Positions 1 through 64,000 of a stretch of 64,000 nt of DNA are shown here, piece after piece. The stretch comes from Malacoraja senta (lineage: Eukaryota). The notes under the pieces are model-generated. The model had not been told where the DNA came from. It saw nothing but the letters and a program-made list of their open reading frames with translations, and did not search any database. Positions within the stretch are counted from its first letter, which is position 1; every line of letters begins with the position of its first letter. The stretch lies in NCBI GenBank assembly GCA_038087875.1, contig CM075994.1, forward strand, positions 6,884,001-6,948,000. The letters are read 5' to 3'. The position numbers were made by a program, and so were the translations under genes.

Positions 1-350
1 TGGAGGCAGGAAACATGTTCCCGTTGTTGGGGGAGGCCAGAACCAGGGGCCACAGTTTAAGAATAAGGAGTAGGTAATTTAGAACGGAGATGAGCAACAT
101 CTTTTTCACCCGGAGGGTTGTGAATTTGTGGAATTCTCTGCCTCAGAAGGCTGTGGAGGCCAATTCACTGAATGCATTCAAGAGAGAGTTAGATAGAGCT
201 CTAAAAGATAGCGGAGTCTGTGGATATGGGGAGAAGGCAGGGACGGGGTACTGATTGTGGATGATCAGCCATGATCAGAGTGAATGGTGCTGCTGGCTCG
301 CAGGGCTGAATGGGCTAGTCCGGCACCTATTGTCTATTGTCTATTGTCTA
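1..350 (+). mobile_element. CR1-type LINE 3' end (ORF2 C-terminus plus 3' UTR), cut by the window edge
   Basis: Encodes the RTRGHSLRIR...FFTRRVVNLWNSLP motif typical of the CR1 ORF2 C-terminus and ends in a (CTATTGT)n tail. Closely similar copies end at about 32750 and 57135. Confidence 0.85.
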
Positions 351-469
351 GGTCTACTCCGCCGTTCAATAATGGCTGATCTATCTCTCCCTGTCAACCC
401 CATTCTCCTGCCTTCTCCCCATAACTTTTGACACCCTTCCTAATGGAACCTGTAAACCTCTGCTTTAAA

Positions 470-1170
470 AATACCCGCACTTGGCCAATAACTCTCTGAA
501 ACTATCCTATCTACATATAGTACCTGTCCAAAAGTCTCTTATATGTCATGATAGTACCTGCCTCAACTATTTCCTCTGGCAGTTCGTTCCTTACACTCAC
601 CTGCTTTTGTTACCCCTCAGGGTCCTATTAAATCTTTCCCCCCTCATCTTACCCAATGTCCTCTGATTCTGGTTTCACCATACTCTGGGAAAGAGACTTT
701 GTGCGTCTACCCAATCTATTCCTCTCATGATTTTATACCTCAAATCACCCCTCCTCTTCCTGCGCTCCAAGGAATAGAGTCCCAGCCTACTCAACCTCTC
801 CCTGTAGCACAGGTCCTCTAGTCCTGGCAACATCCTCGTAAATCTTCTCCAAACCCTTTCAAGATTGACAATATCTTTCCTATAACATGGTGCCCAGAAT
901 TGAACACAATATTCTAAATGCGGTCTCACCAACGTCTTATACAACTGCAACATGACCTCCCTATTTCTATACTCAAAACTCTGACTAATGAAGGTCAATG
1001 TGCCAAAAGCCATTTTGACCACCTTATCTACCTGTGACTCGACCTTCAAAGAACATGCACCTGCACTCATAGATCCCTCTGCTCTACAACACTCTCCAGA
1101 AACCTACCATTCTCTGTGTAGGTCCTGTCTCTGTGAGACTTCCAAAAAATGCAACATCCCACATTTCTGT
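470..1170 (-). mobile_element. CR1-type LINE fragment
   Basis: ORF 675..1070 contains [19 protein letters not shown] and LGLYSLERR, standard CR1 ORF2 C-terminal motifs. Confidence 0.85.
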
Positions 1171-1479
1171 GTATAAGATCACCTCTCATCCTCCTGTGCT
1201 ACAAGGAATAGAGTCCCAGCCTGCCCCAAACTCTCCCCGTTGTGCAGGCCCACATCCTGGCAACATCCCCATAAATTTTCTCTGCATCCTTTCCAACTTG
1301 TCCCCTCATCCTCCTGTGCTCCAAAACACCTTAAACTGAATAATCAGGGCCAGCTTAACAATTTCATAACTTCTCACCAGCAATACGACTTCAAGTTTTC
1401 ACAAGAAATGCACATTTACCGGAGATGTCTGGAATGGACGTGTTTACGTTTTGAAGATTTAAGAGGTTAACGAGAACAA

Positions 1480-1965
1480 TCCCAGGAATGCGTGGGTTAA
1501 CATATGATGAGCGTTTGACAGCTCTGGGCCTGCACTCGCTAGAGTTTAGAAGAATGAGGGGGAACCTCATTAAAACGTACTAAATAGTGAAAGGCCTGGA
1601 TAGAGTGGATATGGAGAGGATGTTTCCACTGGTGGGAGAGTCTAGGACCAGAGGTCACAGCCTAAGAATAAAAGGACGTACATTAGAAAGGAGATGAGGA
1701 GGCATTTCTTTAGTCAGAGGGTGGTGAATCTATGGAATTCATTGCCACAGAAGGCTGTGGATAGATGTGGAGACCAAGTCAATTAATATTTTTAAGGCAT
1801 GGATAGATAGATAGATTCTTGATTAGTACAGGTGTCAGGGATTATGATGAGAAGGCAGGAGAATGGGTTTAGGAGGGAAAGATAGATCAGCCATGATTGA
1901 ATGGCGGAGTAGATTTGATTGTCCGAATGGCCTAATTCTGCTCCTATCACGTGTGAACATGAAGA
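1480..1965 (+). mobile_element. CR1-type LINE 3' fragment
   Basis: Degenerate ORF2 C-terminus plus the 3' UTR GATCAGCCATGATTGAATGG shared with other copies (e.g. 27865-28300). Confidence 0.75.
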
Positions 1966-3134
1966 TTTGAATAGTATCTCTGTTTAGGAATTATGGTGCT
2001 CGGTGACAATGGCCCGCCAAGTTACTGCTTTGTGGGCAACTTTAGTTTAGTTTAGTTTAGAGATACATCGTGGAAACAGGCCCTACGGCCCACCGAGTCC
2101 GTGACGACGAGCGATCACCCCGTAAATTAGCATTATCCTGCACACTAAGGACAATTTACAATTTTTATACAAGGCCAATTAACTTACAAACCCGCACGTC
2201 TTTGGGATGTGGGGGGAAACCGGAGAAAACACACGTGGTCACATGGAGAGCGTGCAAACTCCATACAGACAGCGGCCGACGTCAGGATTAGCTCTCTTTA
2301 AAATTGTCCATTGCGTGCAGGGAGCAAGGATGAACAAGTGACATAATATAGAACTAGTATGAATGGCCGATCAATGGTCGGTGTGGAATCGGTGGGCCGA
2401 AGGGCCTGTTTCCACGATGTATCTCGAAACGAAACCAAACTTCTGATGATATCATAAAGGTCTTTTTTATTTTGTGTATTTTGCTATTTATTAACACAGA
2501 TTGTGACTGGTTGTACCTGATTTTAGTCTTAGAATTCATCAAAGAGCAATCCCACTATGTTATAAATGAAGATCAGAGCAACCGAGCTTTGGAATCACAG
2601 ACTGGTTACAATATGGAAGCAGGCCACTTGGCCCATCAACTCTAATCTATCCAATTTGCATATTTAGCCTCCGTTCTTTTACCCTTTTAAGAAGCAAGCC
2701 TTTTCATTCATGTTGCTCCTTCCAACTAAAATGGGGCATTTACTTGAGACTTTAGAGATACACCGCGGCAACATTATCTTCGGCCCGCGTCGACCAGCGA
2801 TCACCCCGTACACTAGTTCTATCCAACACACACGAGGGACAATCCTACAAACCTGCATGTCTTTGGAGTGTGGGGAAGAATTCGGAGCACCCGGAGAAAA
2901 CCCACTTGGTCACAGGGAGAACGTACAAACTCCGTGCAGACAGCACCCGTAGTCAGGATCGAACCCCAGTCTCTGGCGCTGTGAGGCAGCAACTCTACTG
3001 CTGCGCCACCATGACGATAGTTATGATAAGAATTTCTGTGTTAACTTGTCTCTTTACTTGTATCTTGCATAAAATGTATGTCTGAATGTTGGTTGTAAAC
3101 ATTGAAATAAAACCTACTAACCATGAACTGGGTT

Positions 3135-4690
3135 TGATATCTTTTTTCTTTTATTTCGAACGATTAAAAAAAAAGAAGAAAAGAAAAGATGAAAATGAAT
3201 AATAAATAAAGGAAAATTATATATATACATATATATATACATAAATACATACACACATACATACATATACATGTACATATATACATACATACATATACAC
3301 ATATACACATACACATATACATAACACATATGTACATACATAAATTAAAAAATCAAAAGCCAATTTCAACATAATACACATTAGACTCGTTCGAAAAGGG
3401 ATAGGAAGAAGCCTATGCTTGTCAAGTCCTACCCCCATTCTTCACCATTAACAAATGCAAAATTCAATAAAATAAACTAAACAGACAATTCAAATAAAAC
3501 TACTCCAATCAAGCTATTAAGAAAAAAAGAATAAAAAAAGAAAAGAACAAAAAGAACAAGCACCATTAACATCTGTGAGATTTACATTCTCCTCCTTCCT
3601 CATTACTGTACTTTTCAAAGATATATCTTTTGTACATTTTTTTAAATTGCATTATATTCATACTTTGTTTAATCGTTTCGTCAAGACCATTCCACAAAAC
3701 CACCCCACAAATGGAAATACACATACTTTTTAAATTGGTCCGAGCATAATGCTGTTTCAAGTTTAGTTTCCCTCTAAAGTTATAACCCCCCTCTCTGTCT
3801 TTGAACAGTTTTTGTATGTTTACAGGTAGAAGTTTATTTTTTGCTTTATAAATTATTTGTGCAGTCTTAAATTCTACCAGATCCTTAATCTTTAAGGTGT
3901 GTAATTTTAAATACAGTATATTGGTGTGTTCATGATATCCTACATTGTTTACTATACGAATAGCTCTTTTTTGTAGTGTGCTTAGTGATTGTAAAGTGGT
4001 TTTGTAGGTGTTGCCCCATACTTCCACACAGTAATTTAAATACGGTAACACAAGTGAGCTGTACAGAATATACAGTGCTCTCTCATTCAAAACATGCCTT
4101 GCTTTCCCCATCACTCCAATACTCCGTGCTACTTTTGCTCTCACATGTTTTATATGGGGTTTCCAGCAGATTTTGTGATCAAGAATCACACCCAGAAATT
4201 TATTTTCATACACACTTTCTATTTCAACATTATTTATCATTACTTTTACTTGTGTATTTATTTTGCGTTTTCCAAACAGCATAAGTTTGGTTTTGTTCAA
4301 ATTTAATGATAATTTATTCAAATCAAACCATGTTTTGAATTTACTCATTTCTGCTGTGACCACCTCCAAAGGCTGCTGCAAATTGTCCCCATCACAGAAA
4401 ATATTAGTGTCATCTGCAAATAACACAAATTTCAAGAGGTTTGACACCCTACATATATCATTAATATACAAAATAAATAATTTGGGGCCCAAAACCGACC
4501 CCTGTGGGACTCCACAAGTTATTTCTAAGCATGTTGATTTGCAGTCCCCTATTTGCACAAACTGATGTCTTTTACTTATGTAGCTTCTCATCCACTCTAG
4601 TACAACCCCTCTGATTCCATACTTTTCCAGTTTTTTGATTAGCAAATGATGATCAATTGTATCGAATGCTTTTTTCAAATCTATAAAATC
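3135..4690 (-). mobile_element. 5'-truncated non-LTR retrotransposon (L2/Crack/Daphne-like) with an uninterrupted RT ORF
   Basis: 370-aa stop-free ORF 3566..4678 with KAFDTIDH, GVPQGSVLGP and FADDT RT motifs. AT-rich 3' UTR with a TA/CA microsatellite and AATAAA near 3150. Composition differs from the CR1 copies. Confidence 0.85.
3219..3342. repeat. Compound (TA)n/(TACA)n microsatellite
   Basis: Directly visible, inside the 3' UTR of the LINE above. Confidence 0.9.
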
Positions 4691-4811
4691 TATTGTTTCA
4701 ATGTAAAGCCCAGTGAGTTGTGATTTGTAGCTTACAGTATGCTTGGAGGACCCTGGGCTTACAAAGTCCAGGCCATCCTTGGCTGGGTGATGTCCACAAT
4801 GTATTTCAACA

Positions 4812-5164
4812 GGGCGGCATGGTGGCGCAGTGGTAGAGTTGCTGCCTTACAGCATCAGGGACCCGGGTTTGAACCTGACTACGGCTGCTGTCTGTACGGA
4901 GTTTGAACCTGACTCCATGCTGCCCGTACGGAGTTTGCACGTTCTCCCCGTGACCTGCGTGGATTTACTCCGAGATCTCCGATTTCCCCCCACACTCCAA
5001 AGACGTACAGGTTTGTAGGTTAATTGGCTTGGTGTAAATATAAATTGTACCTAGTATGTGTAGGATGGTGTTTGTGTGCGGGGATCGCTGGTCGGTGCGG
5101 ATACGGTGGGATGAAGGGCCTGTTTCCATGCTGTATCTCTGAATGAAGCTAAACTAAACTAAAC
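4812..5164 (+). mobile_element. tRNA-derived V-SINE (HE1-like)
   Basis: Box A TGGCGCAGTGG, box B-like GGTTTGAACC, central GGAGTTTGCACGTTCTCCCCGTG domain, CR1-like tail and (CTAAA)n end. Small internal tandem duplication at about 4868-4935. Confidence 0.8.
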
Positions 5165-6344
5165 AAAACATCAGTCCAGATCTTACACCATCCCACTATC
5201 TCATTATGCCTGTACTCACTGGAGTTTTGAAGGATGAGGGGGGGACCTCATTGACACTAAGTGAAAGGCCTGGTTAGAGTGGATGTGCAGAGGATGTTTC
5301 CACTAGTGAGAGTGTCTACGCGACCACGTGGGTGACCTCTGGGTGCTCTGGTTTCCTCCCACCTTCCAGAGGCAGGCAGATTTGCAGGTTAATTGGCTTC
5401 TGTATATTGCCTTGTGCGTAGGATAGAACTAGTGTTGTTGAGCTGTAGATTTGCTGCCTGACAGCACCAGAGACCCAGGTTCGATCCTGACTATGGGTGT
5501 GAAAAGGTTCCCTTTACGACACGATACGATAGAACTTTATTTATCCCAGGACGGAAATTGGTCCGCCCGAGGTTAGAATCGAACTCGGGTCTCTGGCGCC
5601 GTGAGGCAGCAACTCTTCCACGACTGCCAGCAGAGATAAAACACAACAAGATACGTGAAACATGAAATTAAAGTGACAGGTGGAAAGTCCAGGATTGGGG
5701 ATGTGAAAAGATTGGGGAGGGGGAAGGGGTGTCAGTCTACCCCACGACAGAAGGGGTAGGAGTTGTATCCATCGACCTCTATAAGATCACCCCTCCTTCT
5801 GCATTCCAGGGGATAAAGTCCAAGTCTGTCTAGTTTAGTTTAGTTTATCATGGCTTATTTGAGCTTAGTTTAGCATAGCTTAACTTTGTATAGCATCCTA
5901 TTATTGTCACATGTACCATGAAAAGCTTTTTAATTGTGTGTTATCCAGTAAAACTATACATTACAGACTATATATTTTTGCAATAAAGCTGTCCACAGTG
6001 TACAGATATGAGATAAAGGGAAAAATGTTTAGTGCAAGATATTTAGTGCCAGATGTTTAGTCCAGTAAAGTACAATTAGACATAGTCTGTGGGTCTCCAA
6101 TGAGGTAGATGGCCTACCCAACTCTCCCTATAGCTCAGGCCCTCATGTCCTGGCAACATCCTTGTAAATCTAGTCTGCACTATTTCCAGCTTAATGGCAT
6201 AATTCCTACAGCAGGGTGACTAAAACAGCACACAATACTCCATGTGCAGCCTCACCTATTTCTTGTACAATTGTAACATCCCAACTTCTACATTCAATGA
6301 CCTGACTGATGAAGGCCAATGTGTTAAAAGACCTCTTAGTTTCA

Positions 6345-6650
6345 TTCAGTTTAGTTTAGAGACACAGTGCGGAAACAGGCCCTTCGGCCCATCGTGTCCG
6401 CATCGACCAGCGATCCCCGCACACTTACACTGTCCTACACACATTAGGGACAATTTACAATTTTACCGAAGCCAATTAACCTACAAACCTGCACGTCTTT
6501 GGAGTGTGGGAGGAAACCGGATATCCCGGAGAAAACCCACGTAGGTCACGAGGAGAAGGTACAAACTCCCTACAGGCAGCACCCGTGGTCGGGATGGAAC
6601 CTGGGTCTCTGACGCTGTGAGGCAGAAACTCTACCGCTGCGCCACCGTCC
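6345..6650 (-). mobile_element. tRNA-derived V-SINE (HE1-like)
   Basis: Reverse complement of the same family. Further copies at about 2040-2290, 2755-3012, 16640-16875, 17195-17472, 18900-19203, 20500-20885 and 21180-21460 (all minus), and 33205-33512 and 54232-54530 (plus). Confidence 0.8.
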
Positions 6651-6743
6651 CACCTCTTTGTCATCTGCGCACTCTGGGTATGTTAAGGTGCTGCCCCTAC
6701 CAGGGCATCGAGGGAGAATTTCTCTGTCTAGCCACCCCATAAT

Positions 6744-7639
6744 AGGGGGGTTGCACGTAAGGTCACTGGGTCATAGGGCTTGACGCACGGAGCCGCTCAA
6801 TCCATCTGGAGGACATCCGTCCCTTCCGGTATATGTTATTAATACAAGAAACGCGTACTTTCCTACTTGTTAAAAACCGCCAAAATGTTGAATATTTTCG
6901 CTGTAAATAATTGTGGGTCGGGGTAAGTGTGAGAGACATGTACCTAAATTCAGAATTCCAAAAGTGAAGCGAAATGAAGGTAAAGAGAAGCGAGAGCTGA
7001 AGGGACAACAACAGCTAAAGTGCTTGGCGAACATTGGCCGTGCAGATATCGGAATTGAAAATATTGGGATTTATCGCGTTTGCTCACTGCATTTCATTAA
7101 CGGTAAGGCATTATTTGGTTTTTTTCTTGATTCCTTTGGTAAATAAAAAGTCTCAGAAGTGGTAAATCTGGTTGTAAATTTTGCTTTAGAGGCGTTTTAT
7201 TTTTGTATGTAAAAACCCACTTGAGAACCATGGGCGATTTAAAAATTTTACAGCCAGATTTATCCCTTCTGAAACTTTAGATTGCAAAGGAATCAAGAAA
7301 AAACACAAATAATGCCTTAGTTGATGAAATGCAGTGAGCAAACGGCCAATGTTCGCCAAGCACTTTGGCTGTTGTTGTCCCTTCAGCTCTCGCTTCTATC
7401 TACCAGCATTTCTCCTCACTTTTTGAATTCTGAAGTAGGCTAAATGTCTCTCACGCTTATCCCGATTTCCATAATTATTTACAGCGCAAAAATTGACAAT
7501 TTCGGCGGGTTTTAACGGGCCCGTTACGCTGGAAACAATGGTAAGTGCTTACCTGCAGTTCATCGCGTGTAATCCATTTGGCGTAGCGTAGCAACAGTAC
7601 GGGTCATGGGTCGTGACCCGACTGCCGTGAAACCTCCCT
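6744..7639. mobile_element. Non-autonomous foldback DNA transposon with degenerate THAP-domain remnants (ISL2EU/Harbinger-like)
   Basis: Imperfect TIRs AGGGGGGTTGCACG...CGTGAAACCTCCCT flanked by AT on both sides. ORF 6913..7146 ends in RVCSLHFING (THAP C-terminal signature). An inverted copy of the THAP segment lies at about 7242-7515. Confidence 0.7.
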
Positions 7640-8819
7640 ATAGGAATCGGAAGGGTAACTTTTTCACACAAAGGGTTAAACGTGGAACAAGCTGCCAGAT
7701 GAGGTAGTTGAGGCAGGGTCTCAACGTTTAACAGTTAGACAGGTACATGGATCGGACAGGTTTGGAGGGATATGGACCAAATGCAGGCAGGTGGGACTAG
7801 TGTAGCTGGGACATGTTGGCCGGTGTGGGCAATTTGGGCCAAAGAACCTGTTTCCACGCTGTATCACTCTATGACTCCATGACGTGCAGCTCCCATGTTG
7901 ACCACTAGATGGGGGCGAAAGCAGGTTCTGAGGCTCCATTGACCCTATCTCAGCGGTACGGATCTGAATGTCCCACACAATTTCTGTGGTTACCCTGTGA
8001 ATTTCTGCAGCATTAGTGAGGGGGAAGGAGGGGGAGATTGACCCAGGACCAAAGGTTGACCCAACCCAGTTTAAACAAGGATCCTTTTGCATAGGCAGGT
8101 ATAGAGCGACATAAAACTGTGTGTAGAATGGAACTGGTTTACACCGAAGATAGACACAAAATGCTGGAATAACTCGGCGGGACAGGCAACATCTCAGGAT
8201 AAAACTGATGGGTGCCGTTTCGAGTCGAGACTCTTCTTCAGACCGATGGTCAGGGAGAGGGAAACAAGAGATATGGCCGGTGATCATAAGATCATGTGAT
8301 AGGAGCAGAGCAAGGCCATTCAGCCCATCAATATAAAAAAAAAACACTAGGTGCTTCAGTAACTAAGCTGGTCAGGGAGCATCTCTGCAGAACATGGGTA
8401 GATGGTTTCTGCGCTGTATCTCTAAACTAAACTAAACTAATCATGTGCCTGTCCAAATAACTTTTACATGTTGAAACAAAGAACTATAGATGCTGGTTTA
8501 TACCAACGATATACACAAAGTGCTGGGGCAACTCAAAGGGTCAGGCAGCATCTCTGGAGCAAAAGGAAGGGTGACACCTTGCTGACTTACTCCAGCACTG
8601 TCTTTGAGTTGTGCAGCACAGAAACAGGCCCTTTGGCCCAACTCGTCCACGCAGACCAACATGCCCCATCTACACTAGTCCCACCTACGTGTGTCGGGCC
8701 CATATTCCTCTAAACCTTTCCTATCCATGTACCTGTCTAAATGTGTTTTAAATGTTATCAAAGTTCCTGCCTCAACTACCTCCTCTGGCAGCTCGTTCCA
8801 TACACCCACCACCCTCTAG

Positions 8820-9560
8820 TTTAGTTTAGTCTCGGCTAATATTGCTACGTGTACCAAGTTACAGTGAAAACCCTTTGTTGCGTGCTATCCAGTCAGAAAA
8901 AAGACTATACATGATTACAATCATGTCCATGTACCAAAGTGTACAGATACAGGATAAAGGGAATAACAATTAGTGCAGGATATGTCCAATAAAGTTTGAT
9001 TAGTTCAAAGTTTTCAAATGAGGTAGATGGGTGGTCAGGACTGCACTCCAGCTGATCAGAGGACTATTCAGTTCCCTTATAACAGCTGGGAAGAAACTCT
9101 CCCTGAATCTGGAGGTGTGTGTTTTTAAACTTCTGTACTTCCTGCCTGCTTGAAGAGGGGAGAAGAGGGAGTGACTGGGGAGATACTGGTCCTTGATTGT
9201 GCTGCTGGCCTAGCTGAGGCAGCGTGAGGTGTAGATGGAGTCAATGGAAGGGAGGTTGGTTTGTGCGATGGTCTGGGCGGCGCCCACACTCTCTACAATT
9301 TCTGACGGTCTTGGATGGAGCTGTTCCCAAACCCGATGCATCCCGATGAAACACGTTCTACGGCGCATCTGTAGAAGCTGGTGAGAGTTGTTGGGGATAT
9401 GAAGAACTTCCTAAGCCTTCTAAGGAAGTAGAGGCGTTGGTGTGTCTTCTTGGTCATTGCTTCAATATGGGTGGTCCAGGAGAAGTTGTTGGTGATATTG
9501 ACTGGTGTTTTCTTGGCCATAGCGTCGATGTGGCTGGTCCAGGATACATTTCTGGTGATA
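8820..9560 (-). mobile_element. Rex1/Babar-like LINE 3' fragment
   Basis: ORF 9293..9595 contains KKTHQRLYFLRRLRKF. A similar copy is at about 21560-22200. Confidence 0.75.
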
Positions 9561-9604
9561 TTTCCTAGCTCCAATATATACAGCAGAGTCCTCATTATCT
9601 TCTA

Positions 9605-10114
9605 ATACGATACAATAGAAATTTATTCATCCCAGGAGGGAAATTGTTCTGCCAACAATCATAAAACACAAGGTACATGAAACATGAAATTAAAGTGACG
9701 AGTGGAAAGGATTGGGGATGTGTAAAGATTTGGGGGGGGGGGGGAGTCCGTCTACTTCACGACAGAAGGGGAAGGAGTTGTACAGTTTGATAGCCACCAG
9801 TTGGTGAAGGTGCTCCTCAGGTTGACCAGTGTGTCATGGATGGAGTGACCTGTATTGTCCAAGATGCTCCGCAGTGTGAGGAGCATCCTCCCCTCCAAGA
9901 TCACCTCCCGTGAATCCAATTCTGTCCCCAAGATGGAGCCAGCCTTCCTGATGAGCTTGTTGATCCTGTTGGCATCCGCGGCCTTCGCCCTGCTGCCCCA
10001 GCATACAACAGCGAAGAAGTTGGCACTGGCCTCCACCAATGGATAGAACATCTGCAGCATCTTACTGCAGACGTTGAAGGAGCGGAGTCTTCTCAAACAG
10101 TACAGACGGTTCTG
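9605..10114 (-). mobile_element. Rex1/Babar-like LINE 3' fragment
   Basis: RLYCLRRLRSFNVCSKMLQMFY...FFAVVCWG. Homologous to the plus-strand copy at 61500-62070. Confidence 0.8.
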
Positions 10115-10144
10115 TTACTTTGTCCCTGATGGGCTCTTCAGTAT
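10062..10144 (-). CDS. Gene A candidate terminal coding exon (cytoplasmic tail DTEEPIRDKVTEPSVLFEKTPLLQRLQ*)
   Basis: Acceptor ggttgttttcag at 10145, 138 nt after the TM exon donor. The phase-1 join is open to a TAA at 10062-10064. A weak internal donor (AAA|gtaaca) is an alternative. Confidence 0.5.
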
Positions 10145-10282
10145 CTGAAAACAACCGTCTTCTCTATTTTTATTCAATGATCCCTGTTGCTCTTGGATTT
10201 CTTCCTGTCAGTTCCAATGAGTTGTGCTCAATTTCTTCCATAGAGTAGTGAGGGTTTGATGAATCTTGAGGCCACAGCTTAC

Positions 10283-10381
10283 CTCTGTGCATTCTCACAG
10301 TGAAACCACAGAGGATCAAGATAAGGACAAGGCTAACATATCGAACGTTGGCTGCGACTGGTATTTGTTTCTTCTCTGACC
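10283..10381 (-). CDS. Gene A transmembrane exon (GSEKKQIPVAANVRYVSLVLILILCGFTVRMHR)
   Basis: Acceptor ccttttccttgttccacag, donor AG|gtaagc. 99 nt, phase 1-1, with a hydrophobic helix followed by basic residues. Confidence 0.8.
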
Positions 10382-11689
10382 CTGTGGAACAAGGAAAAGG
10401 TCAGACACTTCACACATGAATGTCATTCCAATATATTCTTAAAGATGAGGATAATGGGTTCAAGGTGAAAGGGAAAAGATTGAATAGGAAACTGAGGGGT
10501 AACTTTTTCACACAAAGGGTGGTGGGTGTATGCAACAAGCTGCCAGAGGAGGTAGTTGAGGCTGGGACTATCCCAACATTTAAGAAACGGACAGGTACAT
10601 GGATAGGACAGGTTTGGAGAGATATGGGCCAAATGCAAGCAGGTGGGACTAGTGTAGCTGGGACATGTTGGCCAGTGTGGGCAAGTTGGGCCGCAGGACC
10701 TGTTTCCACACTGTATCACCCTATGGCTCTATGATTCTTGTTCCAATATATTCCTGTGAGGAGGAAGTAATTACAGTAAGTAACGTTCCTGCTTAGAGTT
10801 CTCACTTCTATTCAGATCTATTCAATAGAAAGTTAGATTTAGCTCTTAGAGCTAATGGAATCAAGGGATATGGCAAGAAAGCAGGAACGGGGTCCTGATT
10901 TTTGATGATCAGCCATGATCATATTGAATTGCGGTGCTGGCTCGAAGGGCCGAATAGCCTACTCCTGCTACTATTTTCTATGTTTCTATGTTACATTCAA
11001 GGACAACCACCATGAGGGGAAGGGGGGGGAGGAGAGCACAAAGGTAGAACTAGTGTGGGGGAACCACCGTGAGGAAGGGGGGGGGAGAACAATGGAGGAC
11101 CCAGCATGCGATACTTTGTAACCTTGTTGGTGCCCTTTATTTGCCGACTCTTTGCATACCTTCTATGCAAAACTAAGAATTTCACTGTAACTTGTGATTT
11201 GTCACATGTGACAATAAAGTGTAATTAATTAATTAATTCATTATTGTGATTGAACTAAATAGTTTCAATTAAACAGTTACACTCCTATTATTAAGAACGG
11301 CTAGTGTATATATATTTTTTTGTTTAGTTTGGAGATGCAGGGCGGAAACATGCCCTTTGGCCCACTGGGTCCACTCCGACCAGCAATCCCCGCACATTAA
11401 CACTATCCCACACACACTCGGCACAATTTGGCCCATATCCCTCTCACCCTGTCCCAGGTTCAATTTAGCTTATTGTCACATGAACCGAGGTAGAGTAAAA
11501 AGCTTTTGTTGCGTGCTAACCAGTCAACAGAAAGACAATACATGACTTCTATCAAGCCATTTACAGTGTATAGATACATGGTACACTAGGGACAATTTAC
11601 AATTTTACCGAAGCCATACCATTTAGTGCAAGGTAAAGCCAGCAAAGTCCAATCAATGTACCTGTACAAGTACCTGTCTAAATATATCT

Positions 11690-12780
11690 TCCATGATTAT
11701 AGAAGTTGGGAGGTTATATTGCAGTTGTATAATAGGTTGGTTTAGACTGCATTTAGTATTGAGTTCAGTTCTGGGCTCCATGCAATAGGAAAGGTGTTGT
11801 CAAGCTGGAAAGGGTACAGAGAAGATTAACGAGGATGTTGCCAGGACTAGAGGGTCTGAGCTACAGGGAGAGGTTGAGTAGGCTGGAACTCTATCCTTGG
11901 AGCACAGGAGGATGAAGGCTAATCTTATAGAGGTGTATAAAATCATGAGAGCAATAGATTAGGTAGATGCACAGCGTCTCTTGCCCAGAGTAGGTGAATC
12001 AAGGACCAGAGGAGATAGGTTTAAAGTGAAGGGGAAAAGATTTAATCGGAATCGGAGGGGTACCTTTTTCACACAAAGGGTGGTGGGTGTATGGAACAAG
12101 TGCCAGAGGAGGTAGTTGAGGCTGGGAGTATCCCAACAATTACGAAACCATTAGACAGGTACATGGATAGGGCAGGTTAGGAGGGATATGGATCAAACAC
12201 AGGCAGGTGGGACTAGTGCAGCTGGGACATGTTGGTCGGTGTGGGCAAGTTGGGCCGAAGGGCCTGTTTCCACACTGCATCACTCTATGACTGTACAGCA
12301 TACAAACAGGCCCTTCGGCTCAACGAGTCCGCCCCGACCAGGGTTCCTCGCACACTAATACTATCCAACACACAAGGGACAATTTGGCCCATATCCTCTT
12401 TAACCTCTAAAACATATAAATCATATAAAAGTCTTCAGGAGTTGGACAGACTAGATGCAGGAAAAACGTTCCCGCTTTTGGGGGAGTCCAGAACCAGGGG
12501 TCACAGTTTAAGAATAAGGGGTAGGCCATTTTGGACTGAGATGACGAAGAACGTTTTCACCCAGAGAATTGTGAATCTGTGGGATTCTCTGTCACAGAAG
12601 ACAGTGGAGGCCAATTCGCTGGATGTTTTCAAGAGTAGATATAGCTATTAGGTCTAATGGAATCAAAGGATATGGGGAGAAAGGCGGAAAGGGATACTGA
12701 TTTTGCATGATCATATTGAATGGCTGGCTCGAAGGGCCGGATGGCCAACTCCTGCACCTATATTCTATGTTTCTATGTCC
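11690..12780 (+). mobile_element. Two adjacent CR1 3' fragments (about 11690-12295 and 12410-12780)
   Basis: ORF2 C-terminal motifs (ESRTRGHSLRIRG, FTQRIVNLW) with the two different 3' UTR types seen across the window. Confidence 0.75.
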
Positions 12781-13701
12781 CGCTAATATCCTTCAGATCT
12801 ATCTAAATATCCGCGGGGTGACAGGGACAAGAGCGCAGCGGTCCTAACACGAAGTTATTGTGTGATTTAAACAATTATTACAAGCATTGTCTGAGCTGCA
12901 GAGTGTAACTAACAGGAATAAACTCGAATAAAGAAGTGCCTCAACACGAAACGTCGCCCATTCCTTCCCTCCAGAGATGCTCTGCCTGTCCCGCTTATTA
13001 CTCCAGCTTTTTGTATCTATCTTTGGAATAAACGTTTTCCGCGCCCGTGGCATAGCTGGTAGAGATGCTGCCTCACGGCGCTAAAGAACTGTGCGTGTGG
13101 CCTGGTATAAATGCAAAATTGTCCCTAGTGTGTGAAGGATAGTGTTAACGTGCGGGGATCGCTGGTCGGCGCGGTGGGCCGAAGGGCCTGTTTCCTCGCT
13201 GTATCACTAAACTAAACTCAACTTTAAACCAAGTTCAGCACAACTCTTAAATAACTTCCGTTACAGGGGTGCAGAATATGGTCAATAAATGAGCCAAACT
13301 CGTCCCAATTCACATACAGGGCAATTTCACTAGCACTATCCTACACACACTAGCGACAATTTGGCCCATATCCCTCTCAATCTGTCCTACCCTTGCACCT
13401 GCCTACCTGAAGAAGGGCCTCGACCCGAATCCTCACCCATTCCAGAGATGCTGCCTGTCCCGCTGAGTTCCTCCAGCTTTTTGTGTCTATCTTCGGTTTA
13501 ACCAGCATCTGCTATTCCTTCCCACACAACGGTTGTTTTTAAGTTGGGATAGCCCCTGCCTCAACTACCTCTCCGACACCTCGTTTCATACACCCACCAC
13601 CCTTTGCATCAAAGAGTAACCCTTCAGATTCCTATTAAATCAGGTACATGGTCACCAGACGAGACAAACCAAACCCGCTCCCAGTCCGGGGCCGGACCTA
13701 C

Positions 13702-14094
13702 CCGTGGTATCCCCGGAGTCTACAGCGCTGCCGGCGTCGGTCCGCACCGCTAATGTTAAGTTGCGTTTCTCCGTTCCCGCGGAGTGGCTGACGGAGAACT
13801 GGTAAACCCCGCTGTCGTTCACCCGCAAGTCCCTGAGCAGCAGCGAGCCGTTCTCCGGGAAAAGCCACGCCCGGCGTTGAAGGTCACCGTGGGCAGAGCC
13901 TAGCGGGCGAGTTGTAGAGCGGTGGCAGCGAGACCCAGTGAAGCAGGTGCATTTGGCGATAACACCCCCGTCTCTGCTCCAGGTGATCCGGAGATAACCG
14001 CCCGGCTCCGACGCTGTGTAAGACACCGGCAGGGTGACGGACTGACCGGCGCTTCCACTCACACGATCCTGATGCACCCTCAGTATCACCGAGG
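13702..14094 (-). CDS. Gene A IgV-domain exon (CD2/CEACAM/HEPACAM-like V-set, no canonical disulfide)
   Basis: Acceptor ctgtttccacctctag, donor G|gtaggt. 393 nt, phase 1-1. Motifs GQSVTLPV, ITW, LFPENGSLLLRDLRVNDSGVY and NLTLAV. Sequons NGS, NDS and NLT. Confidence 0.9.
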
Positions 14095-14129
14095 CTAGAG
14101 GTGGAAACAGGGAACGGTCTCAATGTGGG

Positions 14130-14680
14130 CAGACACAAAATGCTGGAGTAACTCAGCGGGACAGGCAACAACTCTGGAGCGAAGGAATGGGTGACGCTTC
14201 GGGTCGAGATCCTTCTTCAAACTGGTTAGGGATAAGGGAAACGAGAGAATATGGACGGTGATGTGGAGAGATAAAGAACAATGAATGAAAGATATGCAAA
14301 AAAAGTAATAAAGGATAAAGGAAACAGGCCATTGTTAGCTGTTTGCTGCGTGAGAACGAGAAGCTGGTGCGACTTGGGTGAGGGAGGGATGGAGAGAGAG
14401 TGAATGCCGGGGTTACCTGGTGAAGAAGTTGCCTATTTCCTTCGCTCCATAGATGCTGCTGCACCCGCTGAGTTTCTCCTGTACTTTTGTCTACCGTCAA
14501 TACTCATACTACTGGGCTGTAAGCTGCCCAAGCGAAATATGAGATACCTGTCCTCCAATTTGCGTTTAACTTCACTCTGACAATGGAGGAGATCCAGGAC
14601 AGAAAGGTCAGTGTGGGAATGGGTAGGGGAAATTAAAGTGTTTAGTAACTGAAAGATCAGGTAGGCCCAGGCGGACTGAG
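14130..14680 (-). mobile_element. Penelope-like element 3' remnant (GIY-YIG C-terminus plus terminal repeat)
   Basis: LHCQSEVKRKLEDRYLIFRLGSLQPSSMSID resembles the C-terminus of vertebrate Penelope ORFs. It is followed by the GAAGAAGG..CGACCCGAA..TCACCCATTCC short-repeat sequence. Confidence 0.7.
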
Positions 14681-15559
14681 AGAAGCACATACACAAGCAT
14701 TGTCTGAGCCACAGAGTGTAACTAACTGGAATAGATAACTGGAATATCTGAAGAAGGGTCTCGACCCGAAATTTCACCCATTCCTTCTCTCCAGAGATGC
14801 TGCCTGTCCCGCTGAGTTACTCCAGCATGTTGTGCCTATCTTTGGAATAAACACTCTCTATGCAGGAAGGAACTGCAGATGCTGGTTTACACCGAAGATA
14901 GACACAAAATGCTGGAGTAACTCAGCGGGACAGGCAGCATCTGTGAAGAAAAGTAATAGGAATCTGTCCAGATCCTTCTTCAGACTGAAAGTCGGGGGGA
15001 GAGATGGAAACTAGAGATATGAAAAGGTACAGAACAAATCGGCAACGGTGGCTCAGGAAAGGTGGTGCTCACAATGGCCCAGTGTTGGCTGTGGAGAGGT
15101 GATAACGAAGATATATGAACAGTGAAACTAGCAGGATTCGTACAGGTGTTAGGGGTTATGGGGAGAATGCAGGAGAACGGGGTTAGGAGGGAGAGATAGA
15201 TCAGCCATGATTGAATGGCAGAGTAGACTTGATGGGCCGAATGGCCTAATTCCGCTCCTATCTCTCGTATGATATCAGGATGACTAGGGTGGGGGAGCGA
15301 CGGAGAAATCAGTTTGGAAGAGAGATGTCACACATTCTAAACACAAAGTGCTGGAGGAACTCAGCACTCTGATGGAAAATGGATCAGTTCAGACTCATCG
15401 GGCCGAATGGCTTGTCTCCACGCTGGTGCTTCGCGCTAGTCAGGAGAATTTCGACCCGAAACGCCACCTATTCCTTTTCTCCATACTCTACTCGGTTTAA
15501 CGTGGGAACTTTATGTTCTATGGGTCACCGATTGACTGAATTGGATGGATTGAAAGCTA

Positions 15560-16575
15560 CAACATGGAAACAGGCCCTTCGGCCCGCCCAGTCCAGGCCG
15601 ACCAACATGCCCCATCTAAGCTAGTTCCAATTGCCCATGTTTGGCCCACATCCCTCTAAACCTTTCCTATCCATGTACCTGTCTAAATGTCTTTATAGAC
15701 TTCCCTCAACTACCTCCTTTGGCATGATCAGTCTGAAGAAGGGGTTCGTCCCGAAACGTTGCATATTTCCTTTGCTCCATAGATGCTGCCACACCCGCTA
15801 AGTTTCTCCAGCACTTTTGTCTACCTTCGATTTTCCAGCATCTGCAGTTCCTTCTTGAACATTTTACCTCCTTTGGCAGCTCATTCCTTACACCCACCAT
15901 TCTTTGTTTGAAAAAGTTACCCACAGGTCCCTATTAATTCATTCTCATCTCACCTAAACCTATATTCTCTGGTTCTCTATTCACCTATTCTGGGCAAAAG
16001 ACTGTGCACTCACCCTCTCATGATTTTATACACCTCTATAAAATCACCCCTCAGCTGTCTGCGCTCTATGGAATAAAATCCTAGCTTGCCCAACTTTTCA
16101 CTTTAGCTCAGGCCCTCAAGTCCTGACAACCTCCTCCCAAATCTTCCCTGCACCCTTCTCAACTTAACGACACCATTCATATAGCAGGGTGAATAAATCT
16201 GAACGTTACTCCAAATGCAGCCTCACCAACGTCTTGTAGAACTGTAACATAACATGTGAACTTCTATGCTCAATACCTTGACTGATGAAGGCCAATGTAC
16301 CAAAAACCTCCCTTACCATCCCATCAACCCGAAACGCCACTTTCAGGGAACTATGTACCTGTACTCTCTGCTCCACAACACTCCCCAGGGTCCTACCGTT
16401 CACTGTGAAGGTCCTGCCCTAGTTTGACCTCCTAAAATGCAACACCTCACACTTATCTGAATTAAACATCAACCATGCTTCTGCTCACTTACCCAGCTGA
16501 TCAAGATCCTACTGTAATTTTCGATAACCATCTTCGATATCTACAATTCCACCCACTTTAGTGTCATCTGATAAC
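15560..16575 (-). mobile_element. Degenerate CR1 fragment interrupted by a Penelope-derived short repeat
   Basis: ORFs 16206..16403 and 15706..15924 carry CR1 motifs. The insertion is at about 15725-15860. Confidence 0.7.
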
Positions 16576-17058
16576 TCGGTGCCATGAGTTTCTGGAAGGT
16601 AGTTTCTCCAACATTTTTGTCTACCTTCGGTGTCATTATGTTTAGTTTAGTTTAGTTTAGTTTAGAGATACAGCCTGGAAACAGGCCCTTCGACCCACCG
16701 TGTCCGCACTGACCTGCGATCATCCATATAAAGTTCTATCCTACACACGAGGGACAATTTACAGAGGCCAATTAACCTACAAACCTATAGACTCCGTACA
16801 GACAGCACCCGTTGTCAGGATCAAACCCGGGTCTCTGGCGCTGTAAAAGGCAGGAACTCTACCGCTGCGCCACTGTTATTGACACAAAGCCCAAGTCCCC
16901 GCACAAACCAAGCGTTGAACCTGCGGGATTTGTGAGCACGGTTCACTGGACCGTGCGCTACGCCCAAAGATTATCCCAGCAAATTCCCACAACGCGTTTC
17001 CATCCCAGCTAAATGTTGCAAACATTTGTTATTCTTATCGCTAATTGTGGAGGCTCAC

Positions 17059-17125
17059 CGCTGATGCCGGAGAGATATGTGAAGAGAGCGAGTCCGTACA
17101 TCCCAGGAGTCTCCGAAATCTGCAT
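17059..17125 (-). CDS. Gene A signal-peptide exon (MQISETPGMYGLALFTYLSGIS-A)
   Basis: ATG at 17125 and donor G|gtgagc in phase 1 joins the Ig exon in frame, giving ...SGISA/SVILRV. Candidate acceptor cttctcctcaacag at 17144. Other in-frame ATGs exist at 17182 and 17101. Confidence 0.75.
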
Positions 17126-19850
17126 CGTGCGGGTTGAGTTGAACTGTTGAGGAGAAGTTGAGTTTCTGGAAGGAAATTTCATCCGCTGTAGTTCAGTTCA
17201 GTTTAGTTTTAGAGATACAGCGTGGAAACAGGCCACCGAGTCCTCGCCGACACGCGATCCCCACACTAACACTATCCTACACACAATAGGGTCAATTTTA
17301 CAGTTATACCAAAGCCAATTAACCTACAAACTCTTCGGAGGGCGGGAGGAAGTCGAAGATCTGAGAAAACCCACGACGGGTGAACGTACAAACTCCGTAC
17401 AGATAGCACCCGTGGTCAGGATCAAACCCGGGTCTCTGGCACCGTGAGGCAGCAACTCTACCGCTGCGCCATGCAGATGAAGAAATGTCAAGAGCGTTGC
17501 TCATCTAGTTGCGGGTCGAGGGAGTGGATGAGGTTCCGGCCTCTGCAAACCAACATCAACCCTATGATCAGAAAATGGCCACAGTTTTAACGCCCCCGCC
17601 CATTCTCGCAGTTTCACTGGCCTCCTGATTAAATATTACTGATTGTATGCCTCGTTGTCACCTTCCCTTTAGCTAGCAATGAACCATTCTACATTTCCTT
17701 ATCACCATCTGCGTTGATCTGTCGTTTTCACCCATTGTCCTTCCATAGAGTCTTCCGCTCCCATGACTCTCAGTCTGGAGAAGGGTCTCGATCCGAAACG
17801 TCAACTATTCCGTTTCTCCAGAGATACTGCCTGCCCCGCTGAGTCCCTCCAGATTTTTGTGTCTGTTTTCAGTTTAAACCAGCATCTGCATTCCTTCCAA
17901 CACAACTGTTTTTTTTTAAAAGTTGGGATAGCCACTGCCTCAACTACCTTCTCCGGCAGCTCGTTCCATACACCCACCACCCTTTGTGGAAAGAGTGACC
18001 CTTCAGATTTCTATACTCCAGGTTTCTGGGTTAATAGGCCCTATAAATTGGCACTAGTGTGTCGGGAGTGAATGCGAAAGTGGGCTAACGTAGAACTAAT
18101 GTGAACTAGGGTGATCAGTGGGCCGAATGGCCTGTTTCCCTGCAGTATCTTTCTATCAAAGACACCAACCCGTTATGGTCTTCACTCACCACAATCTTTT
18201 GTGTCTATCTTTGGTTTAAACCAGCATCTGCAGTTCCTCCTTACATGACAAAGTTCTCTGAGTTGATAACATCTACCTTATCCCAATGCACAGGATTATG
18301 TTGAATTAGGGTTTGGAATTTTTGGGAAGACTTGCGAGATCCAGATTCATAAATGATAGGAGCAGAATTAAGCCACCTGGCCTACCGGGTCTCCTCTGCC
18401 ATTCGGTCATGGCTGATTAATCTTTCCCTCTCATCCCCACAGTTATAGAGTGATACAGCACGGAAACAGGCCCTTCGACCTAACTTGTCCATGGCAACCA
18501 AGATGTTGTACCATCACCATGTAGAGCACCACGTACCTACCTGTCCATGCGACCATGTACCTACCTGGCCAGTCTGAAGAAGGGTCTTAACCTGAAACCT
18601 CACCCATTCCTTCTCTCCAGAGATGCTGTCTGTCCCGCTGAGTTACTCCAGCATTTTGTGTCTATCTTTGCAACAAAGATGTTAGTCCCATTTGCCCATG
18701 CCTGGACCTTTCCTATCCAAGTACCTACCTGTCCAAAGATACAAACTGCTGGAGTAACTCAGCGGGTCAGGCAGAACAGGGCAAGTTGACGTTTCGGGTC
18801 GGAACCCTTCTTCAGACTATCCATGTTCGCCAAAGATGCTGCCTGGCCTGCTGAGTTACTCCAGCATTCTGTGTCTCGTTTTTTGGAAATCAACATTTGC
18901 AGTTTAGTTTAGTTTAGAGATACAGCGCAGATACAGTCCCCTCAGCTCACCGAGTTTGCGATGAACAGTGATCACCTCATACACTAGCACTATCCTACAC
19001 ACCAGGGACAATTTTACAATCTTTACCAAAGTCAATTACCCGACAAACTTGCAAGTCTTTGGAATGTGGGAGGAAACTGGCGCAACCCACAAGGTCACAG
19101 GGAGAATGTACAAACTCCATGCAGACAGCACCCATAGTCAGGATCGAACCTGGACATCTGGCGCTGTAAGGCAGCAACTCTACCACTGCGCCACCGTGTC
19201 GCCCTATAAGTCTGTTATTTGTACCACTCCAAATGTCTTTTAAATGTTGTCATTGTTCACTCCAGTTGGTGTTCATAAGATCATAAGTGATGAGTATAAT
19301 TTGGCCATTCAGCCCATCAAGTCTACTCCGCCATTCAATCATGGCTGATCTATCTCTCCCTCCTAACCCCATTCTCCTGCCTTCTCTCCATACCCCCTGA
19401 CACCCGTAGTAATCAATAATCTATATATCTCTGCCTTAAATATTCCACTGATTTGGCCTCCACAGCCTTCCGTGAGTTAGGGTAAGCCTTTGGATAACCT
19501 TCAAGGAAATGAATTACTACAGCACTTTGTGTCTTTGGACAGGTAGGTACATGAATAGGAAAAGTCCAGGCATGGTCAAATGGGATATATCTTGGTCGCC
19601 ATGGATAAGTTGGGTTAAAAGGGACTGTTTCCCTGCTTTGTTACTCCATAACTGTGGGGATGAGAGGGAGAGATAGATCAGCCATGACTGAATGGCACAG
19701 TAGACTCGATGGGCCGAACGGCCTAATTCTGCTCCTATCACGTATGAAGTAATGAAATGCGGTGGAACATTAGGGTCAGACTTGTGAAATTAAACTTTAA
19801 AAACTCGAACCAGTGGATTTCCCCTCTCACACCGAGCCTGACCTACTTAC

Positions 19851-19925
19851 TGAGAGGCGCCGTCCACTGGCCTGAAGACGGACGGAAAATGTGGCTTGTG
19901 GTTAACAAGTTGACAACTGCTTCTC
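19851..19925 (-). promoter_or_regulatory. Candidate non-coding first exon and proximal promoter of gene A
   Basis: Consensus donor gtaagt at 19850-19845 in a non-repeat island, with nearby TGTGGTT (RUNX-like) and CGGAAA (ETS-like) motifs. Inferred only. Confidence 0.35.
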
Positions 19926-20364
19926 GTTGAGTCATAAACCACGGAAACAGACCCTTTGGCCCATCCTGTCCACGCTGATCAAGAGGCCCCACCCACTCTA
20001 GTCCCACCAGCCAGTGTTTGGCCCATATCCTTCTAATCCTGTCCTATCTATGTACCTTGTCCAAATGTCTTATAAATGTTGTAAAAGTGCCTTCCTCAAC
20101 TATCTCCTCTGGCAGCTCATTCCGTACACCCACCACCCTCTGAGTGAACATGTTGCCCCTCAGGCCCCTATCCTGACCAGGTGCCCACTGTTCACCCTCA
20201 AATCTGGAGTCAGGCCAGGCTGCCATCATGCTGCCATCTCGTTTTGTTATATTGAGCCTTTTGCTGAATACATCAGGAAGAATGTGACATAAGTAAGGGG
20301 TCACTCAGGCAGTGGGAGCACCCAGATCAAAGCTTCCCTGAAAAATGGACATGGTCATTGCCTT

Positions 20365-20640
20365 CTGCTTAAACCAAGTCAGTTCACAGATTACGTACCA
20401 TCTGCGATTGGTTTGAACTCCGGGATAACAGAGAGGCCATGTTTTTTGGTAACAAACCTGACTAATTGCCTGTCCCCTTCGCCATCAGGCCAATTACCTT
20501 TAGTTTAGTTTAGTTGAAATGGAGCATGGAAACAGGCCCTTGGCAAGGTTTGTTACCAAAAAACATGGCCTCTCTGTTATCCCGGAGTTCAAACCAATCG
20601 CAGATGGTACGTAATCTGTGAACTGACTTGGTTTAAGCAG
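20365..20640. repeat. Perfect 95-bp inverted duplication (20365-20459 / 20546-20640), 86-bp spacer
   Basis: The arms are exact reverse complements by base-by-base reading. The second arm sits inside a SINE. Confidence 0.9.
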
Positions 20641-22244
20641 TGTGGCAACCAGCGATCCCCGCATATTAACACCATCCTACACATACTAGGGACCATTTTA
20701 AAATTTGCCAAGCCATTTAACCTACAAATCTGTGGGTGGAAACCAAAGTGGAGTGTGGGAGGAAACCCACGCAACTCACGGGGAGAACGTACAAACTGTA
20801 CAGACAGCACCCATAGTCAGGATCAAACCTGGGACTCCGGTGCTGCAAGCACTGTAAGGCAGCAACTCTACCGCTGTGCCACCCTAGGTACCAGGAATCT
20901 GGTTTGGAAGAACTGGGCAGTGTGGTGGGATTATTTTGAGTGGATGGCCAAGGGGAAACAAAATCCTATTGCTTCATTAACCCATCAACCCAATCACAAC
21001 ACAGTGGCGCAGCGTTCGAGCTCCTGCCTCACAGCACCAGAGATCCAGGTTCGATCCTGACTACAGGTGCTGTCTGTGCGGAGTTTGTATATTCATCCTG
21101 TGACATGCAGGTTTGTAGGTTAATTCATCTGTAAATTACGAGAGCAGTATAACATAGAACTGGAGCACGGGTGGTTTTTTTCAGAGATACGGTGCAGAAA
21201 CTGGCCCTTCGGCCCACGCCCATCAACGATCTCCGCACGTTAATACTATCTGACACACACTAAGGACAATATACATTTATACCAAGCCAATTAACCTACA
21301 AACCTGTGCATCTTTGCAGTGTGGGAGGAAACTAAAGATCTCAGATAAAACCCATGCAGGTCACGGGAAGAATGTACAAACTCCGTAAAGACAAGCACCC
21401 CTAGTCAGAATCGATCCTGGGTCTCTGATGCTGTAAGGCAGCAACTCTACTGCTGCGCCAACGATGATCGATGGTCAGTGTGGACTTGGTGGGCCGAAGG
21501 GGCTTGTTTCCATGTTTCTGTAAACATTAAACAATGACCTCATGTACAAATTATCCAGTTTAGTTTAGTTTATTGTCACATGTACCGAGGGACAGTGAAA
21601 AGCTTTTGTTGCATGCTATCCAGTCAGTGGAAAGACAAGACATGATTACAATCTAGCCACCCAGTGTACAGATACATGATACTAGGAAGAATGTGAATAG
21701 CATTTAAAGTCATTTAAATACATAGTGCAAATAAAGTCCAGTACAGTCCAATCAGAGATAGGCCAAGGGTCTCCAATGAGGCAGATAGTAGCTCAGGACA
21801 GCACTGTAGGTGTTGGTAGGATGGTTCAGTTGCCTGATAACAGCTAAGAAACTATCCTTGAATCTGGAGATGTGGGTTTTCACTTCTCTACCTCTTGTAT
21901 GATGGGAGACGGAAGAAGAGGGAGTGGCCAGGGTGCTATTCATCCTTGATTATGCTGGTGGTCTTGCTGAGACTGCATGAGGTGTAAATGGAGTCAATGG
22001 AAAGGAGGTTGGTTTGTGTGATGGTCTGGGCTGTGTCCACAATTCACTGCAACGTCTTGCGGTCTTGGATGGAGCTGTTCCTAAACCAAGCTGTGATGCA
22101 TCCCGATAAAATGCTTTCTATGGTGCACCTGTAGAAGTTGGTGAGAGTTGAAGGGGACATGCCAAACTTCCCAGTACTTCTAAGGAAGTAGAGGCATTGG
22201 CAAACTTAATGATTGCAAATGGGATTATTGTAGATGAATAAATT

Positions 22245-22965
22245 GCACGGGGTGGCGCTGTCTATCTTTTCGTATTTTTTGTTATTTTTAGCGTGTTTAA
22301 AAAAGTTTGTGTTAATGTTCTCTAGTTTGTTTCATGTGGGATGTGGGGGTTGGGGGAACCTTTTTTCAATCTCTTCCCTTGCCGGACATGCGATTGAATT
22401 CCGGATCGTATCTCCGGTCGCTCTGCGGCCTAACATCATAGAGCTTGCGGCCTTGCTCGAGACTGACTTTAAGCCCCACCGCGGGGGCAGTGGACTTACC
22501 ATCGGAGCCTGCGATCCCTTGCCTGGGATCGACGTTCGAACCACGGCCTGCAGATTTCAACGTTGAGGAGCACGCAGTCTCTGGTAGAGACTGATGTTGG
22601 GAAGCTCCAAGTCGCACGAGGTTCGAATAGCACCGTTCCGGGGTCCGATCGCCCGGCGCGGAGAGCTGAGACCCCCCCGACATGCGAGCTTGATCGCCCC
22701 GATGCGGAGGGCTCGAACGCCGGCTCCGGGAGCCAAGATCGATCCGACAACGGAAGGCTCGAAGCCCCCAACCGCGGGAGAACAAAGAAAGGAAGAGATT
22801 GAACTTTTTTTTCACCTTCCATCACAGTGAGGAATGTGGAGGAGTCACTGTGGTGGATATTTATGTTAAAATGTATTTTGTGTGTTTTGTTGCTTTTTAT
22901 TAGTATGACTATGGCAAATCAAATTCCTTGTACGTTGCAAACATACTTGGCTAATAGAGTATGAT
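22245..22965 (+). mobile_element. Unclassified GC/CpG-rich interspersed repeat
   Basis: The 3' part (CTTCCATCACAGTGAGGA...CACTGTGGTGGAT...) recurs at about 35860-36040. Several overlapping ORFs, none with a recognisable domain. Confidence 0.5.
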
Positions 22966-23170
22966 TATGATAGGTTGACATCGACTTGGTGGTCCAAAAA
23001 GCCTGGTTCTATCCTTTACCACTCCCATGAACCATCTCTGGTTGGCGAGATATAGATGTTTGTAGATTGGTTAAAAATACTTATGACTGGTGTGTAACCT
23101 TAATAATGGATGACACGGGTTTTGTTATTATACTACATGTATAATGATCAATATACGAATGGTGATTTAA

Positions 23171-24188
23171 TAATCACCAGGATGTTTAGGCACTAAAAAA
23201 CTCTGAAATAGGCAGGCAAAAAGGCATCGTAAAATTACAAAAAAAGGCACGAAAAGGCATTTATTGACCAAAAAATGCATAAAAAGGCATTTATTTCCAC
23301 CACCAAAATGTGGTTAAAAATGATAATATAAAGGTATACTACATTAAATGACCAAAGTTGCCTGGTTGCACATAATTACTAGCATTATCTGGTGTTAAAC
23401 TCTGCCGTCTGTCAGATAGAATATGCTTCAGTTGTGAAAAGCTTCTGTCTACCTCAGCTGAGGTCACTGGTGCATACCTGAAACAAGCATACAGACTCTA
23501 TATTCATGTCAATAACTTGTGCATTACAACTACCTTTGAGAACTTTAGCTATGTTTTGTATTTCTTCAAGATCTTCGTTAGCTGAAATCACTCTCTCACA
23601 TTTTCCTTGTATGTCTTTATCTACATCACCAGGAACTTTACGAATAGCGTCAGTTACTTTGTTGAAAACATGCAAGTTATTCACTAATGTTTCGCCATGT
23701 TTCTCATGGGAAGTGATAGCTTGTGTGAAGTTGGCAAAATTGGAAGCAATAAAAACAAGATCATGGTGGAGGGACTTTTTTTGCATGATTTCACTGACAT
23801 TGCTGACTGCAACAGATTCTTCTTCTTCAAAACAGTTGATGATTTATTTTATCTTTTCAAAATTTGCAGCATAGTAGAGTACAGCAGAGAGCCATGTACC
23901 TCCCTAGTCTAAACGGTCTGAGGAGTAGCGGAATCTTAGGTGCCATTTTCTTGAACAACTGCACACGTGATGGTGCTTTGAGGAAGATTTTCTTGACATT
24001 GGAAACTAGGCGATCAACATTTGGGAACAAGCTACGTATGTGCTTGGCAATTCTATGAAATCCTTGAGCTAAGCATGTCAAATGCAACATTTTGGGGAAT
24101 AAAACTATAAGTCACAATATTATCCTGGTGAAATCATCAAAAAAGGCATGAAAAGGCACATGGCATTTATGGCAAAATCCTGGCTCTA
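23171..24188 (-). mobile_element. Internally deleted hAT-like transposon with CGGBP1-like transposase remnant
   Basis: HLTCLAQGFHRIAKHIRSLFPNVDRLVSNVKKIFLKAPSRVQLFK (C-x-x-H-type motif), frameshifted. Subterminal AAAAGGCA repeats at both ends. Terminus TAGAGCCAGGATTTT at 24188. Confidence 0.7.
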
Positions 24189-25131
24189 GTGATTATTGTC
24201 CGTAAAATCTGTAAATGGGTAATTTCATTGTACATACTGAACAAACAGGTAAAGAAAGGAACTTGTGTTTCTACTGACTTCTGTGAGGAGGCAGAATGAA
24301 AACACAATGTCAGCATAAACTGATGAAATACTGATGTTCCATTTAATACCTAACAGCTGCCAATACTTTGTCTCCCTGCTGTGTCAAGGGAAGCAAGCCT
24401 CCGAAAGTACAAGCAAATACATGCGTTGGAAAGGATTGCTGTTTTAAGAACAACGCTGGGGAAGGGAATCCTTGACAGTTCCAGCAGGGAACATTATTGT
24501 GCAAGGGAACCACAGTGACCTCCAGGGATACAGCCAAGTAGTCTGGGCAGCCACAGGGAGAAAATTGCAAGATATGGCAAGGATCAGTAGTAGCAGACGA
24601 CAGAATGATCCTGAGGCTAGCAATCTGGCAGGCAATGAACATGCTCAGCAGGCAGAGCAGTTCAGGCATGTGTGCAAGTTTGTATTTGAGTTGAAGATAG
24701 ACACAAAAAGCTTGAGTCAGCCAGCGGGTCAGCCAGCATCCCTGGTGAAAAGGAATAGGTGACGTTTTGGGTCAAGACCCTTCTTTAGTTCACAGACTGC
24801 AGTCAGGACTATCTTCTGAGGCACACGCTCTATGGTAATTGTACCATGAGAGATCTGATTTTCACACAAATCCTTGGATAGATTAGACCTCCAGGCTCTT
24901 CACGCATGGTACCTTAAAACTATGATTCAGGTGCCTGTGACAATTTTGGCAGGTTATCAAGAATTACATTTCTTGAGGCCAAGAGACGAGATAAGCGCAA
25001 TTTTGTTCTCTCCCAGGGTAAGACCAGTTTCAGCTGCAGAGCACCATTTTTCCCACTGTAGGAGGGAAGGGTTTTCCAGGTCCCAGTCTACAGGAGGGAC
25101 ACAGAATTTGCCCTGATTGTGAGTGTCCCTT

Positions 25132-25218
25132 TTAAACGAGCTGAGGATTTTCAGGTTCAGCTGCAGGTTCAGAATGTTCTAGTCCCATGATTTGCAATTC
25201 TTGCCCTTCTCCATTACC
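25132..25218 (-). CDS. Gene B terminal coding exon (GNGEGQELQIMGLEHSEPAAEPENPQLV*)
   Basis: Acceptor ttttgtttattttag in phase 0, matching the preceding exon. TAA at 25132-25134. Candidate ATTAAA signal at 24342-24347. Confidence 0.65.
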   Translation of the reverse strand, partial: GNGEGQELQIMGLEHSEPAAEPENPQLV

Positions 25219-25663
25219 CTAAAATAAACAAAATGAACACAAAGCATTTGTTGAAACGTGAGGACAAATCTTCATAGTCAAACAATGAAGATATGGATGA
25301 GAAGGAGAGGGAGAGTGGTGGATGGAGGTGGCAAACCAGACACAACAAATAATGCAAATGGAGAAGACCAGGCACAATCTGCAGAACCAGATATGGATCT
25401 GGAGAGTTTGTGAATGTCCACAATTTACATGGGGATGTGTCCAGACAAGAAAATAGAAAAACAGTACGGGAGGGGGTAGATGATGTTAAATCTAACCACA
25501 CATCATGCATATTAGTAGAGATCAAGATTTCCTTTGGGCTGAGTGTGTCAATGTCTGACAGATAGGCATTATAGACACACAGGAAGTTTTCAATGAGTGT
25601 ATACATGTAAAAGAGCAAGAGAGAGGGCAAGGTAAACAATCATTTTGTACCCCCAAAAAATAC

Positions 25664-25710
25664 CTGTTCTCTTTCAGTGTTGTTGGCTCTGTGAGTTCCA
25701 TTATTTCTGC
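25664..25710 (-). CDS. Gene B cytoplasmic exon (SRNNGTHRANNTEREQ)
   Basis: Acceptor ttttattcattttag, donor CAG|gtattt. 47 nt, phase 1 to 0, bridging both neighbouring exons in frame. Confidence 0.65.
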
Positions 25711-26612
25711 CTAAAATGAATAAAATAATTCTTCATCAACTCCGCATGCATGATACACAATATTGTCAGAGATTGTGTGTAGGAAGGAACTGCAGATGCT
25801 GGTTTAAACCATAGACACAAAAAGCTGGAGTAACTCAGCAGGGCAGGCAGCATCTCTGGAGGAAAGGAATACATTACTTTTCGGGTCGAGACCAGAGTCT
25901 GAAGAAGGGTTTTGACACGAAACGTCACCGATTCCTTTTCTCCAGAGATGCTGCCTGTCCTGCTGAGTTACTCCAACTTTTGTGTCTATTGTCAGAGATT
26001 GTTTGTGCCTCATCTCCCGTCTCAAAGAAGTATTATTTTGATTCTGCTTTGTTCTTTTATTTTAACCTTTCAATGGGTCTCTGTCCCTATTCGTCTTCAG
26101 TGAGGTGGGCCCTTGTGTCGTTGGGACACAGGTGGCTGTTACTGTCTACAGAGCCATGGATCGGGAACGTAATGAGTTGTATGACCCAAGCTAGGAGTCA
26201 GGAACAGGGGTAGTCCGAGAGCCAGGAGCCGGGAAAATGGTTATGTTTGGTCAGGTTTGTGCCAGTTCCAGAGAAACTGGAATGTGGTTAAGTATACATC
26301 TGGAGTAATGGTGTAACATGGTGATGTTGGTGGACAAGAATACACCCCACCCACAAACCCTCTCAGATATCTGACATCGAAATCAATGCTGATTCCAATA
26401 TTTTTAACAATGAAAATTGAGATTATTTTTAAATAAACGAAATTATTTAAAACTATATGTTTAAGAAGGAACTGCAGATGCTGGAAAATCAAAGGTAGAC
26501 AAAAATGCTGGAGAAACTCAGCAGGTGAGGCAGCATCTATGGAGCGAAGGAAATAGGCAACATTTCTGGTTGAAATCCTTCTTCAAAATATATATTTTTA
26601 AAACAATACTTT

Positions 26613-26925
26613 GGGCGGCACGGTGGAGCAGTGGTAGAGCTGCTACCTGACAGCGCCAGAGACCCGGGTTCGATCCTGACTACGGGTGCTGTCCATACAA
26701 AGTTTGTATGTTCTCCCCATGACCACGTGGGTTTTCTCTGGGAGCTCCGGTTTCCTCCCACACTCCAAAGACGTGCAGGTTTGTAGGTTAATTGACTTCT
26801 GTAAATTGTAGATTGTCTCTAATGTGTGTAGGATAGTGTTAATATGCAAGGATCGCTGGTCGGCGCCGGTCGAAGGGCTGAAGGGCCTGTTTCCACGCTG
26901 TACCTCCAAACTAAAACAAACCAAA
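26613..26925 (+). mobile_element. Near full-length tRNA-derived V-SINE (HE1-like)
   Basis: GGGCGGCACGGTGGAGCAGTGG head, GGTTCGATCC box B, central domain and CR1-like tail. Confidence 0.85.
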
Positions 26926-27658
26926 CAATTCAAAGCTGCAGCTCTTCCCAGTCCCCCTTTCCCAATGAATGGGCTCAGGAATCCTGCATGCGGTTAGACC
27001 TGGCACTGGATCCAGGGGTGGTTCCTCAGCTGGGGAATCTCAGGGGGTCTCTGCTCCATCATTGGCCAGCAGGTTCTGGGCTTCTGCATTCCTGCGAGTG
27101 TCCCAATAATACCGGCACTGGCAGCTCTGTACGGAACTTCCTGCTGAACACGGAAATATCCATGCCAGAGGGTTGCTCTTGAATGCCAGCAACCAGTCAG
27201 GGACAGAATGGACAAATTTGTTGGAGTCACAAAACATGGAACCAAACCAAAGATAGACACAAAATGCTGGAGTTACTCAGTGGGACTGGCAGCATCTCTG
27301 GAGAGAAAGAATGGGTGATGTTTCGGGTCGAGACCCTTCTTCAGACTGAGAGTCAGGGGAAGGGTAAACTCTACCTCGCCATCTATATATCTCTTTTCCC
27401 TTCTCACCACCCCCCCCACCCCCCGACTCTCAGTGAAGAAGGGACTCGACCCGAAATGTCACCGATTCCATTTCTTCCGACACGCTTAGTGGCCAATTTA
27501 ATGTTTGATAAAATTGTAACATTACCACCCTGCTCTTGCATTCTGGAGATTTGCTCACAATTGCGTCCTTTCAGAAACTAAAATTTCACCAGGATTGGGG
27601 GAAACTTTTCACTGAAACTGAATCCTTCAGAAACTGCTTTGATGAACTTGATACTTAC

Positions 27659-27757
27659 TGTGGCCAACTGGAAGTGCCATGGATAATGTTAACAGACATC
27701 CCAGCATTAGCGGAACAAGCAGTATCCAGGTAGGATAGTTGCTGTCACAACGTTCAC
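27659..27757 (-). CDS. Gene B TM exon (GERCDSNYPTWILLVPLMLGCLLTLSMALPVGH)
   Basis: Acceptor ttgttgtgtattatag, donor gtaagt. 99 nt, phase 1-1, open and hydrophobic. Confidence 0.75.
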
Positions 27758-29311
27758 CTATAATACACAACAACGAACTCACTGAGAGAATTACACTGAG
27801 TGTTCACACAGTCTCACTTTTTAACAGTACATTTAATACGGCAAAACATACAATGCAGAACAGTATTGTTAACATATGATGAGTGTTTGACGGCACTGGG
27901 CCTCGACTCACTAAAGTTTAGAAGGATGAGGGGGAACGTCATAGAAACTTACCGAATAGTGAAAAGCCTGGATAGAATGGATTTGGAGAGGATGTTTCCA
28001 TGAGTGGGAGAGTCTAGGACCAGAGGTCATAGCCTCAGAATTAAAGGATGTTCCTTTCGGAAGATGAGGAGGAATTTCTTTTGCCAGAGGGTGGTGAATC
28101 TGTGGAATTCTTTGCCACAGAAGGCTGTCGAGGCCAAGTCAACGGATATTTTTAGGGCAGAGATAGATAGATTCTTAAATAGTACGGGTGTCAGGGGTTA
28201 TGGGGAGAAGGCAGGAGAATGGGGTTAGGAGGGAGAGATAGATCAGCCATGATTGAATGGCAGAGTAGACGATGGGCTGAATGGCCTAATTCTACTCTAC
28301 CTTACTGATTATTCTACCCTACTGGTTATGGTTATGGTGTTGGAAGGAACCAAAGTTCTTGGAGAAAACCCACGTGGTCAGCGGTTATCAGGCAGCTAAA
28401 TCATTCTAGCACAACCAGAGAGCAGTCCTGAACTACTATCTACCTCATTGGTGTCCCTCGGACTACCCTTGATCAGACTTTGCTGGCTTTACCTTGCACT
28501 ATACGTTATTCCCTTATCATGTATCTATACACGGTAAATGGCTTGATTGTAATCATGTATTGTGATTCCGCTGATAGCAGCAACAAAATCTTTTCACTGT
28601 ACCTCGGTACACGTGACAATAAACTAAACTAAAACGAAACATTTAAAAAATACTCAGTTCTCTCATATTTTGGTCCAAGGCAATTGACATAATATTTGAT
28701 GCGAAAAAAACCATTTCAGTCTTGACAACTTGCATCACCTTTTCATCTCTCTTTAGGATGTAATTGCAGTTCACCCTGTTACTATACCACCCACCTTTGC
28801 ACTGTAGGTGAATTTGATGAAGTGACTCTATCTAATCACTCAAGTTGGCCTACGAGAAGCTACAGCCCCAATATAGATATTTGAAGAAGGGTCTCGACCC
28901 GAAACGTCACCCATTACTTCTTTCCAGCAATGCAGCCTGTCCCGCTGAGTTACTCCAGCTTTTTGTGTCTACCATAGATCTTTGTAGGACACCATTAATC
29001 AGTCTGACGACTTGTATCTTGCAAGTTATTCCTATATGCTGCTTCCTGTCATGGAAGCACCAATAATCCATTATCATAACCTTCCATTTCATAAGTTTTA
29101 ACTTACAAAGGACTTTATCTAATACCCTCTAGAAGTCCAGATGTCCAACTAGTCATCCATTATTGACTATATTGGGTCTCACAATGCAGGTGCAGGTAAT
29201 TCAGGCAACATAGATTACAATGTACTGACTGAGATACTCCATTCATTCCAACCATCTGATACAGTACCAAGTTTCCAATTTCATGAAAATAAAGAAAATG
29301 TGTGCACATAC

Positions 29312-29404
29312 CTTTAAATGCAATCCAGCAAATGGAAGCAATGAGGATGGTAACAAGAGACACAATGTGGCAGATATTCAGGCGCCACCACCACCATTTG
29401 TCCT
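29312..29404 (-). CDS. Gene B TM exon, type A copy 3 (EDKWWWWRLNICHIVSLVTILIASICWIAFK)
   Basis: Acceptor tttctctccaccgactccag, donor AG|gtatgt. 93 nt, phase 1-1. Flanks are homologous to those of the 54934 and 63274 exons. Confidence 0.8.
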
Positions 29405-29554
29405 CTGGAGTCGGTGGAGAGAAATGAACAAAATTAAAATAGTTTGAAAAAACGAAATAGTAGATTGACACAAATGATTCAATGCATGCAATAACAAACA
29501 AAGTTTGGAGACACAAGACACCATGAGCCTGAAAGTCGAGCAAAATTGTGAAGT

Positions 29555-30860
29555 TCTGGCGACATCCTTGTAATTCTTCCCTGCACCCTTTCCAGTTTGG
29601 CAACATCTTTCTGATGACATGTTGCCCAGAACTAAACACACAATACTCTAAACACAGCCTCACCAACGTCTTATATAACTGCACATGACCTCCCAACTGC
29701 TATATTCGATACTCTGATTGATGAAGGCCAATGTGCCAAAAGCCTTTTTGGCTACCCTAGCTACCTGTGACCCCACTTTCAAGGAACCATGCACCTGCAC
29801 TCCTAGATCCCTCTGCTCCACAACACTCCTCAGAGCCCTACCATTCACTGTGTCGGTCGCTGCCCATGTTAATCTTCCCAAAATGCAACGCCTCACATTT
29901 CTCTGTATTACATTTCATCAACCATTCCTCAGCCCACCTGCTCAATAGATCAAGATCCTGCTGCAATTTTTGACAACCATGTTCACTGTCTGCAATACTA
30001 CCCACTTTTGTGTCATCTGCAAACTTGCTAATCTTGCCATGTCATTGATACAGACGACAAACAGTAACGGGCCCAGCGCTGAACCTTGAGGCACGCTATT
30101 AGTCACAGGCCTCCAGTCCATGAAGCAATCTTGCACCAATCACTCTCTGCTTCCTTCCATGAAGCCACTTTTGTATACATTTAGCCATCTCTCCTTGCAT
30201 CCCATGTGACCTTCCAGAGCAGCCAACTATGTTGAACCTTATCGAATGCCTTGCTGAAATCCAGATGTACAACATCTGCAACTCTGCCCTCATCAACCTT
30301 TATGGTCACATCTTCAAAAAACAATCAGATTTGTGAGATTAGACCTCCCACGTACAAAACCATGCTGTCCCTAATCGGTATTTGTCAGTCTAAATGCATG
30401 TATATGTTATCCCTCAGAAAACCCTCTACTAGCTTTCCGACCACAGATGTCAGGCTCACTGGCCTGCAGTTCCCAAGCTTTTCCCTGCAGCCCTTCATGA
30501 ATAGAAGCACATTTGCCACCCTCCAGTCTTCCGGCACTTCACTGGCATTTAATGACAACTCATAAATCTCACCCTCGGCTCCTGCAATTTCCTCTCTAGT
30601 TTCCCAGTGTCCTCGGGTATATCTGATCAGGCCCGGGAGATTTGTCTACCTTCCTACTCGTCAGGACTTTCAGCACCTCTTCGGCCGTAATATTGACTGC
30701 GCTCAAGACACTTCCATCGGCTGCCCCAAGTTCCCCAGTCCCACTGACTTTCTCCCTGGTAAAACCAGAGGAGAAATACTTGCTGAGGACCTTGCCCATC
30801 TCCTGTGGCTCCACACAGAGTTGACCACTTTGATTCCTGAGAGGCCACATTCTCTCATGT
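29555..30860 (-). mobile_element. Degenerate CR1 ORF2 fragment
   Basis: Frameshifted segments DKSPGPDQIYPR, VPQGSALGPLLF and LYKTLVR. Confidence 0.8.
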
Positions 30861-31084
30861 GGTACTGCCTCAAAAAGGCAGGTACCATCATCAAAGACCT
30901 ACACGATACTGGCCATGGTCTCACGTCACTCCGACCATCAGGAACAATGGAAAACTGTGACCATATGGTTCAAGAATAACTCTTCAAATCAACCATCAGG
31001 CTCTTGAACATGACACAGCACTAACCAATGAACTATGGACTGTCGTGGGTTGCACTAATGACTTCAGCATTTTTTTTCCACTAG

Positions 31085-32750
31085 TATTCCAAATCTACAA
31101 TTTGAGAGGGAGAAGGGAGAATCGGAAATGTCAGTATTGAACAAAGGGGGTTATGGAGCCATGAGGGAGGAGCTGGCCAAAGTTGACTGGAAAGATACCC
31201 TAGCAGGGATGACAACGGAACAACAATTGCAGGTATTTCTGGGAATAATACAGAAGGTGCAGGATCAGTTCATTCCAAAGACGAAGAAAGATTCCAAAGG
31301 GAGTAAGAGGCGACCGTGGCTGACAAGGGAAGTCCAGGGCAGTATAAAAATAAAAGGGAAGAAGTACAACATAGCAAAGATGAGCGGGAAGCCAGAGTAA
31401 TGGGGAACTTTTAAAGAGGGACAGAAGATAACTAAAAAGGCAATATGGGGGGGGGGGGGGGGGGAGATTAGGTATGAAGGAAAGCTAGCTGAGAATATAA
31501 AGGAGGATAGTAAAAGCTTCTTTAGGTATGTGAAGAGGAAAAAATGAATTAAGACCAAAGTTGGACCCTTGAAGATTGAAACAGGTGAATTTATTTTGGG
31601 GAACAAGGAAGTGCCAGACAAGTTGAACAGGTGTTTTGGATCCGTCTTCACTAAGGAAGACACAAACAATCTCCCTGATGTACTAGTGGCCAAAGGATGA
31701 TGGAGGAAATTCACATTAGGCAGGAAATGGTGTTGGGTAGATTGACGGGACTAAAGGCTGATAAATCCCCAGAGCCTGGTCTGCATACCAGGGTATTTAA
31801 GACAGTGGCTCTAGAAATCTTGGACACATTGGTGATCATTTTCCAATATTCTATAGATTCAGGATCTGTTCATATGGATTGGAGGGTAGCTAATGTTATC
31901 CCACTTTTTAAGAACTTGGACAGGTTGGGTGAGTGGTCAGATGCAAGGCAAATGCAGTTTAATGTGGATTAATGTGAGGTTATCCACTTTGGTGACAAAA
32001 ACAGGAAGAGATTATTATCTGAATGGTGTCATGTTGGGAATAGGGGAAGTACAACGAGATCTGGGGGTCCTTGTACATCAGTCACTGAAAGTAAGCATGC
32101 TGGTACAGCAGGGAGTGAAGAAAGCTAATGGCATTTTGGCCTTCATAACAAGAAAAGTTGAGTATAGGAGCAAAGAGGTCCTTCTGCAGCTGTACAGGGC
32201 CCTAGTGAGACCACACCAGGAGTATTGTGTGCAGTTTTGGTCTCTGAATTTGAGGAAGGACATTCTTGCTATTGAGGGAGTGCAGCATAGGTTCACACGG
32301 TTAATTCCCGGGATGGCAGGACTATCATATGTTGACAGAATGGAGCGGCTGGGCTTGTATGCTCTGGAATTTGGGATGAGAGGGGATCTTATTGAAACAT
32401 ATAAGATTATTAAGGGATTGGACATGGTGGAGGCAGGAAACCTGTTCCCGATGTTCGGGGAGTCCAGAACCAGGGGCCACAGTTCAAAAATAAGGGGTAG
32501 GCCATTTAGAACGGAGATGAGGAAGACTGTTTCACCCAGAGAGTTGTGAATTTGTGGAATTCTCTGCCTCAGAAGGCAGTGGAGGCCAATTCTCTGGATG
32601 CTTTCAAGATAGTGTTAAAGATAGCAGTCAGGGGATATGGCGAGAGGGCAGGAACGGGATACTGATTGTGGATGATCTGCCATGATCATATTGAATGGTG
32701 CTGCTTGCTCGAAGGGCTAAATGGCCTACTCCTGCACCTTTGGACTATTG
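31085..32750 (+). mobile_element. CR1 copy with a large internal deletion
   Basis: Jumps from WRVANVIPLFK directly to LDRLGEW at about 31912, omitting the RT core that is present in the 39583 copy. Confidence 0.8.
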
Positions 32751-33956
32751 TATTAGAGTTAATAATTTATTGAAATTTTAGTTTATTATGTATTTTCTAT
32801 GTCCATGATGTTACAGGCTTATTATGCTGCTGCATGCAAGAATTTCATTGTTGGTATATATATGACAATTAAACATTCTTGACTCGAGTCATCTGTGCCA
32901 TTACCTGTGACTCGGTAACAAATTTTATGTTATAATTTAGTCTCGACCCAAAATGTCACCCATTCCTTCTATCCAGAGATGCTGCCTGTTCCGCTGAGTT
33001 ACTTCAGCATTTTGTGTCTAACCTGTTATGCAGCGTGGGTCACTTTATTATACAAATGATGGTAGTTGTAACTATTGCCACTATTCTTGAACAACAAACT
33101 GTCTTTGGGAAAGGTGCTATTGAAGGGAAATAAAACTGGAATAATTTGAGCGGAATTGTCACCATCCCCAAACACTGGCCAGTAGTTAAGGAAGAACTTT
33201 GATGCAGCACAGTGGCGCTGCGATAGAGTTGCTGCCTTACAGAGCCAGAGTCCTGGGTTCGTTCCTGACGACGGGTGCTTGTTTTTTCGGAGTTTGTAAG
33301 TTCTCCCCGTGACTTGCTTGGGTTTTCTCTGAGGACTTCAGTTTCTTCCCACATTTCAAAGATGTACAGGTTTGTAGGTAAATTGGCATGGTATCAATGT
33401 AAAAATTGTCCCCAGTGTAGGATAGTGTTAATGTGTGGGGATCGCAGGTGGGTACAGACCTAGTGGGCCGAAGGGGCTATTTCCCCGCCATATCTCTAAA
33501 CTAAACTAAACTGAATACTTCCATGCATCCACAGTCAGGTGTGAGTGCGGACAGCCTGCACGTTCAGCCTTACGCTGTGGTGGAGTAGGGTGTGCAACCA
33601 GATCCAGGGCTTCCTACCCAACCAGATCGAGGGCTTCCTTGGCTCTAAATTGACTTCCACGATGCGTCAATCATGAATGAATTCAGAGGCTCTTCTCAAG
33701 GTCACTTGTCCACTAGTGACCTTGCTGGAGTCAGGCCAGAATACTTCCTGATGTTCTGTGTCATTCCGAGGCACCACAACTGGGCAAAATGTGGGGTCAT
33801 TGCATTCCACAAGTTACAGGAGCTGTTGGTGAGTTGGAGGGATAGGTGTCGGGAGGAGTTAATAGGTCATGTTTTGCTCTTTTGCTTTGCTAATGCTAAT
33901 CACTTGGAAATGCCTGCGAGTTAATGCTTAAGTGCAAATTAGACAATATCAGATAC

Positions 33957-34064
33957 CTGGGAACTCCTTAAATGTCCAGCAGAGAAACATAATGGCATAT
34001 GTTAGAGAAAGTACCAGTCCCACCATCGATGCAGCAGCAATTATAACGTCCTCTATTGTAAGGC
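33957..34064 (-). CDS. Gene B TM exon, type B copy 2 (GLTIEDVIIAAASMVGLVLSLTYAIMFLCWTFKEFP)
   Basis: Acceptor ttctctttaattgcag, donor AG|gtatct. 108 nt, phase 1-1. Same length as, and homologous flanks to, 60730-60837. Confidence 0.8.
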
Positions 34065-34189
34065 CTGCAATTAAAGAGAAGTTTGAATAACAAAATATGA
34101 ACCCAAATGAAGATCATTATAGTTACAGTTTAGTTTATTGTCATGTGTACTGAGGCACAGTGAAAAGCTTTCATTGCGTGCTATCCATC

Positions 34190-35530
34190 GGTTATTGAAG
34201 ATGTTATAGCAGCGCATTCATAAATCAGTGACAGGATCGGTCAAAGTCAGCTTGGATTTATGAAGTGGAAATCATACTTGACTAATCTTGAATTTTTTGT
34301 GGATATAACAAATAGAATGGATAAGGGAGAGCCTGTGAATGTGGTGTATCTAGACTTTCAAAAAGTCTTTGACAAGGTCCCACACAAGAGATTAGCGTGC
34401 AAAATTAGAGCACATGGTATTGGGGGTGGGGTATTGACATGGATAGAGAACTAGGTGTCAGACAGGAAGCAAATAGTAGGAATTAACAGGTCCTTTTCAG
34501 AATGGCAGGCAGCGACTAGTGGGGTGCCGCAAGGCTCGGTGCTGGGACCCGTTATTTACAATAGATATTAACGATTTAGACGAGGGAAATAAATGTGACA
34601 TATCCAAGTTTGAGGATGACAAAAATGCTGGGTGGCAGTGTGAGCTGCGAGGAGGATGTTATGAGGCTGCAGGGGGACTTGGATAGGTTCGGTAAGTGGG
34701 CAGATGCATGTCAGATGCAGTATAATGTGGATAAATGTGAGGTTATCCAATTTGGTGGCAAGAACAGGAATGCAGATTATCTGAATTGTGTCAGATTAGG
34801 AAAAGGGGCGGTGCAACGAGACCTGGGCGTGCTTGTTCATCAGTCACTGAAAGTAAGCATTCAGCCACAGCAGGCAGTGAAGAAAGCTAATGGCATGTTG
34901 GCCTTCATTGTGAGAGGATTTGAGTTTAGGAGCAAGGAGGTCCTACTGCAGTTGTACAGGGCCCTGGTGAGACCGCACCTCGAGTATTGTGTGCAATTTT
35001 GGTCTCCTAATTTGAGGAAGGACATTATTGCTATTGAGGAAGTGCAGCATAGGTTCACCAGGTTAATTCCCGGGATGGCAGGGCTGATATATGATGAAAG
35101 AATGGGTCGGCTGGGCTTGTCGTTACTGGAATTTAGAAGGATGAGAGGATATCTTATAGAAACATATACAATTCTGAAAAGATTGGACAGCAGGACAATG
35201 TTTCCCCATGTTAGGGGGGGAGAGAAGTCCAGAACCAGGGGTCACATTTCAAGAATAAGGGTAGGTCATTTCGGACTGAGATGAAGAAAAACGTTTTCAC
35301 CCAGATAGTTGTGAATCTGTGGAACTCTCTGCCACAGAAGACAGTGGAGGCCAATTCATTGGATGTTTTCAAGAGTTAGATTTAGCTAATAGGGCTAAAG
35401 GAATCAAGTGATATGGGCAAAAAGCAGGAACAGGGTGCTGATTTTAGATGATCAGCCTTGATCATATTGGAAGGCTGGCTCGAAGAGCCGAATGACCTAC
35501 TCCTGCAATTATTTTTCTATGTTTCTATCC
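34190..35530 (+). mobile_element. CR1 RT fragment with 3' UTR
   Basis: YLDFQKVFDKVPH and [15 protein letters not shown], with stops and frameshifts. Confidence 0.85.
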
Positions 35531-37039
35531 AGTCAGTGGAAAGACAATACATGATTAGACATCGAGTAATTTACAGTGTATAGGGAATAATGTTTAGTGC
35601 AAGATAAAGCTAGCAAAGTCCGATCAAGTCCGAGGTTCACCAATGTGGTAAATACCAGCTACCTGATATCAGCTGGGAAGAAACTGTCCCTGAATCTGGA
35701 GGTGTGCATTTTTACACCAGTACTTTTTGTTGATGGGAGAGGGGAGAAGAGGGAGTGGCCAGGGTGCGACATGTCATTCATTGTGTTGCTGGCCTTGCCG
35801 AGGCAGCGTGAGTCAATGCCTGTTAGCTGCCTGTCTTATCGCCTCAACGCAGAGGGAGAACAAGGAGGGAAGAGGCAAAGACTTAAGATTTTTGCCTTCC
35901 ATGACAGTGAGGAGGTGTCTGGTGAACTCACTGTGGTGGATGTTAAATTTGTGTTTATTGTGTGTTTTGTTATTTTATTGTATGTATGACTGCAAGGCAA
36001 CGGAATTTCGTTCAGACCAAAAGGTCTGAATGACAATAAAGTTTCCAAGATCCAAGATTCCAGAAGGTGGAAACGAACAAAACCTGTCAAATGCCATGAA
36101 AGGGTCTGCAGTGAATTTCTCCATTGAAAATCAGAAATCTGCTATTTCACTGCACCTTTCACCACCCAAGAAGTATTTTAAATGCAGTCACAATTGGAGA
36201 GAACCAGTTTGCACTGAGCTGGGCTGAACATTCATTAATGTGACACAAACCAAACAAGCTGCATTATGGATTCGAGCTTCATATTTTGTATTCCCTTATA
36301 ACATAGGTGGCCATTCAGCCCAATGACTCCATCCGAGATCCCCTCCCTCCTTTCCCTGTATCTAATTATCTCGCATATGCCCATTAATTCTCCTGCCGTT
36401 CACCTACAGGTGTAGATAATTTGTAAAGCCAATTAATCCACCAACTCACATCATGACTCTGGGATGTCGGAGGAAATCGGAGAACCAGGGAAACACCCAT
36501 GCGGTCATGAGGGGAACATTGAACCTCTGAACAGACAGCACTGAAGATCAGAATGGAACAATGTCTACTGCATCAGTCAGACAGCTGCACTAGTTGTGGT
36601 GACACTGTGCTGTCCTATATTCTCAGATATGGTGGCATAAGTTTATTAGTGATAGGAGCAGAATTAAGCCATTCGACCCAACGTCTACACCGCCATTCAA
36701 TCTCGGCTGATCTATCTCTCCCTCCTAACACCACTCTACTGCCTTCTCCCCATAACCTCTGTACTAATCAAGAATCTATCAATCTCTGCCGTAAAAATAT
36801 CCATTGACCTGGCCTCCACAGCCTTCTGAATTCCAGATTCACAACCCTCTGACTAAAGAAATTCCTCCTCATCTCCTTCCTAAAGGCACGTCCTTTAATT
36901 CTGAGGCAATGACATTTAGTCCTAGACTCCCACACTAGTTGAAACATCCTCTCCACACAGAGCCGGATTTAGATGAAGAGAGGCCTTAAGCTGTTTCACT
37001 TGTGAGGGCCCCCCCTCCCAATCCCCCACCCCCACGACT

Positions 37040-38200
37040 AGTCAAGTCAAGTTTATTCATCACATACGCATATGAGATGTGCAGTGAAATGAAAAGCGGC
37101 AATGCTTGCGGATTGTGCAAAAAAAAACCTACAAAACAGAATCGAACAGAATCACATATTACATATTTGTGGGAGGAAAAAAGAGAAAAAAACAGCAATT
37201 TTAAAAAGTCACCACAGTGAATTGGTACAATATGTTAGTCCTTGGTGAGATAGGAGTTTACAGTCCTAATGGCCTGTTGGAAGAAGCTCCTTCTCATCCT
37301 CTCTGTTTTCACAGCATGGCAACGGAGGCGTTTGCCTGCGTAGCAGCTGGAACAGTCCGCTGCTGGGGTGGAAGGGGTGGCCCATGATCTTGTTGGCCCT
37401 GGATTTGCACCTTCTGATGTATAGTTCCTGCAGGGGGGCGAGTGATGTTTCCATAGTGCGTTCGGCTGAACGCACTACTCTCTGCAGAGTCTTCTTGTCC
37501 TGGGCAGAGCAGTTCCCAAATCAAATTGTGATGTTTCCGGACAAGATCCACAGCGGCTGAGTAGAAGCACTGGAGGATCCTCAGAGACACTCTGATTGCC
37601 TAAGGTGGTAAAGGAGCTGCCTTGCCTTACGCATCACTGCGGCAGCGTGTGATGTCCATGTCAGATCCTCTGAGATGTGGACTCCCAGGTATTTAAAGCA
37701 GCTCACCCTATCCACATTTATCTTCAATGGTGCGTACGTCCTCGGATGTTGTGCCCTCCTAAAGTCCACGATCAGCTCCTTAGTTTTTTTGACATTCAAG
37801 AGGAGGCTGTTGTCTTGACACCAGAGTGCTAGATCAGCCACCTCCTCCCGGTAGGCCTTCTCATCGTTATCAGAGATCAGGCCCACCACCACAGTGTCAT
37901 CAGCAAACTTGATTATAGAGTTGGAGCTGAACCTAGCCACACAGTCATGTGTGTACAGGGAGTACAGTAGGGGCTGAGGACACAACCCTGGGGGCATCCT
38001 GTGCTAAGGGTGAGGGACTTTGATGTATTTCCTCCCATCTTGACTGTCTGGGGCCTGGCGGTGAGAAAGTCCAGGACCCAGGCACACAGGGGGGTGTTGA
38101 GCCCCAATTCCAGCAGCTTCTCAGCAAGTCTGGTGGGGACTATCGTGTTGAAGGCTGAACTGAAGTCTATGAACAGCATCCTCACATAGCCCCCCTTCTG
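37040..38200 (-). mobile_element. Rex1/Babar-like LINE RT fragment
   Basis: [26 protein letters not shown] and KFADDT. Confidence 0.85.
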
Positions 38201-38745
38201 GCTCCTTCGCATGGAAGAACGGTGTGAGGCGGAGGCGATGGAAGAAGAGCTCCAAATCGCGGTGGGCGTGGAACTCATTGAGGTGGGGACGGAGGGGGAC
38301 AAAGGTGAGGCCTCTGCTGAGGACAGACCGTTCGATACCTGAGGTCAGGGGCGATGGTGAACACACGGCAGGGATGGTGGTTGGGGCCGGAGGAAGGCTG
38401 GTGAGTGGACTGAGGCTGTGGCCGTCTGGTGGTAGGGTGGAGGGTGGTCAGGGGGTAGGGGGGTATGAGGAATGTAGTGTGGGTGGGGAAGAGCTGGGGT
38501 CACATGGTTTGAGGGGAATGTGGAAGACCCAATGGAACAGCCACTGAGGTTACCAGGGTGAGGGGGGACTAGCACTAGGATCAAGCGGTCAAACTCAGGG
38601 GAGTTGGAGTCTGCAGCGTGGAAACTTCAGGCCCGGTGCTGAGTCCAGGCTGCAGGTAAGGTGATGGCTGCGGGCTGCTGGAGTGGTCAGGGTCAGCGGG
38701 CAAAGAATAGGAGGTCCTCTCCACAACGAATATAAACCTCACCTG
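38200..38745 (-). mobile_element. Penelope-like element N-terminal ORF remnant
   Basis: [13 protein letters not shown]...[13 protein letters not shown] resembles the segment preceding the Penelope RT. Confidence 0.65.
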
Positions 38746-39582
38746 CATTTTAATCCCGCCCCCCCCCCCCCCCCCCCACCACACCACCAAAGCCTCCGGA
38801 ATAGCAAGCACAGTGCCACTGATGGTAGGGTTCGTAACAATGCCACTATGTCAAAAGTTTAATACACCCTGGTGGATCGGGCCGAGCCCCCCCCTAGATC
38901 TCGAGGCCATAAGCTTAAGCTTGTCTAGCTTTACGTAAATCCGGCCCTGTCTCCACATCGACTCTATCCAAGCCTTTCACTATTCGGTAAGTTTCAATGG
39001 TTGGAGAGGGTTTACTTGCCCTTTTGGAAATAATGGCATGAGATCTTTCACATCCTCCCGAAGAACACATGGAACACAGAGGGGGTTCTTGGGATACAGT
39101 CTTACCCAAAACCTGATATCTCTGCAAGTGGCACAAACACTTCCTCAGAACTGATTCTAGGATGCGTCTGAGACTGAGAGGGCTGCAATTATTCCATATC
39201 TATTTGCCCTGAGAAGATGATTTGTCATGTAAAAGATAGATCGGGTAGATGCACAGTCTCTTGCCCAGAGGAAATGAATTGAATGCCAGAGGGCATAGAC
39301 ATAGACATAGAAAATAGGTGCAGGAGGAGGCCATTCGGCCCTTCGAGCCAGCACCGCCATTCATTGTGATCATGGCTGATCGTCCCCAATCAATAACCCG
39401 TGCCAGCCTTCTCCCCATATCCCATGACACCACTAGCCCCTAGAGCTCTATCTAACTCTCTCTTAAATACATCCAGTGATATGGCAGGGAATTCCATAAA
39501 TTCACAACTCTCTGGGAGAAAAAGTTTTTTCTCACCTCAGTCTTAAATGACCTCCCTTTTATTCTAACACTGTGGCCCCTGG

Positions 39583-41355
39583 CGAATTGATCATGGGGAA
39601 CAAGGACATGGCAGACCAATTGAATAACTACTTTGGTTCTGTCTTCCCTAAGGAAGACATAAATAATCTGCCGGAAATAGCAGGGGACTGGGGGTCAAAT
39701 GAGATGGAGGAACTGAGTGAAATCCCGGTTAGCCAGGAAGTGGTGTTATGTAAATTGAATGGATTAAAGGCCGATAAATCCCCAGGGCCAGACAGGCTAC
39801 ATCCCAGAGTACTTAAGGAAGTAGCCCCAGAAATAGTGGATGCATTAGTGATAATTTTTCAGAACTCTTTAGATTCTGGAGTAGTTCCTGAGGATTGGAG
39901 GGTAGCTAATGTAACCTCACTTTTTAAAAAGGGAGGGAGGGAGAAAACGGGGAATTACAGACCAGTTAGTCTAACATCGGTAGTGGGGAAAATGCTAGAG
40001 TCAGTTATTAAAGATGGGATAGCAGCACATTTGGAAAGTGGTGAAATCATTGGACAAAGTCAGCATGGATTTATGAAAGGTAAATCATGTCTGACGAATC
40101 TTCTAGAATTTTTTGAGGATGTAACTAGTAGAGTGGATAAGGGAGAACCAGTGGATGTGTTATATCTGGACTTTCAGAAGGCTTTCGACAAGGTCCCACA
40201 TAAGAGATTAGTATGCAAACTTAAAGCACACGGTATTGGGGGTTCAGTATTGATGTGGATAGAGAACTGGCTGGCAGACAGGAAGCAAAGAGTAGGAGTA
40301 AATGGGTCCTTTTCAGAATGGCAGGCAGTGGCTAGTGGGGCAAGGCTCAGTGCTGGGACCCCAGCTATTTACAATATATATTAATGATCTGGATGAGGGA
40401 ATTGAATGCAACATCTCCAAGTTTGCGGATGACACGAAGCTGGGGGGCAGTGTTAGCTGTGAGGAGGATGCTAGGAGGCTGCAAGGTGACTTGGATTGGC
40501 TGGGTGAGTGGGCAAATGCATGGCAGATGCAGTATAATGTGGATAAGTGTGAGGTTATCCACTTTGGTGGCAAAAACAGGAAAGTAGACTATTATCTGAA
40601 TGGTGGCCAATTAGGAAAAGGGGAGATGCAACAAGATCTGGGTGTCATGGTACACCAGTCATTGAAAGTAGGCATGCAGGTGCAGCAGGCAGTGAAGAAA
40701 GCGAATGGTATGTTAGCATTCATAGCAAAAGGATTTGAGTATAAGAGCAGGGAGGTTCTACTGCAGTTGTACAGGGTCTTGGTGAGGCCACACCTGAAGT
40801 ATTGCGTAGTTTTGGTCACCAAATCTGAGGAAAGACATTCTTGCCATAGAGGGAGTACAGAGAAGGTCCACCAGACTGATTCCTGGGATGGCAGGACTTT
40901 CATAAGAAGACTGGATAGACTTGGCTTGTACTCGCTAGAATTTAGAAGATTGAGGGAGGATCTTATAGAAACTTACAAGATTCTTAAGGGGTTGAACAGG
41001 CTAGATGCAGGAAGATTGTTCCTGATGTTGGGGAAGTCCAGAGCAAGGTGTCACAGTTTAAGGATAAGGGGGAAGTCTTTTAGGACCGAGATGAGAAAAT
41101 CATTTTTCACACAGAGAGTGGTGAATCTGTGGAATTCTCTGCCACAGAAGGTAGTTGAGGCCAGTTCATTTGCTATATTTAAGAGGGAGTTAGATGTGGC
41201 CCTTGTGGCTAAAGGGATCAGGGGGTATGGAGAGAAGGCAGGTACAGGATACTGAGTTGGATGATCATCCATGATCATATTGAATGGCGGTGCAGGCTCG
41301 AAGGGCCGAATGGCCTACTCCTGCACCTATTTTCTATGTTTCTATGTTTCTATGT
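39583..41355 (+). mobile_element. Relatively young 5'-truncated CR1 (RT domain nearly intact)
   Basis: ORFs 39572..40384 and 40302..41255 with NYRPVSLTS, DFQKAFDKVPH and KFADDTKL, few frameshifts, and a (TTTCTATG)n tail. Abuts an inverted CR1 3' end at about 39295-39582. Confidence 0.9.
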
Positions 41356-41704
41356 GTAGCTAGGATTTGTTGGCCGGTGTGGGCAAGTTGGGTCGAATGG
41401 CCTGTTTCCACACTGTATCACTCTATGACTCTAAGCTAGTGACAATCAACTGCAAGAAGACACAGTGATGTCACTGATGGTTCACTGTTTATGGGCCAAT
41501 GGAAAGATGATGATTCTTGCGTAAGACCATTTTGTTGGTGGGGCTACACTTCCGAGCCATCAATACGTGAATATTCACAATGTTACACCCCAGCAGTATG
41601 AATATTGACATCTCTAACTTCAAGTAATCCTTGCTTACCCTCTCTCACCATCCTTCCCCCTTCCCAGTTCTCTGACCAGTCTGACTGTCCCCGATTACAT
41701 TTCC

Positions 41705-42745
41705 TTGGCTTCATGGAAGGAAGCAGAGGGTGATGGTGGAAGGTTGCTTCTCAGACTGGAGGCCTGTGACTAGTGGTGTGCCTCAGGGTTCGGTGCTGGG
41801 CCCATTACTGTTTGTCATCTACATCAATGATTTGGATGAGAACATACAGGGCAAGATTAGCAAGTGTGCTGATGATACAAAAGTGGGTGGTTTTGCAGAT
41901 AGTGAAGATGGTTGTGAAAGATTGCAGCAAGAACTGGATCGATTGGCCAGGTGGGATGAGGAATGGTTGATGGAATTTAATAGAGAAATGTGAGGTGTTG
42001 TATTTTGGGACATCTAACAAGGGCAGGGCCTACACAGTGAATGGTAGGCCTCTGGGGAGTGTTGTATAGCAGAGGGATCTAGGAGTGCAGGTGCATGGTT
42101 CTTTGAAGGTCGAGTTGCAGGTAGAAATGGTGGTCAAAAAGGCTTTTGGCACATTGGACTTCATCAGTCAGAGTATTGAGTAGATCATGTTGCAGTTATA
42201 TGAAACATCAGTGAGACCGCATTTAGAGTATTGTGTTCAGTTCTGGGCACCACATTACAGGAAAGATAGTGTCAAGCTTGAAGTTCCCGGGAAGACTGGA
42301 GGGTCTGAGCTGTAGGGAGAGGTTGAATAGGCTGGGTCTCTATTCCTTGGAATGCATGAGGATCAGGGGTGATCTTATAGAGGTGTATAAAATGATGAGA
42401 GGAAAAAAACGGGTAGATGCACAGAATCTCTTGCCCAGAGTTGGGGAATCGAGGACCAGAGGACATAGGTTCAAGGTAAAGCGGAAAAGATTTAATAGGA
42501 ATCTGAAGGGTAACTTTTTAACACAAAGGGTGGTGAGTGTATGGAACAAACCGCCAGAGGAGGTCGTTGAGGCAGGGACTTTCCCAACGTTTAAGAAACT
42601 GTTAGACAGGTACATGGATCGGACAGGTTTAGAGGGATATAGACCAAACGCAGGTGAGTGGGACTAGTGTAGCTGGGACATTTTGGCCTGTGTGGGCACG
42701 TTGGGCCAATGGGCCTGTTTCCACACTTTATCACTCTATGACTAT
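41705..42745 (+). mobile_element. CR1 RT fragment with 3' UTR
   Basis: SGVPQGSVLGPLLFVIYIND and ESRTRGHRFKV. Confidence 0.85.
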
Positions 42746-43433
42746 CTATGTTTCCTTTGTTCCCTTCTCCTAGCTAACAATGATCTATTCTCCATTTTCC
42801 TTGATCTCCAACCCCTTTCATGTCTTGTTTTCACACCTTACTTCCATATCTCTGTATCTCCCTCTTCTCTGATTCTCAGTCTGAAGAAGGGTCTCGACCC
42901 CGAAACATCACCCATTCCTTCACTCCAGAGATGCTGCCTGCCTCGCTGAGTTACTCCAGCATTTTGTGTCTATTTTCAGTTGGCTCCCTTGGTTTTTCAC
43001 CAATCACATGCTTCCTTTATGTCCTCTCTGCACTTCCATCATTCTATGCAACTAGCAGTTGTTTCATTTCTAATATTTCCCATTCTGATTAAACTTCATC
43101 AATCTGAAACGCTGTGATTCCCTCTCCATAGATCCTGCCTTACCTGCTGATTATTCCTAGCAGATGCAATTTTTACTGCAAGCACTTAGAGAATTGAGAT
43201 TTCTGTAGCGACAAGGAACTACAGGTGCTGGTTTGCAACACAAAAACAAAGCGCTGGGGTAACTCAGTGGGTCAGGCAGCATCTCTGGAGAACAAGCATG
43301 GACGAGTTTCGGGTCTGTTTAAAGAAGGGTCCCGATCCGAAACATCGCCGATCCATGTTCTCCAGAGACACTCCTTGACCCGCTGTATTATTCCAGCACT
43401 TTGTGTCCTTTTTTAGATGATTTAGGTCCTCAA

Positions 43434-46387
43434 TTTTACTTCAGAGTCACGTGAGTGACTACGTGAAGACCCCGCCAGCACGCATGCGTGTCATATCGTC
43501 TATCGCATTGTGTACGACTGGCGGGGGGGCATGATGCTCCTGCCAGCTGTCAGACCTGAAGGTAAGTTTTTTAAACTTTTTCCAGGTTATGTCTTCTTGC
43601 AGGAACCTCTACTTAGAGGTCCTGCTAAAGTCAGGGGCGAAGTCCGGATGGAAGGGAGAGCCCCAGTCACGGACTACAGGGAATCCCGGTCACGACCTCG
43701 GGGAATCCCGCCCATGGACCAAGGGAACCCGCTTGGAAGACCGCGGAATGCGGGTAGCGGGCGGCGGGGAATTCGCCTTTCGAGCCGCTGGCGGTGGAGC
43801 CAGCGGCTTCATACTTGTGCCGGTGGCACCTGGACAAACACAGCGGGGATACCCCCCGACTATGTGTATCGCGGCTATCCCTTTTATAGGGACCGCGGGG
43901 ATATCCCAGCTGCAGTTACTGCGGGGGCGGAAGCCCCGACTGTAAACATCGCAGAGAAGCCCTTCTATAAGGGACCGCGGTGGAAATGCCGGCTATAGCT
44001 ACAATGGGAATACCAAGCTCGGGGGAGAAAAACCCGATAATGAACGTCGCGGAGAAGCCCTTCTACAAGGACCGCGAGGGAATCCCGGCTGCAACGACTA
44101 CGGGAATATCAAGCTCGGGGGAGAAAAACCCGACTATGAATATCGCGGGGAATCCTTCTACAGGGACCACGAGACCAAGCTCGGGGGGGGGGGGGGGGGG
44201 GGAGCGTTGCCCCTGCAGCGGAAGGTTGAAAACAGGACCTGCAGGTAAATTCTTTACTCTAAGGTCGTTTTGTTCTATTTTCTGTCAGAATTGTGTTACA
44301 GGAAAGGAACCATGGACTAAGTCCAAATGGACCACATCCAGACTGACTGCGGAGGACCACAGAAGTGCGGGCAATCAGCAGCGGTCGGCTGCACCTGGAT
44401 CGCTATTCGATCAGCAGTCTCCGACCTGGCACCTGCACAGTCCGAATCGACACCACAGACTGGCGGGAAGGCCAAGCAGAAGTCGGACAGGCCCGAAGGC
44501 TCAGACGAGTCGGGCTGTGAACACTCACCGTCGGCGGGCAGCGACTGTGATCGCATATCCCGCATGGAGCGGTTGATGGAGCAGATGCTCCAACGTGACA
44601 TGGAGTCTAGTCACCATGGGGTCCTAGGACGCCCATGGCAGCACCTTATAGAGGCTGCATAATGCATCTCCCTCGACAGAGGGGAGCATTAGGAGTCACT
44701 TCTGGGCTGACTCTGAAGACAGGGGTTTGGCTGAAGATACCACAAGTGTGCTGGGGGTGCAGGAACAACACAACCAGCAGCAGGAGCAGGCTGTGAATGA
44801 CAACTACCAAATACCCAGCACCAGGGAACTGTGTTTCTCTCAGTGTCCCTGCGGTGAACAGCTATCTGGGGACCCCAAATTTACAGGACTGTGTAAGACC
44901 AGTAACACACAACCACTGATACTGCCATTTGGGGGCAACCTTTTGAAACAGGTCAAGAAGCTCGACGAGGGCCGTCGGGCTCATGAAGGCCACATCATCA
45001 GGCAAGACCTCACATCTCCGGCGGCAGCACCCCTACGCACCCACCAGCAAACCACGATACACTGAAGTTGGTGAAAGCTTGAAGGCCGTACAACTAGGAC
45101 AAAGGTCTTTTTCAGGCCACGGCCCAGAACGGCCTTCCTGGAAGATGCGCCAACCCCGTACTCGAGCTCCTCTACCTCCCAGGAGCAGAAGGTGCAAAAA
45201 TCATGTTATCCCAAACCTGTGTAAATATTCATGCACACATGGTTGAGGCAGCTCTTGGGTCGGGTTGCATAAGTCCTCCCATTCGGATGTGGAAGGATGA
45301 AGCTGATTGAGGCAACTCCTGGAAGTTCCCCATCCGGCGGTGTGAAGGTATGGAGCCACATCGATGATGCCTCCTGTCACGGATACAAGTTGGTAATATT
45401 TACACTGGTTTGAATATTTACACAGGTTTGGGATAACATGAGATTAGTTTATACTGCACAGCAGGTATGGTTGGAGTTGCCTTTCAAGGCAGGCTCGCAA
45501 TTATGGGAGATGTGGACTGTTCATTGTCAACAGCTTCAACCCGCATGTGCAGTATAGACATTTCTGAATAACTTCCATGTGATCATTTCCGCTCACAGGC
45601 TTCGGAGATATTGGAAAATTAGCTGGATGAGGCAAGGATACACTCAGAAGCATTGCAAAATGGGCTAACTTCAGCTTCCAGGTTATTTACCAAATCACTA
45701 CAATCAGTGCTTCGACAGGGCTCGAAATTAGAGGTTGCCCGGGTGCCACTGACCACTCAAAGCGCCGCCGGGCAACCTAAACACCGATTCATTTTGCCCG
45801 GCTTGGCAACCAGATACTGGTTTGTACCGAAGATAGACACAAAAAACTGGAGTAACTCCGCGGGTCAGGCAGCATCTCTGGAGAAAAGGAACGCGATGTT
45901 TTGTGTCGACGGTGACGGCTGTATTGCGGCGCAAAGATACTGGGTGCAGGGTGAGGAAGGGTCGGAGCGAATGACGGGCTTCGCACAGCAGCAGCAGCGG
46001 CCGCGACAGCGGCTCCATTTCCTCCTCCTCCCGCCCCCTGCCCGCCCTGATAAGGGCGGGCAGGGTGCGGGAGGTAACTCCGAAGTAAAATAGTAAGATT
46101 AAACGAGAACTTACCAGTTTGAAGTTTGATCTTTATTTTATGAGGAGTAACGTTGAGGGATTACGTTCCCTCCACGCCCACCCTCTATCATAAAGGTCAA
46201 CTGGTATTCTAGTTTCTCTTATCTTACTATGTTTATTTCAATAACTGTTGTCTGTGATTTCACACCGCTGCTTTGAAGATTGACATGCATGCGTGCTGGA
46301 GGGGTCTTCACGTAATCCCTCAACGTTAATCCTCATAAAATAAAGATCAAACTTCAAACTGGTAGTTCTCGTTTAATCTTACTATTT
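43434..46387 (+). mobile_element. Internally deleted DIRS1-type tyrosine-recombinase retrotransposon
   Basis: Inverted terminal repeats at 43461-43493 and 46281-46313. An internal complementary region at 46074-46166 is complementary to both termini. RT remnant NGLTSASRLFTK at about 45655-45695. TTT termini and no TSD. Confidence 0.8.
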
Positions 46388-46389
46388 AT

Positions 46390-46775
46390 GGGGGGTGGAT
46401 ATGTAGAGGAACTGGATGTCCATGGTAAAGATGAGTGAAAGGGGGACTAAAAATGGAGAGTTATTAAAGAGTTGAAGGGCCTGTGAGGTGAACCGGTTGT
46501 AGGTGGGAATGGATTCGGGGAGAGGGGACAGAATAGGCTAGAATCTAGGTATATGGATAGATGTTCAGGGGGTGGGGGGGGGGGTCAAAAGCAGGAAAAA
46601 ATCAATGGGTCTGCCAGGACAGTTCTGTTTGTGGATTTTGGGGAGGAAGTAGAAGTGGATAGTGCAGTTCTGGGAAACGCTAAGTTTGGAGGCTGTGGAG
46701 GACACATCGCCGGACTTGATGAAATCAGAGGCAGTTTGGGAGATTTTACCCGCCAGCTGTTTGGGTTGAGCCCCT
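46390..46775 (-). mobile_element. Penelope-like RT remnant
   Basis: Reads FYFLPKIHKQNCPGRPI in one minus frame around 46600-46655, a typical Penelope RT motif. Confidence 0.7.
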
Positions 46776-46979
46776 GAATTAGGACTGATTCGCGCTCTGA
46801 AATGTCGACCATCCTTTTACTTCCATAGATATTGCCTCACCCAATGAATTCCTCCATCAGTTTGCTTTTTGCTTTAAAAACTACTTTGCTCAATAGTCTT
46901 TACATCCCAGTTTAATGACGTACATTAGCCTTCAGTGAATCACATTTGCCACAGGTTTTTCTTTTTAACCTATTAATTT

Positions 46980-49900
46980 AAGTAAGTAAGCTTATTGGCC
47001 AAATGTGCACATACAAGGAATTTGCCTTGGTGCTCCGCCCACAAGTAACAACATGACATACAGTGACAGTTACGAATGACTCAGAAAACACTAAACATTA
47101 ATAATAATAAAACATTCATGATAAAATACCATTGATCAAGCATGTGAACCAACAAAATACCAGATCAAAGGGAGGCTACAGGTTTTTGGCTGTTGAGTAG
47201 AGCAACTACTCGTGGATAAAAACTGTTTTTATGTCTGGCTGTGGCAGCTTTGACAATCCGGAGTCGCCTTCCAGAGGGAAGTGATTCAAAGAGTTTGTGG
47301 CCAGGGTGAGAGGGGTCAGAGATGATCTTGCCTGCTCGCTTCCTGGCCCTTGCAGTGTACAGTTCATCAATGGAGGGAAGGTTGCAGCCAATCACCTTCT
47401 CTGCTGATTGGACGATTCGCTGCAGCCTCCACGTGTCGTGCTTGGTGGCTGAGCCAAACCAGACCATGATGGAGAAGATGAGAACAGACTCTACGATGGC
47501 CGTGTAGAATTGGACCATCATTGCCTGTGGCAGATTGTGCTTCTTCAGTTGCCGTAGGTACTACATCCTCTCTTGTGCCTTTTTGACTGTGGAGTCGATG
47601 GTAGCCCCCCACTTAGGGTCCTTGTAGATGATGGTTCCCAGGAACTTAAACGACTCCACAGATGTGACTGTGGTGTTGTTGATGGTGAGTGGAGTGAGGG
47701 GAGGGGGAGCTCTCCTAAAGTCTACAATCAATTCCACTGTCTTAAGAGCATTGAGCTCTAGGTTGTTGCGACGGCACCAGGACACCAGCTGTGACACTTC
47801 CTGCCTGCAGCCAGATTCCTCCCCATCCTGGATCAGTCCAATCAGGGTTGTGTCGTCCGCAAACTTGAGAAGCTTGACAGAGGTGTCTGTGGAGGTGCAG
47901 TCATTGGTGTAGAGAGAGTAGAGGAGGAGAGAGTACGCAGCCTTGCGGTGCTCCTATGCTGAGCGTTTGTGGGTCTGAGATGTGCTTTCCCAGCCTCACA
48001 TGCTGCTTCCTTTTTTTATTTTTATTTTTTAATTTAAAGTTTTATTAGAGATATCTGCATATCATAGTCCAAACCAATACAAACTTTGTTTAACAATTAC
48101 ATATTAAGTATCCAGGGTTCCGGGGATCCAGTTACCAAAGTAGCTGGGGTCCTCCTACATATTAACATTACCTCTAATTATTTATTTATGTTCATAGGTA
48201 AGAAAAATAAAGAAATAAAGAGAAGAAATTAGAAAAATAAGATAAACTATCAATAATACAACTTAGGAGATAGGTCCGTAGGTCAGAAAACATAACTATT
48301 CATCCAGTCCTGGGTTCAGGTTTCAGTCAGGCCTCCGCGCCGGCCCAGTCTACCCTTTCAAATAATCTATAAATGGAGACCATATTTTAGTAAATAATTC
48401 TGGTTTGTCAATTAAGACATACCTAATTTTTTCCAAATGTAAGGTCTCCGACATCTCCATAATCCACATCTTAATTGTGGAGGTTGCAGGATTTTTCCAA
48501 AATTTTAATATTAATTTTTTACCAATTATTATACTGTAATCAAGGTAATTTCTTTGGTTTGTTGTAAGTTTTAGGTATTGTTCTGATATGCCCAATATTA
48601 TTAATTTAGGATCGGGATCCAGTTGAGTATTAACAACTACAGAGATTATTTTAAAAATATCCATCCAGTAATTTTTATACAATTTACAAAAGTATGGGTT
48701 AAATTAGCCGCCGAGTATTGGCATTTATCACAGATAGAATAATGCAGTCTATGTAGTACTTTAAATTGTATTAAAGAATGTCTGGTATTTAATGAGCATT
48801 GATGTATAGCACTTTGTGGCAACTGTGGTTGTTTAAAGTGCTTTATAAATAAAGTTATTATTATTATTATTATTATTATATGTTGTAGACTTTCATCCCA
48901 AATATCCTTTGTTATGGGTTGAGCTAGTTCCTTTTTCCATGCTAGTCTATATAATTCCGTCGACGGAATCTCACTGTCTAAAAGAGTATTATAAATGTAA
49001 GATATTAATTTTACTGTATTAGGGTGTTTATTCAAACATTCATCTAGAATCTCTGGCTCTCTAGTTCTGTATTCTTGTGTATGTGATTTAACATAATCTT
49101 TAAGTTGTAAGTATCTAAAAAAATTATTTGAATGTAATCCATAATTCTGTTGTAGCTCCTGAAACGAGAGAAAAATACCATTTCTATAAAGATGTCCCAT
49201 CTTTTTAATTCCATGATTTTTCCATTGTACAAAACCTTTATCCAACACTGAGGGTTTAAATGAAGGATTATTTGCAATGGGGAGAGAAAGTGATAAATTA
49301 TCCAATTTTAATGTCTTTTTTAGTTGTTTCCAAATTTGAATACCACTATAGGGTTTTCACTATAGATTTTTTAATTCAATTTTGTAGGAGCTAACAGGAT
49401 CGGCCCAATTTCAAAAGGCAAACAATCTTCCTTTTCCATCTTTAACCAGTCTGGTTGTTGATCCATATCTTCGAACCAAAAATTCATGTTTTTGACATTA
49501 ACTGCCCAAAAATAAAATTAAAAATTTGGTAAAATTAATCCTCCTTTGGTCTTGGGTTTGCATAGGTGTTTTTTGCTTATTCTGTGGTTCTTATAATCCT
49601 AAATAAAACTTGTCACTACAGAGTCAACTTTCTAAAAGATTTTTTTTGGGAGATATATCGGAATTGATTGAAAAAGGTATAGCAATTGCGGAAGGAAAAT
49701 CATGTTTATAGCATTAACTCTACCGAGCATTGAAATGAGAAGTGTTTTCCAGTATTGGATATTCTTATGCAATTTATTTAGTAAAGGCATGAAATTTGAT
49801 TTAAATAAAGAAGTATATTTCTTTGTCACATAAATTCCAAGGTATTTAAATTTTTCATTGACTATTCTAAAAGGTGAGTGTTGCAATAGATATGAGTTAG

Positions 49901-51900
49901 GTTCCGTTATTGGCATAATCTCACTTATATTCCAATTAATTCTATATCCTGAAAATAAACCAATTTGAGTTATAAGATTTAATAAGTTTGGGATGCTGAT
50001 TTCTGGATTTGTAATATATAATAATACATCTTCTGCATATAGAGAGATTTTATTATACCCATATATTTCTGGTTCCTGTCTGTCAGGAAGCTGGTGATCC
50101 ACCGACAGAGGGGTTCAGGCACAGTCTACTCGGAAAGTTTGTAGTGTAGTAGCTCTGGCACAATGGTGTTGAATGCATAGCTAAAATCAACAAACAGGAT
50201 CCTCGCATAGGTCCCCTGGCGGCCCAGGTGCTGCAGGATGAAGTGCAGGCCCAGGTTGACTGCATCATCCACAGATCTATTGGCCCAATATGCAAACTGC
50301 AGAGGGTCCAGCAGGGAGTTTGTGATATTTTTCAGCTTGGCGAGCACAAGCCTTTCGAGTGTTTTCATGACTACAGAGGTCAGTGCGACAGGCCTGTAGT
50401 CATTAAGACAAGTAATCCTTGCCTTTTTGGGTACACGAACAATAGTGGAGACTTTGAAGCAGGCAGGGACAGTACATGTTTGCAGGGACTGGTTAAAAAT
50501 GTCTGTATATACCGGTGCCAGCTGTTTGGCACAGAGCTTAAGAGTAGAGGGGGAAACATTGTCAGGTCATGGAGATTTCCAGCTTTTTTGTCCTCTGAAA
50601 AGCCTCTCCTCCTCCTCTATTTTTATTGTTGAAATTGGATGTTGTGCAGCACAGAGGGTGTGGGTGATTGGGTGTGAAGTGGTGATTGGAGGGAGGTGGG
50701 TGTAGAAGGGCCCAGTCTTTGCAGAATGAGGTTAGGCTGTGAGTGGGTATTAAGTGTTGGTTGGGGTGGTAAATGGTCCAGTCTTTTCAAACTGGAGTCT
50801 TGCCTTAAGTAGGTGTGAAGTGGTGAATGGGAAGGAGAGGGTGCAGGGTTCATTCTTTGTAGAATGGGGTCTGGCTGTGTTGGTCGGGGACGGGGGGGGG
50901 GAGGGGGTACCAGGGTTATGTTTCTGATTTTCAAACCTGCAGTAAAACTCATTCAGGTCATTGGTCAGCTGACGATTGTTCAAAGTGCGGGGGGCTTTCC
51001 TCTTGTAGCTGGTAATTTCTTGCAAGCCCTTCCAAACTGAAGAAGAGTCACTAGCTGAGAACTTGCTCCTCAACTTCTCAGAGTACCTTTCCTTGGCAGC
51101 TCTGATTCCTCTTCTCAGCTTGTACTTGGCCTGCCTGTAGAGGTCTGCATCCCCGCTCCAGTAGGCCTCCTCTTTAGACCGTCGGAGCTGTCTGAGTTCT
51201 GCAGTGAACCAGGGCTTGTTGTTGCTGAACCATGTCCGGGTCTTAGTTGGAATGCAACTGTCCTCGCAAAAGCCAACATATGATTATACAGTGTCCATAT
51301 ACTCATCGAGGCTTGTGGTTGCTTCACTGAACACATTCCAATCCGTGCAGTCAAAGCAGGATTGTAGGTTCTCAATGCTCTCGCTTGTACACCTTTTCGT
51401 TGTTCTGACCACAGGCTTAGCAGCTTTTAGCTTCTGCCTGTAGGTCGGAATAAGGTAAACTAGACAATGATCAGAGAGACCTAGACCCGCCCTGCGAACA
51501 GAGCGATATGCGTTCTTGATTGCCGTATAACAGTGATCGAGTGATCTCTCCCCTCTGGTGGGGCAGGTAACATGAAGTCTGTATTTTGGAAGGTCACGGC
51601 TGAGGTTAGCTTTGTTAAAGTACTCCAAAACAATGACCAAGGAGTCCGGGGAGTCACTCTCTACCCTCATTACCTGGTCAGCGAGTTGCATTTGCACCTC
51701 ACGTACGCAGGCTTGGGGGGGGAATGTAAACTCCAGCGAGAATAAATTCCCTCAGAGAATAGAAGGGTTTGCAGTTTATAAAGAGGGATTCTAGGTTGGG
51801 AGAGCAGAAGTTTGACAGTACCGTGATGTCGCTGCACCAGTCCTGGTTGGTATAGATGCATATTCCACCGCCTCTTGATTTCCCCGCTGCCTCCACATCG
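46980..51900 (-). mobile_element. Near full-length Rex1/Babar-like LINE (endonuclease plus RT), split by an L1 insertion
   Basis: [48 protein letters not shown] and LPSGRR. (CTTA)n tail at about 46980. Confidence 0.85.
48012..50072 (-). mobile_element. 5'-truncated L1-clade LINE inserted into the Rex1 element
   Basis: KISLYAEDVLLYI, FKYLGI, MLGRVNAINMIFLPQLLYLFQ and IWSPFIDYL. A-rich tail at about 48012-48030, with TTCCT repeated at both junctions. Confidence 0.85.
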
Positions 51901-51944
51901 TGATCTGCTTTTTATCCCGACTATGTATGCCATGTCGTGTCTAA

Positions 51945-52169
51945 AGGGCCTGTCCCACTTGGCTGTCATTTGCGTGTCACGCAGATGGCGCTCGAAGATT
52001 TTGTACATCAGAAAATCCTGCGACGCCACACGCGGCCGTGCGTCACTGCCTTTGTCATCACGCATCATGCGCGTGTAATGCGCACCATGTGCGCATCACA
52101 TGCGTGCCATGACGCATAAATGATGTTGCGTAAATTACGTGCAAATGATGGCCAAGTGGGACAGGCCCT
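51945..52169. mobile_element. PIF/Harbinger-like MITE
   Basis: TIRs AGGGCCTGTCCCACTTGGC / GCCAAGTGGGACAGGCCCT flanked by TAA on both sides. Confidence 0.85.
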
Positions 52170-52174
52170 TAACT

Positions 52175-53985
52175 AACATAGAAACATAGAAAATAGGTGC
52201 AGGAGGAGGCCATTCGGCCCTTCGAGCCAGCACCGCCATTCATTGTGATCATGGCTGATCGTCCCCTATCAATAACCCGTGCCTGCCTTCTCCCCATATC
52301 CCTTGACTCCACTAGCACCTAGAGCTCTATCTAATTCTCTCTTAAATACATCCAGTGACTTGGCCTCCACTGCCCTCTGTGGCAGGGAATTCCATAAATT
52401 CACAACTCTCTGGGTGAAAAAGTTTTTTCTCACCTCAGTCTTAAATGACCTCCCCTTTATTCTAAGACTGTGGCCCCTGGTTCTGGACTCGCCCAAAATT
52501 GGGAACATTTTTCCTGCATCTAGCTTGTCCAGTCCTTTTATAATTTTATATGTTTCTATAAGATCCCCCCCTCATCCTTCTAAACTCCAGTGAATACAAG
52601 CCTAGTCTTTTCAATCTTTCCTCATATGACAGTCCCGCCATCCCAGGGATCAATCTCGTGAACATACGCTGCACTGCTTCAATCACAAGGATGTCCTTCC
52701 TCAAATTAGGAGACCAAAACTGTACACAATACTCCAGATGTGGTCTCACCAGAGCCCTATACAACTGCAGAAGAACCTCTTTACTCCTGTACTGAAATAC
52801 TCTTGTTATGAAGGCCAACATTCCATTAGCTTTCTTCACTGTTTTAACGATTGAGTTTTTTGAGGAAGTGACGAAGGAGATCAGTGAGGGTAGGGCGGCG
52901 GATGTTGTCTGCATGGATTTTAGTAAGGCCTTTGTTAAAGTCCTCTATGGTAGGCTGATGCAGAAGATTAAGATGCATGGGATTAACTGTGACTAGGTCA
53001 TATGGATTCATTTCAGAACAGGCTTACTAATAAAAGACAGGGCTGTGGTGGAAGGAAAATATTCAGGCTAGAGGTCTGTGACCAGTGGAGTTCCACAGTA
53101 ATCTGTGCTGGAACCACTGCTGTTTGTGATATATATTAATGACTTGGACATAAATGTAGACAGTTGCTCATGTTTGAAGATGACACCAAGATTGCTGGGG
53201 TCACAGACTGTGAGGAGGGCTGTCAAGGTATATAGCGGGATTTCGATCAGCTACAGAAATGGGCAGAGAAATCGCAGATAGATTTTAAGCCAAGCAAATG
53301 CGAGGTGTTGCACATTGTGGGGTCAAATATATGGGGAAAATTTACGACCCTCAACAGCATTGATGTACAGACGGATCTTGGGGTCCAACTCCATAGGTCT
53401 CTGAAAGTGGCAACACAAGGAAATAATGTGGTATAGAAGGCATATTGTATACTTGCCTTCATTAAGTCAGGCATTGAAGATAAGTCAGGATGTCATAATG
53501 CAGCTTTATAGGACTTTAGTTAGGCCACATATGGAATACTGCATGCAGTTCTGGCTGCCCCATTATGTGGAGGCTTTGGAAAGGGTGCAGTGGTTTACCA
53601 GAATGTTGCCTGGATTAAGGCCTCTTACAGGAAGAGGCTGGACAGACTTGGTTTATTTTCTCTGGAACACTGGAGGCTGTGGGCAAATCTGATAGAAGTA
53701 TATAAAATGATGATGGGCATAGATAGCGTAGTCAGAACCTATTTTCCAGAAATGAGTTGTGTGGAGCATCCTTTTTTACACAGAGGATGCCGATTGCCTG
53801 AAACATGCTGCTATGGTTGGTGGTTGAGGCAAATACAATTGTGACATTTAAGAGGCTTTTGGATAGGCATATAGAGGTGCAGGGAATGGAGGTAAAACAC
53901 AGGTAGATAAGAGATGGTCTTGGCATTATGTTCAGCACAGGCATTGTGGGCCAAAGGGCCTGTTACTGTGCTATACTGTTCTATG
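52175..53985. mobile_element. Two back-to-back CR1 fragments (52175-52842 minus, young; 52845-53985 plus, older)
   Basis: CR1 motifs in ORFs 52269..52914 (minus) and 52808..53844 (plus). Confidence 0.8.
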
Positions 53986-54933
53986 TTTATTCAAATCAAC
54001 CTGCTGAAATTTTACAGCCCTCATCACACTCCTTCCAGGACACCATCAGTCACATTCTGTCAGCTGCAGCTCCTGTAAGCGATCTCAATGTTCTGTTGAA
54101 GATAGACACAAAATGCCGGAGTAACTCCAGTGGGTCGTACAGCATCTCTGGAGAAAAGGAATAGGTGACGTTTCGGGTTGAGACCCTTCTTCGGATGGCC
54201 ACAGAATTAATTATCTATTCACGTCAACAATAGGGCGGCACAGTGGCGCGGCGGTAAAGTTGCTGCCTCACCGCGCCAGGCACCCAGGTTTGATCCTGAC
54301 TATGGGTGCAGTCTGTACAGAGATCGTACCTTCTCCTTGTGACTGTGTGTGTTTTCTCCAGGTGCTTCGGTTTCTTGCCACACTCCAGAGATGTACAAGT
54401 TTGTAGGTTAATTGGCTTCCATAAAATTGTAAATTGTCCCTAGTGTTTTGGATAGTGGTAGTGTATGGGGTTGATCACTGGTTGGTGTGGACTCGATTGG
54501 CCGAGGGCCTGCTGCCGTGCTGTATCTCTAAAAGTCTAACACAAATATCCTTTCAATTCCATGGGCAAGTGCTGATGGAACAGGTCATGCAAGTACACAA
54601 TATACTGACTCGGATTCTCATTCTATTCCAATCACCCTGCTGAATACAGAGTACATTATTTTTATATAAATACAGAATAATAATCGTTTCTATACTCACC
54701 TGGATAATCCGGAAAGCACTGCGAGTCATGTTTTTTTACTTCACCAATGCTTTTAACACCATCCAGCCTGCACTGTTAGGGAGCAAACTGAAGAAGATGC
54801 AGGTGGATGCTCCACTGGTGTCCTGGATCACCAACAACATGACTGAACGACGGCAGTAGGTCAAGCTGCAGAACTGTCTCTCGGACATGGTAGTTGCATC
54901 GTATCGTATTGTATTGTATATTTTAGCACATAC

Positions 54934-55035
54934 CTGTTGACGCCATCCAGGAAGTGATTGCGATGACGTTGAAAATGAACAAAATGAACAAAATAACTTC
55001 AGCGATAGACAGCCATCGTCTGTATCTTGGATATG
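54934..55035 (-). CDS. Gene B TM exon, type A copy 2 (AYPRYRRWLSIAEVILFILFIFNVIAITSWMAST)
   Basis: Acceptor ttcttgttttcatttctctaaag, donor AG|gtatgt. 102 nt, phase 1-1. Confidence 0.8.
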
Positions 55036-55751
55036 CTTTAGAGAAATGAAAACAAGAACAGTTGAAGTCCATTGCAACAGATTTTACACAAATAATTGAA
55101 TTCATGCATCAATGTTTATGGTGTTTCAAGCAACTGGTTTGTCATGCTGCTAGCGATATTGTGTCCAATCAGCTCAGAAATACATCAGATACTAGGCCAT
55201 ATCTGCAGATCTAACTCGTACAGGCACCCATAGGAAAGCCAAAATTTACCCGTCACCGTCATTCACCTTACTTAATCTCTTACTTTCTCTTTATAAATGA
55301 CTAATGCCCTTCTCACAACTTACTTTCCTACTTAATTTTGCGACAAATTTAACAATCACACCTTTGGAATCTTTATCACATTTTCCTCAACAGTGTGGAC
55401 AATGATACGAACATTGAATGGCGGTGCTGGCTCGAAGGGCCGAATGGCCTACTCCTGCACCTATTGTCTACTTACTGGAGCAGAAGAATGAGGGGGGACC
55501 TCATAGAAACGTATTAAATAGTGGAAGGCCTGGATATGGAGAGTCTAGGTCACAGCCTCAGAATTAAAGGGTGTTCGTTTAGGAAGGAGATGAGGAGCAA
55601 TTTCTTTAGTCAGAGGGTGGTGACTCTGTGGAATTCATTGCCACAGACAGTTGTGGAGGTCAAGTCAATGGATATTTTTAAGGCAGGTAGATAGATTCTT
55701 GATTAGTGTGGGTCTCAGGGGAGAAGGCAGGAGAACGGGGTGAGGTGGGAG

Positions 55752-56273
55752 CAGTGCTTCCACACCTCAACATTTTTTCCCCGAAATAGACTCCAAATTT
55801 CCTGGAATTTTTTGGTATTTCCTGAAATTTAAGCCTTCCCCAACTGCGCATGTGCGACTGCCGACCCAACTGCGCACGCTAGGATACCGGGCCCACTGCG
55901 CACGCACAAGGAGATGGCTTCCCAACTGCAAATGTGCAATTGCCGCCCTAACTGCGCACGCGCAAAGAGACGGCGTTATTTTGCGTCCCTACTGCGTCAC
56001 CGGCACCATTTTCAATTGTGCGCGGCTGACGGGCCTGCCTTAACTGTGCAGGGGCGGATGGTCGGAAAATTTCCCCCCCCAAATCCCTTCGCTTCTCCCT
56101 GCGTGTGCGCAGTGGCCCGGGTATCCACGCGTGCGCATTTGGGGCGGCAGTCGTACATGCACAGTTGGGGAAGGCTTACCAGGCCAGGGAATTTCCTGAA
56201 ATTATTTAATTTCCCTAAAATTACCCGAAGACAACCAGAATTTCCGGTAATTTCCTTCAAAGTGGAAACACTG
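55752..56273. mobile_element. hAT-like palindromic MITE inserted in a CR1 3' UTR
   Basis: TIRs CAGTGCTTCCAC / GTGGAAACACTG. Flanks GGTGGGAG / GGTGGGGG (7 of 8 match). Long internal inverted arms rich in TGCGCA. Confidence 0.75.
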
Positions 56274-56519
56274 GGTGGGGGAGATAGATGAGCCATGATC
56301 GAATGGTGGAATAGACTTGATAGGCCGAGTGGCCTAATTCTGCTCCTATCAATTAAGCTGTCATAATATATTATTCATAAGTTCTTATGAAGAGTCCTTG
56401 GCAACGTGACATCTTAACAACCAGTAAAAAAAACTGTCTGTTTTCCATTTCCTCTTGGTCAGCCATTCTTCTGCCTGTACTAATGCGTGACCATTTTCAC
56501 ACAATGTTTTATTTCCACA

Positions 56520-57135
56520 ATAAGCATGCAGGTACAGCAGGCAGTGGAGAAAGCGAATGGCATGTTGGCCTTCATAACAAAAGGAGTTGAGTATAGGAGC
56601 AAAGAGGTCCTTCTGCAGTTGTACAGAGCCCTAGTGAGACCACACCTGGAGTATTGTGTGCAGTTTTGGTCTCCAAATTTGAGGAAGGACATTCTTGCTA
56701 TTGAGGGAGTGCAGCGTAGGTTCACACGGTTAATTCCTGGGATGGCAGGACTGTCATATGCTGAGAGAATGGAGCGGCTGGGCTTTTATACGCTGGAATT
56801 TAGAAGGATGAGAGGATATCTTATTGAAACATATAAGGTTATTAAGGGTTCGGACCCGCTAGAGGCAGGAAACATGTTCCTGATGTTGGGGGAGTCCAAA
56901 ACCAGGGGCCAAAGTTTAAGAATAAGGGGTAAGCCATTTAGAACGGAGATGAGGAAACACTGTTTCACACAGAGAGTTAAGGCGGCGGAGGCCGGTTCTC
57001 TGCATACTTTCAAGAGAGAGCTAGATAGGGCTCTTGAAGATATGGGGTGGACGGGGTAATGATTGTGGATGATCAGTTATGGCAGTTATGGTTTGAAGGG
57101 CCGAGTGGCCTACTCCTGCACCTATTGTCTATTGT
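56520..57135 (+). mobile_element. CR1 3' fragment
   Basis: ORF 56487..57059 with [19 protein letters not shown]. Confidence 0.85.
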
Positions 57136-58028
57136 CCATAACATTGGATGTGGCAGCTTATCAAATATACAATACATTCACTGCTTCCCCTTTATCCATA
57201 CTACATTATTTCTTCAAATGACATCAAGAAATTGGTCAAACACATTTCCCCTTTCTCAAAATCACGTTGTCTTTGCCTTTGACCTTGAATGTTTATAGAC
57301 ATTGTCGTAATATCGTTAATAATAGATTCTAACATCTTCCTCATTACAGACATTATGCCAATGGTTTGTTGTTTCGTGTTTTCTGACACCTGCCCTCTCA
57401 GAATAAAAATGTTACGTGCTATTTTTCAATCCAATGGAACCCTCCCTGAATTGCAAGAGTGTTTGAAAATGAAAAACAATATATCAGTTCTATGACTAAT
57501 CATTACTAAATCCCGAGGATAAAGTCTTTCTGGGCCCAGGGACTTGTCAGACCAGAGCTCCAACAATTTTCTCATTGGCTCTTCTCTGGCAATTGTAATT
57601 TTCCGGCCTGCACTGTAATGCTCAGATAACAACTCAATGCACACATTTGTGCATTCAGAATTACGTTATACTTACTTATGGGACATAGAACAGTACTGCA
57701 TAAGAACAGGCCCTTTGGCCCACCATGTCTGTGCCAAACATGTTGCCAAGACCAATTCTTAACTGCCTGCACATAATCCATATCCTGCCTTTCTCAGCAT
57801 ATCCATATGCCTATCCAAAAGTCTCTTAAATGCCACTGTCTTTACTACCTCAAGCAACCCCCCCCCTTCCCCTCCCCAGCAACAACAAATTCCAGGCATT
57901 CACCACCCTCTACGTCAAATTTTGCTGTTAACAATAACTGATTCAAATATCCAAGAGGGATGGCTACCAGGACAAAGAAATTCCCTCCCCATATTCATCT
58001 CTATCAGTAATGCAGGAAGCTCTATTAC

Positions 58029-59946
58029 CGTGTGCGGACGTGGCGCCGATGGACGAGAGGCGGAAGCAAAGATGTCAAAGCCAAAGAACGGAATGGAAAC
58101 GAGGCCAAAACGACAATAAACCGAAGGAGACCAAAGACGAGACGCCTACTAACCGAAAAGATGGGACGCCTAAATGCAAACTAACCGAACGGGCGGGACG
58201 CCTGAAACCCAAGGAACCGAAAAGCTGCGTCGCCTAAAAGCAAACTTACCGAATGGCCGCTCTGTCGAAACGCCACCTACCCGAAAGGCGGCGTCGCCTA
58301 CAGGCCAAAGGACCAACTGCCACTCAACAGAAAAGTCCAATAACGGGCTTGACATTGCCGGGGGGCGGGACTTGTCAGCGATTGGCCCAGACCACGTGTC
58401 CATCACATCACTGTGAAGGCGTGAACATTGTCCCAAACCTCCCCCGACTCGCAGCCCGCGGAGGGTGGCCGTGGGAGAGTGGGGGCTGTCCCGAGCGATG
58501 CACACCTTCGGCCGCATTCAACTTGGTGCTTGGGTTCAGATTGCCCAGTTATCTATGGCTTGTGTGGGAAAATGAACCCCACGCTCCCGTCTCCCCCTTC
58601 TCTCTCTCTCTCCTCTCTCTCCCCTCTTCTCTCTCTTCCCTCTTCTCTCTCTCCATTCTTCTCTCTCTATACTCTTCTCTCTCTCTCCTGCTCTCTCTTC
58701 CCCTCCTCCCCCTCTCTCTCCCTTCTCTCTCTCCACTTCTCTCTCTCCCTTCTCTCTCCCCCTCTTCTCACCCCTCTTCTCTCTCCTCCTTTCTCTTCAC
58801 TCTTCTCTATCTCCTCTTCTCTCATCGCCTCCTCTACCCCCTCTCTCTCTCCCTTCTCTCTCTCTCCCCATTCTCTCTCCCTCCTCTCTCTCCCCCTCCC
58901 TCTCTCTCCCTTCTCTCTCTCTCCTCCGTCTCCACCCGCGGGTGCGTCCCAGTCATTGACCGCGATGCACCGCCATCTGACCCCAACCTCCACACCAGCA
59001 TGATTTCCCCTCCCTCCCTCTGACCGCAGTCAGTGACTGCAGGACGCTCCCACAGGTGGAGACGGAGGAGAGAAAGAAGGGGGAGAGAAGGGGAGAGAGA
59101 GAAGGGAGAAAGATTGGAAGAGAGAGAGAAGAGAGAGAAGAGGGGTGAGAGAGGAGGAGAGAGAGAAGGGAGAGAGAGAAATGGGGAGAGAGAGAAGAGG
59201 GGATGGGGAGAGAGAGATAAGGGAGGGAGATAGAAGGGAGAGAGAGGGGGAGAGGAGGGAAAGAGAGGAGAAGAGAGAGAAGTGGAGAGAGAGGAGGCGA
59301 GAGAGAAGAGGGGGAGAGAAGGGAGAGAGAGAAGGGAGAGAGAGAGTGGGAGAGAGAGTGGGAGAGAGAGAAGAGGGGAGAGAGAAGGGGAGACGGGAGC
59401 ATGGGGTTCATTTTCCCACTCGCCATAGGTACCGGGGCAATCTGAACCCACGCACCAAGTTGAAAGCGGCCGAAGGTGTACAACCCCCACTCTCCCACGG
59501 CCACCCTCCGCGGGCTGTGGGTCGGGTGGAGTGGAGGTGTGGGACAATGTTCATGCCTTCACAGTGATGTGATGGACGCGGGGGTCTGGACCAATCGCTG
59601 ACGAGGCCCGCCCCCCGGCAACGTCAAGTCCGTTATTGGACTTTTCTGTTGAGCGGCAGTCGGTCCTTTGGCCTGTAGGCGACGCCGCCTTTCGGGTAGG
59701 TGGCGTTTCGACAGAGCGGCCATTCAGTAAGTTTGCTTTTAAGCGACGCAGCTTTTCGGTTCCTTGGGTTTCAGGCGTCCCGCCCTTTCGGTTAGTTTGC
59801 ATTTAGGCGTCCCATCTTTTTGGTTAGTAGCCGTTTCGTCTTCGGACTCTTTCGGTTTATTGGCGTTTTGACCTAGTTTCCATTCCGTTCTTTGGCTTCG
59901 ACTTCTTTGCTTCGGCTTCTTGTCTGTCGGCCCCACGTCCGGGTAC
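58029..59946. mobile_element. 1.9-kb foldback element with 9-bp TSD (Mutator-like, non-autonomous)
   Basis: The two roughly 900-bp arms are reverse complements, including a CT-rich versus GA-rich block. CTCTATTAC occurs at 58020-58028 and 59947-59955. Short ACCGAA/GACGCC subrepeats are present. Confidence 0.8.
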
Positions 59947-60357
59947 CTCTATTACATCCTCTCCTTCATCAGAATTCAGTTCAGCTTGGTTTATTGTCAC
60001 ATGTACCGAGGTACCGTGAAAAGCCTTTGTTGTGTGCTATCCAGTCAGCAAAGACAATATATGATTACTATCAAGCCATTTACAGTGAATAGATACATGA
60101 TAAGGTAATAACGTTTAGTGCAATGTAAAGCCAGTAATGCCCGATCAAGGATAGTCTGAGGTTCACCAACGAGGTAGATAGTAGTTCAGCACTGCTCTCT
60201 GGTTGTGAAAGGGTGATTCAGTTGCCTAATAACAGTTAGGAAGATACTGTCTCTGAATCTGGAGGTGTGCGTTTTCACACTTCTATACCTTTTGCCTGAT
60301 GGGAGAGGGGAGAAGAGGGAGTGGGCAAATGAGATGCATTGTTCTCTAATTTCTCAC

Positions 60358-60384
60358 CTCTATGCCAAATCACAGCACATTTGG
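60358..60384 (-). CDS. Gene B 27-nt microexon (AKCAVIWHR)
   Basis: Strong acceptor ttttttcatgtttcatatttcttcag, donor AG|gtgaga. Phase 1-1. Confidence 0.6.
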
Positions 60385-60729
60385 CTGAAGAAATATGAAA
60401 CATGAAAAAAAACCTCCCATTTCTCAAGGCTATTTTCCTAAAGACTCCTCGAGTCAGGTCAGCAGTGCCTCCACAATTGTTCCAGATATCCTGTACCACC
60501 TCACAACTGACCAAAAATGCACTGACACCATCCCATAGGTCACAGCAACATGGAAGGGTGGCTATGGATGGACTGATGTCCTCTGACTCTGTGAGGTGGA
60601 GGGATGGAGGTGTGTGGAGTGGTTAGGGAGTTCATTGGTCATGTTTTCCTCATTTTTTATTTTATTAAAGCTAATCATTTGGAGATGTCTGCTTATTTAT
60701 GCGCATGTAAATTAGACCAGAAAAGATAC

Positions 60730-60837
60730 CTGATAATCTTGTACAATTCTGCAGGAGGATCAATATGGCACATGCTGCAGGAAATGGCAGTCCTATAATA
60801 ATTGCAGCACCAATTATTGTGTTATCTGTTATAAGAC
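60730..60837 (-). CDS. Gene B TM exon, type B copy 1 (GLITDNTIIGAAIIIGLPFPAACAILILLQNCTRLS)
   Basis: Acceptor tatttttaattgcag, donor AG|gtatct. 108 nt, phase 1-1, paralogous to 33957-34064. Confidence 0.8.
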
Positions 60838-61348
60838 CTGCAATTAAAAATAGGTTTTAATAATTAAATCTGAAACCAAATCAGGATCATTAGCTGTCTC
60901 CCATTTAAAGGGCATTGTTTACCTAAACTGATACCCACAACACCCATCAATTGCTGTGAAAGGGTCTGCAGTGAATTGTCCCATTGAGTAACAGTGCTAT
61001 TTCACCACATCTTTCACCCCCGAAGCCCAGGAACAGGCCCCAACCAGAACAACCCATTCATCCTAGTAATTAGCTTAATGAACTGCTTTTCAACCCCCTC
61101 CAATGCTACCAAATACATCCTCCACTGAGGGGATTAAAATTGTGCATGTTACCTCAGGTTTGGCTCACCAACACCCTGTATAATTATAATAGATCCTTAT
61201 TTCTGAACGACAACTCCTTTGCAATAAAAGCCAAAATGTTTTAATAGATCCAAAGGGATTGACCTAATTTGTGCCAGAATTGAAATCTGTTTGCAAGCAT
61301 TTTTTTCTAATTGTACCATGTAGCATTATTATTTGCGACACAACTTAC

Positions 61349-61369
61349 CATTCACACTGTTTATATCAA
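61349..61369 (-). CDS. Gene B candidate 21-nt microexon (VDINSVN)
   Basis: Consensus donor G|gtaagt and a weak acceptor (aaagatag). Phase 1-1 preserves the frame. Confidence 0.4.
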
Positions 61370-61499
61370 CTATCTTTGTGTTACGGAAATTATAGTTACA
61401 GACTTTTTAAATTCAGATTACTTGAATCAATTTGGCAAAATATTCGAGCAGAAATTCAATTTCCTGAAGGATACCGTCAAATCACGTCAACTTATCCTA

Positions 61500-62500
61500 T
61501 GATATCCGAAGGAGTTAGTGGTGGACTTTAGGAGGAGAGGAACACCCCTGGCCCCATCAATGGTGTGGAGGTGCAGTTTACCAGGGAGTACAAGTACCTT
61601 GCAGTTCACCTCGACAGTAAACTGAACTGGTCCAGGAATGCTGAGGCACCGTACAAGAAGGGACAGAGAACATCTGTACTTTCTGAGAAGGCTCCGCTCT
61701 CTCAATGTCCGTAGTAAGATGCTGCAGATGTTCTACCAATCAGTGGTGGCTAGTGCCATCTTCTTTGCTCTTGTGTCCTGGCATAGCAGGGCAACAGAAT
61801 TCACAAGCTCATTTGGAAGGCTGACTCTGTCCTGGGGCGGTGTTGGATACATGGGAGGTGGGCTTGGAGGGGAGGATGCTCCACAAACTGCGGAGCTTCC
61901 TGGACAATAACAGCTCATCCCCTCCATGGCACACCTGTGGAGCACCTTCAGCAACAGACTGGTTCCACCAAAATGCAGCACAGAATGCCACAGGTGATTC
62001 TTTTTCTGTTGTGGTCATCAAACTGTACAACTACTCCCCTTCTCCCCCTTCTGTCGTGGGGTAGACTGACTCCTCTTGTTGTTCTGGCACTATTCCATTA
62101 GATTATCAATCTCCCTCCTAAACGCCGATTTATCACTCTTCATAATTTGTCCAACAACTGTGGTGTCATTGGCGAGTTTAAAGATGACGTTGGAACTGTG
62201 TGTGGATACACAGTCATGGGTATAGAGTGAGCAGATCAGGGAACTGAGTCTACAACCTTGAGGTGATCCTGTGCTGATGGTTATCAAGGCGGAAGAGCCA
62301 ATTTCAGCTGATTGTGGTCTGTTGATGAGGAGGTTGAGGATCCAATTGCAAAGGGATGTACAGATATGCAATTCCCTGAGCTTGATAATGTTGAGAGTGG
62401 ATAATGATGCTGAATGCTGATCTGTAGTTGATGAATGGCCTGACGTACACATTCTTATTGTCCAAGTGGTCTAATGCAGGGTGGAGAGCCAGTGCCATCC
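61500..62500. mobile_element. Two Rex1/Babar-like LINE fragments (61500-62070 plus; 62090-62500 minus)
   Basis: HLYFLRRLRSLNVRSKMLQMFYQ on plus; [24 protein letters not shown] on minus. Confidence 0.75.
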
Positions 62501-63273
62501 CATCCCCTCTGGCAGTAGGTAAATTGTAGCGGGACCAGACTCTTCCTAAGTTTGATATGTGCCACAACCAACCATATGTTAAACACAAATTAATTGAGAC
62601 ATCCTCCTCTGAAAGCCACTTCTCCAAAAGTCCCTTTGGAGTTAGGTCAGACATGACTCCAGAATTGTTCCTGGAGTGATGCATCACTGCGGAGCATCCA
62701 CTTTGCAATTTGACACAAATGTAGGGCAATTTCATCCCACAGTAGAGTCATACAGCATGGAAACAGGCCCTTAGATCTAACTCATTCATGCCGCCCAAGA
62801 TACAAGTCCCATTGGACTGTGCTTAGCTCATATCCCTCTAAACCTTTCCTATCCTTGTACCTGTCCAAACAACTTAGAAATATTGTTATTGAATCTGCCT
62901 CAACTACCACTTCTGGCAGCTCGTTCTAGAAAACCTTCCATCCTGTGTGAAAAAGTTGCCCCTCGGGTTCCTGTTAAATCTTTCCCCTCTCAATTTAAAC
63001 ATATGCCCTAGAGCTCTGTTTGGAGTTTGTTCCTAAATATACAGTAGACAATAACAGAAGTAATGCACAAGTCGACCAAGAACACAGGGTAATAACACCA
63101 GCCATTAAAGTTTAAACATCCTTTAGGTTTCCCTGCTGTATGTTGTGGGCTATTGTTCAAAGAACTGTGGGTGCTGGCGATCCGGGTGAAGCTCACAATA
63201 CTCTGACTGACATACACCACTCCAGTCACCCTTCATCATTTTCATATGTTCAGAATAATATTTGTACACATAC

Positions 63274-63366
63274 CAAAACTGACGAAATAGATAACCGTGC
63301 AGAAAATCCACATGCACACAACCATATCACCAAAGATTAGCAGGATCTTCAAAAGGATTTTCATTC
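63274..63366 (-). CDS. Gene B TM exon, type A copy 1 (MKILLKILLIFGDMVVCMWIFCTVIYFVSF)
   Basis: Acceptor tttttgcttttctggaacatttcaag, donor G|gtatgt. 93 nt, phase 1-1. The flank AAAATTAAAATAGTTTGAAA is shared with the 29312-29404 exon. Confidence 0.75.
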
Positions 63367-64000
63367 CTTGAAATGTTCCAGAAAAGCAAAAAATTAAAAT
63401 AGTTTGAAATCCATAATAACAGATACGTACAAATCATTTCACAATAGCATCATGAGACAAATGTTCCAAGTAGCAGAAGTGAGCTCAGGATTGGTCAGGT
63501 TAGTAGCAATAATGAGTTTCCAAAACAAACCAAACAGTTTTGAAACAGGGCAGATGTCAGAGCACTGGACTGAAAGGACATCAGAAACTAAACTCACACT
63601 GGCCGTGTGGAAAGCCCAGGGAGAAACAAAAGGCACCTTGTGCACATTCTCCCTGTAACTGCTCGGGTGCTTCGATTTCCTCCCACATCCCAGACATGCA
63701 GTTTGAGGGTTAATTGGCCCTCTGCAAATTGTTCCTAGTGTGTCGGGTGTGGATGCAAAAGTAGGATAACATAGAACTAAAGTGAATGGGTAATCAATGG
63801 TTGGTGTGCAGTCGGTGGGCTGAAGGATGTATTTCCACAGTGTATCTTTCAATCAAACAGTTCATTGCGCCATCACTGGTGGATGTACTTTCAGCAACCT
63901 CAGCCCAAGGCTCTGAATTTCCCACCCGAGACTCTCCATTTTGTACCCCTCCTTTAAAGCTCAACTCCTATGGTCATCTCACCCTTTATTGCTTTCTTTG

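What the first reader, a model, noticed from the sequence alone, without database searches (positions are those of the whole stretch)
10062..17125. Single-IgV receptor with TM arginine and Tyr-free tail: candidate activating immune receptor
Seen: signal, IgV, TM and tail exons join in phase 1 to a predicted 213-aa protein. The TM reads AANVRYVSLVLILILCGFTV, and the tail has no Tyr-based motif. Established: an N-x(1-2)-R near the outer end of the TM helix with a short tail marks receptors that signal through FcR-gamma/CD3-zeta (e.g. GPVI, LILRA, FcalphaRI, NKp46). Inference: a cartilaginous-fish activating receptor built on a CD2/CEACAM-like V domain.
Basis: partly seen in the sequence, partly recalled or inferred. 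Interest (0 to 1): 0.7.

Follow-up and report, generated by a model that had tools for sequence, protein, structure and literature searches.

The report
Skate paired-family activating immune receptor candidate
This is a skate gene for a small cell-surface antibody-like protein that looks like the 'on-switch' member of an apparently unnamed family of paired on/off immune receptors also found in sharks, frogs, turtles and birds; its function is predicted, not shown.

Summary
Real gene on the minus strand: signal exon (17125-17059), one V-set Ig exon without the B-F disulfide (14094-13702), and a stalk/TM exon (10381-10283). Either model gives a short tail with no ITIM/ITSM. The motif is N-x-R, not the published NxxR. 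The Asn is not conserved, but the Arg is: 21 of 35 shark/ray relatives carry it at the same depth, 19 as Arg-Tyr. Neutral-TM paralogues carry Tyr-motif tails, and one stingray Arg/neutral pair shares 112/118 V-domain residues, the hallmark of paired receptors. Relatives occur in amphibians, turtles, crocodilians and birds; no mammal appeared among 108 hits, and ten literature searches found no description. Some shark Arg members keep an ITIM, and the skate tail may be its frameshifted remnant. Best reading: activating member of a paired IgV receptor family signalling through a zeta/FcR-gamma-type adaptor (about 0.58). No RNA, expression or binding evidence was obtained.

The parts
17059..17125 (-). 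Exon 1: start codon and signal peptide, phase-1 donor
   Evidence: aligns to the N-termini of P0009, P0007 and P0013 from the first Met; the Rhinoraja model starts at the second Met (17101)
13702..14094 (-). Exon 2: single V-set Ig domain without the B-F disulfide; three Cys in C'/C''; three N-glycosylation sequons; phase 1 on both sides
   Evidence: V-set E 3.3e-10; AF2 pLDDT 86; unique sequence in the window
10283..10381 (-). Exon 3: stalk and TM helix; ends at the donor position where family tails change exon
   Evidence: isoform P0204 skips, and model P0188 ends, this segment at the same point
10341..10343 (-). Arg167 codon, 16 residues before the first cytoplasmic basic residue, followed by Tyr
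   Evidence: same position in 21 of 35 cartilaginous relatives; fifth residue of helix 152-174 in the orthologue
10265..10282 (-). 18-nt in-frame stretch from the TM donor GT to an AG; possible remnant of deleted intron(s), too short to splice (inference)
   Evidence: Sequence; homology downstream
10170..10282 (-). Preferred tail: read-through of the TM exon, 37 codons and TAA, overlapping AATAAA (10174-10169); no ITIM/ITSM
   Evidence: (77% over 73 aa to P0002 across TM and tail)
10135..10264 (-). Probable frameshifted remnant of the family's last cytoplasmic exon (the ITIM/ITSM-bearing exon of shark members)
   Evidence: best of 702 blocks of the window (22.7 vs 22.4), shuffles 2/1000 and 0/1000; 4/500 and 3/500; weaker at protein level (24/500; hmmsearch no hit)
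10062..10144 (-).
9800..10115 (-). LINE-type repeat fragment directly behind the gene's 3' end
   Evidence: (blastn to 61663-61955), depth

Best explanation
A skate type I membrane receptor with one disulfide-less V domain, the activating member of a paired-receptor family. SHOWN: gene structure of exons 1-3, V fold, Arg at a conserved depth, no ITIM/ITSM in either tail model, and a family holding both Arg/short-tail and neutral-TM/Tyr-motif members with near-identical V domains. INFERRED: the V domain binds a cell-surface or pathogen ligand shared with an inhibitory paralogue. The Arg near the outer end of the helix pairs with the two Asp of an ITAM adaptor dimer (CD3-zeta, or FcR-gamma if skates have it), which signals through Syk/ZAP-70. 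The skate lineage probably lost its own tail signalling: a deletion brought the TM exon next to the last exon, which then decayed by frameshifts, turning an Arg-plus-ITIM receptor into an Arg-only one.
For: Arg at -16 in 21 of 35 cartilaginous-fish proteins examined (11 neutral, 3 not parsed), 19 of 21 as Arg-Tyr, from skates, rays, sawfish and sharks. Neutral paralogues have Pro/Ser there, with hydrophobic residues running three further out. The AF2 helix of the orthologue spans 152-174 with the Arg at 156, and the tail is disordered. Two or more YxxI/L/V: 0 of 20 Arg vs 6 of 11 neutral; median tail 52 vs 105. V identity between opposite types within a species: stingray 112/118, gull 116/122, crane 118/122. 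The two TM types are interleaved on the V tree (8 changes; starred branches force at least 5), which fits exon shuffling or gene conversion. An Arg near the top of the TM binds the Asp pair of zeta-zeta or gamma-gamma in TCR-alpha, CD89, NKp30 and NKp46 (PMC13107469 passages). cd247 is expressed in bamboo shark (PMC11372145 passages).
Against: No transcript or expression data. The NxxR motif is absent (0 of 21). In 13 of 21 relatives a Lys lies two residues before the Arg, often behind acidic residues, so the Arg may sit at the headgroups. 7 of 20 Arg members match an ITIM/ITSM pattern. The label's clustering on the tree is unremarkable against shuffles (35 of 500 as low), and relatives are not independent. 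FcR-gamma was not found in shark genomes in PMC4016189. 9 of the 12 listed V-exon differences in related runs are non-synonymous (table truncated), which does not show purifying selection. No inhibitory paralogue lies in this window, and none was found in a skate: the only other skate member seen, P0106, is Arg-type.
Confidence: 0.58

Rival explanations
1. Adaptor-independent adhesion or decoy molecule (CEACAM-N/HEPACAM/CD48-like). The Arg is only the outer membrane boundary and the short tail is silent.
For: Only 15 hydrophobic residues lie between the Arg and the next basic residue. Lys at -18 in 13 of 21 relatives. The best 19-residue hydropathy windows with and without the Arg differ little. 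The profile's best solved matches are JAML and CEACAM N domains, and database names are HEPACAM/CEACAM/A33-like.
Against: The Arg is kept at one position from sharks to skates, and also appears in P0010/P0154, whose TM is otherwise of the neutral type. Neutral TMs extend three residues further out. The helix starts four residues before the Arg. Opposite-type pairs are 95% identical in V.
Confidence: 0.2
2. A decaying gene: the tail exons were deleted or frameshifted in skates and the locus is drifting.
For: Degenerate last-exon remnant; a frameshift between this species and Rhinoraja near the stop; 9 of 12 listed V differences are non-synonymous; long branch (0.5) to the skate pair.
Against: Signal, V and TM frames and splice sites are intact here, and the frames are intact in Rhinoraja despite 18% V divergence, with an in-frame indel. 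A related run covers 13696-14035 with 15 differences and no gap. A non-synonymous excess is also expected of ligand-binding domains under diversifying selection.
Confidence: 0.12
3. Dual-type or inhibitory receptor (KIR2DL4- or CHIR-AB-like; comparison recalled). The TM donor is used and the true tail exons, with an ITIM, lie further downstream, possibly beyond the window.
For: The donor at 10282 is strong and ancestral. Shark and sawfish Arg members splice there into 51-76 residue tails, some with an intact ITIM or ITSM (P0173, P0175, P0197). RefSeq read-through models can be retained introns.
Against: No family-like middle tail exon in 1-10283 (best 7.4, a repeat; 14 correctly cut family peptides score 6.7-28.6, 12 of them above 16). 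The best match to the last exon lies directly behind the TM exon and is broken.
Confidence: 0.1

Closest known systems
NxxR-type FcR-gamma/zeta-associated receptors (GPVI, LILRA, FcalphaRI, NKp46, OSCAR; Xenopus XFL/ILR/SLAM-like)
   Same: Type I Ig receptor, Arg near the outer end of the TM, short tail, paired with ITIM-bearing relatives (PMC6557307, PMC2413239, PMC4536121 passages)
   Different: No NxxR (N/K-x-R-Y instead); basic rather than acidic inner TM end; V domain rather than C2 domains; the TM exon found no meaningful solved match
CEACAM family
   Same: Disulfide-less V domain with the Arg-Asp pair; profile hits on CEACAM N domains at E about 1e-7 over the D-F strands only; paired receptors with homogenised V domains
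   Different: Activating CEACAMs carry their own ITAM-like motif. Ducks and chicken lack complete CEACAM genes (PMC13278318 passages) but have intact members of this family. Extra C'/C'' cysteines; mostly V-only ectodomains
CD2/SLAM, HEPACAM/HEPACAM2, JAML/A33 V domains
   Same: V-set fold (CD48 Z 13.8, NTB-A 13.3, CAR 14.5); automatic names HEPACAM-like and A33-like; ITSM-like motifs in bird members
   Different: No C2 domain after the V. Structure scores are tied across many V domains (VCBP3 15.0, PD-L1 14.6) at 13-28% identity, so the fold does not assign a family
NKp30 and skate MDIR/CD300-like receptors (features recalled, except NKp30's TM Arg from PMC13107469)
   Same: Single or few V domains with a charged TM in cartilaginous fish
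   Different: Those have the canonical B-F disulfide; none was named among the hits

Membership tests
NxxR-TM activating receptors (LRC type) | NxxR motif at the TM N-terminus | tested here: not met
   N-x-R here; 0 of 21 Arg-type relatives have Asn three before the Arg, 4 of 21 have it two before
NxxR-TM activating receptors (LRC type) | Arg in the outer part of the TM helix | tested here: inconclusive
   Fifth residue of the predicted helix and inside by alignment to neutral paralogues; AF2 has no membrane, and the flank is charged in sharks
NxxR-TM activating receptors (LRC type) | C2-type Ig domains | tested here: not met
   V-set
NxxR-TM activating receptors (LRC type) | Association with FcR-gamma or zeta | not testable with these tools
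Paired Ig receptors (functional class) | Charged-TM short-tail and neutral-TM ITIM members with near-identical ectodomains in one species | tested here: met
   Met for the family (stingray 112/118), not shown for this skate (no paralogue in the window)
Paired Ig receptors (functional class) | No inhibitory motif in the activating member's tail | tested here: met
   Both tail models lack ITIM/ITSM; the true 3' end is unverified
Paired Ig receptors (functional class) | Leukocyte expression | not testable with these tools
   No RNA holder listed
CEACAM | V domain without B-F disulfide, with Arg-Asp salt bridge | tested here: met
   Invariant R100 and D119 in alignment A2; shared by other V domains, so not diagnostic
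CEACAM | ITAM-like tail in activating members; family without complete genes in ducks and chicken | tested here: not met
   0 of 20 Arg members have two YxxI/L/V; intact duck and chicken members against PMC13278318 passages
CEACAM | Synteny with the CEA locus | not testable with these tools
   No genome held; the only hint is a kittiwake member annotated under TMLHE
CD2/SLAM or HEPACAM | V followed by C2 domain(s) | tested here: not met
   No second Ig exon found between 13702 and 10381; the orthologue is V-stalk-TM
CD28 family including CD28X | YxC...PPP CDR3 motif and EYEDM-type tail | tested here: not met
   No F-strand Cys and no such motif against PMC11599192 passages

The most novel reading that the evidence does not exclude
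An undescribed, jawed-vertebrate-wide family of paired IgV receptors (sharks, rays, amphibians, turtles, crocodilians, birds; not seen in mammals) whose cartilaginous-fish activating arm uses an Arg-Tyr TM, distinct from NxxR, to engage CD3-zeta, possibly before FcR-gamma existed. The skate gene would record the step from a dual Arg-plus-ITIM receptor to a purely activating one by exon deletion and frameshift decay.
Probability: 0.3. Interest if true: 0.75.

Novelty: new variant of a known kind. Interest (0 to 1): 0.55.

Why it matters
Few activating innate receptors are known in cartilaginous fish, and it is unsettled which ITAM adaptors they use. A conserved Arg-Tyr TM in a paired family offers a direct test of whether Arg-to-zeta coupling outside the TCR dates to the first jawed vertebrates. 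Chicken and duck members (e.g. chicken LOC771657, uncharacterized) make the family testable in a standard immunology model. The design principle itself, paired receptors with a TM Arg, is well known.

Tried and rejected
RNA support: no RNA holder listed. The four runs laid behaved as genomic contigs running across intron boundaries, and the joint table was swamped by repeats, so it says nothing about splicing. No whole genome is held, so synteny and skate paralogues outside the window could not be searched. First test of the tail-remnant idea at protein level was weak (24 of 500 shuffles, rank 7 on the minus strand), and hmmsearch with the tail alignment found nothing there. The nucleotide-level tests were devised afterwards and the location was noticed by eye, so the idea is rated about 0.65, not shown. 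The family HMM hit on the read-through is not independent, because P0002 is in the alignment. Fold searches and the ESM Atlas gave only generic V domains; CEACAM/CD2 membership is neither shown nor excluded by them. The TM exon has no meaningful PDB sequence match. The elephant shark supplement search gave 0 hits for all six adaptor terms, probably a text-extraction limit, and was not used. Earlier findings: nothing in three look-ups. No complex prediction was run, as no adaptor sequence was available.
Full report
Observation. All join in phase 1 with GT/AG ends and give 213 aa without internal stop. Exon 2 is a V-set domain (Pfam E 3.3e-10; AF2 mean pLDDT 86). It lacks both canonical Cys and has three Cys in the C'/C'' hairpin and three sequons. 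The closest protein in the databases is an uncharacterized RefSeq model of the skate Rhinoraja longicauda (P0002; 93/113 V identity), so the window is inferred to be a skate.

The tail. In the window this gives 223 aa with a 41-residue tail, one Tyr that is Asp in the orthologue, and no ITIM/ITSM; the stop overlaps an AATAAA. The donor at 10282 is nevertheless the family's ancestral one: shark and ray members continue there into a short middle exon and a last exon. No middle exon was found in 1-10283. The sequence that starts 18 nt behind the donor resembles the last exon in pieces spread over three frames. A back-translated profile of 12 tails ranks it first of 702 blocks, narrowly (22.7 vs 22.4), with 2/1000 and 0/1000 shuffles reaching it. 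Five tails gave 4/500 and 3/500; the protein-level test gave 24/500 and hmmsearch nothing. I read this as a probable, unproven deletion that brought the TM and last exons together, followed by frameshift decay. No RNA was available: no RNA holder was listed and the four runs laid behave as genomic DNA.

The family. phmmer over 1.84 billion representatives gave 352 hits, best 150 listed. Two named searches gave 18 and 108 proteins. The close ones come from skates, stingrays, mantas, sawfish, at least seven shark genera, frogs, a caecilian, turtles, alligator and many birds; weaker, multi-domain teleost hits start below E 1e-23. No mammal is among the 108, though only the 8000 best candidates were scored. 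Names are 'uncharacterized' or automatic HEPACAM/CEACAM/A33-like. Several members share a contig in sawfish (LOC127585841-843), stingray and catshark, which suggests clusters; none lies in this window.

The TM. I examined 35 cartilaginous-fish proteins (isoforms included). In 21 an Arg lies 16 residues before the first cytoplasmic basic position, 19 times followed by Tyr; 11 have Pro or Ser there; 3 were not parsed (two neutral, one isoform without TM). Two residues before the Arg stands Lys in 13, Asn in 4, His in 2 and Ile in 2; none has NxxR, the motif defined in PMC6557307, PMC4536121 and PMC2413239 (passages). So the Arg, not the Asn, is the signal. AF2 on the orthologue gives one helix, 152-174, with the Arg at 156 and a disordered tail. 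Neutral paralogues stay hydrophobic three residues further out, which places the Arg inside the helix. Against this, the shark flank is charged and hydropathy alone cannot fix the boundary. The same Arg-to-inner-basic spacing in TCR-alpha is recalled, from no call. PMC13107469 (passages) describes the Arg/Asp-Asp assembly for TCR-alpha, CD89, NKp30 and NKp46, and a Tyr that points into that network in the TCR; a similar role for the conserved Tyr here is speculation.

Pairing. With one isoform per gene (20 Arg, 11 neutral; P0188, P0007, P0172 and P0204 left out), two or more YxxI/L/V occur in 0 of 20 against 6 of 11, strict ITIM/ITSM matches in 7 of 20 against 8 of 11, and median tails are 52 against 105 residues (three neutral tail starts were cut a little early). 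In one stingray an Arg, Tyr-free member and a neutral three-Tyr member share 112/118 V residues. Gull (116/122) and crane (118/122) show pairs of ITSM/ITIM and Tyr-free forms, where the short form has a Cys-rich TM behind a more distant Arg. Six frog members and one tarpon member printed have an Arg at the start of the TM, most with short tails. On a V-domain tree of 32 rows (P0016 and P0170 dropped by the extraction pattern), the TM types need 8 changes, at least 5 forced by starred branches; 35 of 500 shuffles are as low. The types are therefore interleaved, as expected from exon shuffling or conversion. Relatives are not independent samples. That several shark Arg members keep one ITIM or ITSM, while others show it decayed, suggests a dual ancestor.

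Adaptor. PMC4016189 (passages) found no FcR-gamma in shark genomes in 2014. cd247 is expressed in bamboo shark T cells (PMC11372145 passages), and CD3 chains are cloned from catshark (PMC6795676 passages). Searches did not settle FcR-gamma, so zeta is the safer guess. The supplement of PMC3964593 returned no hit for any term and may still bear on this.

Comparison and novelty. It works like an LRC-type activating receptor but fails that group's NxxR and C2 tests. It is CEACAM-like in the V domain (PMC4079198 and PMC5112662 passages) but lacks ITAM tails and is intact in ducks and chicken, where PMC13278318 (first eighth of the text and passages) finds no complete CEACAM. It is not CD28X (PMC11599192 passages). 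Fold searches give only tied V domains. Searches listed no paper whose title or abstract describes the family; the chicken locus name and TMLHE with ITIM gave 0 papers. Subscription journals are not covered, so 'undescribed' is provisional. PMC4690019 gave only a reference line.

Verdict. Activating paired-family member 0.58, adhesion or decoy 0.2, decaying gene 0.12, dual receptor with unseen exons 0.1. New variant of a known kind; interest 0.55, mostly for the family rather than for this one gene.

Noticed in passing
P0161/P0163 (kittiwake): A bird family member is annotated as an isoform of TMLHE, hinting that the bird locus adjoins TMLHE; a synteny anchor worth checking.
   Followed up: partly
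P0069, P0219, P0217, P0216, P0224, P0022 (bird-type members): Bird short-tail members have an unusual Cys/Tyr-rich TM with no central charge, paired with ITSM/ITIM forms of 77-97% V identity; signalling mode unknown.
   Followed up: partly
P0003, P0006, P0024, P0011: Duck, frog and chicken members carry 2-6 tandem copies of the V domain.
   Followed up: no
window 10170-10180: One-base frame difference from the Rhinoraja model in an A-rich run shortens the tail by 11 residues; run X1 agrees with the window.
   Followed up: partly
window 3566-4846 (-): 426-codon reverse-transcriptase ORF of a LINE (Pfam RVT_1 E 2.8e-24); many other LINE fragments; about half of the window is self-repeated.
   Followed up: partly
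window 22911-24689: Non-self-repeated block with open frames (23454-23843 and 23857-24111, minus) that look transposase-like by eye; no Pfam hit.
   Followed up: partly
window 7000-7450: Internal inverted duplication of about 100 nt inside a non-coding element, seen by eye; possibly a MITE.
   Followed up: no
window 43945-44173: 96-nt tandem repeat (2.4 copies) within a GC-rich stretch with long open frames; no Pfam hit.
   Followed up: partly

Follow-up and report, generated by a model that had tools for sequence, protein, structure and literature searches.

A skate locus encoding the 3′ part of a multi-pass membrane protein with immunoglobulin-bearing relatives in cartilaginous fishes

Introduction

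The skate locus at positions 63366 to 25132, minus strand, of the 64,000-nucleotide stretch of Malacoraja senta DNA analysed here (the window) is the 3′ part of a real, spliced gene for a multi-pass membrane protein. The family to which it belongs, whose Ig-bearing members are found in rays, skates and a shark, is apparently undescribed. Its layout consists of a signal-like start, V domains free of cysteines, one C2 domain, repeated pairs of membrane helices (types A and B), a closing helix C, and a tail without tyrosine. On a modest balance of probability, we read the gene as one with Ig-bearing relatives whose product is likely a cell-surface recognition or adhesion receptor working along the lines of CD47, with an Ig stack predicted to be fixed to the membrane bundle by a disulfide and with signalling left to partner proteins. 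It is possible, though short of probable, that cartilaginous fishes hold in this family a second multi-pass Ig-receptor lineage besides CD47, in which a CD2/CEACAM-type V domain is disulfide-locked to the helix bundle and copying and splicing of one-helix exons have varied the helix number between about 5 and 11 or more. If true, a separate Ig multi-pass family with a likely matching disulfide tether would be a natural comparison to CD47 and would bear on the question of what makes many helices necessary in an Ig receptor. The gene is already known to the extent that it stands in databases as an uncharacterized model.

Gene model and helix duplication

The preliminary description of this DNA had proposed ten minus-strand segments joined in one stop-free frame of about 260 aa, and all ten are present with the positions, lengths and AG/GT ends that it gave (Table 1). 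Spliced together they encode 260 aa with one terminal stop, the phases being 1-1 for the first eight segments, then 1-0, then 0. Without micro-exons 2 and 4, the model has 8 exons that encode 244 aa with six helices. The further claim of one membrane helix per phase-1 exon and at least six helices also stands, as six hydrophobic segments lie in the part of the gene within the window, one in each long exon. A scan for open hydrophobic exon shapes of phase 1-1 returned 9 candidates on the minus strand, 6 of which are helix exons of the proposed gene, and 0 on the plus strand, which is a weak control since the thresholds were chosen after the exons were known. Agreement with the positive-inside rule is partial, one inner loop having 6 K/R and no D/E and the other 3 and 3.

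Table 1. Features of the multi-pass gene (positions within the window)
Feature	Position	Strand	Description
Exon 1	63366-63274	-	93 nt, phase 1-1, type B helix (predicted inside to outside)
Proposed micro-exon 2	61369-61349	-	21 nt, unsupported
Exon 3	60837-60730	-	108 nt, type A helix (predicted outside to inside); 27/33 identical to XP_032903637.1
Proposed micro-exon 4	60384-60358	-	27 nt, unsupported; splice signals good
Exon 5	55035-54934	-	102 nt, type B helix, basic inner start; 23/33 identical to Amblyraja model
Exon 6	34064-33957	-	108 nt, type A helix of conserved terminal A-B-C module; 32/35 identical to Amblyraja model
Exon 7	29404-29312	-	93 nt, type B helix, Trp-rich start; 28/30 identical to Amblyraja model
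Exon 8	27757-27659	-	99 nt, last outer loop with conserved cysteine, and closing helix C; 26/32 identical to Amblyraja model
Exon 9	25710-25664	-	47 nt, phase 1-0, predicted start of cytoplasmic tail; 12/15 identical to Amblyraja model
Exon 10, coding part	25218-25132	-	87 nt, acidic tail and stop; 27/28 identical to Amblyraja model
3′ untranslated region, at least	25131-24300	-	contigs in 4/4 runs cover parts, ~94-96% identity
Duplicated segment (exon 3 with flanks / exon 6 with flanks)	60892-60591 / 34119-33829	-	70.8% identity

Exons 6 and 7 each match 8 of 8 homologues (z 8.7-28.5 and 8.9-21.8, respectively), and the duplicate formed by exons 3 and 6 aligns over 305 columns (E 9e-33; z 58.9). 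Exon 1, the first exon within the window, has a real-looking acceptor and resembles, together with its flanks, exon 7 (z 10.7) and exon 5 (z 4.7) at the DNA level; at the protein level it found no match among the homologues (z at most 0.8). The homologues have about 5 to 11 helices made from a duplicated A-B pair and the closing helix C, and the Ig-bearing records contain 5-12 hydrophobic segments. A further match links the terminal A-B pair to the first one behind the C2 domain of the Amblyraja paralogue (E 3e-5). Exceptions to the resulting odd helix number are a Mobula isoform with an extra single helix exon, a Hemitrygon model lacking the last A exon, and a Hypanus model lacking exon C. 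The family is a clear example of a membrane protein grown through duplicated one-helix exons of the same phase, and the intron flanks are still recognisable; the order of the duplications and the effect of helix number are therefore testable.

Transcript evidence

The contigs used here come from runs of related skates and not demonstrably from the species of the window. Joining of the predicted exons in transcripts is borne out by a public contig of 1,012 nt, which encodes exons 5-10 end to end, and by a contig of run X13, where exon 3 follows directly on the end of exon 1 (23/30 letters at the best place within the window, the next best having 19) and exon 5 on exon 3 (23/25 letters; next best place 16). 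Exon 3 is covered by contigs in three of the four runs. The loose end upstream of it is readable in two of these three, both times fitting the end of exon 1 and not exon 2, and the downstream end is readable in one, where it fits exon 5 and not exon 4. The two proposed micro-exons are thus skipped in 2/2 and 1/1 readable contigs and are unsupported, because the related-skate contig joins exons 1, 3 and 5 directly; they are not excluded, because the runs are those of other skates. Micro-exon 2 has the weakest pyrimidine tract among the ten segments (0.47), and an unspliced contig of run X3 differs at the last base of this exon and at donor position +4. The linker between exons 3 and 5 in three orthologue records is 14 residues long and unlike micro-exon 4, and a search of the window for it found nothing. 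Short open AG..GT segments are common; the 5.7 kb that separate exons 3 and 5 contain 29.

The 5′ end had been placed beyond exon 1, and indeed contigs continue further by at least about 249 nt (run X13) and 127 nt (run X2), although these letters may be untranslated or intronic. Contigs of runs X13, X2, and X3 end at 25217, at the acceptor of exon 10, and that of X1 ends at 25220. Two contigs of the 3′ untranslated region continue past 24300; ATTAAA is found at 24347 and AATAAA at 23848.

Orthologues and Ig-bearing relatives

The gene had been described as hidden, which must be revised, as two skate orthologues are already annotated, though partial and uncharacterized: the RefSeq models LOC116990198 (Amblyraja radiata, XP_032903637.1) and LOC129715637 (Leucoraja erinacea, XP_055521474.1). 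The Amblyraja model has 70-96% identity per exon to exons 3 and 5-10, in the same order. Both models use the 14-residue linker and have no function or family name attached; they start inside exon 3, lack the exon 1 of the gene in the window, and have no Ig domains. A phmmer search of 1.84 billion proteins gave 11 matches, made up of 8 cartilaginous-fish or orthologue records, 1 exon read-through fragment, and 2 apparent chance matches. There is one clear Atlas neighbour, a chordate cluster of 110 members (427 aa, with V-set and I-set domains), so that the family may extend beyond sharks and rays.

The suggestion of an Ig plus multi-pass architecture holds at the level of the family, where 6 of 13 records, cluster members included, carry Ig domains and 7 do not. 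The Ig-bearing records represent five genes, all with uncharacterized models, from Mobula (XP_072115151.1), Hemitrygon (XP_072888916.1), Hypanus (XP_059826769.1), the Amblyraja paralogue (XP_032903469.1), and the white shark Carcharodon (XP_041069466.1). In the ray and skate records, the terminal A-B-C module is 48-51% identical to the orthologue over ~100 columns, whereas the Carcharodon record, made up of a C2 domain and five helices, is more distant (23% in that alignment; E 5e-5). All share the last-loop cysteine with the gene in the window, and the rays and skates share the acidic tail as well; they differ in their V and C2 domains, which have their counterparts outside this window if anywhere, and in the numbers of V domains and helices, which vary. 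The records match V-set, I-set, and Ig_3 profiles. In the three rays, the skate paralogue, and the white shark examined for layout, the V domains are of the CD2/SLAM/CEACAM type; of 11 aligned members, 3 exceed the cut-off of the 2B4 V profile, and PDB sequence matches that span V and C2 of the Hemitrygon protein include CEA, CEACAM1, and CEACAM6.

No Ig exons of the multi-pass family lie within the 64-kb window, and the copy found here probably keeps them upstream. In 6/6 Ig-bearing records, the C2 domain is followed directly by Gly-(Phe/Leu/Ile)-Ser, a start that resembles the beginning of exons 3 and 6. Because C2 abuts a type A start and the flanks of exon 1 are of type B, exon 1 needs a preceding type A exon. 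Upstream of the window one would then expect V exons and a C2 exon together with at least one more exon for a helix of type A, and the whole protein would have at least 7 helices, its N-terminus outside and its C-terminus inside.

Alternatively, this copy may have lost its Ig ectodomain and now encode a bare protein of 5 or 6 helices beginning at a Met in exon 1 or exon 3, acting as an accessory or decoy subunit for an Ig-bearing paralogue or decaying at its 5′ end. We consider this rather unlikely, but several observations point to it. The two orthologue models, of 225 and 200 aa, have their start in exon 3, the second codon of exon 1 is an in-frame Met, and six helices with both ends inside require no signal peptide. 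Between X13 and the window, 19/134 letters differ in the 5′ coding exons against 49/928 in the last exon and untranslated region (p 0.0004), while the same contrast in X3 is not significant (p 0.17). However, faster 5′ change would fit diversifying selection or a paralogous contig equally well, and RefSeq models of genes with long introns are frequently 5′-partial. The acceptor of exon 1 is also a copy of the internal exon 7 type, the contigs continue upstream of it, and the last-loop cysteine has been retained, all of which argue against such a loss.

An adjacent IgV exon had been used as an argument for Ig domains in the multi-pass gene, but this argument is not supported. The exon lies downstream, 11 kb past the stop, and has its own candidate membrane exon; the V domains of the family do not match it and have only the generic V-set motif in common with it. 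It is a separate gene.

A putative tether and the proposed receptor

An extra cysteine is found just before the F strand of C2 in 5/5 Ig-bearing genes, in four of them at the same place and in one a few residues earlier. Of 12 family records examined, 11 have the last-loop cysteine and one lacks the whole exon; the cysteine is kept in the gene of the window and in both orthologue models. In the part of the gene that the window covers, no other cysteine falls in a predicted outer loop. Together, the spare C2 cysteine and the last-outer-loop cysteine suggest, from sequence, a tether like that of CD47. In the receptor we favour, these two cysteines would pair and so fix the angle of the ectodomain. 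The V domains of CD2, SLAM, and CEACAM proteins bind ligands on another cell or microbe, and those of this family may do likewise. The helix bundle would act as a lateral organiser rather than a pore, cysteines near the inner helix ends are likely lipidated, and output would pass through associated receptors in the same membrane because the tail is without a tyrosine motif (tyrosine occurs within the last 55 residues in 0/9 tails). An immune role is suggested by domain type, paralogue expansion, and analogy.

Two AlphaFold models were of low confidence (pTM 0.33 and 0.26). In a comparison aimed at the five-helix fold of CD47, the model with pTM 0.33 had no Foldseek match at E 0.001 or better, and VIA-align gave generic hairpins only (Z at most 9.6). 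A small transporter or channel, with the Ig domains as its regulatory cap, is a very improbable reading of the bundle. Three orthologue records do match Vut_1 weakly (E 3e-4 for P0001, 21.6 bits; cut-off 27.2), and exon 6 alone has a weak match to MtN3_slv (E 0.007, below cut-off). The Vut_1 match is, however, confined to 3/11 members and of a kind given by any hydrophobic stretch, and a fixed pore would poorly tolerate the range of about 5 to 11 helices seen among homologues.

Comparison with known systems

The preliminary description had recognised no GPCR, tetraspanin, or MS4A motifs, and none of these profiles matches. For GPCRs and adhesion GPCRs, no 7TM or GPS family is among the Pfam matches and the helix number is not fixed at seven; the best PDB match is to one helix of CRF1R (E 0.07). 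Tetraspanins and MS4A proteins were rejected on the basis of at least six helices and the absence of such a Pfam match. SKINT and multi-pass butyrophilin-like proteins have IgV and IgC domains on three or more membrane helices and form expanded gene clusters. Their V domains are disulfide-bonded and of the B7 type, in contrast to those ahead of the first helix in this family, which have no paired cysteines. No B30.2 profile was matched by the family records, no SKINT sequence or profile is among the matches, and no sequence link to GPCRs or tetraspanins was found.

Like CD2/SLAM and CEACAM proteins, the homologues have one or more cysteine-free N-terminal V domains followed by C2. Those proteins, many of them with tyrosine motifs, are held in the membrane by one helix or by a GPI anchor, whereas the part of the gene in the window has six helices and the family tails have no tyrosine. 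A CEA-like EST has been reported from little skate, in a paper that also describes a TM domain or GPI anchor (PMC4079198).

A very distant paralogy with CD47, in which bundle and disulfide were inherited instead of arising by convergence, is improbable for this family. The white shark record, with C2, five helices, and a cysteine before the last helix, recalls CD47, and the CD47 gene too has about one helix per exon. Against this, the CD47 profile is absent from Pfam scans of 7 family records at E up to 5-10, and no CD47 chain is among the 25 PDB matches to the family profile at E up to 10, with the proviso that most matches weaker than E 0.1 are lost to the HMMER filters and a very remote kinship could escape in this way. 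The single disulfide-bonded IgV above the bundle that characterises CD47 is seen in 0/6 records; the membrane-proximal domain is C2/I-set, the V domains are without the canonical disulfide, and the candidate partner cysteine lies near the C2 F strand, whereas that of CD47 opens the V domain. Two further CD47 features described in PMC8410850 are missing: the RVVSWF linker that precedes helix I is not seen at the C2-helix junction in 6/6 records, and the GLG motif of helix III is not conserved in the family alignment.

According to the same paper, CD47 is the sole 5-TM receptor of the immune system, a similar bundle was not found, and a disulfide from the Ig domain to the last loop (C15-C245) is required both to bind ligand and to signal (Fenalti et al. 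2021, PMC8410850). On that description, the two systems are alike in that a multi-pass bundle carries an Ig ectodomain, the last outer loop has a cysteine, and the tail is short. They differ in that CD47 has one IgV and a fixed five helices, while the skate, ray, and shark family has several cysteine-free V domains with C2 and about 5-11 helices.

Exon model and membrane segments

The preliminary description had proposed that ten short segments on the minus strand splice into one gene for a multi-pass membrane protein, and all ten are present in the window with the lengths, AG/GT ends and compatible phases claimed for them. Joined, they give 260 codons closed by a single terminal stop, with introns of 345 to 20,869 nt in this ten-segment model, and a hydropathy scan finds six hydrophobic segments, one per long exon. 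The minus strand has nine open, hydrophobic exon shapes with phase 1 at both ends and the plus strand has none; six of the nine are the helix exons of this gene, although the thresholds were picked after the exons were known and the scan is a rough control only. A six-frame scan of the window with the family profile, which failed to pick up exon 1, returned no additional convincing helix exon and no Ig exon of the family.

Conservation and splicing in relatives

Used as the sole query, exon 3 leads to an uncharacterized Amblyraja radiata model (XP_032903637.1), which in turn finds a 195-aa protein encoded by a public contig of 1,012 nt, placed in the same cluster as XP_055521474.1 from Leucoraja erinacea. 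Identity to the Amblyraja protein is 27/33 residues for exon 3 and 23/33, 32/35, 28/30, 26/32, 12/15, and 27/28 for exons 5 to 10, respectively. Exons 5 to 10 are spread over 30 kb in the window and are encoded end to end by the 1,012-nt contig, which must therefore derive either from spliced cDNA or from a retrocopy. Among 18 runs, 13 were guessed as RNA, and contigs of four guessed-RNA runs cover the last exon and the UTR at ~94-96% identity, ending at the exon 10 acceptor (25217) in three of the four. These matches mark the source of the window as a skate. Mapping of contigs to the whole window, in which repeats dominate, gave no exon joint among the 15 joints listed. The gene is real, as had been claimed, being conserved and also spliced in relatives, and it is already in the databases as a partial, uncharacterized model.

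Micro-exons and the 14-residue linker

When contigs of the four runs, which come from related skates, were mapped to 60330-61660, three runs covered exon 3, X1 having no contig over it. In the X13 contig, the letters upstream of exon 3 fit the end of exon 1 (23/30, the best place in the window, the next best scoring 19) and those downstream fit the start of exon 5 (23/25, next best 16), which passes over the 21-nt exon 2 and the 27-nt exon 4. The upstream letters of the X2 contig match exon 1 at 12/16 versus 6/16 for exon 2, a result that is weak alone as another place scores 13, and an unspliced X3 contig spanning exon 2 has a different donor. Exon 4 is covered by no run, but at 27 nt it may be too small for mapping. 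Open AG..GT segments of micro-exon size are also common, with 29 between exons 3 and 5. Judged from these contigs, which come from related skates and possibly from a close paralogue, the X13 and X2 joints and the changed X3 donor leave micro-exons 2 and 4 unsupported. The model without them has 8 exons and 244 aa. Beyond exon 1, the contigs extend for another ~249 nt (X13) and ~127 nt (X2).

A further caution on the exon model is that, in the three orthologue records of Amblyraja and Leucoraja (P0001-P0003), exons 3 and 5 are connected by a different linker of 14 residues (residues ~34-47 of P0001). This linker was not found in the window, where the interval between these exons is 60729-55036, and it is absent from the X13 contig.

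A family of Ig and multi-pass proteins

Of 1.84 billion cluster representatives searched, 11 matched; two of them were set aside as chance matches and another as read-through of an exon, and the remaining ones together with their cluster members make 13 records. Removed as chance matches were P0010, a bacterial repeat protein, and P0013, while P0011, P0017, and P0018 were removed as exon 3 read into its own intron. The 13 records come from two skates, three rays, and the white shark and are called 'uncharacterized' wherever a name exists. Ig domains are present in six of them, representing five genes. The complete Ig-bearing records begin with a hydrophobic stretch, followed by one to three V domains that lack the canonical cysteines and then by one C2/I-set domain. 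The V domains of 3 of 11 aligned members match the 2B4 profile above its cut-off, and CEA and CEACAM1 are among the PDB matches that cover both V and C2. The guess of a protein combining Ig domains with a multi-pass base thus stands at the level of the family, while micro-exons 2 and 4 of the preliminary description do not.

The shark record has 5 hydrophobic segments, Mobula 6-7 (a predicted model of low confidence gives seven helices), Hemitrygon 11, and the skate paralogue 10 in addition to an N-terminal one. In all six Ig-bearing records, a predicted outside-to-inside helix (type A) starts directly after C2; therefore, if the window copy has Ig exons, its product would have at least seven helices and an N-terminus outside. 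The main rival to the receptor reading set out below is that the window copy is without Ig domains, which we regard as improbable though by no means negligible. Both orthologue models begin in exon 3, and Ig domains are missing from 7 of the 13 records, both of which speak for such a copy. Differences between X13 and the window are more frequent in the 5' coding exons (19/134) than in the UTR (49/928, p 0.0004), a contrast that is not significant in X3 (p 0.17). Selection, decay, and paralogy all fit the higher 5' divergence in X13.

Between helices five and six of the Hypanus model P0005 (XP_059826769.1), residues ~385-672 comprise three V domains. The topology proposed for the family would place them on the cytoplasmic side; a fusion by annotation of two tandem genes or of alternative exons is more likely.

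The C2-plus-helix part has one clear neighbour in the Atlas, a chordate cluster (110 members, 427 aa) that has V-set and I-set domains (score 0.90; 202/256 features versus at most 140 for the others listed). With the orthologue as query, no Atlas entry passed the search threshold, and a search with the profile of the family alignment gave no match among proteins of 922-2630 aa, a limit at which it says little on range. A range wider than the cartilaginous fishes may exist and is a lead only. In the part of the literature searched, neither a description of the family nor any of six of its LOC ids turned up; supplementary expression tables could list these loci. These are apparently undescribed Ig proteins of cartilaginous fishes with a modular multi-pass base.

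How the helix array was built

The predicted helices follow the order B-A-B-A-B-C, with outside-to-inside type A in exons 3 and 6, inside-to-outside type B in exons 1, 5, and 7, and the closing helix (C) in exon 8; exon 1 was typed from DNA and position alone, having no match at the protein level. Aligned together with their flanks, exons 3 and 6 show 70.8% identity over 305 columns, and exons 1, 5, and 7 have acceptor flanks in common (z 10.7, 11.3, and 4.7). The terminal A-B pair has a match (E 3e-5) in the Amblyraja paralogue XP_032903469.1, namely the first pair after its Ig domain. Helix number varies because exons of the same phase can be duplicated or skipped with the frame intact.

The models of the Mobula isoforms P0006 and P0015 and of P0008 and P0009 vary by single helix exons. 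Such additions or losses may reflect either mistakes in annotation or genuine variants; if genuine, splicing of a single helix exon would flip the orientation of everything downstream, tail included.

Other elements in the window

Sequence repeated within the window makes up at least 52% of it. The G+C-rich stretches listed below are probably mobile elements of some kind, and a Pfam scan of two of their frames gave no match. The 129-codon frame resembles, by eye only, the remnant of a DNA transposon.

Features of the window
Feature	Position	Strand	Remarks
Multi-pass gene	63366-25132	-	ten proposed segments
V-set exon	~14094-13702	-	open, 393 nt, phase 1-1, V-set E 3e-10
Candidate membrane exon	10381-10283	-	modest hydropathy only
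RVT_1 fragment, LINE-type	3569-4846	-	reverse-transcriptase match
RVT_1 fragment, LINE-type	39551-40381	+	reverse-transcriptase match
RVT_1 fragment, LINE-type	50129-50566	-	reverse-transcriptase match
G+C-rich stretches	43459-45243, 58138-58300		long open frames, tandem repeats of 96 and 32/64 nt
129-codon open frame	23457-23843	-	shortly beyond 3' UTR; no Pfam match

The neighbouring IgV gene had been taken as a pointer to Ig domains at the 5' end of the multi-pass gene, a role it loses through its position downstream of that gene's stop, its own candidate membrane exon, and the lack of any match when the V domains of the family were used as query. Its V exon is missing the B- and F-strand cysteines, has three other cysteines, and has the common V-set motif alone in common with the family V domains. 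The IgV is most plausibly a gene of its own.

Proposed mechanism

All five Ig-bearing genes have an extra C2 cysteine just before the F strand, at the same position in four and a few residues earlier in one. In the Ig fold, the turn before the F strand of C2 faces the membrane. Of 12 records checked, 11 have a cysteine in the last outer loop and the remaining one is without that exon; in the window this cysteine is the sole one in any predicted outer loop. In CD47, a C15-C245 bond joins the Ig domain to the last outer loop, and its loss lowers ligand binding and signalling (PMC8410850). By analogy, the spare C2 cysteine of the family may be bonded to the last-loop cysteine as a CD47-like tether. 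None of nine tails has a tyrosine; therefore, direct signalling through an ITIM, ITAM, or ITSM is unlikely. The reading that we favour, with some reserve, is a surface receptor for recognition or adhesion that binds through V domains of the CD2/CEACAM type and signals via partners, the helix bundle holding the partner proteins that would carry the signal.

Comparison with known families

Profiles of GPCRs, tetraspanins, and MS4A proteins do not match the family. SKINT and butyrophilin-like proteins offer a parallel, but their V domains have a disulfide that is absent here. The family is matched by neither a CD47 profile nor a CD47 chain and contains neither the RVVSWF linker nor the GLG motif of CD47, and the comparison of folds was made on a poor model; both AlphaFold models are of low confidence. 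The outline of working is nonetheless like that of CD47, whereas the ectodomain is different. The CD2/SLAM and CEACAM proteins differ in having a single helix but have their type of ectodomain in common with the cartilaginous-fish family.

Follow-up and report, generated by a model that had tools for sequence, protein, structure and literature searches.

How a locus comes to carry a row of exons that each encode one membrane helix is a question raised by a 64,000-nt stretch of the Malacoraja senta genome (the window), since its introns still record duplication. Changes in helix number by internal duplication are usually inferred from protein symmetry, the DNA trace being long gone, and duplication of symmetric exons is the textbook mechanism. 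At this skate locus the intron record, together with living relatives that span 5 to 12 units, makes the steps and their order testable with more ray genomes. An earlier sequence-only reading had explained the row by a fairly recent tandem triplication of a two-helix cassette. Our analysis points to a different history, in which the gene's membrane passes likely rose from five to about nine through a series of old steps.

The features of this gene lie on the minus strand of the window, where we found six phase-1 exons (A1, B1, A2, B2, A3 and E), each with a single predicted hydrophobic helix, and two tail exons; joined, the eight form one open frame of 245 codons with its sole stop at the end. 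A1 (63274..63366, 93 nt, phase 1-1) has a basic N-side and a helix predicted to run in-to-out, B1 (60730..60837, 108 nt, AG..GT, phase 1-1) a helix predicted out-to-in, and A2 (54934..55035, 102 nt, phase 1-1) again one predicted in-to-out. B2 (33957..34064, 108 nt, AG..GT, phase 1-1) and A3 (29312..29404, 93 nt, phase 1-1) are the conserved B and A helices, nearest to helix 1 and helix 2, respectively, of five-unit relatives, while E (27659..27757, 99 nt, phase 1-1) carries the last outside loop, with a conserved cysteine, and the last helix. End charges agree with helix alternation for A1, B1 and A2, and weakly for B2, A3 and E. The first tail exon (25664..25710, 47 nt, phase 1-0) is followed by the second with the stop codon (25132..25218), behind which a 3' UTR extends to at least ~24760; contigs from sequencing runs X1, X4 and X10 begin at 25217, with 193, 248 and 67 upstream letters, respectively, that fit elsewhere. 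A V exon at 13702-14094 was rejected as part of this gene, given the stop at 25132, the UTR cover and a match to P0005 limited to a short DxGxY. Pfam searches with the eight exon peptides gave sub-threshold matches only (best MtN3_slv, E 0.0015, for B2), which we treated as hydrophobic chance, as we did the Vut_1 matches under the cut-off on P0001 and P0002.

The frame matches single annotated proteins of other skates: 179/209 residues are identical in P0001 (Amblyraja radiata LOC116990198), 142/181 in LOC129715637 (Leucoraja erinacea) and 161/226 in P0005 (Rhinoraja longicauda LOC144603200), and these three, like stingray and sawfish relatives, have the helices in the same order and the same tail. 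Exon by exon, identity to P0001 is 31/33 residues for A3, 26/32 for E and 12/15 for the first tail exon; A1 shares 15/37 with P0005, whose sequence suggests an older A1 acceptor ~12 nt farther upstream. The batoid relatives are database models only, named "uncharacterized" or, in their short forms, "contactin-6-like". Those of Amblyraja and Leucoraja begin inside B1 and have an extra 13-residue insert, and the Rhinoraja model is without A2; neither this insert of P0001/P0002 nor the stretch that stands in for A2 in P0005 was found in the window introns (best scores 22 and 25).

In contigs from relatives' reads, the 3' end of B1 joins A2 in 3/4 runs and A2 joins B2 in 2/4, the runs being drawn from two studies, their RNA nature guessed and X1 flagged as probably DNA. 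The contigs of X4, X1 and X2 span only 54933/4-55037, B1 and B2 appearing as loose ends that, compared by eye, agree with the end of B1 at 27/30 positions (X1, X2) or 23/30 (X4) and with the start of B2 at 28/30 (X4) or 27/30 (X1); X10 gave no contig on A2. These joins indicate one gene, not paralogue fragments, and refute, for B1-A2-B2, the possibility considered at the outset that each cassette is a separate gene. Direct junction support thus covers B1-A2-B2 in relatives, and the remaining junctions rest on annotated proteins. As symmetric-exon duplication predicts, the duplicated exons begin and end in one phase and retain a single frame, and the copies B1, A2 and B2 are spliced into one transcript in the relatives. 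We are highly confident that the eight exons are the 3' part of a single skate gene.

The two B exons, both 108 nt as the sequence-only reading had stated, also share their surroundings over the few hundred bases it had claimed: block 60591-60892 aligns with 33829-34119 (E 9e-33) and a far block, 60937-61025, with 36077-36170 (E 1e-12), each occurring in just two copies in the window. The paralogy reaches the intron flanks beyond the coding part, with intron-only shuffle z of 18.7 upstream, 25.6 downstream and 32.3 in the far block, and the flanks are 80% identical, a figure inflated by counting alignable flanks alone. In the B2 module (33829..36170), ~1.9 kb of interspersed repeats separate the near block (33829-34119) from the far one (36077-36170); the B1 module (60591..61025) has none of them. 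The block downstream of the B exons recurs a third time in the A1-B1 intron (62476..62762), there without a B exon (z 11.9 and 20.9).

Between these two copies replacement outran both silent and intron change, as had been proposed: pN was 0.43 against a pS of 0.27 over 35 codons (bootstrap 0.967), and 0.39 against 0.15 in the first 25 (bootstrap 0.994), in a test with few codons and 21-27 silent sites. Compared with intron change (52/255, 0.20), pN differed (p=0.007) and pS did not (p=0.78). Most of the change fell on B1: set against each of seven stingray B2 units, 12-15 differences are assigned to B1 and 2-3 to B2. A2 also changed fast, differing from Amblyraja at 10/33 residues versus 5/65 for B2 plus A3 (p=0.006); its excess over the last exon plus UTR was significant with X1 (p=0.024) but not with X4 (p=0.14), and between A2 and A3 pN (0.50) was below pS (0.61). 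Taken together, we think it somewhat probable that B1 has been under positive selection. Relaxed constraint, or gene conversion confined to the flanks, is a less likely cause that still deserves weight: exchanges between hydrophobic residues can be near-neutral, silent sites are few, the last third of the exon may hide a compensated one-base shift in the B1/B2 alignment, and conversion would also account for B flanks that look younger than A flanks. Relaxation on its own, however, predicts pN near pS, not higher, the excess persists without the shifted part of the exon, and exon silent sites match flank divergence, so that conversion would have had to take in the exon.

The comparison with other rays to which the sequence-only reading had pointed revealed 5, 7, 9, 10, 11 or 12 units among 44 proteins of ray relatives, although these are automatic gene models with many isoforms, so the counts are not independent. 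The Mobula model P0012 is P0011 minus exactly the A1-B1 pair, and many stingray models have an even number of units (10 or 12), so units were not invariably added in twos, unless some of them fail to span the membrane. Tandem paralogues are numerous in stingrays, and the models P0007 and P0009 resemble fusions. Searching with B1 by itself gave 0 homologues among 163 candidates, while a six-exon profile gave 3 matches among 3515 and 1 among 1.84 billion representatives; a literature search whose scope excluded most subscription journals found no paper on this family.

Judging by the Rhinoraja orthologue, the front of the gene, upstream of the window, would encode a signal peptide, then three V domains that lack cysteines, a single C2 domain and another three helices, so that the gene likely encodes an immunoglobulin-superfamily surface protein that is predicted to have about nine membrane helices, each on a phase-1 exon of its own. 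P0003 and P0005 have V-set, I-set and Ig_3 domains, and P0005 has zero cysteines between residues 23 and 348. An extra C2 cysteine occurs together with the last-loop cysteine in 24/27 proteins that have both parts, the other three (one gene) keeping the loop cysteine without it. It is improbable that this family is a true, diverged CD47 homologue whose five-helix bundle expanded in rays. Five-unit relatives (P0043, P0044) do exist, V-set_CD47 scores weakly for P0044 (E 0.006, under the cut-off), and the spare cysteine in the membrane-near Ig domain and the last-loop cysteine mirror the C15-C245 bond described in PMC8410850; but the Pfam CD47 membrane domain had no match in nine relatives and the eight exon peptides, and instead of a single IgV the ectodomain has the V(n)-C2 arrangement of the CD2/SLAM/CEACAM type.

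The A exons have a separate and older-looking record. All three share the donor G|gtatgtg (63274, 54934, 29312), as the sequence-only reading had noted, and two share an upstream 20-mer, found exactly twice, at 63390 and 29430. Of the downstream motif that it had given as ACAAT.T.CTGACT..TCCA..CA there is no literal match, and what stands is a core of ACAAT, three bases and CTGACT at 63195, 54597 and 29217. Upstream flanks are related in 3/3 pairs (z 5.4-8.6) and downstream flanks in A1-A3 (z 7.6); in the intron downstream of A2 (54546..54933) a ~220-nt insertion (54701-54919) displaces the shared motif, and with the displaced block 54546-54700 z for A2 is 7.1 and 9.2. The three A flanks are thus related but only 55-60% identical over all gap-free columns, and the order of the A duplications is ambiguous, upstream flanks favouring A1-A3 and downstream ones A1-A2. 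A1 is tied to the other A units by its flanks only, its protein having no likeness to theirs (z at most 0.3). A and B flanks are unrelated (z at most 2.4), and we rejected an origin of both from one recent exon; A-versus-B unit cells are mostly under z 2 (highest 2.9). Mean z between units was 7.5-8.0 for T1-B2, 8.7-10 for T2-A3, 5.5-6.1 for T2-A0, 3.8-6.4 for A2-A3 and 4.3-5.1 for T5-E. E, taken in the sequence-only reading for a B-like sixth exon, has no likeness to B1 or B2 in DNA (z -1.2 to 0.6) or to B units in protein, its match being instead the final helix of the five-unit relatives (z 6.7); of the proposed A-B-A-B-A-(B-like) order all but the last member therefore stands.

That all six exons arose when an A-B cassette was tandemly triplicated, once and fairly recently, is already largely refuted, and we consider it quite improbable. 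The A-B-A-B-A order with all exons in phase 1-1 and the relatedness of the A flanks (three) and of the B flanks (two) fit it, and duplicating A2-B2 would yield the order A1-B1-A2-B2. Against it, only two of the three expected B copies are in the window, E is a different helix, and the A and B pairs are not of equal age: B flanks are 80% identical and A flanks 55-60%, and silent sites of A2-A3 (pS 0.61) have diverged far more than those of B1-B2 (0.15-0.27). Nor is a recent date supported, as positional orthologues exist for A2, B2, A3 and E in stingrays, which belong to another order, and for A1 and B1 in a second family of skates. Least credible is a dispersed repeat family behind the flank likeness, or cassettes from separate paralogous genes, for which the repeat-dense window, the exon-less block copy at 62476-62762 and the tandem paralogues and fusion-like models of stingrays could speak, but against which stand the B1-A2-B2 junctions, the single frame matching single proteins, exon-adjoining flank blocks found beside exons only (within the window), and depth of 0-10 in the bins with A3, B2 and their flanks, compared with thousands or more in repeat bins.

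Since A2, B2, A3 and E are common to stingrays and B1/B2 appear younger than the A splits, we favour, as quite probable, stepwise old growth by repeated duplication of a two-exon helix hairpin. The earlier proposal that membrane helices multiply through symmetric exons survives in this form, with phase-1 helix exons duplicated inside one gene and helix number varying among relatives. The ancestor would have had five helices, like P0043/P0044, and the pair formed by its helices 1 and 2 (B followed by A) would have been duplicated several times, old helices 3-4 being lost or replaced. Phase 1-1 symmetry would preserve the frame on each occasion, and an added pair would not alter the sides of the membrane on which the Ig domains (outside) and the tail (inside) lie. 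The likeness of B1 and B2 would stem from the most recent step, either a later duplication or a conversion, with B2 then retaining the old sequence and B1 changing fast, likely under positive selection. Both unit trees are largely unresolved, B1 falling within the B2 group with a support of only 51/93. The explanation as a whole, covering gene, history, selection and ligand role, seems likely to us.

By analogy with CD47 and Skint proteins, a role as a cell-surface ligand, in adhesion or as a self-marker, is plausible, and we propose it tentatively. The V domains would engage a counter-receptor. Orientation and in-membrane partners would depend on the helix bundle, possibly disulfide-tied to the C2 domain, and the short tyrosine-free tail would not signal via ITIM, ITAM or ITSM motifs. 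A bolder and doubtful idea is an undescribed ray immune-receptor family of CD47-like build, its Ig domain tied to the helix bundle by a disulfide, in which the membrane bundle is the evolving part, with hairpins added from 5 to 12, skipped pairwise in splicing and the new helices positively selected; if true, new helices would be driven apart, as expected where a pathogen or partner receptor contacts the protein within the membrane. If it holds, a selection signal on a membrane helix would be unusual among Ig receptors.

Among known systems, CD2/SLAM proteins have one or more V domains without the usual disulfide followed by C2, on a single helix or GPI anchor, with an ITSM tail in signalling members. 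The ray proteins have the disulfide-less V then C2, a weak likeness also found with CEACAMs: Receptor_2B4 matched in 4/6 relatives (E 2e-7 to 2e-9), and PDB sequence matches include SLAMF6, CD48 and CEACAM chains. They differ in having 5-12 units in full-length relatives and a tyrosine within the last 42 residues in 1/29 proteins. CEACAMs, according to PMC8274849, have one N-terminal IgV, up to six C2 domains and a GPI anchor or single pass, an architecture that the ray proteins do not share, and their Ig exons grew through phase-1 symmetric exons. Both groups resemble the ray family in the V-then-C2 ectodomain; their members cross the membrane once or carry a GPI anchor, and tyrosine motifs are frequent, whereas here the membrane helices are what duplicates.

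Within the Skint group, Skint5 and Skint6 may have many more helices than Skint1. PMC4861494 and PMC4382165 describe Skint1 as having an IgV with a disulfide, an IgC domain and three helices, and the ray proteins resemble Skint1 and butyrophilins in combining Ig domains with several helices, a short tail and a multigene family. Unlike Skint1, their V domains are cysteine-less (as in P0005), without the canonical disulfide of a B7-type IgV that IgC and three helices would follow; a butyrophilin/Skint gene was rejected.

In CD47 each helix is on its own phase-1 exon. Both AlphaFold models of the ray protein were poor (pLDDT 45.1 and 57.5); the one compared with the CD47 five-helix fold (pLDDT 57.5, pTM 0.34) gave no specific fold match. 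In fold searches the helix model had no match at E 0.001 and otherwise generic bundles (best Z 9.6), and the full model matched Ig chains only; the absence of CD47 from the matches of such models excludes nothing. CD47, with one IgV and five helices, is described in PMC8410850 as the immune system's only 5-TM receptor, and the ray family resembles it in an Ig ectodomain on a multi-helix bundle, a short tail and a last-outside-loop cysteine that might bond with a spare Ig cysteine. It differs in having three V domains and one C2 (in the orthologue), about nine helices (six in the window, three inferred upstream) and no sequence match. These comparisons suggest that Ig-plus-multipass surface proteins come in a third kind besides CD47 and Skint, one that databases list only as uncharacterised.

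The duplicated-exon feature in this window is real, and all five exons named by the sequence-only reading are genuine exons on the minus strand: A1 (63366-63274), B1 (60837-60730), A2 (55035-54934), B2 (34064-33957) and A3 (29404-29312). A splice scan and reading added, on the same strand, a sixth helix exon, E (27757-27659), followed by a pair of tail exons (25710-25664 and, with the stop, 25218-25132). AG..GT ends are present throughout, each of the six helix exons is phase 1-1, and joined together the exons give 245 codons with a single stop at the end. The intron bases immediately 5' of A1 (63367-63380) translate like the Rhinoraja exon start, and Rhinoraja has three extra residues ahead of A3 (window 29405-29414); the sequence suggests acceptor sliding at both exons, with older acceptors lost and replaced by in-frame sites lying 12 and about 9 nt further downstream.

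Contigs from four public runs of relatives (two studies, only guessed to be RNA) were compared with 54860-55400. In three of the four runs, cover was restricted to exon A2, save a 35-base repeat match at the edge, and by eye the loose ends at A2 matched the 3' end of B1 in three runs (27/30, 27/30 and 23/30) and the 5' end of B2 in two (28/30 and 27/30), although a retrocopy would yield identical joins. Across 24700-34300, contigs started at the last exon's acceptor in three of the four runs, and depth was 0-10 in the A3 and B2 bins, against thousands in repeat bins. The contig joins place B1, A2 and B2 in one gene, as had been proposed, and for these three exons neither a dispersed repeat family nor separate paralogous genes is upheld. 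Since one contig carries 573 letters on the upstream side of A2, roughly 370 more than A1 plus B1 account for, the gene continues beyond 64000. In Amblyraja and Leucoraja proteins (P0001, P0002 and P0004), 13 residues are inserted between B1 and A2, possibly from an alternative mini-exon; this insert was absent from the contigs compared and not found in the window.

In a self-comparison of this repeat-rich window, the B1/B2 blocks were among the few two-copy matches. When intron sequence only was scored against 200 shuffles, the B1-B2 flanks reached z scores of 18.7 upstream and 25.6 downstream and the upstream introns of the three A pairs 5.4-8.6, while A-B flank pairs and every pair with E stayed at 2.4 or below. 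The B flanks differed at 52 of 255 aligned positions and the A flanks gave 142, 140 and 129 matches per 235 columns, with no consistent order among pairs; the B and A figures were obtained by different alignment methods, yet the z scores agree in direction. Because the B flanks are less diverged and the z scores concordant, B1 and B2 appear more recent than the A splits, a pattern that the single triplication of an A-B cassette originally put forward does not predict. The 20-mer noted in that reading occurs exactly twice in the window; its longer A-intron motif holds in core and position but not literally as written.

Repeats entered the B2 upstream and A2 downstream introns later than the duplication. 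The intron block found downstream of the B exons occurs a third time within the A1-B1 intron (62476-62762), where it may mark a B exon since lost or be an old repeat of low copy number. In the B1-A2 intron, two long tracts rich in TC/GA face in opposite directions and are flanked by inverted matches (58138-59825). The A2-B2 intron has a 96-bp tandem repeat along with several inverted pairs that are nearly perfect (43922-44173 and 45201-46387; 97% for 46088-46166 versus 46310-46387), probably mobile element parts.

Helix units cut from 12 proteins and the window, scored against shuffles, fell into two classes. Helix 1 of the five-unit relatives P0043 and P0044 grouped with B2 and with Bz, B0 and C, further units in relatives; helix 2 grouped with A3, A2 and a further unit, A0; and helix 5 grouped with E. 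Given these groupings, the best reading of the repeat is a B-then-A unit, putatively ancestral helices 1-2, with the last exon outside it; the sixth exon, earlier taken as a B-like cassette part, falls away on its grouping and its low flank scores. Profile labelling of 44 proteins, not independent since the profiles derive from some of them, gave 5 to 12 units in forms keeping the last helix or reaching A3, whereas truncated models had 0, 3 or 8. Relative to P0011, Mobula P0012 is missing precisely the A1-B1 pair; models with 10 or 12 units are frequent, which counts against a strict pair rule. A2, B2, A3 and E occur in both skates and stingrays, which are separate taxonomic orders that split well over 100 million years ago. 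Unit trees were mostly unresolved.

B1 and B2 agree at 10 of 35 residues and at 61% of their bases, against 80% in their flanks. Nei-Gojobori counts gave pN 0.43 and pS 0.27, or 0.39 and 0.15 without the final ten codons, which may contain a compensated one-base shift; with these excluded, pN exceeded intron divergence (p=0.007) and pS did not differ from it (p=0.78). The change falls on B1 by seven outgroups, mutually related and so not seven tests. Positive selection on B1 is likely from these counts, the main rival being relaxed constraint on the same exon. A2 changed fast between skates (10/33 versus 5/65 residues, p=0.006), with a base-level excess significant in just one of two runs; the A2-A3 pair had no replacement excess, and A1 pairs were saturated.

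Three proteins were recovered with a profile built from the six exon peptides: Amblyraja LOC116990198 (window model 179/209 identical, which places the window in a skate), an unnamed assembly product that clusters with Leucoraja LOC129715637, and Rhinoraja LOC144603200. The Rhinoraja protein opens with a signal peptide, three cysteine-less V-set domains and a C2/I-set domain with three cysteines, followed by units B0, A0, C, A1, B1, B2, A3 and E and the same tail as in the window; counting A2 on top of these, the gene in the window would reach nine helices. Of 7995 candidates scored in a search with this protein, limited by length and word sharing, 39 were matches, all ray-named (Rhinoraja, Hypanus, Mobula, Hemitrygon, Pristis), and the Atlas includes a 110-member chordate cluster (427 aa, score 0.96), so ray-specificity of the family is not established. 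In stingray models P0007, P0008, P0009 and P0013, V domains lie amid membrane helices at predicted inside positions, owing either to gene models that were fused or to genuine shuffling of exons.

Basic residues precede A1 and A2, acidic residues precede B1, B2 and E, and the end-charge signal of A3 is weak; an alternating topology would fit, with the Ig domains outside and the tail inside. As the tail is tyrosine-free in 28 of 29 relatives, the protein would act in adhesion or as a ligand, and not as a receptor that signals. In 24 of 27 proteins, an extra cysteine of the C2 domain, the one nearest the membrane, accompanies a cysteine of the last outside loop; predicted folds were too poor to inform on a bond between them.

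A separate downstream gene contributes a minus-strand V-set exon (13702-14094; Pfam E 3e-10, Atlas neighbours TIGIT- and CD200R-like) together with a phase-1 exon that encodes a membrane helix (10283-10381, minus), with no leader exon found in a simple scan of 14095-24600. A 426-codon open frame at 3566-4846 (minus), single copy in the window and with a reverse transcriptase domain (E 3e-24), is a fairly intact LINE piece.

Symmetric-exon duplication is a textbook mechanism; our literature search found no paper on this skate and ray family, and neither the family nor its series of helix numbers seems to have been described. The skate ectodomain is like those of CD2/SLAM and CEACAM proteins, but CD2/SLAM proteins are single-pass or GPI-anchored. 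CEACAM proteins are described in the same way (PMC8274849). By analogy, the product may work like CD47 or Skint1, the latter reported as Ig plus several helices (PMC4861494, PMC4382165), although the skate protein departs from the domain and helix counts that define both. CD47 has a C15-C245 bond that holds its Ig domain (PMC8410850), and the C2 and last-loop cysteines of the ray family may form a bond of this kind.
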